DNA of 34,187 nt from Deinococcales bacterium (GTDB taxonomy: Bacteria > Deinococcota > Deinococci > Deinococcales > JAAFIG01). The stretch spans positions 1 to 34,187 of the forward strand of contig JAYWGM010000031.1 of NCBI GenBank assembly GCA_043778225.1. The letters are read 5' to 3'. The first letter of the stretch is position 1. The number at the start of each line of letters is the position of its first letter. A program made the translations under genes and the position numbers. Positions 1 through 34,187 of this stretch are shown here, in pieces. The notes beneath the pieces were generated by a model. It ran no database searches, was not told the DNA's origin, and saw nothing but the letters and a program-made list of their open reading frames with translations.

Positions 1-56
1 AACGGTCAAACTGTCGCTCAAGCGTTAATTCGGTCTTTTATCACTCCTTTTAGTCG

Positions 57-87
57 GTTAATCAGTCAAAATACACGACTGATTAAC
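57..87. promoter_or_regulatory. Perfect 11-bp inverted repeat, putative operator
   Basis: GTTAATCAGTC (57-67), 9-nt spacer, GACTGATTAAC (77-87) in the non-coding region upstream of the first CDS; cognate regulator unknown. Confidence 0.4.
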
Positions 88-183
88 ATAACTTGGTATG
101 ATACTTTGATTAAATTTCGTTACAGAAAACTGTGTGCCGAAAATGCACAAATTTTTAAAGAAATCGAGTAAACTCTCAGGCAT

Positions 184-1536
184 ATGCGATTGCCTCAACA
201 ACTTCGGCTCTTTTTAGCAGTGGCGTTTGGCTTTCTCATCTCATGCTTTGCATTGGCGCAATCAGGTACGCAAATTCTTGCATACCTCAATGGTGAACCC
301 TTGACGACTTCTGAATTTGAGAATGCGTTTTCGCAAAACTCGACTGTTCAGGCATTGCGGGGAAATAAGTCTGCGGAAATCCAAAATGATTTGAAAGAAC
401 TTGTATTTCGCACAATTTTCATGCGGAAACTTATCGAGCAAAATTTGCGATACATTCGGGTAACAGATTTAGAATGGGAATCAGCGGTCAAAAAAAACCG
501 TCAACAACTTAATTTAAATAATGCCGAATTTGAAAAATACTTAGAGCGTTCTGGATTTACGACTGAATCATATCGCCAGCAGATTCTTCTCGATATTCGA
601 GTCCAACGATTTTCTAATCAGGTCACACAGAATTTGAGTTTTACGCAAGAAGAATTTGATTTTATCAAGAATTTAACGCCTGAAGATTACTTAACCACTT
701 CAAGTCTGGCTGAATTACGCAAACAACTGCTGAGCTTAAAGTCAAATGCAGAATTAGAGGCTTGGCTGATTCGTCTCGAGGCAACAAGTGATATTCAGTA
801 TCCTGAGCAAAGCACATCGTATTCAAAAAACAAGATTGTTGCTACCGTAAATAACAAGACAATACGAAATAATGAAGTGTTAAACACTGTGTACGCCTTT
901 CCAAATTTACTCAGTTACATGGATTTGGGAAAATATAAAAATATCATCACTGAAAAACTGATAGATCAACAAATTACCAGTCAAAGAGCTATTGAATTGG
1001 ATTTACCTTTTGTTGGATCGGAGGCAGAAATTCATTACCAGGTGTTGAATTATGAAAGCCGAAATGCAAGTGTAAGTGACAAAAAAGCTGAAGAGTATTA
1101 CAAGCAGAACTTATCATCATTTCAAACACCTGCGATGGCTCGAGTTCAATCTGTTACTTTTCCAAACCTGAAACAAGCTGAAAGTTTTCGAGCCATCCTT
1201 TTAAGAAACGGTGATGTATCCCGTACTGCAAGACAATTCAATGCACCTGTATCAGAGCATAATCAGACTCGACCACAAGACTGGGCATTGGAATCTCGAA
1301 ATGCTATTTTTGTTAAACCAACTCAGAAAATAGGTAAGGTTGAAGTATCCATGGTCACTAAAGTCAGCAACCAATTTATTGTCTATGTGATTCGTGACCG
1401 TAAAAAAGCCATCAAGCCAAGTTTCTTACAAGCTCGACCGCAAATTCAGAAAATCTTAATGCCCTTAGCTCGAGTAGAAATGCAAGTGGCTTGGCTTTCA
1501 AAAGCTCGAGCCAGCGCAGAAATCAAAGTATTTTAA
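184..1536 (+). CDS. Exported SurA/PrsA-like foldase (SurA N-terminal domains plus degenerate PpiC-like region)
   Basis: Signal peptide (..CFALAQ); two 'LAYLNGEPLT'/'VATVNNKTI' SurA-N starts; 'EEYYKQNLSSFQTPAMARVQ' and 'PSFLQARPQI..WLSKARASAEIK' PrsA/SurA-type segments; visibly more AT-rich than neighbours. Confidence 0.7.
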   Translation: MRLPQQLRLFLAVAFGFLISCFALAQSGTQILAYLNGEPLTTSEFENAFSQNSTVQALRGNKSAEIQNDLKELVFRTIFMRKLIEQNLRYIRVTDLEWESAVKKNRQQLNLNNAEFEKYLERSGFTTESYRQQILLDIRVQRFSNQVTQNLSFTQEEFDFIKNLTPEDYLTTSSLAELRKQLLSLKSNAELEAWLIRLEATSDIQYPEQSTSYSKNKIVATVNNKTIRNNEVLNTVYAFPNLLSYMDLGKYKNIITEKLIDQQITSQRAIELDLPFVGSEAEIHYQVLNYESRNASVSDKKAEEYYKQNLSSFQTPAMARVQSVTFPNLKQAESFRAILLRNGDVSRTARQFNAPVSEHNQTRPQDWALESRNAIFVKPTQKIGKVEVSMVTKVSNQFIVYVIRDRKKAIKPSFLQARPQIQKILMPLARVEMQVAWLSKARASAEIKVF

Positions 1537-1561
1537 TAAAATCAAAGCGGAAAACCCGTAC

Positions 1562-3061
1562 TTAGACCAATCCATAAAGCCCACTAAATTTGCGCTCGAG
1601 ATACCCAAGATACGGTTTGGCTGTTAAAGCCTGTCCTGTGGAACGGACTATCAGTTCTGGTGGTAAGTACGTTTTGCCGTGGCGCAGCACCGCATGGGTC
1701 AGCCATTGCAAAAGCGGTTTATATTCGCCCCGAGCAAACATGGCGTTTAAGTCGCCCATTTGTGAACCAGCTTTTTCAAAGAGTTGGACACTTAAAATGT
1801 TGCCAAGGCTGTAGGTTGGAAAGTAAGCAAAGAGCGCATTTGACCAGTGAATATCCTGCATGATGCCACTGGCATAGTCGGGTGGCGTAATCCCAAGGTA
1901 TTCTTGCATCTTGGCGTTCCAGGCTTCGGGCAAGTCGGCAACTTTGAGTTTATCTTCAAAGACCGCTAACTCGAGTTCAAAGCGCAACATGATGTGCAAG
2001 TTGTAGGTCAGTTCGTCGGCTTCGACCCGAATAAAACTGGGCTTGACACGGTTGACCAATTTGTACATCGTGCTTGCGTCCACATCGTGCAGTGCATCTG
2101 GGAAATGTTTTTGGGCAATCGCAAACCAGTGCTGCCAAAAGCCATCGGAGCGTCCGACCAGGTTCTCCCACATTCGAGATTGGCTTTCGTGAGCGGTACT
2201 CCATGCGCCTCGAGCCAGTGGGGTGCGGCGCAAGTCATCGCTGGTGTTTTGTTCGTACATCGCATGACCCGATTCGTGCAGCGTGCCGTACAATGCCATT
2301 GGAAAATAATTGGGGTCAAAACGGGTGGTGATTCGCACATCATCTTTACCAAAACTGGTGGCGAACGGATGGGCGGTAATATCCAAACGCCCTCGAGTCA
2401 GGTCGTAACCGAAAGCCTGTGCCACCTCGAGCGCAAATGCACGTTGCGCCTCGGGTGGAAAATGCCGTGTTAAAACACTGTAATCGGTGGTTTCGCCAGC
2501 CGCCACGATTTTCTCGAGAAGCGGCACAGTAAAGGCGCGAACATCGGCAAACACAGTTTTAATATCCTCGGTCTTTAAGCCGGGGTCAAAATCCCAAAGC
2601 AGCGCATCGTATGGGTGCGTTTCAAAACCATAAAAATCTGCTGACCGACGTGCATAGTCAAACATTTTCTCGAGGTGCGGCTTAAAAGCAGTCCAATCGT
2701 TTTGATGGCGGGCTGCTTCCCAGACCGAACCAGACAGGCTTTTGGCGGCTGCAAATTCGGTCACAAAATCGGTTGGGAGTTTGGATTTACGATCCACTTC
2801 AAGGCGCAGTAAGCGCAGCAGCGCCCCATCTAAAGAATCGGCATTTTGCAGTGTTGGCTCGAGAAGCGCTAACAATTCTTGAATTCGTGGCGCAGTGTTC
2901 TTTTGGTGCAGCAAACGCGCCATGGTCGCCATTTGGTTGGCTCGAGATGCGGCTGCCCCTTTGGGCATTTGGGTTTCTTTATCCCAACTGACCAGTTGTG
3001 CCACAGCCGTTAAATCCGAGATTTCTGCCAGCAGGATTTTAAGTTCCTCGAGTTGATTCAT
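1562..3061 (-). CDS. Carboxypeptidase M32 (Taq-type metallocarboxypeptidase)
   Basis: HESGH (HEXXH), HPF, DVRITTR, HESQS, IRVEAD, QDIHW and YFPTY motifs. Confidence 0.96.
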   Translation of the reverse strand: MNQLEELKILLAEISDLTAVAQLVSWDKETQMPKGAAASRANQMATMARLLHQKNTAPRIQELLALLEPTLQNADSLDGALLRLLRLEVDRKSKLPTDFVTEFAAAKSLSGSVWEAARHQNDWTAFKPHLEKMFDYARRSADFYGFETHPYDALLWDFDPGLKTEDIKTVFADVRAFTVPLLEKIVAAGETTDYSVLTRHFPPEAQRAFALEVAQAFGYDLTRGRLDITAHPFATSFGKDDVRITTRFDPNYFPMALYGTLHESGHAMYEQNTSDDLRRTPLARGAWSTAHESQSRMWENLVGRSDGFWQHWFAIAQKHFPDALHDVDASTMYKLVNRVKPSFIRVEADELTYNLHIMLRFELELAVFEDKLKVADLPEAWNAKMQEYLGITPPDYASGIMQDIHWSNALFAYFPTYSLGNILSVQLFEKAGSQMGDLNAMFARGEYKPLLQWLTHAVLRHGKTYLPPELIVRSTGQALTAKPYLGYLERKFSGLYGLV

Positions 3062-3172
3062 GTTCGTTAGTTTACCGCAGCCGAATTGACAGGATGTCTA
3101 AAGCGTGAAAGTTGAGGGCTTGTCTAACTCTTTGTCTGCCAATCGGCTGTTTCTTACGTTAAACTATGCCCA

Positions 3173-5670
<2,498 letters not shown>

Positions 5671-5831
5671 TAATTCGCTCTTTTTTAGTGTCCTGCTCGA
5701 GTAGATTCTTATTTCTCGAGCAAACGCTGTTTTTTAACTTATCTGATTTTATCTTCTCGAGAACGCATTTTTTTTAGCTCTATTGCCAAATGTCTCTTGC
5801 TCGACTGCAAATTTATTTGAATCCTTCATAA

Positions 5832-5948
5832 TTCATGGGTTATTGAGGGAGTAGCCACCTCGAGCAGAGGTTTGCGTGGTCGTCAGTACGAATCTTGTTT
5901 TCTGGGGAAAGCAGCATTCCGGCGCGCATACAAGAGCGAGACTCATAA
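5832..5948 (+). ncRNA. yybP-ykoY (Mn2+-sensing) riboswitch
   Basis: Conserved segments GGGAGTAG, CGTCAGTAC, TCCGG and GCGAGAC in the expected order; ATGGGT/ACTCAT closing helix; lies directly upstream of a TerC/Alx gene, the canonical context. Confidence 0.85.
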
Positions 5949-5964
5949 GGAAAAGGGGTTTCTT

Positions 5965-6960
5965 ATGGAAAATGCCGTTGCCAATATCGTTGTGCCGCTC
6001 TGGGTTTGGGGCGCTTTTTTAGTCGGTGTGCTGGCGATGCTGGCGCTTGATTTAGGGGTTTTTAACCGTAAAGCCCATGTTGTGACTGCCAAGGAAGCCG
6101 CCATCTGGACAGCCGTCTGGGTCAGCCTTGGTTTAGCCTTTGCGGCGATTATTTTTGTCTGGCAGGGACAGCAAAAAGGCTTTGAATGGCTGACTGGCTA
6201 TGTGGTCGAGTATAGCTTGGCAGTGGATAATATTTTTGTCTTTGTTTTGGTTTTTGGCTACTTCAAAGTGCCGCCCGAGTACCGTCATCGGGTTTTGTTC
6301 TGGGGCATTTTGGGGGCGCTGGTAATGCGTGGCGCAATGATTGGTTTAGGGGCAACATTGATTAAAGAATTCCACTGGATTCTGATTTTCTTTGGCGTTT
6401 TTTTACTCTATACGGGTATCAAAATGCTGACCACCAAAGAGTCGGATGCCCATGTGGACATGGATAAAAATCCAGCCATTAAGCTCGCCAAGCGTTTTTT
6501 TAAGGTCACCGAGCATTACGATGGTCAAAAGTTTTTTACCATCCACAATGGGGTACGGATGGCAACCCCGCTTTTTTTGGTGCTGGTTTTTATCGAATTC
6601 ACCGATTTAATTTTTGCGGTGGACAGCATCCCAGCAATTTTTGCAATCACCACCGACCCGTTTATTGTCTTCACTTCTAACGTTATGGCAATTTTGGGCT
6701 TACGCAGTCTCTACTTTTTATTAGCCGATATTGTTGACCGCTTTGTTTACCTCAAGACTGGCTTGGCGGTTATCTTGAGTTTTGTTGGGGTCAAACTCCT
6801 GATGCCCGATGTTTCCAAATGGATTCTGGGCGAGAGCATCAAAATCCCAACCGCGCTTTCGCTGGGGGTGATTGTCAGTATCTTGGCAATCAGCGTCATC
6901 GCCAGCCTAATCAAAACCGCCAAGCGCCCAGACTCGAGTCTCGAGGAAAAAGAGGCTTAA
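5965..6960 (+). CDS. alx: TerC/Alx family metal homeostasis membrane protein
   Basis: EYSLAVDNIFVF, HRVLFWGILGALVMRG, FAVDSIPA, FTSNVMAILGLRSLYF; start moved to ATG 5965 (purine-rich RBS, downstream of the riboswitch) rather than 5872. Confidence 0.92.
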   Translation: MENAVANIVVPLWVWGAFLVGVLAMLALDLGVFNRKAHVVTAKEAAIWTAVWVSLGLAFAAIIFVWQGQQKGFEWLTGYVVEYSLAVDNIFVFVLVFGYFKVPPEYRHRVLFWGILGALVMRGAMIGLGATLIKEFHWILIFFGVFLLYTGIKMLTTKESDAHVDMDKNPAIKLAKRFFKVTEHYDGQKFFTIHNGVRMATPLFLVLVFIEFTDLIFAVDSIPAIFAITTDPFIVFTSNVMAILGLRSLYFLLADIVDRFVYLKTGLAVILSFVGVKLLMPDVSKWILGESIKIPTALSLGVIVSILAISVIASLIKTAKRPDSSLEEKEA

Positions 6961-6969
6961 CTTTAGGAA

Positions 6970-6995
6970 AGAGGCAGGGTTAAAACCTTGCCTCT
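6970..6995. terminator. Hairpin between convergent alx and fabF, likely terminator
   Basis: AGAGGCAGGGTT / AACCTTGCCTCT 12-bp stem with one G-T pair, overlapping the fabF stop codon. Confidence 0.65.
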
Positions 6996-8232
6996 AAACA
7001 AAGCGCTTAAAAACCGCCACCGCGTTTTGTCCACCAAAAGCATTGGAGTTTGAAATCGCGTACTCAACTTGTTGTTCTCGAGGAAAATTAGGAATGTAAT
7101 CCAAATCGAGTTCTGGGTCTGGGTCTATGTAGTTAATGGTTGGCGGCAAAATACCCGTGTGCAGGGCTTGCATCACGGCGATTGCTTCGATTGCCCCAGC
7201 TGCCCCGAGCAGGTGTCCGGTCATGGATTTGGTGCTGCTGGTGGCAAGTTTTTTGGCATGGTCGCCAAAGACCACTTTTACACCTTGGGTTTCTGCCAAG
7301 TCGTTCATCGGGGTGCTTGTGCCGTGCAGGTTGGCATAACCAATTTGGTCGGCATTGACTTTTGAATTCCGCAGGGCGCGTTCAATCGCCATCACATAGC
7401 CGCGTCCTTCGGGGGCTGGGGCAGTGATATGGAACGCATCGGCAGCCAAGCCAGCGCCCAGCATCTCGCCGTAAATTCGTGCGCCACGGGCGGTGGCGTG
7501 TTCGAGCGTCTCGAGAATCAAAACCCCAGCCCCTTCGCCCATCACAAAGCCATCTCGAGATTTGGTAAACGGACGGCTGGCGGTTTTTGGGTCATCGTTG
7601 CGGGTGGATAACGCTCCCATGTTGCCAAATGCCCCAATCGACAATGGTGTGACCGCCGCTTCTGCGCCGCCAACAATCATCACTTGGCAGTCGCCTCGGT
7701 TCAGGAAGTGGTAGGCATCATGCAGTGCCACAGTGCTGGTGCTGCAAGCCGTGACAATGCTGCTCGAGACTCCAGTGCTGCCATAACGAATCGCCACTTG
7801 CCCAGTTGCCATATTGGCAATCATCATTGGAATAAAAAATGGGCTGAGTCGGTCTGCGCCGCGTTCGACCATGATTCGGGTCTGATTCTCGAAGGTTTCC
7901 ATGCCACCAATGCCCGTACCAATTAAAGTACCGACTTCAGGACCTTCGAGTTGGCTCAGTTCTAGCCCCGCATCCAAGCGGGCAAGTTCGGCAGCCACAA
8001 GGGTCAGTTGGACATACCTATCCATGCGTTTAAGTTCTCGAGCCTCTAAGCCATAATCGGCAAAGTCTATGTTGACTTCGGCAGCAAAGTGACAACGCAA
8101 TTTGCTGGTGTCAAATTTTGTAATGTAGTCCACGCCACTTTTGCCAGCCATCTGGGCTGCTAAAAAAGCCTCTGCGCCAATGCCAATGGCAGTCACAGGT
8201 CCAAGTCCGGTAATTACAACACGATGCGCCAT
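6994..8232 (-). CDS. fabF: 3-oxoacyl-ACP synthase II
   Basis: RVVITGLG, TACST catalytic Cys, HGTST and GHLLGAAG His motifs, SNAFGGQN. Confidence 0.95.
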   Translation of the reverse strand: MAHRVVITGLGPVTAIGIGAEAFLAAQMAGKSGVDYITKFDTSKLRCHFAAEVNIDFADYGLEARELKRMDRYVQLTLVAAELARLDAGLELSQLEGPEVGTLIGTGIGGMETFENQTRIMVERGADRLSPFFIPMMIANMATGQVAIRYGSTGVSSSIVTACSTSTVALHDAYHFLNRGDCQVMIVGGAEAAVTPLSIGAFGNMGALSTRNDDPKTASRPFTKSRDGFVMGEGAGVLILETLEHATARGARIYGEMLGAGLAADAFHITAPAPEGRGYVMAIERALRNSKVNADQIGYANLHGTSTPMNDLAETQGVKVVFGDHAKKLATSSTKSMTGHLLGAAGAIEAIAVMQALHTGILPPTINYIDPDPELDLDYIPNFPREQQVEYAISNSNAFGGQNAVAVFKRFV

Positions 8233-8263
8233 AAAAGGCAGTCTACCCGATGTGCCACAAAAA

Positions 8264-8746
8264 TTATACTTGACTCGAGCTTGCGGGCGGAATCAGTACC
8301 GTTTCTTGGACAATAAAGCCGTTTTGCAAAGCTGTTTTTGCCCAGTGTTGTGCCGACTCGAGGTTGTGGTCGCGGTAATTACCACATTCAAGCTCTGACA
8401 CACCCGGAATCCGAACCACATCAGCCACCGAAAGCAGGGTTTGCTCGAGTGCGGTTTTAACTTCTGTGGCAGCAACCTCGCCTTCGTGAACCAAGTAAAA
8501 ACCGGTGCGGCAACCCATCGGCGAAAGGTCAATCACACCGCTCAGGTGGTCGCGCAGACCGCCAGCCAGCAGATGTTCTAAGGTGTGCATTGCCCCAGTC
8601 TCGAGTGCGCCTTGGTTGGGTTGGGCGAGGCGCAAATCGAATTTGGTGATGATGTCGCCGTGCTTGGTGGTGTGCCGTCCAGCCAAGCGCACATAGGGAG
8701 CGCGAACTCGAGTGTGGTCGAGGTTAAAAGATTCAACGTTTGCCAT
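8264..8746 (-). CDS. luxS: S-ribosylhomocysteine lyase
   Basis: VESFNLDHT, HTLEH, SPMGCRTGFY, CGNY..H. Confidence 0.97.
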   Translation of the reverse strand: MANVESFNLDHTRVRAPYVRLAGRHTTKHGDIITKFDLRLAQPNQGALETGAMHTLEHLLAGGLRDHLSGVIDLSPMGCRTGFYLVHEGEVAATEVKTALEQTLLSVADVVRIPGVSELECGNYRDHNLESAQHWAKTALQNGFIVQETVLIPPASSSQV

Positions 8747-8749
8747 GAC

Positions 8750-9625
8750 CTAGGATACACCCTTTTGCCACATATCGGTTTTGGGCTTGCGGCGTGGATT
8801 TAAGAACCACTCAAGCATCGCTGGGAAACGTTTGCGCCATTCGTGTTCGGCATGAATACCAGTTGTGTCCTCGAGAAAGACCAAATCGTAGCAGCCTTGC
8901 GAAACCAGCATCCCCGCAATTTTTCGATTGTCCTCGAGATACGATTGACTGTCTTTGCTCTGTCCACCCTCGAGATGCCCGCAATCCATATAAATACGGG
9001 CGTTTGGGGCGATATGGCTTTGGACATAGGGCAACAATCCAGACCGTCCGACCCAAAAAGCACTCGAGAAACAACCCGCAAAACCAAACACATCTGGGGC
9101 TTCGAGCAGGGCATACAAGCTCATGATGCCACCCATGCTGCTGCCCGCGATGCCCGTAAATCTGGGGGCGGTCAGGGTGCGAAAACTCAAATCCACAAGC
9201 GGCTTAACGACTTCAATCAGATAATCGAGGTATTCGTGGGCGCGTCCACCAGCCCCACCGCTGATGCCGGGCAATTTTATTTTGGCTTCAAACCACGGTC
9301 CATATTCGTCAATTCGTGCCACGCCAGCATTTGGCACTGCCACGATAATGCACTCGAGTCCACGTTTGGCTAAGCGCTCGGCGGCTTCGTCGGCTGCCCA
9401 CTCGCCCGAGTAACTGGTTTTTTTATCAAAACAATTTTGTCCGTCGTGCATATACAAGACTGGATAATGGGCGGTTTTGATTTTGCTATAACTCGGCGGC
9501 AAATACACCAAGATGTCTCGAGCCGCGACTGTTCCGCCAGCTACTTTGCGTTTGACCCGAACTTGCCCGACCACCGAATGACCATCTTTATTGGGGTAAG
9601 CCCGTTCGTAGGCAATCCAACTCAT
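8750..9625 (-). CDS. Alpha/beta hydrolase (putative esterase family)
   Basis: VYLPPSY, YPVLYMHDGQN, GSSMGG nucleophile elbow, C-terminal H.E..W. Confidence 0.88.
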   Translation of the reverse strand: MSWIAYERAYPNKDGHSVVGQVRVKRKVAGGTVAARDILVYLPPSYSKIKTAHYPVLYMHDGQNCFDKKTSYSGEWAADEAAERLAKRGLECIIVAVPNAGVARIDEYGPWFEAKIKLPGISGGAGGRAHEYLDYLIEVVKPLVDLSFRTLTAPRFTGIAGSSMGGIMSLYALLEAPDVFGFAGCFSSAFWVGRSGLLPYVQSHIAPNARIYMDCGHLEGGQSKDSQSYLEDNRKIAGMLVSQGCYDLVFLEDTTGIHAEHEWRKRFPAMLEWFLNPRRKPKTDMWQKGVS

Positions 9626-9675
9626 ACAAACCTCGAGCCAAAAAATAATAGACCTCTTAGATAAATAAATTCTGT

Positions 9676-9762
9676 CTCTGAAAGCAGGGTAATGACAAGC
9701 ATCACCCCTACAGAAAAACGATTTTTGTAGGGTGCGAACCTTGTGTTCGCCCCGCTAAAAAT
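9676..9762. repeat. GTAG-family REP doublet (REPIN-like), uninterrupted allele
   Basis: Inverted REP AGCAGGGTAATGACAAGCATCACCCCTAC (9683-9711) and REP GTAGGGTGCGAACCTTGTGTTCGCCCCGCT (9727-9756); homologous to the reverse complement of 33370-33510. Confidence 0.8.
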
Positions 9763-9844
9763 GAACGATTTGGACTTATGTAAGAAGTCTAATTGCTTAA
9801 ATCGAAACAACATGACTCGAATCATAACTGGTTAAACTAGGTCT

Positions 9845-12826
9845 ATGTGGCAATTAACGATTTCGCAACGCTTACGGCTACTCGAGCGACGAATGCTTGA
9901 ACTCTCGGCATGGCGCAATGCGCTTGAAGTTCCAATCCTCGAGTGGAGCATCCAACCACCCTTACAAGCTGCCCGTCCGATTCGTCTGGGCGAGCCTTGG
10001 GGCTTTTCTGATGGTACAGATGGCTACAACACCCACACACAGGGCGCGGTGCGTTTTGAAACCAATTTGCTCGTGCCGCCAGCTTTGGCGGGTTTTCCAG
10101 TCGAACTCGAGCTTGACTTTGGCGGCGAGGGCTTTCTGGAGATTATCGGCTCGGGTGGCACAATTTTTCGTGGCGGCTTAAATCCATTCCATAGAGCCTT
10201 TGTATTACTCGAGCAGGCGGCTGGACTCGAGCCATTTCAAATTAAGCTCGAGGTTGTGCCAAAAGGTTTATTTGGCGCAAGAAACGAGACCCCAAGCCTC
10301 AGTCGAGCGCATTTGGTAGCGCCACACCTCGAGATTCGGGAGTTTTTAACCGACCTTGAAACGCTGCATCAGGTGGCGGTAGCGCTCGATACCCACGAGG
10401 TTGTGCCACATTTATTAGCGGCTGCCGAAGATGTTTTTGAGCATTTAGTCTGGACCAGCAATGCTACCGATTACCTCTCGAGGTTAATGCACGGTACGCT
10501 CGGTACACCATTCGAGCGCAGTATTTTATGGAGCTTGCCAAGTCTGCCAGCCCTTAAACCGCTCGAGTCAGACTGGCTTTTGGGGATTGTGGCGGCTCGA
10601 GGAGAGTTAGCGATTCATCTCGAGAAAATTGCCAGTTTATACCCAGCCCAAGGCAATTTGGCGCTGACTGGTCATGCCCATATAGACTTAGCTTGGCTCT
10701 GGACTATTTCCGAAACGCGGCGCAAAATTCAGCGCACTTTTGGCACAGTGCTGGAATTGATGAAGCGCTATCCAGATTTTACTTTTAACCAGTCGAGCGC
10801 CCAAGCCTATGCGTGGCTCGAGCAAGACGACCCTGCGATGTTCCAAGAAATTGTGGCTCGAGTCCATGAAGGGCGCTGGGAAGCAATTGGTGGGATGTGG
10901 GTTGAACCCGATGGGCAAATGCTGCATGGCGAATCTTGGGTACGGCAAATTCTGTATGGGCAAAGCTACTTCCTCGAGAAATTTGGGCGCACTTCAGAAG
11001 CGGCGTGGTTGCCAGACACTTTTGGTTTTAACCCGCAATTGCCACAACTGCTGCGTTTGGGCGGCATGGATAAGTTTTTTACCACCAAATTGCGCTGGAA
11101 TGAAACCAGTCTTTTTCCTCACGATTTATTTATTTGGTCTGGCTTGGATGGCTCAACAGTCTTGGCGCATTGCTTTTGGAACAAGTTCGATAGTTATAAC
11201 GCGCTGCTTGACCCAAAAAGTATTCTCGGGACATGGCAGAATTTTATCGGTAAAGCCAATAAAGCGTGGCTCAAGCACCCAAACCCACCACGGAGTTTAT
11301 TGTCCTTTGGCTATGGCGACGGTGGCGGTGGTCCAAGCCGTGAACACCTTGAGGGTTACGCGAGGCTGCAAAACTATCCAGCCATGCCCAAGCTCGAGAT
11401 GACTCGAGTGGACGATTTTTTTGGCATACTACCGACCGATTTACCTGTTTGGCACGGCGAAATGTATTTAGAACTGCACCGTGCCACCTTAACCACCCAA
11501 GCCAAAATTAAAAAACTGCACCGAGCGCTTGAACACCGTTTGCTCGAGAGCGAAATATGCTGGTCTTTGGCGTGGCTCGAGGGGGAAAGCTACCCAACAG
11601 CCCAACTCGAGCGGCTTTGGAAAACGCTTTTGCTGCATCAGTTCCACGATATTCTGCCCGGCTCGAGCATCCGCCAAGTTGTCGAAGATGCCGAAGCTGC
11701 GCTCGAGTCGGCATTGCAAGAAACTGTTGACTTACAAAAGGCTGCGCCAAAAAATGGGCAATTGCGTAGCGCACTCGAGCAAACACAAGCCGACCTGAAA
11801 GAAGTCAGTCAGACCCAAGTTCAGGTGCAAGCCTTGCCCGGTGGTTCATACATCCTCGACTCGAGTTCTTGCCAAGCCACGATTAGCCCAAGCGGTTGGC
11901 TGACCTCTTTCAAAGACCAATACGGCACAGAATTTTTGGCTGCACCTGTGGTTTTGTCATCGCAGCACGATGTCCCCAGAGAATGGGAGGCGTGGGACAT
12001 CAACCCAGCCCAGACCATGCCGCTCGAGAGCCGTGTCGAGATAACCAAGCTCGAGTCTGGTGTGCAAGTAAAACATTACTGGCGCGATTCGATTTTTACC
12101 CAAGATTACCACCTCGAGTCTGGGCGTTTGGTGGTCAAGAATCATGTCTTATGGCAAGAAAAACGGGTTTTGATTCGTGTTGAATTTCCACTAACACTGC
12201 ACATTCAACAAGCCTATTTTGAAAATGCTTTTGGGGCAGTGCAACGCCAAACCTACGCCAACACCGCCAGCCAAGCCGCCGCTTTTGAAGTTGCGGCGCA
12301 CCGTTTTGTACTACTCGAGTCTGCCAACAAAAACTTGGCACTGCTGAACGACTGCAAATATGGTTTTGCAATCAACAATAATTTACTCACGATGTCTTTG
12401 CTGCGCGGTTCGTTGTATCCCGACCCAATGGCGGACTTTGGCGAACATACTTTTAGCTATGCCTTGGATTTTTTAGCCGACTGCAACCAAGCTGATTTTG
12501 TACCACTCGAGCAAGCCACTCGGGCTGGAATCGAATTTAACAGCCCCATTTTGGCGGCGGCTCAGCACTTGTTCTCGAGCCACCTGATACTGAGCGCTGT
12601 ACACAAAAGCCAAACCGACGATGCTTTGATTGTGCGTTTTTACGAGTCTTGTGGGCGGACAAAAATAGAAAAACTTGATTTTACGCCATTTGCGCCAATC
12701 CAAATCACTCAAGTGGATTTCTTAGAGCGCCAATTGGAGGTGCTTGAATTGACCCAAGGGGTTGTGTCTTTGCCTGTCAAGCCTTTTGAGGTGATTACCC
12801 TCAAGCTGTACTTGGGAAAACAATAG
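9845..12826 (+). CDS. GH38 alpha-mannosidase
   Basis: GHAHIDLAWLW, GGMWVEPD, WLPDTFG nucleophile, GYGDGGGGP, GEMYLELHR, QFHDILPGSS, LLNDCKYG. Confidence 0.95.
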   Translation: MWQLTISQRLRLLERRMLELSAWRNALEVPILEWSIQPPLQAARPIRLGEPWGFSDGTDGYNTHTQGAVRFETNLLVPPALAGFPVELELDFGGEGFLEIIGSGGTIFRGGLNPFHRAFVLLEQAAGLEPFQIKLEVVPKGLFGARNETPSLSRAHLVAPHLEIREFLTDLETLHQVAVALDTHEVVPHLLAAAEDVFEHLVWTSNATDYLSRLMHGTLGTPFERSILWSLPSLPALKPLESDWLLGIVAARGELAIHLEKIASLYPAQGNLALTGHAHIDLAWLWTISETRRKIQRTFGTVLELMKRYPDFTFNQSSAQAYAWLEQDDPAMFQEIVARVHEGRWEAIGGMWVEPDGQMLHGESWVRQILYGQSYFLEKFGRTSEAAWLPDTFGFNPQLPQLLRLGGMDKFFTTKLRWNETSLFPHDLFIWSGLDGSTVLAHCFWNKFDSYNALLDPKSILGTWQNFIGKANKAWLKHPNPPRSLLSFGYGDGGGGPSREHLEGYARLQNYPAMPKLEMTRVDDFFGILPTDLPVWHGEMYLELHRATLTTQAKIKKLHRALEHRLLESEICWSLAWLEGESYPTAQLERLWKTLLLHQFHDILPGSSIRQVVEDAEAALESALQETVDLQKAAPKNGQLRSALEQTQADLKEVSQTQVQVQALPGGSYILDSSSCQATISPSGWLTSFKDQYGTEFLAAPVVLSSQHDVPREWEAWDINPAQTMPLESRVEITKLESGVQVKHYWRDSIFTQDYHLESGRLVVKNHVLWQEKRVLIRVEFPLTLHIQQAYFENAFGAVQRQTYANTASQAAAFEVAAHRFVLLESANKNLALLNDCKYGFAINNNLLTMSLLRGSLYPDPMADFGEHTFSYALDFLADCNQADFVPLEQATRAGIEFNSPILAAAQHLFSSHLILSAVHKSQTDDALIVRFYESCGRTKIEKLDFTPFAPIQITQVDFLERQLEVLELTQGVVSLPVKPFEVITLKLYLGKQ

Positions 12827-12844
12827 CCAGGATAGCCTGTGAAG

Positions 12845-12865
12845 TGTAGGGGCGAACCTCTGTGT
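12845..12865 (+). repeat. Truncated GTAG-family REP half
   Basis: TGTAGGGGCGAACCTCTGTGT matches the 5' arm of the REPs at 9727 and 33480(rc); the 3' arm is absent. Confidence 0.6.
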
Positions 12866-12909
12866 CATTGACTCCAACTTAATCAAGAAATTCGTGTGCA
12901 GCGCAAAAA

Positions 12910-13127
12910 GTCCTCCCCTGTCGTTAGACAGTTGGGAGGTCTCACGAGCGACCCAAGCGACCATGCCCGAAGGTGCGTGTCTATGGTCAAGAAGCCCGCA
13001 GGTGCTGCTGTAGTGGTCAAGAAGTGCAACGAGTGACGGAGGGGTCTGCGGCGCGTAAATGAAGAGACGCTGTGCAAACCCCTCCGACGCGCTTCGCTTG
13101 CCACCTCCCCTGTTTCGCGTGGAGGAC
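12910..13127. mobile_element. MITE-like non-autonomous inverted-repeat element carrying nested insertions
   Basis: Terminal IR GTCCTCC (12910-16)/GGAGGAC (13121-27); inner IRs GGGAGGT/ACCTCCC and CGGAGGGGT (13037-45)/ACCCCTCCG (13078-86); AAAAA on both flanks (12905-09, 13128-32); no coding capacity. Confidence 0.7.
12949..13024 (+). mobile_element. Two nested copies of a 37-39 nt hairpin micro-element
   Basis: Copy C, CGACCATGCCCGAAGGTGCGTGTCTATGGTCAAGAAG (12958-12994), splits copy D, CGACCCAAG|CCCGCAGGTGCTGCTGTAGTGGTCAAGAAG (12949-57 + 12995-13024); same family as 33389-33464(rc). Confidence 0.75.
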
Positions 13128-13232
13128 AAAAACCAAGTGCTAGGTCATGGACTAGAAGATTAAGTTTATTGTTAGAAAAAGCAAAAACGATTAAGCCGAA
13201 GTACATCACCTCCGTGTTCTCACTGTCTTAGC

Positions 13233-14291
13233 CTAAGCAAAAACAGCCCCCAATAATGCCCCGATTGCCAACAACCATGTTGAATTGATTTTATACTGTA
13301 CCAAAGCAAGGAAAGCCAAAAGCGCAATCAAGCCAGTTGATACACTAAAAATTGCATCCCTAGCCAAAAGAACCGCCACGCCAAGCATCAGCCCCAGTGC
13401 TGCCGCATTGATTGTATCCAAGAGGCGACTTGTCCACGGTAAAGCTCGTAATTTCTCGAGCCAAGCGTGCGTCAGCCAAACCAATAAAAAAGCCGGCAAA
13501 AAAATGCCAAAGGTCGCAAGGAGCGCCCCACCAAAACCCGCCATCTGAAAACCAACAAAGGTAGCACTCGAGAAGACTGGACCAGGAGTCAGTTGCCCAA
13601 TCGCAATGGCAGCCAAAAGTTGCTGCTCGGTCAGCCAACCGCGCAGCACAAATTCGTTTTTAAGATATGCCACCAAGACATATCCACTGCCGTATAAAGT
13701 TGCGCCAATTTTTAGGAAAAGCAAAAAAACCAGACTCAGGCTAATTGGCTCAAGAACAACAACTTTTTGCCAGCCAGTCAAGAAAAAATGAGCCGTTACC
13801 AAAATAACCAAGAGTAAAAGCTCATTCAAACCCAGCCAATAGCCAAGGGCGGCTACAGATGCCACCACCCCAAGGCTCGAGGTTTTCAAGGCTGTAGGCA
13901 TCAAGCCCCAAATCGCTTGGGACACCACCGCAATCACAACGGGTTTAATACCCAGCAAAATGCCAGTAGCAACGGGGGTTGTGCCAAACTGCTGATACAG
14001 CAGTGCAAAAAGAAGGGTCAGGCTGGCGGCTGGTAAAATAAAGGCAGCCCCGCCAAACCATAACCCGCGCCAACCCGCTCGCTCGAGTGCAATGTGCATC
14101 ATAAGTTCGGTGCTGTTTGGACCTGGAATTAGATTCACAATTCCCAAATAATCCAAAAAGCGTTGCTCGGTCAGCCAGCCGCGTTTAACCACCACTTCTT
14201 GGCGCAACATCGCAATATGGGCGGCTGGACCGCCAAAAGCAGTTAGCCCCAAACGCAGCATCAAAACAACAACTTCGGACAAGGCAGTCAT
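13233..14291 (-). CDS. chrA: Chromate efflux transporter (CHR family)
   Basis: GLTAFGGPAAHI, IPGPNS, second-half YGSGYVL and TPGPVF repeats. Confidence 0.92.
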   Translation of the reverse strand: MTALSEVVVLMLRLGLTAFGGPAAHIAMLRQEVVVKRGWLTEQRFLDYLGIVNLIPGPNSTELMMHIALERAGWRGLWFGGAAFILPAASLTLLFALLYQQFGTTPVATGILLGIKPVVIAVVSQAIWGLMPTALKTSSLGVVASVAALGYWLGLNELLLLVILVTAHFFLTGWQKVVVLEPISLSLVFLLFLKIGATLYGSGYVLVAYLKNEFVLRGWLTEQQLLAAIAIGQLTPGPVFSSATFVGFQMAGFGGALLATFGIFLPAFLLVWLTHAWLEKLRALPWTSRLLDTINAAALGLMLGVAVLLARDAIFSVSTGLIALLAFLALVQYKINSTWLLAIGALLGAVFA

Positions 14292-14320
14292 GGTTTAGAG
14301 CTTAACAAAGTCTTGTCAGC

Positions 14321-15394
14321 CTACAACGCTGGAAATAAACTCCCTTGCTGCAATTCTCGAGTGGCTTTTTGTTGCTTTAAGACCGCCTCGAGTTTAACAA
14401 TCATTTCGGGGTCAAAGCGTGTTCCAGATTCAATCCGAATGCGGTCTAAGGCTTCGTTGTTGTTCAGGTCTTCGCCACGGTCGGTGGTCAGCATATCAAA
14501 GGCGTTGGCAATGGCAATAATTCTCGAGAACATTGGAATGGCTTGTCCGCGTAAATTGCGTGGTCCGCCAGACCCATCAAAGTATTCGTGGGTGTGCAAA
14601 ATTGCAATTCGGGCAGTCTCGAGTTCAGAAACACGCTCGAGTAAATTAAAGCCAAGGCTGGCGAGGCTAACCTCATCGGCGCTGGGGTCGGATAAGCGCC
14701 CTAAGTCGTGGAGCATACTGCTAAACCACAAATCGTTTTGCTCGGGGGCAGTTAAACCCAATTCTCGAGCCATTGCCATGGCATAACTGGTCACGCGCAC
14801 TGCATGACCAAGTTGATTAAATTCTTGGGCTTCGATCGCTTCGACAAAAGTCAGGGTTAAATTCCAAGCTAAAGAGCGCTGCTTGGTCATGTCCATAAAA
14901 CTAGCAAGGATACTGGTGACAATCGCGCCCCAACGGGTCTGATTTTCTAAGGCACTCGAGGCAAAGGATTCGTTGCCATAATTCTCGAGCATCATTGCAC
15001 CGCGCACCCCTGTGCCACGGTCTTTGAACGGAATAACCAAGCATTGCTTAAATTCGCGTAAACCCATGCTCGACAATTTGGCTCGAGCTTCGGGCAGGTT
15101 TGGGTTAAAAAAGTCACCGCTTGGGTTGGTGGATAAGCGCGAAGTACCATCATTCCAAGGACCGACCAATTCGATGCCAAGGTATTCGCTGCCGTACCCC
15201 TTGACGGCAGCAATTTTGTCTGTGCCATTGGTGCGAATCACTGCCCAAGCGCGAGTGGCGGCAGGGGCAAGGGTCATGGCGCTGCTCATGGCGCTCTCGA
15301 GTAAGCCCTTGAGTGTCCGTGCCATCAAGAGTTCTTGGGCAGCACGGAGATAATCAAAATTCTCGGAGGGTTCGGCTACTTTACGTCGAAACAT
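14321..15394 (-). CDS. GAF-like plus degenerate HD-GYP domain protein
   Basis: GHAVRV, MLHDLGR, HTHEYFDGSGGP..L.G..IP..SRIIAIANAFD, GTRFDP; GYP is replaced by GGP. Confidence 0.85.
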   Translation of the reverse strand: MFRRKVAEPSENFDYLRAAQELLMARTLKGLLESAMSSAMTLAPAATRAWAVIRTNGTDKIAAVKGYGSEYLGIELVGPWNDGTSRLSTNPSGDFFNPNLPEARAKLSSMGLREFKQCLVIPFKDRGTGVRGAMMLENYGNESFASSALENQTRWGAIVTSILASFMDMTKQRSLAWNLTLTFVEAIEAQEFNQLGHAVRVTSYAMAMARELGLTAPEQNDLWFSSMLHDLGRLSDPSADEVSLASLGFNLLERVSELETARIAILHTHEYFDGSGGPRNLRGQAIPMFSRIIAIANAFDMLTTDRGEDLNNNEALDRIRIESGTRFDPEMIVKLEAVLKQQKATRELQQGSLFPAL

Positions 15395-15410
15395 TGTTCT
15401 TGAGTATACG

Positions 15411-15881
15411 CTATTGCCCTAATAAAGTTTGGGCTTGAAAAAGATTGATGCCACTTTTCACCAAGGCAATTAAGCGCTCAAAGCTGGCTTCTTCTTCGAC
15501 TTGTTCCTCGAGAAACCATTGCAAAAAACCAAAACCAGTAAAATCAGCATCGGCAAGCGCCGTGGCTGCCATGGTTTGAAAAGCCTTAGTAACACGCTTT
15601 TCTTGTTCTAAACTCTTTTCTAACACCTCGAGCGGGCTGGCATAATCAACGGGTGCTTCGGGGATGGCTGGCAGTTGGGCTGGGCTGCCGGTCTCGAGCA
15701 AGAAATGAAAGATTTTTAGGGCGTGTTGGCGTTCTTCGCTGCTTTGTTTTTCAAAGAATTTTGCCCAACCCTCGAGATTCTGAGCGTGGAAATATCCAGC
15801 CATACCGAGGTAGGTTTGCGAAGCCGAAAATTCATAACCGATTTGGGCTTGGAGTTGGGTGGTTAAAGCGGCTGACAGCAT
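15411..15881 (-). CDS. ftnA: Ferritin
   Basis: QIGYEFSASQTYL, EERQHA, LEQEKRVT, FLQWFLEEQVEEE ferroxidase motifs; AAGGAG RBS. Confidence 0.92.
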   Translation of the reverse strand: MLSAALTTQLQAQIGYEFSASQTYLGMAGYFHAQNLEGWAKFFEKQSSEERQHALKIFHFLLETGSPAQLPAIPEAPVDYASPLEVLEKSLEQEKRVTKAFQTMAATALADADFTGFGFLQWFLEEQVEEEASFERLIALVKSGINLFQAQTLLGQ

Positions 15882-15903
15882 GAGTTCTCCTTTTGAGAAT
15901 CTT

Positions 15904-15928
15904 CTTATTAGGAATGATTCCTAATAAG
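15904..15928. promoter_or_regulatory. Perfect 12-1-12 palindrome, probable Fur-family (Fur/PerR/Irr-like) operator of the ferritin gene
   Basis: CTTATTAGGAAT-G-ATTCCTAATAAG, overlapping a minus-strand extended -10 (TGTTATGCT) upstream of ferritin. Confidence 0.7.
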
Positions 15929-16041
15929 CATAACAGAAAACATTGGGCAAGTCGTTGTGTAAATTACATTTTTGGCATACGTCCCGCACCAAGCGCGTAT
16001 ACTTTTTTTTGAGGTTCGTGAGCTTGAACCATGGAGTTGCT

Positions 16042-16995
16042 ATGAACCCACTGATTGCACCGCAAATGGCAGCCCTCGAGATTCGCTTGCGTCAAGTGGT
16101 CAAATCCGAAGTTGAATTTATCGAACTCATCGGTGAAGATTTACTCGATGCTGGTGGCAAACGCGCCCGTCCTCAACTGGTTTTTTTGGCGGCTCGAGCC
16201 TTGGGTGTACAAGACCCTCGAGAAGTGGATTATGCTGCTGTGATTGAATTACTGCACAGCGCCAGTCTGCTGCACGACGACCTGATAGACGATGCCGATA
16301 CACGGCGCGGCAAGGAAACCGCCTTTAGGCATTATGGCAATGTCGTTAGCGTCATGAGCGGTGATTACTTGCTTTCGCGTTTAATGATCATGCTTGCCGA
16401 TTTTGGCAGTGATGCTGGGCAGTTTGTGCGCTTAATCGGCAATACCTCGAGAACCATCTGTGAGGGCGAAGTGTTGCAATTCCAAGTGGCTTCGCTTGGC
16501 ACATACAGCATCGCTAATTATTTCAGTATCATCACAGGTAAAACTGCTTCCTTGGCAGCCGCCGCCACCCGAGGGGCTGCCATGCTTGCCAAAACCGACT
16601 TTGCTACCCAAGATGCCCTAGAGACTTTTGGACTCGAGTATGGACGGGCATTTCAGATTCAAGACGATATTCTTGACCTGATGTCCGACGAAAAAACCAT
16701 TGGTAAACCGATTGGCGGCGATTTGCACGAAGGCAAAGCCACCTTGCCGATACTTTATCTGTTAGAAAACAACAACCAAGAAGCCCTCGATATTCTCGAG
16801 CGCCGCGCTAACCGCCAAGGCGACGTTGCCCGAATGCGGGCTTTGGTACAAGCCGCCAAAACCGATGACGAAGCCCGTCTCGAGATGCGCCGTCGGGCAG
16901 ACAATGCGATTCGCGCCCTTGAATGCCTTGCGCCGTCGCCAGCCCGCTTGGCTTTAGAAGCGCTGGCGGCTCGAGAGTCTGAGCGCGTTGCCTAG
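16042..16995 (+). CDS. Polyprenyl diphosphate synthase (HepT/IspB-like)
   Basis: GGKRARP, LHDDLID..RRG first and FQIQDDILD second aspartate-rich motifs, KT; start at ATG 16042 after GGAG. Confidence 0.93.
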   Translation: MNPLIAPQMAALEIRLRQVVKSEVEFIELIGEDLLDAGGKRARPQLVFLAARALGVQDPREVDYAAVIELLHSASLLHDDLIDDADTRRGKETAFRHYGNVVSVMSGDYLLSRLMIMLADFGSDAGQFVRLIGNTSRTICEGEVLQFQVASLGTYSIANYFSIITGKTASLAAAATRGAAMLAKTDFATQDALETFGLEYGRAFQIQDDILDLMSDEKTIGKPIGGDLHEGKATLPILYLLENNNQEALDILERRANRQGDVARMRALVQAAKTDDEARLEMRRRADNAIRALECLAPSPARLALEALAARESERVA

Positions 16996-17047
16996 CATCG
17001 AAAGTCTGAGCGCGTGCCTAGCATCGAAAGTCTGAGCGCGTGCCTAG
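16971..17047 (+). repeat. Tandem triplication (26-27 bp unit) of the polyprenyl synthase 3' end
   Basis: TCGAGAGTCTGAGCGCGTTGCCTAGCA / TCGAAAGTCTGAGCGCGTGCCTAGCA / TCGAAAGTCTGAGCGCGTGCCTAG. Confidence 0.93.
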
Positions 17048-17100
17048 AGTTCAGCCCAATTTCAGTTTTTGCCTCTACCCTTATTGTCGGAGGTCAGACA

Positions 17101-17601
17101 ATGGAATTATTACGTGGCTCAGAAGGACAAAAACGCTTTAGCGAGTTGGTCAAGGGTATTCGCTATGCAATGCTCACTACCACCTCGGACAATGGCAATT
17201 TACGCGCCAGACCGATGTTTACCCAAGATGTGGATTTTGATGGTGACATTTGGTTTTTTACCAATGCCGCAAGTGGTAAAGTCAACGAAATTAAAGCCGA
17301 TTCGCAAGTCAATGTCGCCTATGCCAAACCAGAGGCACAAATGTATCTTTCGGCTTCTGGCACAGCCAAAATGGTACGTGACCGCCTAAAAATTCACGAG
17401 CTGTGGAAGCCAGAATATAAAATGTATTTTCAAGCTGGCTTAGACGACCCCAATCTGGTTTTGTTGTGCGTCAGTGTGACCGAAGCTGAGTATTGGACTT
17501 CGGAGCATAATCCTGTGCTGCGTTTAATTGGTTTAGCCAAAGCGCTGGTCACCAAAGATGTCAGCCAATTGGGTCAGCAAGGCAAAATAGAAATCGGATA
17601 A
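17101..17601 (+). CDS. Pyridoxamine 5'-phosphate oxidase-like FMN-binding general stress protein
   Basis: AMLTT..G.LRARPM, DGDIWFFT, VNVAY, Y.S.SG.A, G.DDPNL.LL.V....AEYW; GGAGG RBS before ATG 17101. Confidence 0.88.
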   Translation: MELLRGSEGQKRFSELVKGIRYAMLTTTSDNGNLRARPMFTQDVDFDGDIWFFTNAASGKVNEIKADSQVNVAYAKPEAQMYLSASGTAKMVRDRLKIHELWKPEYKMYFQAGLDDPNLVLLCVSVTEAEYWTSEHNPVLRLIGLAKALVTKDVSQLGQQGKIEIG

Positions 17602-18207
17602 TCACAAAGTATTCAACACCCGAGCCTCGAGTCCAGACAATTCACGTTTGGCTCGAGGAAAAATACCAAACATATCGTGCAATTCGGTTTCTGGGGGCAA
17701 TTGACTCGAGACCAGACTGCCCCAAAATGGGGCTTCCCCCCAAAATTCTGCCCGAAAAACCCATGTATTGGCGTGCCGGTAAGCCACGGCATAGGTCGCC
17801 CCAAGTTGACGCAATTCAGAGAAATTCGATTTGCCTTGCTCGAGCCGTGTGACCGCAACTCGAGGGCGCAAACGAATAATGGCTTCTTGAATCCGAACCC
17901 GATGGGTCAAACTGGTATCCGAGCCAATCACCAGACGCACCAGATCGTAACCCGCCACGTTTTTGACCACCCGTCCGCCAACACTGACTTGTTCATGGGC
18001 GGCTTGATAGGTTAAGCCCAACACATCCTGACGCACTGGGGCTGCCTCGAGTAAACCAACACCCGCTGATAAGAGCCAATCCTCGAGGGTCATCGGCAAG
18101 CGTGGAGCGCGGTATTGCAGCCCGACTGGCAGTGCATCCTCGAGTTCTGGCAAAGTCGTTTCACCAGAAACAATCGCGTACTGGTCTTCGGCGTAAATGG
18201 TAATCAT
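17602..18207 (-). CDS. Short GlcE-like FAD-binding oxidoreductase subunit
   Basis: GGRVVKNVAGYDLVRLVIGS motif typical of GlcE; only 201 aa. Confidence 0.75.
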   Translation of the reverse strand: MITIYAEDQYAIVSGETTLPELEDALPVGLQYRAPRLPMTLEDWLLSAGVGLLEAAPVRQDVLGLTYQAAHEQVSVGGRVVKNVAGYDLVRLVIGSDTSLTHRVRIQEAIIRLRPRVAVTRLEQGKSNFSELRQLGATYAVAYRHANTWVFRAEFWGEAPFWGSLVSSQLPPETELHDMFGIFPRAKRELSGLEARVLNTL

Positions 18208-18229
18208 GACTTTAGACTAACCCATGCAC

Positions 18230-18285
18230 CCCATGTGGAAACTGGTACAGCATCCCATGTGGTAACTGGTACAACACCCATGTGG
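18230..18285 (+). repeat. Tandem 23-24 bp repeat (2.4 copies) in a divergent promoter region
   Basis: CCCATGTGGAAACTGGTACAGCAT / CCCATGTGGTAACTGGTACAACA / CCCATGTGG. Confidence 0.88.
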
Positions 18286-18342
18286 CGCTACTTTTCTGCC
18301 CTCCATGTTGCCGTATTGACAATTTGGCGCTATGCTGGGTTC

Positions 18343-19857
18343 ATGAAAAGTTCACAGGTGGTTTTGGCGGCGATATTTCTTTTTGGACTTGGTGCAATTG
18401 GCATGGCGTTTCGTGCCAAAAGTGGTGGCGAAACCCGACCGGTCACGCCACATGGCACACATTTGCGGCTGACCAACACCAACGGTAGTACCGTGCCGCC
18501 ACTTTTGGAGTACATCCCCAATTATTATCAGCACGTCAAGCCGATTCTCGAGGCAAATTGTGTCTCTTGTCATGTCCAAGACGGAATTGCGCCATTTGCC
18601 TTAAACAGCCTTAAAACCGCCCAAAGTCATCATCGCCAGATTTACTTGGACACCCGAAGCGAACGGATGCCACCGTTTCCACCCAACGGCGAAAGTCCTA
18701 AATTTAAGCACGAAATGCGCTTGAGTAAGAACGATATTGCGGTGCTTGCCAACTGGTCTTGGAGTGGCGCACCTGCCGGCGACAGCCAAAAAGCGGTCAG
18801 TGCAACTTCTAAGGTGGCTCGAGTCAGTGTCCGAAGCGACTTAAAACTTGCCATGCCCAAATTATTTATGCCAAGCGATAAACTCTCGGACGAATACCGT
18901 TGTTTTATGGTTGACCCAAAACTCGAGGGTGAGCGCTTTATTACTGGCTACGATATTCTGCCCGGCAATGCGGCGGTGGTGCATCATGTTTTGATGTTTG
19001 AACTCGAGGCTGGACTGCTTGCCGAAGCCCAAAAGCTCGAGCGCGAAGAAGGTGATAACCGCGATGGATACACTTGCTTTGGTGGTCCAAGGGTTGCCAA
19101 TGGTTTACAGCCGATTGGCGCATGGGCACCCGGCAGCCCAGCCGTTAAATTCCCAGAAGGAACTGGCACGAAATTACGGGCTGGTTCGCAGTTGCTGCTG
19201 CAAGTTCATTACAATCTCGCCAACGGTTCTAAACCCGACCAAAGCGCCGTTAAACTCGAGCTTGCGCCAGTTGGCACACGCCTCAAAGCCATTTTGAACT
19301 TTGCACCAACTGCGCCTGTCGAGTTGCCATGTGCTGGAAATTATCCGTCTGACACCAAAAGTGCTTGCAACCGCGAAGCTGCTTACGAACGGGTCTTGAG
19401 CCTCAATAACTCGAGTGGTAACCGCAGCCGCAAAGCTGGAAATACCCTGCGCTCGTGTCAGCGCAATTTAGAGCAGTACATCAATGGTTCGGATGCCAGC
19501 CGCATCGAAACAGTTTGCGAGTATCCAGTCCCAACCAATTTAACGCTGCATGGTTTGGCTGGACATATGCACTACCTTGGTAAAAGCATTAAGCTCGAGA
19601 TTAACCCAAGCAAAGAAAATCGAAAAGTGCTGCTTGATATTCCTAACTGGGATTTTCACTGGCAGGGTTTTTATTGGTTTGAACAAGCCATAAAAGTCCA
19701 ACCAGGCGATACCTTCCGCATCAGTTGTGTATTTGACAACAGCCAAGCCAATCAGCCTTACCTAGGTGGCGAGCAACGCAAACCTAAGTATCTCGTGTGG
19801 GGCGAAGGCACAGAAGAAGAAATGTGTTTAGGCTACATCCAAGCTACACTCAACTAA
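18343..19857 (+). CDS. Exported cytochrome c domain fused to a copper type II (PHM/DBH-like) monooxygenase
   Basis: Signal peptide; CVSCH heme-c motif and RMPP; DEYRCF, VVHHVL, QVHYN, GHMH, WDFHWQ, EEMC; start at ATG 18343 (TATGCT 6 nt upstream), not 18115. Confidence 0.85.
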   Translation: MKSSQVVLAAIFLFGLGAIGMAFRAKSGGETRPVTPHGTHLRLTNTNGSTVPPLLEYIPNYYQHVKPILEANCVSCHVQDGIAPFALNSLKTAQSHHRQIYLDTRSERMPPFPPNGESPKFKHEMRLSKNDIAVLANWSWSGAPAGDSQKAVSATSKVARVSVRSDLKLAMPKLFMPSDKLSDEYRCFMVDPKLEGERFITGYDILPGNAAVVHHVLMFELEAGLLAEAQKLEREEGDNRDGYTCFGGPRVANGLQPIGAWAPGSPAVKFPEGTGTKLRAGSQLLLQVHYNLANGSKPDQSAVKLELAPVGTRLKAILNFAPTAPVELPCAGNYPSDTKSACNREAAYERVLSLNNSSGNRSRKAGNTLRSCQRNLEQYINGSDASRIETVCEYPVPTNLTLHGLAGHMHYLGKSIKLEINPSKENRKVLLDIPNWDFHWQGFYWFEQAIKVQPGDTFRISCVFDNSQANQPYLGGEQRKPKYLVWGEGTEEEMCLGYIQATLN

Positions 19858-19871
19858 GGATTTGTGTAACG

Positions 19872-19901
19872 ACAGGGCAAGCTCGAGCTTGCCCTGTTTT
19901 T
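19872..19901 (+). terminator. Intrinsic terminator whose apex is a CTCGAG site
   Basis: 26-bp perfect palindrome ACAGGGCAAGCTCGAGCTTGCCCTGT followed by a T run, 14 nt after the stop codon. Confidence 0.85.
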
Positions 19902-19924
19902 GTTGGCTCGAGTTATTGCCCCTC

Positions 19925-19967
19925 TTGACAACCGTAAGCGTTTACAGTATATTTCGTAAACGCTTTC
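19925..19967 (+). promoter_or_regulatory. Sigma70 promoter with two LacI-family operators
   Basis: TTGACA (19925-30), 17 nt, TATATT (19948-53); operators GTAAGCGTTTAC (19934-45) and GTAAACGCTTTC (19956-67) with central CG; LacI gene at the end of the operon. Confidence 0.85.
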
Positions 19968-20095
19968 GACAATCTATTTTGCAACCCAGTCTGGTCTATT
20001 TTGTTGTCTCAAGAAAAGATTTTTTGTTTTTCAAAAAAATTGTTGTCGTTCTGGCTGCTCGAGGTTGTTGTTGGCTGTTCATTCGGAGGTTTATT

Positions 20096-21358
20096 GTGAA
20101 AAAACGCTACATGATGTTCGCTGGTTTGGCAGTCTTGCCATTGACCCTCGCCCTTGCTCAAGGTACAAAAACCGTCAGCATCCTTGGTGCTTTCGGCGGC
20201 GAAGAAGCCAAAACCTTTCAGGCTGTCATCAATGCCTTTGAAGCCAAAAATCCCGGCATCAAAATCAATTATGCCAGCAGTGCAGATTTCAATACCGTTT
20301 TGAATGTTCGTGTCCAAAGTGGCGATTACCCAGATATTACTGCCTTGCCACAACCGGGCGTGATGAAAGACTTGGCGGCTCAAGGCGTACTCGCACCCGT
20401 TGGTGCAAGCACTTTGGTTGCGTTGCAAAAAAACTATGCTCCAGCTTGGTCAGAGCTTGGGCGGGCTGCCGACAAAAAAGTTTACGGCGTTTTTCACCGT
20501 GTTAATGTCAAAGGTTTGGTCTTTTACAACAAGCCAGCCTTTGAAGCCGCCGGTTATAAAGTTCCAAAAACTTGGGTTGAATTACAAGCCATGACCAAAG
20601 CCATGGAAAGCTCCAAAGCCGCACCTTGGTGTGTTGGTATGGAATCTGGTGGCGCAACCGGTTGGGTTGCCACCGACTGGGTAGAAAACATCATGCTCCG
20701 TACCCAAGCCGTTGGTGTTTACGACAAGTGGATTCCGGGCGATCTGAATTTTGCTTCGCCACAAGTCAAAAATGCTTTCCAAATCATTGATGGTATCTGG
20801 AACAATCCTAAGCAAATCTACGGTGGTCGTGCCAACATTGCTGCCACCAACTTTATTCCATCGGCACAAGGTTTGTTCACCAGTCCAACCCAATGCTGGT
20901 TACATATGCAGGGTAGCTTTGCAACCTCATTCTTCCAAGACAGCATCCAAAAGAACCTCGATGCCAACGTTGGTGTGTTTGTCCTGCCGATGATCAACAC
21001 CAAGTTGCCACAAACAGCTTTGGTTGGCGGCGATCAATTTGTGATGTTCAAAGGCAAAAACCGCCCAGAAGTGCAAAAATTCATGGCGTTCCTCGCAACG
21101 GGCGCTTCTGCCGACCCTTGGATTAAAGCAGGCGGCGGCTTGTTCCCACACAAAGACCAAAACCTAAAACTTTACCCAACCAAGCTCGAGTCCGACTTTG
21201 CCAGCATTATTCTTGGCGCTAAAGCCGCTCGTTTTGATGCTTCGGATGCCATGCCAAGTGCTGTCAACCAAGCCTTCTGGAAAGGCACAACCGATTGGGT
21301 TACTGGCACAGATTTAGATACCGTTTTGAAGAACATTGACGCAGCTTACAAGAAGTAA
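20096..21358 (+). CDS. Sugar ABC transporter substrate-binding protein (AglE-like, alpha-glucoside/sucrose type)
   Basis: GGAGG RBS and GTG 20096; signal peptide; PD...PQPG, VKGLVFYN, WCVGMESGGATGW..TDWVE, RFDASD.MP..V. Confidence 0.9.
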   Translation: MKKRYMMFAGLAVLPLTLALAQGTKTVSILGAFGGEEAKTFQAVINAFEAKNPGIKINYASSADFNTVLNVRVQSGDYPDITALPQPGVMKDLAAQGVLAPVGASTLVALQKNYAPAWSELGRAADKKVYGVFHRVNVKGLVFYNKPAFEAAGYKVPKTWVELQAMTKAMESSKAAPWCVGMESGGATGWVATDWVENIMLRTQAVGVYDKWIPGDLNFASPQVKNAFQIIDGIWNNPKQIYGGRANIAATNFIPSAQGLFTSPTQCWLHMQGSFATSFFQDSIQKNLDANVGVFVLPMINTKLPQTALVGGDQFVMFKGKNRPEVQKFMAFLATGASADPWIKAGGGLFPHKDQNLKLYPTKLESDFASIILGAKAARFDASDAMPSAVNQAFWKGTTDWVTGTDLDTVLKNIDAAYKK

Positions 21359-21367
21359 AGTGAGTAG

Positions 21368-21397
21368 ACAGGGCGAGGGTTTAATCCCTCGCCCTGT
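21368..21397 (+). terminator. Intercistronic 12-bp hairpin after the binding-protein gene (mRNA stabiliser or partial terminator)
   Basis: ACAGGGCGAGGG / CCCTCGCCCTGT, weak U tail. Confidence 0.65.
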
Positions 21398-21417
21398 GGT
21401 ATTTTACGGAGGCTTTC

Positions 21418-22506
21418 ATGACCAGACCCATGCCAAAAGTGGATAACACCCCAAGACTCCTCGGTTTAAGTGCTGTACTGGCTGTGACGTTGGTTATTTA
21501 TTACTACGTGTTTTTGTTTCTGCGCGAAGGTACGGCTGGTGCTGGAATTATTTTTGTGGTTTCCTTACTCTGGGGCATTGGTGGGGTTTGGTTCTTGTTT
21601 AATTTGGTCAGTTCAATCGTCGAATTGTTAGGCGAAAAACTGAGGCAGCAAATCATGCCGTGGGTTTTTGTTGCCCCTGCGGTTCTTTTGGTTTTCTATT
21701 ATTTGCTGCTACCAACCATTCGCACCATTTACCTGAGTTTGTTTAATGAAAACTCGAGTAAATTTATTGGCATAGATAATTTTATTTATGCTTTTAGCAG
21801 CCCCAATATGCTCGAGAGCTTTAAGAACAACTTGGTCTGGATTATTTTTGGTGGTGGGTTAAGTGTTCTTTTGGGTTTACTGATTGCAGCGCTTGCCGAC
21901 CGTACCCATGCCAAATTTGAAGTGCTCATGAAAACTGCCGTGTTTTTACCAATGGCGGTCAGTATGATAGCCGCCGCCGTTATCTGGAAATTGGTTTATG
22001 CCTTTGCCCCCGGTGCAGAGCAAGTTGGTTTACTCAATGCCATAACTGTTACCCTTGGCGGTACACCAGTACCGTGGCTGACACAAAAACCCTTAAATAC
22101 TTATCTGTTAATTGTAATTCTAATTTGGATGCAAACTGGTTTTGCCTTGGTGGTTTTCTCGGCGGCAATTAAGGGCATTCCATCGGAGTTACTCGAGGCA
22201 GCCCGAATTGACGGCGCAACCGAATTGCAAAGTTTTTTCAACATCACACTGCCCTATATTCAAGTGACGGTGGTCTCGGTCAGCACCACGATTGTGATTT
22301 TTACGCTCAAAGTTTTTGATATTGTCTTTAGCATGACCGGTGGTAACTTTGGGACACAAGTGATTGCCAACGAACAGTATGTGCAGATGTTCCGCAACTT
22401 TGATTATGGGCGTGGTTCGGCGATTGCGGTGGTGCTGCTGATTACGGTTTTACCTGTGGTGTACTATAATATCCGCGACTTTGGTAAGAATGCCAAAGGG
22501 TTTTAG
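21418..22506 (+). CDS. Sugar ABC transporter permease (AglF-like)
   Basis: Multiple TM helices; EAA loop 'ELLEAARIDGA'. Confidence 0.92.
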   Translation: MTRPMPKVDNTPRLLGLSAVLAVTLVIYYYVFLFLREGTAGAGIIFVVSLLWGIGGVWFLFNLVSSIVELLGEKLRQQIMPWVFVAPAVLLVFYYLLLPTIRTIYLSLFNENSSKFIGIDNFIYAFSSPNMLESFKNNLVWIIFGGGLSVLLGLLIAALADRTHAKFEVLMKTAVFLPMAVSMIAAAVIWKLVYAFAPGAEQVGLLNAITVTLGGTPVPWLTQKPLNTYLLIVILIWMQTGFALVVFSAAIKGIPSELLEAARIDGATELQSFFNITLPYIQVTVVSVSTTIVIFTLKVFDIVFSMTGGNFGTQVIANEQYVQMFRNFDYGRGSAIAVVLLITVLPVVYYNIRDFGKNAKGF

Positions 22507-22571
22507 GGGCAGGGTTAAAAGGGAAAAAGGTCAAGAGGTTCAACTTCGCTTTCTCTTTCAAGGGAGTTTAT

Positions 22572-23459
22572 ATGGTCGCGCAAAAAAAGAATCTCAGTTC
22601 GCAAATTGTGATTTATGGCATCCTGATTTTTTTAGGTTTACTCTGGACAGTCCCAACTTTTGGCTTGCTGGTGACCTCGTTTCGAGTGCCAGACGATACC
22701 TCGAGCAGTGGCTGGTGGGAGGTTTTTACCGAAGGCAAATTTAGTTTTACACTACAAAATTATACCGCAGTGCTGAGTCCGGGCGATGGGGCAACCAGCA
22801 ATACGGCTGCCACGATTAACCTCAATCAAGCAATTATCAACACAATCATCATGGCAGTGCCAAGCACCGTCATTCCCATTTTCTTGGCAGCCATTGCTGC
22901 CTATGCTTTTGCTTGGATGAATTTTCCGGGGCGCAAGTTGTTATTTATGGTGTTGGTGGCGTTGCTGGTTGTGCCTTTGCAAATGTCGTTGATTCCTATT
23001 TTGCGCGATTACCGTGGGCTGGGCTTAAATGGCACATTTTTAGGGGTCTGGTTAGCCAACACGGGCTTTGGTTTGCCACTGGCAACCTACTTACTTTATA
23101 ACTATATCGTTACACTGCCTCGGGAAGTCTTTGAATCGGCAGTCATGGACGGTGCGAGTCACCCAATGATGTTTACCAAGTTGGTCGTGCCGCTTTCGAT
23201 GCCCGCCTTTGCCTCGTTTGCGATTTTCCAGTTTTTATGGGTCTGGAATGGCGTGCTTATTCCTTTGGTCTTCTTAGGCGACGACCCAAGCCGCATTGTT
23301 TTACCGCAAAGGATTCTGCAAATGATTGGACAATACTCAACCAATTGGCAACTTTTAACGGCTGGGGCGTTTGTTTCGATGTTTATTCCATTGGTGGTTT
23401 TTATCGGTTTCCAGCAGTATTTTGTGCGCGGCTTATTGGCTGGGAGCGTAAAGGGCTAG
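22572..23459 (+). CDS. Sugar ABC transporter permease (AglG-like)
   Basis: EAA loop 'EVFESAVMDGA'; QFLWVWN; C-terminal QQYFVRGLLAGSVKG. Confidence 0.92.
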   Translation: MVAQKKNLSSQIVIYGILIFLGLLWTVPTFGLLVTSFRVPDDTSSSGWWEVFTEGKFSFTLQNYTAVLSPGDGATSNTAATINLNQAIINTIIMAVPSTVIPIFLAAIAAYAFAWMNFPGRKLLFMVLVALLVVPLQMSLIPILRDYRGLGLNGTFLGVWLANTGFGLPLATYLLYNYIVTLPREVFESAVMDGASHPMMFTKLVVPLSMPAFASFAIFQFLWVWNGVLIPLVFLGDDPSRIVLPQRILQMIGQYSTNWQLLTAGAFVSMFIPLVVFIGFQQYFVRGLLAGSVKG

Positions 23460-23516
23460 AGAAAAGAGAAATGCCTATCTTCCTCCTTTCTCCTTCCTCT
23501 TTTCTCCTAGGTATCT

Positions 23517-24932
23517 ATGCTCGAGAATCGTCCAAAATTTCACTTTACAACCCAGAGAAATTGGATCAATGACCCCAATGGTTTGGTCTACTTAGATGGG
23601 CAGTATCATTTGTTTTATCAGCATAATCCGCTTGGCAATACCCCCGGCAACATTGGCTGGGGTCATGCGCTCAGTACCGATTTACTGCACTGGACAGAAC
23701 AGCCAATGGCGATTGCATTTGCCAATGGCATCATGGCTTTTTCGGGGTCGGTGGTGGTTGATAAACGCAACTCGAGCGGTTTTGGCACAAATACCCTGAT
23801 TGCGCTTTTTACTGCCCACCACACCACCCAAGCCCTGCAAACCCAGTATTTGGCTTTTAGTACCGACCAAGGGCAAACATGGACACCATATGAGGGTAAT
23901 CCAGTGCTTGACCTTGGTCAAGCTGATTTCCGCGACCCAAAAGTATTTTGGCACGAACCGACACAGCGCTGGGTGATGCTTGTGGTGCTGCCCAATGAAC
24001 ATAAAGTGCTTTTTTATGGCTCGAGTAACCTCAAAAACTGGGATTTTTTAAGCGATTTTGGTCCAGTCGGCGCAATTGATGGAATCTGGGAAGTTCCAGA
24101 TATGTTCATGTTGCGACTTGAGCAGCAAGAACATTGGGTCTTAAAAATAGACATTGGTTCTGGAGCGTTGCACGGTGGCTCTGGTGGACAGTATTTTATC
24201 GGACAATTTGATGGTAAGCGCTTTATCGCTGATTCACTCGAGACCAAATGGCTGGACTATGGTAAGGATTTTTATGCAGCCCTGTCTTTTGCCAACCTCG
24301 AAGGAGTGAGTACAGCCAACCTCGAGGGAGTGAGTACAGCCAACCTCGAGGGTCGCCACGTTTGGTTGGCTTGGATGAACAATTGGCAATATGCCCAACA
24401 AACGCCAACCAGTCCGTGGCGTGGTGCAATGAGTATTCCTCGAGAACTGAGCTTGCGGCGCACCGCCGATGGTTTTTGTTTGGTGCAACAGCCAATTCCT
24501 GAACTTAAAACCCTGCGAACCCGAAATTTCAGCCTCGAGAATTTACAGCTTAAAAACGAAACTCGAGCCTTACCAATTGACGGTCAGCAGCTTGAGATTT
24601 TGCTCGAATTCACCCTCGAGACTGCCCAAGAGTTTGGTTTTCGATACGGCGAAACCACAATTGGTTACGATGCCACAACCCAAGAAGTCTTTATCGAGCG
24701 CCCTCAGCCCGATTTAGAAGGTTTTGCTGGACGACACAGCATTGTTGTGCCACTCGAGTTTGGCAATTTACAATTGCAAATTTTTATAGACAGTTGCTCG
24801 GTCGAGGTTTTTGTGCAGGATGGTTTATTTGTACTGACCGACCTGATTTTCCCAGAATCCACGGGTCTGGAGCTTTATGCCCTAGATGGTACAGTAAGGT
24901 TTAGAACCCTCGTGGTTTGGGAGTTAGCATGA
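23517..24932 (+). CDS. GH32 beta-fructofuranosidase/levanase-like hydrolase
   Basis: WINDPNG, HLFYQ, FSGS, FRDPKV, WEVPD (acid/base Glu), DYGKDFYA. Confidence 0.94.
   Translation: MLENRPKFHFTTQRNWINDPNGLVYLDGQYHLFYQHNPLGNTPGNIGWGHALSTDLLHWTEQPMAIAFANGIMAFSGSVVVDKRNSSGFGTNTLIALFTAHHTTQALQTQYLAFSTDQGQTWTPYEGNPVLDLGQADFRDPKVFWHEPTQRWVMLVVLPNEHKVLFYGSSNLKNWDFLSDFGPVGAIDGIWEVPDMFMLRLEQQEHWVLKIDIGSGALHGGSGGQYFIGQFDGKRFIADSLETKWLDYGKDFYAALSFANLEGVSTANLEGVSTANLEGRHVWLAWMNNWQYAQQTPTSPWRGAMSIPRELSLRRTADGFCLVQQPIPELKTLRTRNFSLENLQLKNETRALPIDGQQLEILLEFTLETAQEFGFRYGETTIGYDATTQEVFIERPQPDLEGFAGRHSIVVPLEFGNLQLQIFIDSCSVEVFVQDGLFVLTDLIFPESTGLELYALDGTVRFRTLVVWELA
24291..24352 (+). repeat. In-frame 24-bp tandem repeat inside GH32 (ANLEGVST x2 + ANLEG)
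   Basis: GCCAACCTCGAAGGAGTGAGTACA / GCCAACCTCGAGGGAGTGAGTACA / GCCAACCTCGAGGG. Confidence 0.93.
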
Positions 24933-25900
24933 AACTGACGATTCACGATATTGCCAAAGCGGCTGGGGTCTCTACGGGTACAGTCTCGAGGGCGCTTAAT
25001 GACCGCGCTGGGGTCAATCCAGAGACCCGCAATTCCATCCTTGCGTTGGTGGCGCAACTTGGCTACCGCCCCGATGTTGGCGCTCGGCAACTGGCTCGAG
25101 GCACACGCAGCGTGGTTGGGATTACGCGCTTTTCGGACAACAGTCTGCGTAATCCCTATTACACCCTGCTACTAGATGCGATTCAGACGGCGCTGCTCGA
25201 TAGTGGCTATGCGGTGCATATTGTGCGTAACGATTCAGAACTTTTTCAGGGTCAGTTTGCGGGAATCATTATTCCGGGTGTTCACATTGCCGATAGTCGC
25301 CCAAACGAACTGCGGCGCTTAAACATTCCGGTAGCGGTCATTGGCTTGGGCGCACCACAAAGCCATATTGCCAGTGTTGAACTCGAGAACCGCTTTGGGA
25401 TGCTCGAGGTGATGCGCCATTTAATTGCACTTGGTCATACCAGAATTGCCCATCTGACCGGCACACCGATTGGGGTGGATGCCCAAGCCCGACTTGATGC
25501 CTACAAAGATGGTCTGAGCCAAGCCGGGGTAGCCTTTGATGCCAAATTGATTCTTGATGGGCGTTTTACCGAACTTGGGGCATACCGAGCCATTGGTACG
25601 ACCCTAAAACAAAAACCAGAATTTACCGCCCTTGTCTGTGCTTCCGACGAGATGGCATTGGGTGCGATTCAAGCCATCGAAGACGCGGGTTTGCGTGTTC
25701 CCCAAGACATTAGCGTGACTGGCTTTGATGACCTGCAACTCGAGGCTTTCCAGCGTGCTGCCCTGACCAGTGTTCATCAGCCACTCGAGCGCATCGGGCG
25801 CGAAGCTGCGACGCTGTTACTCGAGCAAATCGAAGGCAAGAAACCGCGCTGTGTGCTGATTTACCCTGAATTGATGGTGCGTGGCACAACCGCCGCTTGA
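24929..25900 (+). CDS. LacI family transcriptional regulator
   Basis: TIHDIAKAAGVSTGTVSRALN HTH; PQDISVTGFDD; ATGA overlap with the GH32 stop. Confidence 0.95.
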   Translation: MKLTIHDIAKAAGVSTGTVSRALNDRAGVNPETRNSILALVAQLGYRPDVGARQLARGTRSVVGITRFSDNSLRNPYYTLLLDAIQTALLDSGYAVHIVRNDSELFQGQFAGIIIPGVHIADSRPNELRRLNIPVAVIGLGAPQSHIASVELENRFGMLEVMRHLIALGHTRIAHLTGTPIGVDAQARLDAYKDGLSQAGVAFDAKLILDGRFTELGAYRAIGTTLKQKPEFTALVCASDEMALGAIQAIEDAGLRVPQDISVTGFDDLQLEAFQRAALTSVHQPLERIGREAATLLLEQIEGKKPRCVLIYPELMVRGTTAA

Positions 25901-25922
25901 TGGTGCGTGGCACAACCGCCGC
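25871..25922 (+). repeat. Exact 26-bp tandem duplication of the LacI 3' end
   Basis: TTGATGGTGCGTGGCACAACCGCCGC x2 (25871-96, 25897-922). Confidence 0.93.
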
Positions 25923-25926
25923 TTAA

Positions 25927-26454
25927 TTATTTACAAGTATTCATGCCGCTGGTCAACGCCTTACAATTGCCATTGCCGCGAATAAAGTTCAGCACCTCGG
26001 TTGCGTCAGAAACGGCGTTGACACCGCGCCTGATGGCTGCCACTTCTCCGTCTGGCGAAAGGATAAAGGTATCCCTCGAGAGCATTCCAAAAAGCATCAC
26101 AACTTCAAATGTCTTCCCAAGGGTAGCGGTAGCATTAGGAATTTGTGGAATTTTAAGTTTGCTGTTTGCCACAAAAGCACATTGGGATTTGGCATCATCG
26201 CTCGAGACTCCGAAGACCTGAGTGTTGGCTTTCAAGAAGTCTGGGTAAAACTTGGTGTATTCGATATTTTGGGCAGTGCAGCCACTCGAGGCGGCTCTGG
26301 GGTAAAAGAAAAAGACTTTCCACGTATTTTTTTGCAGCACATGGGATTTGCCAAAGCTATCGGTCAGGCTGCTTGGCAAGGTCGGACTCGAGCCAAGTTC
26401 AAGGGCGAAAGCCAAGCCGAAAACAAACAGCCCAAAAACCAAAAAGTATCTCAT
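25927..26454 (-). CDS. Peroxiredoxin (BCP/PrxQ type) with signal peptide
   Basis: FFYPRAASSGCT peroxidatic motif, VFGVSSD, RDTFILSPDG; hydrophobic N-terminus ending AFA. Confidence 0.85.
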   Translation of the reverse strand: MRYFLVFGLFVFGLAFALELGSSPTLPSSLTDSFGKSHVLQKNTWKVFFFYPRAASSGCTAQNIEYTKFYPDFLKANTQVFGVSSDDAKSQCAFVANSKLKIPQIPNATATLGKTFEVVMLFGMLSRDTFILSPDGEVAAIRRGVNAVSDATEVLNFIRGNGNCKALTSGMNTCK

Positions 26455-26525
26455 TTTTTTAGTTTACGCGCTGTTTGTTAAAAAAGAATAGGAGGAAAAA
26501 TCAAATTGACGCTTTCTTCTATTTT

Positions 26526-27032
26526 TTAATTCACGCCCTTGCTGCTGTCCCAAGCACTCTCGAGCATCGATTTGATTTCTTTGGGGTCGCTGCTCATGAC
26601 TTCCGAAATTTCTTCGGACAAGAGTTTAATCGAACGGGCATAGGCTTGACGGTCAAGGTCTGGTAGCCCGCGTTCATCGTCCCAACGGCGCAATTCGGCA
26701 GCCAAGTTAGCAATGCGGTAGGGGTCGCCACTGGCAAGAATTTCGGTGACTTTACGATGACGGGCTGCCCATTGACGTGGCAAAGAGACTTTACCGGTTT
26801 TTAAGCGGTTCATGATTTCGGGCAATTCGGTCTCGGATAGCGCCGGGCGTAAACCAACGCTGCTCGGGGAAGCCACTGGCACAAATGCGCGGCTCGAGCC
26901 ATTGGGGAAATCAACTTGGTAGTAACTATTTTGGTTTCCAGCAATTTTTTTGGTCTGAATATCCGAAACAACGCCAACACCATAAGGTGGTAAAACAACG
27001 CGATCTCCGGGCGTAAAATCTTCTTTTTTCAC
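26526..27032 (-). CDS. carD: CarD family transcription factor
   Basis: F.PGDRVVLPPYGVG, VGLRP, W.AR motif; GTG 27032 preceded by AAGGAG. Confidence 0.93.
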   Translation of the reverse strand: MKKEDFTPGDRVVLPPYGVGVVSDIQTKKIAGNQNSYYQVDFPNGSSRAFVPVASPSSVGLRPALSETELPEIMNRLKTGKVSLPRQWAARHRKVTEILASGDPYRIANLAAELRRWDDERGLPDLDRQAYARSIKLLSEEISEVMSSDPKEIKSMLESAWDSSKGVN

Positions 27033-27219
27033 AGGTGACACTCCTTTGATGAACGCTGGAAGCAAATCCAGATGGGACTAAAAAATAAACACCCCCCTTC
27101 AAAATGAGTGGGGCGTAAAACTCGGGTCTACGATTTTTTGGGTAGGAAAACTCGAGCCTTCACAACCCAGAACTGTAGCAGAAAAAGCCTGAACTGCCTA
27201 GGGTATAGTCAGGGCTTTG

Positions 27220-28023
27220 TCAGACCACTTCGAGCGCCAAAGTTATGGCATCGGCAAGTCCGCCGTCGTTGACATGACCAACCACTGCTTTAGCAGCTTT
27301 TTTGACGCGCTCAACAGCATTGCCCATTGCCACGCCATAGCCCACGCCGCCTAAAATCTCGAGGTCATTTTCGCCATCGCCTACCATCATCACTTCTTTT
27401 AAGCCAATACCATAATAATTTGCTACGGCGGCTGCCGCCTCGAGCTTATTTGTTCCTATCCGAGTAACACTTGTGTAAATATGATTCGGTAAATCGGGTG
27501 TGCCAGCGCTCGAGAAAGAAATACCAGTCATATCCAGCATGGCTGCCTCGACAATTGGATACTGGACTGGCGTGACCACCCACTGCACCCGAATGATTGG
27601 CTCGGAGAGTGCCAGCAAATCGGTATGGGTAACCGCCAAATGGATTAAACGCTGATGCTCGAGGCTGATGCTGCTTTGGATTTCGGCAAAACAACCTTTT
27701 GCTGTATAAACCTCCAAAGCAATTTGTAAGCGCCGCGAAAGTGCCACCAACTCGAGGTACGCCGAGCGTGGCAAAAGGCTTTGGTGAATAAGGCTGCCAT
27801 CCAGTTTACCAGCGTGTGCGCCATTCTGAAAAATATGCACCCCAGCCTCGGAAACAATTTGGGCATAATCTTTTGCCAGACTGTACATTGGTCTACCTGT
27901 GCAAATCCCAAGCGCCATGCCAGAAGCTCGAGCAAGCTCGAGGGCTGTTAGCACCCTTGGGTGAATCCGCGAACCTTCCCCAATCAGCGTTCCGTCCACA
28001 TCGGTTAAAATCAAACGAATCAT
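27220..28023 (-). CDS. Cof-type HAD-IIB hydrolase
   Basis: DVDGTL, CTGR, NGA, K, GDGEND..., AMGNA. Confidence 0.92.
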   Translation of the reverse strand: MIRLILTDVDGTLIGEGSRIHPRVLTALELARASGMALGICTGRPMYSLAKDYAQIVSEAGVHIFQNGAHAGKLDGSLIHQSLLPRSAYLELVALSRRLQIALEVYTAKGCFAEIQSSISLEHQRLIHLAVTHTDLLALSEPIIRVQWVVTPVQYPIVEAAMLDMTGISFSSAGTPDLPNHIYTSVTRIGTNKLEAAAAVANYYGIGLKEVMMVGDGENDLEILGGVGYGVAMGNAVERVKKAAKAVVGHVNDGGLADAITLALEVV

Positions 28024-28044
28024 GCTGGGCAGTGTAACAAAGTT

Positions 28045-28932
28045 TTATCTTAGCAACGTCACGACCAAAGCAATAACAGGGATACTGAAAAAGGTTGTGA
28101 AAATTACGATGCCACCGACCAATTTGGCTTCAACTTTGAGTTCTTGTGCCACCAAAAAAGCATTGATTGCAGTTGGCATGGCACTCGACAGCACCAAGAC
28201 CCCACGCTCGAGACCCGATGCACCCACCAGCCACGCCACAAATAACGCTACACATGGACCAAGCACCAAACGCAATGCCACAGCGCGAATGATTGGGATG
28301 GTTGGCATTGGAAAACCACTCGAGCTAATTTGTAACCCCAAACTGATGAGCAGCATTGGTACAGCCGCCTCGGCAAGCAACTGGAAACCTCGGTCTAAAC
28401 CCATCGGAATTTTAAGCTGCAAAGCATTCAGTAATACCCCAAAAAGTGCTGCCCAAACCAAGGGCAAAGCAAAAACGGTGCGAATCCTCGAGCGCCAACT
28501 GCCTTCGCGTAGCACACTGGGCGTGACCACAAAAGTCATAAAAACTGAGATTGTAAAAACCACCAAAGATAACTCGAGACCCGCTTTTCCAAAAGCAAAT
28601 AAGGCAATTGGTAAGCCAAAATTACCGTTGTTACCCGTAATCACACCAGCCACCATGGCACGGCGGGTTTCATCGGGTTGGTCTCGGCTCGAGAGCCACG
28701 TGACCCGTCCCATAATCAGGACAAATAGAATATAACCAAGCACAATTTTAACGGCGCTGCTGACATCCGCCTGACTGTGCGCCAAGTTGTAGAAGGCTAA
28801 ACTCGGCGAAAGCGCATAAAGTGTCAGCTTAGAAATGGTATTGGCATCGGGCGCTAAAAAACGCCCAAGGGCAGCCCCAACTGCCACCACCACCAGCACA
28901 GGCAAAATCACATCCAATAAAGCGCTCAGCAC
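28045..28932 (-). CDS. AEC family transporter
   Basis: GNNGNFGLPI, P..L..LG, AMPTA motifs; about 10 TM helices. Confidence 0.88.
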   Translation of the reverse strand: MLSALLDVILPVLVVVAVGAALGRFLAPDANTISKLTLYALSPSLAFYNLAHSQADVSSAVKIVLGYILFVLIMGRVTWLSSRDQPDETRRAMVAGVITGNNGNFGLPIALFAFGKAGLELSLVVFTISVFMTFVVTPSVLREGSWRSRIRTVFALPLVWAALFGVLLNALQLKIPMGLDRGFQLLAEAAVPMLLISLGLQISSSGFPMPTIPIIRAVALRLVLGPCVALFVAWLVGASGLERGVLVLSSAMPTAINAFLVAQELKVEAKLVGGIVIFTTFFSIPVIALVVTLLR

Positions 28933-28968
28933 AACGCTGACCAGTTTACGCCTTTTATTCTCGAGTGT

Positions 28969-29030
28969 CTGATGGTCGCCTCGAGCGTTATACTGCCTGA
29001 TGGTAGCCTCGAGCGTTATACTGCCTGATG
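28969..29030 (+). repeat. 28-bp tandem duplication of the argR -10/start region
   Basis: CTGATGGTCGCCTCGAGCGTTATACTGC / CTGATGGTAGCCTCGAGCGTTATACTGC / CTGATG. Confidence 0.93.
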
Positions 29031-29489
29031 CAAAACAAAGAACCTCGGCAACGTCGAATCCAAGAAATTATTGGCGAAGAATTTATTGCCACCCAAGGTG
29101 ATTTGGTCAATCGCTTGCTTGCGGATGGTTTTCACGTCACCCAAGCCACAGTCAGCCGCGACATCACCGAATTGCGACTGGTTCGGCTGCCTTTTGGCAA
29201 AAATAAATACCGTTATGCCCTTGCGCCCTATGGTTTAGCCAGCGATCCAACCGAAGAATTGCGCTTACAATTTAAGCAATTTGTACGCGATATTGACCGT
29301 GCCGAAAATATGGTCGTCTTGAAGGTCAGCGATGGTTATGCGATGGGCGTGGCATTGACCCTCGACCAGTTGTCTCGAGACGATATTGTGGGAACGTTGG
29401 CTGGGCAGGACACGATTTTTGTGGCGGTGCGAAGCCTCGAGGCAGCCATTGCGCTGATGAGCGAGTTTGAGGATTATTTGACGGCTTAA
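29028..29489 (+). CDS. argR: Arginine repressor
   Basis: TQ..LV..L...[11 protein letters not shown] winged [13 protein letters not shown] arginine-binding motif. Confidence 0.95.
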
Positions 29490-29514
29490 TTTTTTATCAG
29501 GTAAACTCGGGAAT

Positions 29515-30210
29515 ATGAAAATTATTGGCTTAATTGGCGGTATGAGTTGGGAGTCCAGCGCCCAATACTATAAAATTATCAATGCGTCCACCCGAGATAG
29601 AATTCATCCGCTCGAGAATGCAAAGAGCTTGATGTTTACTGTTAATTTCCATGAAATCGAGCGTTTACAACACGCCGAAGCGTGGGATGAAGCTGGGGCA
29701 ATTCTGAGCGACGCTGCCCTACGGCTCGAGGCTGGCGGGGCGGACTGCATTGTGCTGTGTACCAACACCATGCACAAATTAGCCGATTTCATCACCGATG
29801 CAGTACAAATTCCGTTGCTACACATTGCCGATGCCACAGCTAAAGCAATTGTGGCTCGAGGGATAAAGCGCATTGGCTTACTCGGTACGGGTTTTACGAT
29901 GGAACACGAATTTTATAAGGGTCGGCTCGAGCAAAACTTTGGTCTCGAGGTTATTGTGCCAGAAAAACCAGACCGAGACATTGTTCACCGTGTTATTTAC
30001 GACGAGCTTTGTGCTGGAGTTGTAAATCCAAGCAGCAAACTCGAGTACACACGAATTATGCAAAAACTGGTGCAAGCTGGTGCGGAAGGGATTATTCTTG
30101 GTTGTACCGAAATTATGCTCCTTGTTGGTCAAGCCGACTCGAGCGTGCCTATGTTTGACACAACTACGCTTCATGCTTTGGCGGCTGTAGATTTTGCGTT
30201 AGAGAAATAA
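29515..30210 (+). CDS. Aspartate/glutamate racemase family protein (YgeA/RacX-like)
   Basis: IGLIGGMSWES, CTNTMH, LGCTEI, FDTT. Confidence 0.93.
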   Translation: MKIIGLIGGMSWESSAQYYKIINASTRDRIHPLENAKSLMFTVNFHEIERLQHAEAWDEAGAILSDAALRLEAGGADCIVLCTNTMHKLADFITDAVQIPLLHIADATAKAIVARGIKRIGLLGTGFTMEHEFYKGRLEQNFGLEVIVPEKPDRDIVHRVIYDELCAGVVNPSSKLEYTRIMQKLVQAGAEGIILGCTEIMLLVGQADSSVPMFDTTTLHALAAVDFALEK

Positions 30211-30270
30211 GTTGATGGAGGTCATTTTCAGACCGAGGAGTACCTTTGCAGCGCGTTTCCACAGCCTTGT

Positions 30271-30621
30271 TCATTTTTTGTTCCTCTTTAGTTTTTGTGG
30301 CTTGCGATTCGCGGCGGCGACAGCCCCCATAATCCACGGTTCGAGTTGTTCCCAATCCTCGAGTATATCTTCTGGGGCGCGGTGGTAATTCATAGAAACA
30401 GTTTTCTGACTGGTTTCGTAACTGAATGGCTCGAGATTTGCATTTTTGAACATGGTTATGTTTTCAGAATCGGTTTTTAAGTACAGCACATCTTCGGCAA
30501 TTAAGCCCATCATGCGGTCTTGTACATACACGCCCCAGCCTCCGAACATACTTTTGCAACGGGCTTTTAAGGGCATTAACATTTCTTCGATAAACTGCAC
30601 AAAGGCTGGTTTGATTTTCAT
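30271..30621 (-). CDS. TfoX/Sxy N-terminal domain protein
   Basis: SMFGGWGVY, LYLK.D, PF.Y, M.Y...PE..LED. Confidence 0.85.
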   Translation of the reverse strand: MKIKPAFVQFIEEMLMPLKARCKSMFGGWGVYVQDRMMGLIAEDVLYLKTDSENITMFKNANLEPFSYETSQKTVSMNYHRAPEDILEDWEQLEPWIMGAVAAANRKPQKLKRNKK

Positions 30622-30977
30622 CTGAATCCTTCTTGCTTAAATTTTTGAAAACCCATTTCAGTCAGGGTCTCGAGTTCTGCTTGTAAGGCTGGCTCGAGTT
30701 TTTTGAAATTAAAACAGGATTTGCCCTGCATTCGTTTTCTTAAAGATTCAGATATGTTCTCGAGTAGTTCTGGGTAGGCATAGACCGCCATGAGGTAGTA
30801 AGAAACGTAGTTCTTTTTGATTTGTACACTACCAAAGTAACCCTGATAGCTGTCTTTGCGGGTATAATGCAGATTCAGATAATAGTTGTCTGGCTGGTCT
30901 TTTATCAGCACCAAGTGACCTTCGTATTTTTGCAGAATTTCTTTGAGGCTCGAGAAAATTGTTTGGAAGGTATCCAT
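30618..30977 (-). CDS. Conserved hypothetical protein (YdhG/DUF1801-like)
   Basis: KNYVSYYLM.VY..PELL..IS..L.KRMQGKSCFNFK pattern; ATGA overlap with the TfoX-domain gene. Confidence 0.65.
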   Translation of the reverse strand: MDTFQTIFSSLKEILQKYEGHLVLIKDQPDNYYLNLHYTRKDSYQGYFGSVQIKKNYVSYYLMAVYAYPELLENISESLRKRMQGKSCFNFKKLEPALQAELETLTEMGFQKFKQEGFR

Positions 30978-31094
30978 AGAACCCCTTGAGTTGGTTTACT
31001 TCTTAAATACTACCTTAAATTATGTTGAAAAACAAGTCTTAGTTAGGTTTTATGTTTTGGCTCGAGCATACATCCTACTTTCCTTCAGGAGTTT

Positions 31095-32507
31095 TTAGAG
31101 CTTGTGCCGTTCGAGTTTGCCAATCGCATTTCTTGGTAGCTCGGGCAATTGGGTTATTCGTTTTGGGCGTGTGGCTCGAGGCATTAGGCGCTGCAAATCG
31201 TTTTCGAGTTGCTCGAGCAAAGCATTTTCTGCTAAGACCACAAAGAGATGAATGGCTTGCCCGTATTCGGGGTCGGGTATGCCAAGCACCGCGCATTCAA
31301 GCACATACTCGAGTTGCATAATTTGTTGCTCGAGAATTTGAGGGTAGATGTTGATGCCGCCGCAAATCAGCATCTCGTCTTGTCGCCCAGTCAAATACAG
31401 CCTGCCGTCTTTGAGGTAGCCAGTATCACCTGTGTTTTGACCGCCAACAAAAACGTTTTGCCCAAGCATTCGCACTTCCATAAATGGTTTTCCGACCGAA
31501 TCTGGAAATTCGGCAAGGTCTGTCGGGGTTGCTAGGCTTATCATGCCAATTTCACTCGAGCCGTAAAAGTTGTACAGCACCAGCCCAAAGCGTTGCTGGG
31601 TGCGTTTGGCAAGCTCTGGGGTCAGTGGCGCAGAACCCGTCACAATGGTGATGATTGAATGCAGGTCGTACTGGTCGGCTTGCTCGAGGATTCGGTACAA
31701 AATCGTTGGCACAAGCACAATCGCGTCTATTTTTTGCTCTTGTATCGCCGCTAAGTATTGTTTGATGCTGGCTTTGGCAAAAATATGCAGCCTTGTGCCT
31801 ATCAGCAGACTGAGAATCAGGGTCGCCAATCCATGACCATGAAACATCGGTAGGGTCAGCAAGGTGCTGCGCTCAGCCTTGGGCTGAAATCGCTCGAGAA
31901 ACAGCGTTAAGGTTTTTAGTGCGGCTTGTAACGTTGGTTTTTGGCGCGTTACTTTCGCTGCGCCTGTGCTGCCCGAAGTCAGCATCAACACAGAACCCAT
32001 ATTGCGCCGAGGCAAACGGCTTCGGTAATTTTTGAAACTTGCAAAACTGGGGGTCAGAATCACAGTCTGGCTCGAGGTTTCGAGGGGCGTATCCGAAACC
32101 AAGAATTGGATATTTTGCGCCCTGCATTGCTCGTTTATTTTTTCGGGACTCGAGTCGGGGTTAAGTAGCACGATATTTGCACCTAGCCGACTGGCTGCCA
32201 ACAGGGTTTGCACAAATTCGATGCGATTATGGCAATGTAGCCCAAGGGTTTGCTTGGCACGTAAACCAAGTCCATACAAGCCACTTGCAACTTGGTCAGT
32301 CTCGAGAAACAAGTCTTGGTAACTGATTTCTTTTGTTTGGGTTTTCAGGGCGATTCGGCTCGAGTAGCGCTGGGCTGCCCACGCCGCCAAGGTGTACAAC
32401 GATGCGCCAAAGCGCAGATAGCACCACAGCAAATATAAAACTTGGCGAATTGGATTTGTGCCAAGAATTCCAGTTTTCAAAAGTCCTTGATAGAGGCGCA
32501 CCATCAA
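31095..32507 (-). CDS. AMP-binding acyl-CoA synthetase
   Basis: LTSGSTGAAK, YGSSE, TGD.G, GR.DEM...GG.N, LPRNAIGK. Confidence 0.9.
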   Translation of the reverse strand: MMVRLYQGLLKTGILGTNPIRQVLYLLWCYLRFGASLYTLAAWAAQRYSSRIALKTQTKEISYQDLFLETDQVASGLYGLGLRAKQTLGLHCHNRIEFVQTLLAASRLGANIVLLNPDSSPEKINEQCRAQNIQFLVSDTPLETSSQTVILTPSFASFKNYRSRLPRRNMGSVLMLTSGSTGAAKVTRQKPTLQAALKTLTLFLERFQPKAERSTLLTLPMFHGHGLATLILSLLIGTRLHIFAKASIKQYLAAIQEQKIDAIVLVPTILYRILEQADQYDLHSIITIVTGSAPLTPELAKRTQQRFGLVLYNFYGSSEIGMISLATPTDLAEFPDSVGKPFMEVRMLGQNVFVGGQNTGDTGYLKDGRLYLTGRQDEMLICGGINIYPQILEQQIMQLEYVLECAVLGIPDPEYGQAIHLFVVLAENALLEQLENDLQRLMPRATRPKRITQLPELPRNAIGKLERHKL

Positions 32508-33331
32508 TCATTGCCTTGCCGGGTACTCCACTTAAATAAGGCAGTCAGTATCCAATTGGTTGGATTTTCTAGTAATACAGTCGTTAGCTCGAGTAACCGC
32601 AACCACCACGGCGCAACTCGAGATGGCTGATGCACAATCGCGTAAGCAATCACTTGGGCTGCCTCGAGTGGGCTGAGGGCTGGGGCATTGGCAAATTGCT
32701 TAGCAGAACTCATGCGGGTGCGAACCAGTGGCATATAAAGGCTCGAGACCAGAATTTTTTGTGGGCGCAATTCGTTGCCTAGGCTACGTAACCACAAGTC
32801 AAAACCGGCTTTGCTGCTCTGGTAGGCTGCCCACATCGGTATGCCAGTCAATCGGGCAGAAATCGTCGAGACGTTGATTATCTGTGCGCCGCCCTGCTCG
32901 AGCATTTGCGGTAAAAGTGCCAGAATCAGGCTGCTTGGACTCGAGAAATTTAGTGCAATAAGCCGTTCAAGGTCGTTATGTTCGAGCGAATGTGTCATGC
33001 GTCGGCGAATGCTTTTCCCTGCATTGCAAATCAGAATATCTATCCGTGGATGCTCGAGTTGAATCTGAGCCATCAGTATTTTAACCGCCTCGAGTTGGCT
33101 CAGGTCTATTGGATAGATAAACGCCATCGTACTAATGGTTTTTTGAAGCGCCTCGAGTTTACTTTTGGTTCGCGCAAGCAACACAACTTTTGCACCCGCT
33201 CGAGCCAAATAGAGCGCCGTGGCTTCTCCGATGCCATAAGTTGCACCCGTTATCAAAATGGTTTTGCCATCAACCGCTAAGCCAAGTTTCTCGAGACTGG
33301 TCTCTTTGGGTGGCGCAAGCAGACTGAACAC
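32504..33331 (-). CDS. SDR oxidoreductase resembling Acr1-type fatty acyl-CoA reductase
   Basis: TGATYGIG, NAGKSIRR, YQSSK, YMPLVRT.M; ATGA-coupled to the acyl-CoA synthetase. Confidence 0.8.
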   Translation of the reverse strand: MFSLLAPPKETSLEKLGLAVDGKTILITGATYGIGEATALYLARAGAKVVLLARTKSKLEALQKTISTMAFIYPIDLSQLEAVKILMAQIQLEHPRIDILICNAGKSIRRRMTHSLEHNDLERLIALNFSSPSSLILALLPQMLEQGGAQIINVSTISARLTGIPMWAAYQSSKAGFDLWLRSLGNELRPQKILVSSLYMPLVRTRMSSAKQFANAPALSPLEAAQVIAYAIVHQPSRVAPWWLRLLELTTVLLENPTNWILTALFKWSTRQGND

Positions 33332-33369
33332 AAGTCAGAGTTTACTCGAGTTTAAGGCACTTGAAGCTT

Positions 33370-33510
33370 ATTTTTAGCAGGGCGAACACTTCTTAACCAT
33401 AAACTCGCACCTAACGGGCATGGTCGCTTCTTGACCATAAACTCGCACCTAACGGGCATGGTCGCAAGGTTCGCCCCTACAAAAATCGTGGTCATCACCC
33501 TGCTTTAGAG
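33370..33510 (-). repeat. GTAG-family REP element interrupted by two micro-elements
   Basis: rc reads CTCTAAAGCAGGGTGATGAC..ACGATTTTTGTAGGGGCGAACCTTG[76-bp insert]TGTTCGCCCTGCTAAAAAT, matching 9676-9762 once the insert is removed. Confidence 0.85.
33389..33464 (-). mobile_element. Two tandem 38-nt hairpin micro-elements
   Basis: rc CGACCATGCCCGTTAGGTGCGAGTTTATGGTCAAGAAG then CGACCATGCCCGTTAGGTGCGAGTTTATGGTTAAGAAG, one mismatch apart; homologous to 12958-12994. Confidence 0.8.
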
Positions 33511-33562
33511 CTTTAAGTATCTCCCACCTACATTTTAGAATTTTCAAAAAGCGTCAATTCTG

Positions 33563-33592
33563 TTCTTGCTCGTAAAATAGCACCTCACGGGC
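33563..33592 (-). repeat. Diverged fifth copy of the micro-element core
   Basis: rc GCCCGTGAGGTGCTATTTTACGAGCAAGAA keeps GCCCG-NN-AGGTGC-N11-CAAGAA. Confidence 0.55.
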
Positions 33593-33686
33593 TACTCGCG
33601 CTCATTACGGCAGCAGATACGCTGTCCCTACTCCCGTTGGTCGGAAATGTTTTAGCGAAGAACTCTAAAACATTTCGGGGTTGTAC

Positions 33687-34151
33687 TTAGAATACAGGTG
33701 TAAAAACAAAACGGTCGGTTGCCCCACCACGTAAAACACAATCGGTATGCTCACCAAGATAACGTTTGTCCATGACGCTCTCGAGTGCGCCCCAGACTGC
33801 CCCAAGCGTAAACGTGCATTTGCGGCTCGAGCCTTGTGGTTCGTTGGCACTACAAACGGTCTCGAGGGTGTCAATAATAATTTGTTCGCCCTGAACACTT
33901 GCACCGACCACACGGCAAAGTTGTGTACCGGTTTTACCAAGCAGCCCATCCAATGCCTTCACCAGCACTTCGACAGGTGCTTTTGTGCCGACTAAGCCAG
34001 CTTGTTGCGCCACGGTATTGCCACGCACTTTACCAGCCCGAATAAAAACCACCGCCGCGCCATCTTCGCCCAAGGTATCTTCGACCCCGACAATGGCTGC
34101 CTTAAAGCAAATCAGGCTCATCATTTCGCCAAGTTCTGGTCTGACATTCAT
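33687..34151 (-). CDS. V4R-like (hydrocarbon-binding) domain protein
   Basis: G...G helix; E..CS, CTFTLGAVWGALE, H..CVLRG...D.F.F pattern; AAGGAG RBS. Confidence 0.7.
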   Translation of the reverse strand: MNVRPELGEMMSLICFKAAIVGVEDTLGEDGAAVVFIRAGKVRGNTVAQQAGLVGTKAPVEVLVKALDGLLGKTGTQLCRVVGASVQGEQIIIDTLETVCSANEPQGSSRKCTFTLGAVWGALESVMDKRYLGEHTDCVLRGGATDRFVFTPVF

Positions 34152-34159
34152 GAGTCTCC

Positions 34160-34187
34160 TTACAACACCGCAGCGATCGTTCGCACT
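34160..34187 (-). CDS. C-terminal end of an upstream gene (..VRTIAAVL*), truncated by the window edge
   Basis: Open frame ending in a TAA that overlaps the AAGGAG RBS of the V4R gene; too short to identify. Confidence 0.4.

Follow-up and report, generated by a model that had tools for sequence, protein, structure and literature searches.

Among the short words that accumulate in bacterial genomes, the DUS of Neisseria and the USS of Pasteurellaceae are asymmetric, 9-12 bp long and present in thousands of copies at about 1 per kb, an accumulation attributed to biased transmission. Chi sites, which are read by RecBCD/AddAB, are asymmetric and skewed in orientation, and Dcm/Vsr very-short-patch repair shapes the frequencies of CCWGG and CTAG in E. 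coli. The hexamer CTCGAG is known as a classical type II site. The highly iterated palindromes (HIPs) of cyanobacteria, HIP1 (GCGATCGC) and alternate HIPs, have been without explanation for three decades. As far as described by Elhai (2015, PMC4390886), cognate and usually orphan methyltransferases (MTases) are co-extensive with HIPs, and a periodicity of 10-90 kb along the chromosome was described for HIP1 (Xu, Lawrence and Durand 2018, PMC5861425). For CTCGAG, S3-S5 Tables of Blow et al. (2016, PMC4752239) contain CTCG(m6A)G methylation in three cultured Deinococcota, with no cognate endonuclease listed there. According to S3 Table, the modified fraction is 99.5% for M.Mru1279II of Meiothermus ruber, 94.6% for M.Mhy14884I of Marinithermus hydrothermalis, and 94.1% for M.Mch9957IV of Meiothermus chliarophilus. 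In the main text of that paper 'Meiothermus' occurs 0 times, CTCGAG is given solely for Nocardia, and neither the enzymes nor an over-representation are mentioned. No paper reporting CTCGAG enrichment in Deinococcota was found in the literature.

The window, a stretch of 34,187 bp of Deinococcales DNA from an uncultured relative of Deinococcus, contains exactly 217 copies of CTCGAG (mean spacing ~153 bp), the number given approximately in the initial annotation. About 8 copies had been expected there, which was slightly high, since 100 dinucleotide-preserving shuffles yielded a mean of 4.6 and a maximum of 10. The copies are distributed over the three frames of the 30 listed ORFs (122/37/42), and 17 are not wholly within these ORFs (3,205 non-ORF bases), so that the presence in all registers and in intergenic DNA is borne out. 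In the whole window, 217 of 316 TCGA tetramers are inside CTCGAG. The following features are relevant.

775-33866, no strand: all 217 CTCGAG copies, the first at 775 and the last at 33861-33866 (exact count and shuffles)
5696-5864, no strand: spacer upstream of the TerC gene with four CTCGAG at 5696, 5715, 5756, and 5859 (count; no Rfam family)
5865-6932, plus strand: second-longest CTCGAG-free gap (1,074 bp), corresponding to the TerC membrane protein gene (2 sites, 1.8/kb; Pfam and count)
6933-6945, no strand: nearest CTCGAG pair of the window, starts 7 bp apart (count)
9845-12826, plus strand: GH38 alpha-mannosidase gene with 29 CTCGAG (9.7/kb; frames 22/3/4; Pfam and count)
17014-17601, plus strand: PNPOx-like gene with zero CTCGAG, within the gap 16970-17626 (Pfam and count)
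20064-21184, plus strand: longest CTCGAG-free gap (1,127 bp), within a solute-binding-protein gene (Pfam and count)
28960-29013, no strand: spacer upstream of the ArgR gene with three CTCGAG at 28960, 28980, and 29008 (count)
30358-31066, no strand: stretch between racemase and AMP-binding genes in which no ORF reaches 150 aa, with seven CTCGAG (count)

In the GH38 gene, 29 of the 40 TCGA tetramers sit within CTCGAG, exactly as first counted. The ABC permease genes adjoining the solute-binding-protein gene are also poor in CTCGAG (1.1-2.8/kb; GC 0.44-0.47). CTCGAG had also been placed in a riboswitch, which could not be confirmed: Rfam searches of the whole window produced no match at gathering score, and the region 5600-5950 upstream of the TerC gene gave none at E <= 1.

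The genome assembly consists of 107 contigs and contains 24,877 CTCGAG in 4,029,277 bp (zero-order O/E 26.7), which corresponds to ~6,170 per Mb or ~1 copy per 160 bp. CTCGAG is the commonest hexamer, three times above the runner-up, and the reversed word of the same composition, GAGCTC, is present in only 24 copies. Each of the 98 contigs that reach 5 kb has a density between 4.0 and 10.6 copies per kb, which, together with the occurrence throughout the family, excludes the possibility raised initially that the enrichment is confined to this contig. Since the information in the flanks does not exceed 0.035 bit at any position genome-wide, the unit is the bare hexamer, as proposed. In ORF-free DNA, 852 copies were found in 154 kb (O/E 33.7), a density matching that of coding DNA. 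CTCGAG is scarce in low-GC islands. Words that are one base away from it show no depletion, those differing by a transition reaching O/E values of 1.16-1.40 (CTTGAG/CTCAAG 1.40), and the sole period detected among spacings of up to 300 bp is 3 nt. Avoidance of other palindromes is pronounced in this genome, with 36 of 64 hexamer palindromes at O/E <= 0.12.

Genes were approximated by 2,468 ORFs that start at their first ATG and are no shorter than 200 aa; together they cover 3.07 of 4.03 Mb. They contain 18,750 CTCGAG, compared to ~1,930 after synonymous shuffling (10-fold excess) and ~850 after shuffling of codon order (22-fold excess). Frame 0, in which the word specifies Leu-Glu, accounts for 59% of coding copies; Leu-Glu is spelled CTCGAG in 11,141 of 16,067 cases, whereas context-free codon use predicts 328 (34-fold). 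It had been suggested that a dicodon-preserving, frame-aware null model could abolish the enrichment, but an excess of 1.64-fold in frame 1 and of 2.08-fold in frame 2 persisted under a first-order codon Markov model, and the halves of the word were coupled across three codons in both frames (0.935 vs 0.342 and 0.647 vs 0.039). Enrichment is thus seen in every reading frame and in ORF-free DNA and overrides synonymous codon choice, and the initial conclusion that amino-acid or codon bias is no explanation has withstood the synonymous, codon-order, and dicodon nulls. CTCGAG is a true highly iterated palindrome, acting at the DNA level and genome-wide. Its consequences extend to the proteome, in which Leu-Glu is the top over-represented dipeptide (O/E 2.32), a DNA-level signal reshaping proteins.

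Among 364 genomes of the phylum, enrichment is graded. CTCGAG is the top hexamer in relatives of 49 to 68% GC belonging to three families, while the families of Meiothermus ruber, Meiothermus chliarophilus, and Marinithermus hydrothermalis show moderate enrichment (1.4-3.5 per kb), and other genera are at chance level. The large genus g8 and genus g22 are without enrichment, and in g22 CTCGAG equals the reversed control. An on/off contrast exists even inside one genus, between the rich genome G141 and G142. Genome G020 is enriched (O/E 10.8), yet only 4 of its 64 palindromes are depleted and GAGCTC has an O/E of 0.96; therefore, the palindrome purge is uncoupled from CTCGAG enrichment. With such within-genus contrasts and the graded series, the genes responsible can be sought by phylogenetic profiling. 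In enriched genomes, CTCGAG density flags native versus imported DNA, and its abundance biases k-mer, codon-usage, and binning statistics.

It had been asked whether site positions are conserved or turn over, and comparisons of related genomes revealed both. In comparisons with five congeners, 51-68% of CTCGAG sites are shared, compared to 22-29% for control hexamers; in 157 kb aligned with genome G005, 672 sites are shared of 909 and 988 (controls 31.5%). Individual sites are therefore retained between species two to three times more often than other hexamers, with turnover. In an alignment of six congeners, 26 of 73 CTCGAG columns were occupied in one genome and four in all six, and lineage-specific sites outnumbered lineage-specific losses (60 vs 17). 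New copies come from base substitutions, which can affect each of the six positions, and not from insertions. Of the 192 one-step differences, 71 concern positions 1/6, 37 positions 2/5, and 84 positions 3/4, in support of recognition of the whole word, and 151 are transitions, compared to 55% in the background. At 75 positions with CTCGAG in at least one rich genome but not in G142, the same peptide is present in G142 at only nine. Maintenance of CTCGAG alters amino acids, not just codons.

Neighbouring sites interfere with each other. The probability that Leu-Glu is spelled CTCGAG is 0.29, 0.47, and 0.63 if the nearest other site is 6-12, 12-20, and 20-30 bp away, and rises to 0.68, 0.73, 0.77, and 0.79 at 30-50, 50-75, 75-100, and 100-150 bp. 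The probability rises likewise for Arg-CGA (from 0.73 to 0.96) and for Ser-TCG (from 0.55 to 0.87), and the Leu-Glu effect was replicated in genomes G018 (0.20 to 0.57) and G020 (0.57 to 0.83). Interference is stronger than general hairpin avoidance, the value for CTCGAG at 7-20 bp being 0.45, compared to a median of 0.79 (IQR 0.74-0.86). Beyond 50 bp the pair counts show no repulsion (0.96 vs 0.94), so that the longer-range Leu-Glu gradient rests on one measure. A second CTCGAG within ~20-30 bp is strongly disfavoured even where the protein sequence permits it, and the interference curve is a quantitative constraint for any mechanism. General hairpin avoidance supplies part of the short-range repulsion. 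Genome-wide, no pairs start 6 bp apart; this spacing would create GAGCTC, an avoided word.

In the genomes compared, CTCGAG enrichment is not tracked by any DNA methyltransferase, by Vsr or RecBCD/AddAB, or by a purge of palindromes. The genome of the window encodes about 20 DNA MTase genes. Its own TaqI_C-type MTase (contig C65) forms one half of an ordinary two-gene unit and is present in three of the 19 genomes of the family. TaqI_C domains were detected in six of 19 family genomes, in none of 12 f2 genomes (including the rich genomes G020, G140, and G141), in none of four g18 genomes, and not in the single-contig genome G018. The ortholog of the probable Marinithermus-type MTase (TaqI_C type) is found in 32 of 32 genomes of the non-enriched genus g22; the probable ortholog group is syntenic with an aminotransferase gene and gyrB and is missing from the window's family. 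In a panel of 16 genomes, the ortholog groups of PF01555, PF00145, PF02086, and PF02384 ORFs extend over three genomes at most, a comparison by ortholog group which non-orthologous MTases of equal specificity would escape. Vsr (PF03852) had no match in the 89%-complete genome, while the control matched in three genomes. None of the 42 panel genomes has RecC. The AddAB-type nuclease domain PDDEXK_1 is missing from the window's genome (G000) and from G018, G001, and G017, but the non-enriched genomes G019, G050, G132, G137, and G143 have it. For the XhoI endonuclease family PF04555 there was no match in the genome, but the control also matched nowhere. No candidate protein reading CTCGAG emerged from the gene families compared.

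Our tentative preference is for CTCGAG as a HIP-type coverage signal at the DNA level which is read by a symmetric protein. A protein with two-fold symmetry would recognize the word in its double-stranded form, and weak selection per site would favour one CTCGAG in every roughly 100-200 bp. The ratio of roughly 27:1 between sites and one-off neighbours suggests a scaled selection strength of order 3, and a second site inside one footprint would add little gain. By analogy with HIP1, the reader would most likely be part of an adenine-methylation-linked system marking the cell's own DNA, and the marked DNA may serve repair, recombination or transformation, as now proposed for HIP1; the CTCG(m6A)G methylation of the three cultured Deinococcota would be in line with it. 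The methylation-linked reader is the weakest step, because searches of the window's family revealed no conserved methyltransferase. A more far-reaching version appears rather unlikely. It would be a phylum-wide code in which a conserved symmetric DNA-binding machine demands one CTCGAG per 100-200 bp, independently of an MTase in the densest lineages, and in which switching off, as in G142, g8, and g22, leads to decay to chance. If true, the proteome would owe about 9,000 additional Leu-Glu dipeptides to the resulting selection. The 30-year-old question of HIPs would also become experimentally tractable outside cyanobacteria, since Meiothermus and Marinithermus have the moderate form and an identified CTCGAG m6A methylase.

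Of the three mechanisms suggested initially, methyltransferase-directed conversion, a nucleoid-organising protein, and a DNA-uptake or recombination signal, none is proven. The last of these, as transformational drive, would let CTCGAG spread without benefit to the cell by enhancing DNA uptake or recombination, and we regard it as unlikely. Deinococcus and Thermus are naturally competent, and the genome-wide presence in coding and non-coding DNA, the side effects on the proteome, the weak effect per site, the quick turnover, and the scarcity in low-GC islands are all consistent with such a drive; diminishing returns from a nearby second site would fit the interference. On the other hand, g8 and g22, which we take to be classic transformable genera, are without enrichment, and uptake signals are longer, asymmetric, and about six times sparser than CTCGAG, for which, to our knowledge, no uptake bias is known. 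In favour of such a drive, HIP1 itself was described to raise transformation efficiency in Synechococcus PCC 7002 (bioRxiv 10.1101/2024.09.10.611283), and its abundance to correlate with competence-pilus genes (PMC13756078).

A functionless ratchet, in which methylation-directed or very-short-patch-like mismatch repair turns near-matches into CTCGAG, seems quite improbable. Conversion of this kind was proposed for the gain of HIPs with their co-extensive MTases (Elhai 2015, PMC4390886), the three m6A MTases of cultured Deinococcota listed without endonuclease (PMC4752239) would fit it, and so does the high share of transitions. However, Vsr and a conserved MTase were not found in the searches above, the one-off neighbours are not depleted, and the differences involve each of the three symmetric positions, so that no single conversion step dominates. 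From the neighbour counts, conversion at one position appears unable to yield a 27-fold enrichment of the whole word, and independent conversion per site does not predict interference. Methyltransferase-directed conversion thus lacks support from gene content in the window's family, although CTCGAG m6A is documented in cultured relatives. A by-product of CTCGAG restriction-modification (XhoI/PaeR7I type) or of restriction escape is hardly credible: the site is a type II target and the genome has many MTase genes and purged palindromes, but restriction pressure depletes sites instead of enriching them 27-fold, PF04555 had no match (nor had its control), and G020 is enriched without the purge. 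Practically no credence remains for a compositional artefact of codon usage, Leu-Glu, dinucleotide or dicodon bias, for which the predominance of frame 0 and a maximal-order Markov O/E of 1.16 could be quoted, the pentamers of that model being dominated by CTCGAG itself, and which is refuted by the shuffles, the 34-fold excess within Leu-Glu, the dicodon null with its three-codon coupling, ORF-free DNA, and the GAGCTC control.

In comparison with the known systems, an XhoI/PaeR7I-type target was rejected, as the site is enriched and not avoided. Dcm/Vsr also changes an oligomer genome-wide, there by a repair bias tied to the methylase site, but modestly and at one position, while CTCGAG is enriched 27-fold through all six positions with Vsr absent; a Vsr drive was rejected on this absence and on CTTGAG/CTCAAG not being depleted. 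Chi is likewise a short word over-represented in its own DNA, where it marks 'self' for a DNA-processing machine. For CTCGAG no reader of the RecBCD/AddAB type was found, RecC being absent from the panel and PDDEXK_1 from the window's genome, and a Chi-type signal was discarded, the PDDEXK_1 pattern not following enrichment. DUS and USS share with CTCGAG the thousands of copies, dialects in related lineages, and placement in genes affecting peptides, but CTCGAG is palindromic, 6 bp long, free of flank conservation, and present at 6.2 per kb, and does not belong to their class of words. M.Mru1279II, M.Mch9957IV, and M.Mhy14884I concern the same word in the same phylum and link the repeat to cultured, genetically accessible relatives with known m6A methylation.

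The HIPs are nearest. As far as described in PMC4390886 and PMC5861425, they resemble CTCGAG in being short GC-rich palindromes, hyper-abundant in and between genes, not explained by codon use, conserved above control motifs, scarce in foreign DNA, and present as lineage 'dialects' with occasional loss within a clade. CTCGAG likewise shows extreme over-representation, genome-wide presence in all frames and intergenic DNA, and conservation of position (51-74% vs 22-32%). It differs from HIP1 in being another word of 6 bp, not 8, in another phylum, denser (~6,170 vs 300-2,700 per Mb) but with a lower O/E (26.7 for the 6-mer vs 55-228 for the 8-mer; Elhai 2015, PMC4390886, Table 2). Unlike HIP1, it has a clear effect on protein sequence, and unlike HIPs it has no co-extensive cognate MTase among those found in the window's family. 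Short-range interference was found for CTCGAG, and no description of it for HIP1 was met in the sections of PMC4390886 and PMC5861425 covered. New in this work are the graded map of the phylum, the within-genus contrast, site interference, the absence of a co-varying MTase, Vsr, RecBCD/AddAB, or palindrome purge, and the connection to the CTCG(m6A)G methylation listed for three cultured members of the phylum. The core of the initial annotation, a HIP1-like iterated palindrome outside cyanobacteria produced or kept by a genome-wide process, is supported. CTCGAG works like a HIP yet is not HIP1, the word being different and the host belonging to the phylum of Deinococcus radiodurans and Thermus thermophilus; it is a denser counterpart of HIP1 in another phylum, and with such a second, independent case highly iterated palindromes would cease to be a cyanobacterial oddity.

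The hexamer CTCGAG occurs exactly 217 times in the window, the number estimated by hand in the initial annotation. The expectation of about eight copies given there was slightly too high, since 100 dinucleotide-preserving shuffles of the window contained 4.6 copies on average and 10 at most. The enrichment is not confined to this contig (C31). The assembly of the Deinococcales bacterium GCA_043778225.1 (G000; 4,029,277 bp in 107 contigs, 48.7% GC, 89% complete) harbors 24,877 copies or one every 162 bp, corresponding to a zero-order observed/expected ratio (O/E) of 26.7, and each of the 98 contigs that are 5 kb or longer has 4.0 to 10.6 copies per kb. CTCGAG is three times more common than any other hexamer of the genome, the runners-up being its own overlaps, and the reversed word of the same composition, GAGCTC, is present in 24 copies. 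A maximal-order Markov null (O/E 1.16) was discarded, since CTCGAG itself dominates the pentamer counts on which this model is built. Genome-wide, 24,877 of 36,442 TCGA tetramers (68%) are located within CTCGAG, and the 29 of 40 reported for the GH38 gene were recounted exactly, while a riboswitch proposed in the window found no support in Rfam. Flanking positions from -10 to +10 contain no more than 0.035 bit each; the unit is therefore the bare hexamer.

The 5-kb windows of lowest density in G000 are low-GC DNA (34-39% GC). In the window, genes for membrane proteins are poorest in CTCGAG, with 1.1-3.8 copies per kb versus 6-13 in genes for soluble enzymes, so that low local density is not always a sign of foreign DNA. 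The CTCGAG-poor membrane genes of the window are the following:
5872-6960, TerC
21418-23459, two ABC permeases
13233-14291, chromate transporter

Two further features of the window were recorded:
1-104, 9641-9794, 12846-13226 and 19922-19980, short dispersed repeats located in spacers, about 60-200 bp long
18115-19857, + strand, 580-aa ORF carrying the two domains of copper type II ascorbate-dependent monooxygenases (PHM/DBH-like; Pfam E-values 2.8e-11 and 4.5e-9)

Five congeners contain many copies of the spacer repeats, 80-96% identical and spread through their genomes, which suggests a MITE- or REP-like family. The monooxygenase family is known mainly from animals. Gene order in positions 1-20000 is not conserved in G002-G007, genomes with about 80% DNA identity, where orthologs of neighboring genes are found on different contigs.

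The CTCGAG excess is not a coding artefact. As proxy genes, 2,468 ORFs without mutual overlap were used, each 200 aa or longer when counted from the first ATG (3.07 Mb of G000). They hold 18,750 copies, 11,141 in frame 0, 3,723 in frame 1, and 3,886 in frame 2. About 1,930 copies were left after synonymous codons had been shuffled within genes and about 850 after the order of codons had been shuffled, with five replicates per null. Leu-Glu is spelled CTC-GAG in 11,141 of 16,067 cases, compared with 328 predicted by codon use outside this context, and Leu-Glu is also the most over-represented dipeptide (O/E 2.32; Glu-Leu, 0.97). In a dicodon null model, as proposed in the initial annotation, frame-0 copies are retained by construction; copies in frames 1 and 2, in which CTCGAG extends over three codons, remained at 1.64 and 2.08 times the expectation. 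The halves of the word are coupled: G is the next base after xCT-CGA in 93.5% of cases versus 34.2% elsewhere, and AGx follows xxC-TCG in 64.7% versus 3.9%. DNA that lacks open frames of 90 codons (154 kb at 42% GC) contains 852 copies, 5.5 per kb, with an O/E of 33.7.

The main new result is an interference between neighboring sites. The distances between sites in G000 have a coefficient of variation of 1.00, and their only periodicity, a point raised in the initial annotation, is a single period of 3 nt. Relative to the geometric expectation, site pairs are found at 0.3-0.5 below 20 bp, at 1.22 between 50 and 200 bp, and at 0.78 between 400 and 800 bp; no pair with starts 6 bp apart exists genome-wide. 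With the amino acids fixed, interference was measured as the fraction of Leu-Glu spelled CTCGAG, depending on the distance to the nearest other site.

Fraction of Leu-Glu spelled CTCGAG by distance to the nearest other site
6-12 bp: 0.29
12-20 bp: 0.47
20-30 bp: 0.63
30-50 bp: 0.68
50-75 bp: 0.73
75-100 bp: 0.77
100-300 bp: 0.78-0.80
more than 500 bp (islands): at most 0.38

In their own contexts, Arg-CGA follows the trend from 0.73 to 0.96 and Ser-TCG from 0.55 to 0.87. Interference is also seen in G018, from another genus of the same family (0.20 to 0.57); it is weak in G020 of family f2 (0.57 to 0.83), and the genome G360 offered too few cases. Avoidance of hairpins was considered by comparing 40 abundant non-palindromic hexamers with their own reverse complements. 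These hexamers mildly avoid their complements, with medians of 0.79 at 7-20 bp (IQR 0.74-0.86), 0.93 at 20-50 bp, and 0.94 at 50-100 bp; for CTCGAG pairs, the values in the same classes are 0.45, 0.85, and 0.96. Hairpin avoidance thus explains part of the effect, and as the sole cause it was rejected (0.45 versus the control median of 0.79). The excess repulsion is robust up to about 20-30 bp, a distance that matches a protein footprint in size. Mutation bias acting independently on each site fails to predict this short-range repulsion.

The congeners are only about 79% identical to G000 at the DNA level, and synteny is broken. Alignment of orthologous DNA, an approach named in the initial annotation, revealed sites that are conserved above control hexamers and are nevertheless turning over: comparison with five congeners found 51-68% of the window's CTCGAG sites again at their aligned positions, versus 22-29% for other hexamers. 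Between G005 and the whole of G000, 672 sites are common out of 909 and 988 in 157 kb aligned (controls, 31.5%), a sample skewed to conserved DNA by the BLAST thresholds. Among 73 site columns aligned in six congeners, 26 belong to a single genome and four to all six. Lineage-specific sites (60) outnumber lineage-specific losses (17), and at 46 of the 60 the peptide differs from that of the other genomes. From polarised comparison, only three single-step gains could be inferred, the congeners being too diverged.

CTCGAG sites originate by substitution. Insertions or footprints of 6 bp were rejected as their origin, since none of the 12 six-base gaps in 117 kb of alignment is a rotation of CTCGAG. 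One-step differences at sites (192) are distributed over the symmetric positions as 71, 37, and 84, and 79% are transitions, versus 55% in the background. Words differing from CTCGAG by one base are not depleted (O/E 0.15-1.40, highest for transitions). The whole word is favored, and it decays by ordinary mutation.

Across families, shared positions amount to 15 of 44 between G000 and G141, 9 of 52 between G000 and G020, and 1 of 25 between G000 and G142, the latter three all from family f2. Of 75 aligned positions where one or more CTCGAG-rich genomes have a site and G142 has none, only nine encode the same peptide in G142. Leu-Glu is conserved to nearly the same extent as other dipeptides (0.42 versus 0.33; 0.38 versus 0.34), and both genomes spell it CTCGAG. 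Sharing therefore reflects parallel pressure and not necessarily inheritance; as proof of inheritance, it was dismissed, because protein conservation and parallel spelling account for it.

The trait is graded over the 364 Deinococcota genomes surveyed (6 families, 60 genera, including the unpublished genome G324, on which none of the conclusions depends). All 19 genomes of the window's family (five genera) carry about 4.3-6.8 CTCGAG per kb, with genome sizes rounded. In genera g18, g19, and g21, about 1.4-3.5 per kb were counted, with the GAGCTC control 3- to 40-fold lower, and several f5 genera reach about 1.5-2.6 per kb, GAGCTC being almost absent there. The 111 genomes of g8 (26-1,372 copies each) and the 32 of g22 (1,455-2,803) are level with the control. 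In f2, the genomes G020 (3.6 per kb), G140 (8.6), and G141 (7.0) are rich, while G142, a congener of G140 and G141, has only 0.3 per kb. Ranked by O/E in 200-400 kb samples, CTCGAG leads all hexamers in G018 (59% GC, 14.7), G020 (67.5% GC, 10.8), and G360 (57% GC, 6.4), and is at chance level in G142 (50% GC, 1.0) and in the genome G021 (70% GC, 0.5).

Other palindromes are purged in G000. Palindromic hexamers with an O/E of at most 0.12 number 36 of 64 in this genome, 15 in G018, and 4 in G020. GGCGCC is present in three copies, GGGCCC, AGGCCT, and GACGTC in one each; GGCC has 131 copies (O/E 0.01), and the O/E of GATC is 0.13. Since the purge is weaker in G018 and palindrome frequencies are ordinary in G020, G142, and G021, it is a separate trait of the lineage of G000; coupling of the purge, GAGCTC included, to CTCGAG enrichment is ruled out by G020.

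At least 29 of 80 viral loci of at least 4 kb are listed with at least two extra CTCGAG per kb; most of those listed are high in GC, with GAGCTC equally frequent. Host-like CTCGAG:GAGCTC ratios were found among the IMG/VR loci listed in L276 (39:0), L284 (23:0), L289 (23:2), and L260 (18:1); these loci may represent phages or prophages whose hosts are rich in CTCGAG.

A search for a CTCGAG or TCGA methyltransferase (MTase), suggested in the initial annotation, detected no MTase group co-varying with the trait in the classes and panels examined. About 20 DNA MTase genes are present in G000. Vsr was not detected there, and a search for XhoI-family endonucleases gave no match, the control being equally silent. 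Conserved MTases with PF01555, PF00145, PF02086, PF02384, PF07669, or TaqI_C were rejected, as no group follows the trait. Clustering of four MTase classes in a 16-genome panel gave no ortholog group in more than three genomes, and neither Eco57I-class (42 genomes) nor TaqI_C domains (67 genomes) track CTCGAG density. TaqI_C is present in 6 of 19 genomes of the window's family, in g22 and g23, and in 0 of 12 f2 and 0 of 4 g18 genomes. A Chi-like signal was also discarded, RecC being found in 0 of 42 genomes and AddAB-type nuclease domains being unassociated with the trait.

Three MTase arrangements are referred to below:
G000 C65:13748-18727 (locus L039) and G005 locus L040, two-gene unit of a 650-aa MTase and a 246-aa partner
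G011:C63, G018:C1:1609675-1611608 and G141:C72/C592 (loci L112, L113, L107, L115), Dam-class MTase and partner
L441-L469 (g22), L444 (g23) and L431/L440 (G145), TaqI_C-type MTase, at a fixed place in 8 of 8 g22 loci examined

The C65 enzyme, the one TaqI_C-type MTase of G000, contains a MerR-like N-terminus, N6_Mtase/Eco57I, and TaqI_C, the architecture of the known TCGA/CTCGAG enzymes. As a driver of CTCGAG it was rejected, because it is found only in G000, G005, and G007 among the 19 family genomes and is paired with a nuclease-like partner. This partner has a D..E-x-K motif, no Pfam family, and no PDB relative, and is 87% identical between G000 and G005. Its 3,996 relatives, 64-74% identical and from very different bacteria, are all unnamed or 'hypothetical'; it is probably a member of a widespread unnamed restriction endonuclease family. 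The Dam-class MTase and its partner of about 370-400 aa are 72-77% identical across two families, where ordinary orthologs reach about 55-60%, which suggests recent horizontal transfer of the MTase among CTCGAG-rich lineages.

CTCGAG methylation is documented in relatives. S3 Table of Blow et al. 2016 (PMC4752239) contains active type II m6A MTases of specificity cTcgAg, with no cognate endonuclease listed: Mrub_2385 of Meiothermus ruber (99.5% of sites detected), MeichDRAFT_0814 of Meiothermus chliarophilus (94.1%), and Marky_0034 of Marinithermus hydrothermalis (94.6%). The three enzymes are not discussed in the main text of that paper. In the single-contig genome G145 (family f3), a 447-aa Eco57I + TaqI_C gene is located at 34 kb; our guess is that it is Marky_0034, the position fitting the tag. 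Orthologs 51-58% identical were detected in all 32 g22 genomes and both g23 genomes; the window's family has none. The g22 gene is flanked by an aminotransferase gene and gyrB, with a TaqI endonuclease gene beside it in three of eight loci examined; the aminotransferase neighbor is shared by G145, and the arrangement with gyrB was not found in G000. The g22 locus looks like an old restriction system repeatedly turned orphan methylase. In pooled g22 loci, the O/E is 0.55 for TCGA and 2.6 for CTCGAG, no higher than for GAGCTC (3.3). Since the probable Marinithermus-type MTase is present in the non-enriched g22 and g23 and absent from the window's family, it was rejected as a phylum-wide marker. 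CTCGAG methylation is thus real in part of the phylum, yet the densest lineages are not explained by these enzymes.

The results agree with a pressure for intact duplex CTCGAG that is weak and pervasive, with diminishing returns at short range. The word would be a signal of the coverage type, recognized by a symmetric protein whose function could be in repair, in recombination, in transformation, or in chromosome structure. Competing explanations are transformational drive and a functionless repair ratchet. A literature search in open-licence PMC and bioRxiv returned no published report of CTCGAG over-representation in Deinococcota, and neither 'CTCGAG' nor 'Deinococc' occurs in Elhai 2015 (PMC4390886) or in Martinez-Guerrero and Delaye 2026. 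Among the readings, a methylation-linked self-mark is ranked first, by analogy to the cyanobacterial HIP1, as portrayed by Kamoku and Nielsen, in PMC13756078, and by Xu et al. 2018, together with the methylation documented in relatives.

Follow-up and report, generated by a model that had tools for sequence, protein, structure and literature searches.

What is a tandem pair of 38-nt sequences doing in the loop of a REP hairpin when the same REP lies uninterrupted elsewhere on the same contig? The window considered here, 34,187 nt in length, is one whole contig of a 4.03-Mb draft genome (107 contigs, 89% complete), and its locus at 33370-33510 raises three questions in turn: whether the insert is genuine and belongs to a family, how such inserts come to lie where they do, and which enzyme might move them. 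We find that the feature is real. Very small mobile repeats, the choice of REPs by IS110 elements and the mosaic repeats of D. radiodurans were already known; a search of open-access full text and bioRxiv did not find a self-nesting hairpin family of 35-39 nt in Deinococcota together with an IS110 guide that tracks its loop variants and a repeat inside a bridge-RNA gene. The SDRs of Nostoc raised the question of how repeats shorter than a pair of transposase binding sites are copied, and the Deinococcota lineage is a second, independent system for very small mobile repeats.

The doublet and its empty counterpart

On the minus strand, sequence and fold place the left half of the REP, GATTTTTGTAGGGGCGAACCTTG, at 33465-33487 (its 33480-33465 part being GTAGGGGCGAACCTTG) and the right half, TGTTCGCCCTGCTAAAAAT, at 33370-33388 (its 33388-33376 part being TGTTCGCCCTGCT). 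Between them lie two 38-nt units in tandem, unit 1 (CGACCATG..GGTCAAGAAG, 33427-33464) without mismatch to the family pattern and unit 2 (GGTTAAGAAG, 33389-33426) with a single mismatch (C>T), each identified by pattern and fold; unit 1 reads GCG.. once the G at 33465 is added. The same REP, GTAGGGTGCGAACCTTG|TGTTCGCCCCGCT, runs uninterrupted on the plus strand at 9727-9756, with the equivalent insertion point between 9743 and 9744, and the copy at 9720-9768 folds with -10.7 kcal/mol (z -5.1). This bears out what a first-pass annotation of the sequence had reported, namely an insertion exactly in the hairpin loop with no loss of host bases and an empty allele within the window. The empty loop CC-TTGT-G (GCGAACC-TTGT-GTTCGC) is found in identical form in four REP copies genome-wide, the one at 9727-9756 and three others, and two more REPs carry other loops. 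When the window was searched with the 37-nt unit pattern, allowing up to three mismatches, two matches were obtained against 0.00 expected from 100 shuffles.

The stems that had been proposed for the unit, an outer GACCAT/ATGGTC and an inner GCCC/GG-T-GC with a bulged T, are also those of the minimum-energy DNA fold predicted by ViennaRNA. With DNA parameters a doublet unit reaches -5.0 kcal/mol (z -2.2), a value that 5 of 200 shuffles equal, and the predicted fold of the unit, taken alone, is weak.

Could the 76-bp doublet be an artefact of assembly? The draft state of the genome and the frequency of contig breaks within these repeats speak for such a scenario. Against it, the Logan contigs of a public sequencing run, perhaps that of the source sample, yield three overlapping pieces, spanning 33200-33425, 33398-33456 and 33445-33556, that agree with the window at every position, a comparison made at the level of contigs rather than reads; the second piece, at roughly twice the depth, bridges the junction between the two units. 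No joints were seen in the contigs of that run. Moreover, the doublet-filled REP is present at C31, C52 and C98; at C98 the two units are identical to each other but belong to another variant, with loop GATA and spacer GCGTTT. This recurrence of the doublet-in-REP layout at two other loci, one of them with a different variant, likewise argues against an artefact, which we regard as highly improbable.

A family of hairpin units in a Deinococcota lineage

The core GCCCG-N1-3-AGGTGC occurs 131 times in this genome, and 119 times when the tail CAAGA is required as well. As had been proposed from the window, these copies make up a genome-wide, non-coding family of very small repeats with exact ends, many filled/empty pairs and members inside other repeats; 15 of 118 copies fall within proxy genes, defined as ORFs of at least 200 aa and covering 78% of the genome. 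The strict pattern matches all 18 of the other genomes of the taxonomic family, which span five genera, with between 1 and 316 matches each. In 22 genomes of four sister families there are 0-2 matches, and a reversed-pattern control gives 0-1. In 150 further genomes of the phylum matches are mostly single and do not resemble the family. The repeat family is thus spread through a Deinococcota lineage, across one taxonomic family.

A variant, AGCGGGCAG-GCCCGnnAGGTGC-CGYTCTGCCC-AAGAC(A)G, is present, among these 150, in three genomes of one genus (8, 9 and 3 matches) and in one genome of another. BLAST with this variant returned seven plasmid records, from Deinococcus psychrotolerans, D. wulumuqiensis, D. 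sp. QL22 and D. peraridilitoris; D. radiodurans is absent among the plasmid records listed, and matches outside Deinococcus are all partial, with E values of at least 2. A plasmid search with the window's doublet as query gave no match. The first-pass annotation had drawn its parallel with Nostoc-type cyanobacteria, a setting that does not hold here: this genome has no PsbA/PsbD (Photo_RC) and only 11 HIP1 sites, and its RecA scores best among solved structures against PDB chain 1xp8 (546 bits, versus 450 for the next single-copy RecA chain), which we take to be D. radiodurans RecA, so that the setting is that of Deinococcota and not of cyanobacteria, in line with the occurrence of the variant in named Deinococcus plasmids.

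Members of the family share a layout: GCG is followed by an arm of 4-7 nt, then by the inner hairpin GCCC-G(N0-2)A-GG(T)GC, ~6 nt of spacer and the arm's complement, and the unit closes with CAAGA plus 1-3 nt. Measured from GCG to AAGA, units are 35-39 nt long (mode 37), and conservation is concentrated in the 5' GCG, the 3' CAAGA and the inner hairpin, GCCC paired with GG(T)GC around a bulged T. The rule that the inner loop starts with G and ends with A was upheld in 115 of 120 copies when the loop was left unconstrained. A G precedes the CG (position -1) in 117 of 118 copies, and hosts without a G at the insertion point reveal that this base belongs to the unit. One sub-type, GCGCGAGTA..TACGAGC, keeps a tandem G.A/A.G mismatch in its stem; it is represented in the window by a unit at 33563-33601 on the minus strand (GCGCGAGTA-GCCCGTGAGGTGC-TATTTTACGAGC-AAGAA), inserted at CGTAATGA|CAGAATTG of a longer dispersed repeat, with 2-5 empty paralogues. 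That host, ~180 nt long and located at 33514-33690 (minus strand), has many copies in the genome and genus, often at contig ends.

The unit hairpin is under selection for pairing. Across the family, 81.5% of outer-stem cells are paired, compared with 66.7% (sd 1.3, maximum 71.7) in 500 partner shuffles, and arms are swapped in compensatory fashion both in the units (GACC/GGTC, GCCC/GGGC, GAAC/GTTC, GATT/AATC) and in the Deinococcus variant (GGGCAG/CTGCCC, GGACAG/CTGTCC, GTGCAG/CTGCAC, GGTCAG/CTGACC). Chimeric units with mismatched arms also occur.

How do these units compare with repeats known from elsewhere? SDR1-8 of Nostocaceae, reportedly described by Elhai et al. in 2008 (Genome Res 18:1484), are said to have units of 21-27 nt against 35-39 nt here, a comparison made by description. 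We know of no enzyme for either SDRs or the present units. Like SDRs, our units are dispersed, do not code for protein, are very small and can form hairpins, and they insert precisely into short repeats and into each other; unlike SDRs, they reside in Deinococcota rather than Nostocaceae, and a specific IS110 element with a guide RNA is tied to the unit. Precise insertion of SDR5 within HIP1 is described in a part of PMC4390886, and an excerpt of PMC5861425 reports no SDR-like repeat outside Nostocaceae among HIP1-rich cyanobacteria. The SNRs of D. radiodurans (Makarova et al. 1999, 2001) resemble the units, by description alone, in being dispersed non-coding repeats of the same phylum; a passage of PMC1978522 gives 295 SNR copies of at least nine types with an 'unusual, mosaic structure'. 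With REPs and REPINs the units share short length, intergenic location, imperfect palindromes and copy numbers in the hundreds.

This last resemblance suggests a scenario in which the units are REP-like elements used by the host, whether to bind a protein, to stabilise RNA or as a terminator, and in which IS110 elements exploit an abundant, harmless site. Consistent with host use, two taxonomic families keep the same core and layout, arms covary and copies are strongly intergenic; in addition, IS110 elements are known to choose REPs (PMC11208160, in part), and a target stem-loop can add specificity according to a section of 10.64898/2026.03.19.712850. Yet self-nesting, described below, destroys the hairpin of the host copy, and the presence of copies in arrays and within other parasites gives a selfish impression. 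Moreover, Rfam holds no matching family (window at the gathering score, IS locus at E<=1), and a function as binding site or transcript is putative. Keeping in mind that host use would be compatible with mobility, we consider it unlikely as the explanation of the family.

Precise insertion, nesting and junctions

Using 9-nt exact anchors to call filled/empty pairs, we found an empty paralogue for 58 of 118 copies. Of these pairs, 23 are precise and non-tandem, 17 are blurred by divergence between paralogues and 18 lie in arrays or repetitive hosts; sites with several empty paralogues include CCGACTAA|AAGGAGTG, CCGACCAA|CGGGAGTA and the CGTAATGA|CAGAATTG site mentioned above. Microhomology of 1-4 nt at the junction is seen in every precise pair (A, AA, CAG, G, GG, TTG, AGAA, AAGC), and the 1-3 nt past CAAGA often equal the bases to the left of the insertion (CAG/CAG, GAG/GAG, TTG/TTG, AGG/AGG). 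The window's doublet is an exception, its left flank ending in TTG and its tail in AAG. The initial claim that insertion proceeds without target duplication is therefore not borne out as stated: the microhomology in all 23 precise pairs makes the absence of a duplication indistinguishable from a duplication of 1-3 nt, and neither zero duplication nor a fixed duplication fits every junction. Nor do the units look like MITEs, as GCG.. at one end and ..CAAGA at the other do not form inverted repeats and the microhomology, at 1-4 nt, is not fixed. At position -2, copies as tabulated have A in 68 cases, G in 20, C in 20 and T in 10; re-reading the rows of the GCGCG sub-type lifts A to about three quarters. 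In seven genomes of the same genus no orthologous empty site was obtained, the flanking genes being 70-79% identical and non-syntenic and the intergenic DNA different.

Among the hosts are REP-type hairpins of at least five kinds, entered in their loops, as well as 8-mer arrays (GGTTAAAA)n, a MITE of ~150 nt, the ~180-nt repeat at 33514-33690 and the family itself, with seven copies in 8-mer arrays, 17 as tandem neighbours and 13 in the family's own loop. One and the same unit type occupies hosts of more than 10 unrelated kinds. Entire units, their ends fixed, have been inserted many times into unrelated sequences.

Insertions into the family itself follow an AG| at any of three places: within the loop (GNNAG|GTGC), at the boundary between 5' arm and core, and after the spacer (TTTAG|GGTC). 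The second position is exemplified in the window, on the plus strand, by a unit at 12957-12993 (GCGACCAT..GGTCAAGAA) that differs from the doublet unit at several positions (loop GAA, spacer GTGTCT) and is nested in a second family unit at 12948-13023, whose 5' arm GCGACCCAA lies at 12948-12956 and whose core to tail follows at 12994-13023. The host of this copy had been described at 12958 as unrelated; it is, instead, another copy of the family, interrupted where the 5' arm meets the core. Nesting reaches three levels, and since identical nests recur at several loci (C39, C85, C101, C26) composites must be copied too, so that copies are not independent events.

Do units prefer hairpin loops, as the doublet suggested? 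For several REP types the preference is clear. Genome-wide, a crude test that compared predicted hairpin loops with nearby control positions placed 26 of 75 other-host sites (35%) in loops versus 27% of controls, so that the suggestion stands for those REPs and is not convincing as a general rule.

Given such copying of composites, we might ask whether the units are mobile at all at present. The pattern could, in principle, reflect hitch-hiking, tandem amplification and gene conversion, with some 'empty' sites having arisen by deletion between microhomologies. Identical nests and identical MITE positions at several loci would fit this model, as would the 1-4 nt of microhomology in every precise pair, the chimeric units with mismatched arms, and the fact that units are identical within an array while arrays differ from one another. 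However, the same two ends appear in more than 10 unrelated hosts, which include the leader of an insertion sequence and a transposase gene on a Deinococcus plasmid; deletion would not take out exactly one unit each time; and 100-300 copies family-wide need repeated insertion. We consequently find it improbable that the units lack mobility of this kind.

We favour, as probable, a reading in which the family spread by precise insertion of whole units, mostly into other repeats, the units being non-autonomous and moved in trans. Units would enter intergenic DNA and mainly other repeats there (REP loops, 8-mer arrays, MITEs, their own hairpin), would then grow locally into tandem doublets or arrays, and would ride along when their hosts are copied. 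A trans-acting, site-specific enzyme may recognise the conserved junction CAAGA-(N)AG|CGAC, and the hairpin points to a possible single-stranded intermediate; an enzyme that handles a single strand would explain why the hairpin matters.

An IS110 element in the unit loop and the search for a mobiliser

When split units were parsed, a triple nest on C26 turned out to hold an insert of 1,163 bp in its innermost loop; an identical nest on C101 is empty. The insert is an IS110 element (C26:30449-31610) encoding a protein of 336 aa with DEDD_Tnp_IS110 (PF01548, 3.3e-23) and Transposase_20 (PF02371, 4.2e-18) domains. This genome carries one copy, and homologues are present in 8 of 19 genomes of the taxonomic family (9 of 19 for the Pfam family). 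At all 12 loci seen, in eight genomes, the element sits in the inner loop of a unit. Its left ends abut GCCCG-N2-3-AG and its right ends GTG(C/T) in 10 of 10 readable cases each; seen from the transposase strand, the arrangement is GCAC|CT..IS..CTG|CT-nn-CGGGC, with CT as the core.

The leader of the element, ~145 nt from the IS end to the start codon, is predicted across 10 copies to form a stem of 13 bp that surrounds an internal loop bearing a small hairpin, and compensatory changes are seen at 6 of the 18 predicted pairs. One side of the internal loop, GCACCT, equals the left part of the target plus the core, and the other, GUCCGnnAG, is CT-nn-CGGGC in reverse complement, one G.U pair included. 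The variable nn(n) of this guide matches the loop of the occupied unit in 8 of 8 readable loci, for which five variants were reported (TAAG, TTAG, GAAG three times, TCAG twice, ATAG). The layout is like that of IS621 bridge RNA's target-binding loop, in which, as set out in part of PMC11208160, the left guide is target-sense and the right guide complementary, both including the core. In a second leader loop, GAACGGCUGCCU resembles the IS end ACACGGCTG|CT, and UUUGCAAG is CT|TGTAAG in reverse complement, wobble pairs included; this second loop would fit a donor-binding loop. Judged from these matches, the element appears to target the hairpin loop of the unit through a bridge-RNA-like guide.

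With a DEDD RuvC-like domain, a Tnp domain, a CT core and a leader loop that matches the target, the element has the hallmarks of the IS110 family. It is like IS621, ISPpu9 and ISPpu10 in domain make-up (DEDD and Tnp), CT core, lack of target duplication and hairpin-repeat target, and its leader, like a bridge RNA, contains an internal loop both sides of which match the target; REPs are favoured targets of IS110-family elements (portions of PMC11208160 and PMC12288879). A resident guide RNA that would read the repeat loop, track its variants and share the insertion bond gives a concrete handle on unit mobility, a question that can be reduced to a recombinase, a bridge RNA, a unit array and a target.

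Before considering whether the IS110 machinery moves the units as well as targeting them, we turn to the enzyme class that had been put forward initially. An HUH (Y1) transposase, either IS200/IS605 TnpA or RAYT, might move units as single-stranded DNA by reading an imperfect hairpin and cleaving on both sides of it. The unit has properties that recommend this model: its hairpin is imperfect and conserved, with a bulged base and covarying arms; fixed terminal motifs flank it on both sides; there is no long target duplication; and Y1_Tnp genes are present in 16 of 19 family genomes. Other observations weigh against it. The sole Y1_Tnp of this genome belongs to an ordinary IS605 with tnpB whose end hairpins (CCCCTAGCTTTAGCTATGGGG) are unlike the unit, the sequence fetched around 26 of 30 Y1_Tnp loci in the family contains no unit core, and G010 (91% complete, 98 pattern matches) shows no Y1_Tnp. 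Furthermore, the unit has one hairpin rather than a left-end and right-end pair, which also sets it apart from IS200/IS605 derivatives (PATE). REPIN-type inverted doublets are absent, doublets and arrays being direct tandems, and in contrast to REP/REPIN-RAYT systems the unit has no GTAG head, nests in itself and was not found to flank any RAYT. We therefore think it rather unlikely that an HUH enzyme is the partner. A reverse transcriptase had also been suggested as partner: the only one found in this genome has an AAA_21 ATPase and a DUF4276 gene as neighbours, a defence-type setting.

Within our overall reading, according to which units are moved in trans, an IS110-type bridge recombinase is the leading candidate mobiliser, although we hold this possibility tentatively. 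Nested units and the element share one bond, GCCCGnnAG|GTGC; AG (CT) is prevalent at both unit junctions; and units are inserted in the element's own putative donor-loop DNA. The ends of unit and element also resemble each other weakly (left, CGACCATG versus CAGCCGTG, 5/8; right, AGAAG versus ACAAG, 4/5), and the unit matches the donor-side guides of the leader partially. Against the candidate, the unit junction matches the IS donor weakly (left, ATGGTCG versus ACGGCTG; right, TCTTGAC versus TGTAAGT), and most unit targets (REP loops, 8-mer arrays, MITE sites) are unlike the target encoded in the leader; because arms differ between sub-families, one guide could not read them all. The recombinase was not found in 10 of 19 draft genomes of the family, which also counts against it; this genome being an 89% complete draft, insertion sequences may be missing. 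Mean strict-pattern matches are ~164 in the nine genomes with IS110 and ~100 in the 10 without, a difference that is not evidential as the genomes are related and incomplete. The tie between any enzyme and the units is positional.

The candidate also draws on what is known of related elements. According to part of PMC11208160, IS110 elements choose REP targets, use a CT core and can make do with a 22-bp donor when bridge RNA is supplied in trans. Preprint passages (10.64898/2026.08.31.748434, 10.1101/2025.10.25.684509) describe single-stranded circles, copy-out and 'half-match' insertion. That IS110 machinery can carry a non-autonomous passenger is indicated by MITEPpu9, a MITE tied to an IS110 element in an excerpt of PMC12288879; the present unit is ~10x smaller than MITEPpu9.

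The association between unit and element runs in both directions. At GAACGGCT|GCCT, in transposase orientation, 7 of 10 leaders (six genomes, three genera) carry a unit of 39-40 nt; one leader has two units in tandem, three are empty, and two sub-types are found at the same site. By sequence, the inserted unit lies inside the presumed left donor guide. As the unit ends in ..TCGCT, the bases at the leader junction (GCT|GCCT) are restored, and with at least two unit-bearing IS copies at different loci of G016 the insert seems compatible with transposition. Such leaders, with a 39-nt insert in the donor loop, and the natural series of re-programmed bridge-RNA guides bear on guide evolution and on the tolerance of the loop.

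A more far-reaching version of the IS110 scenario, and one that we consider doubtful, would make the unit the smallest known passenger of a bridge-RNA/IS110 system, copied out as a single-stranded hairpin circle and engaged in a reciprocal relationship with the element. The circle would form via the conserved CAAGA-AG-CGAC junction and be pasted beside AG (CT) sites, with the loop read by the IS110 guide as its preferred landing place. The element would, in turn, land in the unit loop, while the unit would have settled in the donor-binding loop of the element's bridge-RNA gene, where it may contribute both a guide-like version of its own end and a duplicate of the IS target.

A motif scan revealed no orphan bridge-RNA-like genes in this genome, which, like the single IS110 copy, speaks against the candidate. 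Elsewhere in the family, the IS110-type genes at G014:C655 and G004:C319 have no unit core nearby, and the IS110 relatives of G087 target a different site.

Guides and units in the IS110 leaders

A leader with a bridge-RNA-like target loop (L100:1567-1711) lies directly upstream of the transposase start codon in the IS110-family element that is inserted in a unit's inner loop on contig C26 of the Deinococcales genome G000, and the same arrangement is found at nine homologous loci. At eight of eight loci the right guide of this leader, GUCCGnnAG, is the loop variant of the repeat that the element occupies; the right guides of the IS110 leaders are a natural series of re-programmed guides. IS110 relatives with 47-49% identity are present in another genus (genome G087: L168, L171, L173, L174), where the leader guide segments GAACTACTCT and GTTTTGAG fit those relatives' own, different target, TACT-CT-CAAAAC.

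Seven of the ten leaders themselves hold a unit of 39-40 nt, placed between GAACGGCT and GCCT within what is presumed to be donor-binding loop DNA. These units belong to two sub-types, and the leaders that bear them (L111, L110, L113, L107, L109, L108 and L118) come from six genomes. The transcript of such a leader would include a copy of the IS110 element's own target sequence.

Units as hosts, guests and chimeras

The inner loop of the unit is also occupied in G000 by other small elements of 173-177 nt (C1:31492-31703; C29:3002-3209), one of which has the inverted ends TAAGTATCTC..GAGGTACTTA. Mobile DNA of several kinds thus lands in this loop. Units are in turn inserted into other repeats. 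One host (G000 C98:44440-44680; C58:20390-20586; C36:100-320; C71:1-200) is a MITE-like repeat that measures about 150 nt and has ATACCAAATT..AATTCGGTAT as its inverted ends; in it the insertions fall at two or three fixed positions and the hot-spot sites are empty in about 16-20 copies. Tandem arrays of 8-mers (GGTTAAAA, GGTAAAAA, GGTCAAAA), which are common in the intergenic DNA of G000, often serve as hosts too (for example C48:78230-78330 and C28:82330-82400). On a D. psychrotolerans plasmid (L193, NZ_CP034186.1:396494-397370) a variant unit lies inside a transposase gene, which the annotation splits into three fragments.

Some units pair the 5' arm of one sub-family with the 3' arm of another, for example GACCAT with AGGGTC (G000 C48:88972-89048; C32:25690-25760), a pattern consistent with units having recombined, or converted one another, at the conserved core.

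A reverse transcriptase locus and an iterated palindrome

The sole reverse transcriptase of G000 (L102, C65:8296-11742) adjoins an AAA_21 ATPase gene and a DUF4276 gene, an arrangement that looks like a defence system.

CTCGAG occurs 24,877 times in the 4.03 Mb of G000, about 25 times the expectation, with an example at 33340-33350 of the window. No publication on CTCGAG or the decamer GGCTCGAGCC was found in open-access full text or bioRxiv. Like HIP, CTCGAG/GGCTCGAGCC is an iterated palindrome, but one that lies outside cyanobacteria: the decamer is present in all 19 genomes of the family at 131-505 copies per genome, and three sister families include some genomes with 112-484 copies, with only 0-2 copies in the three genomes sampled from the genus Deinococcus.
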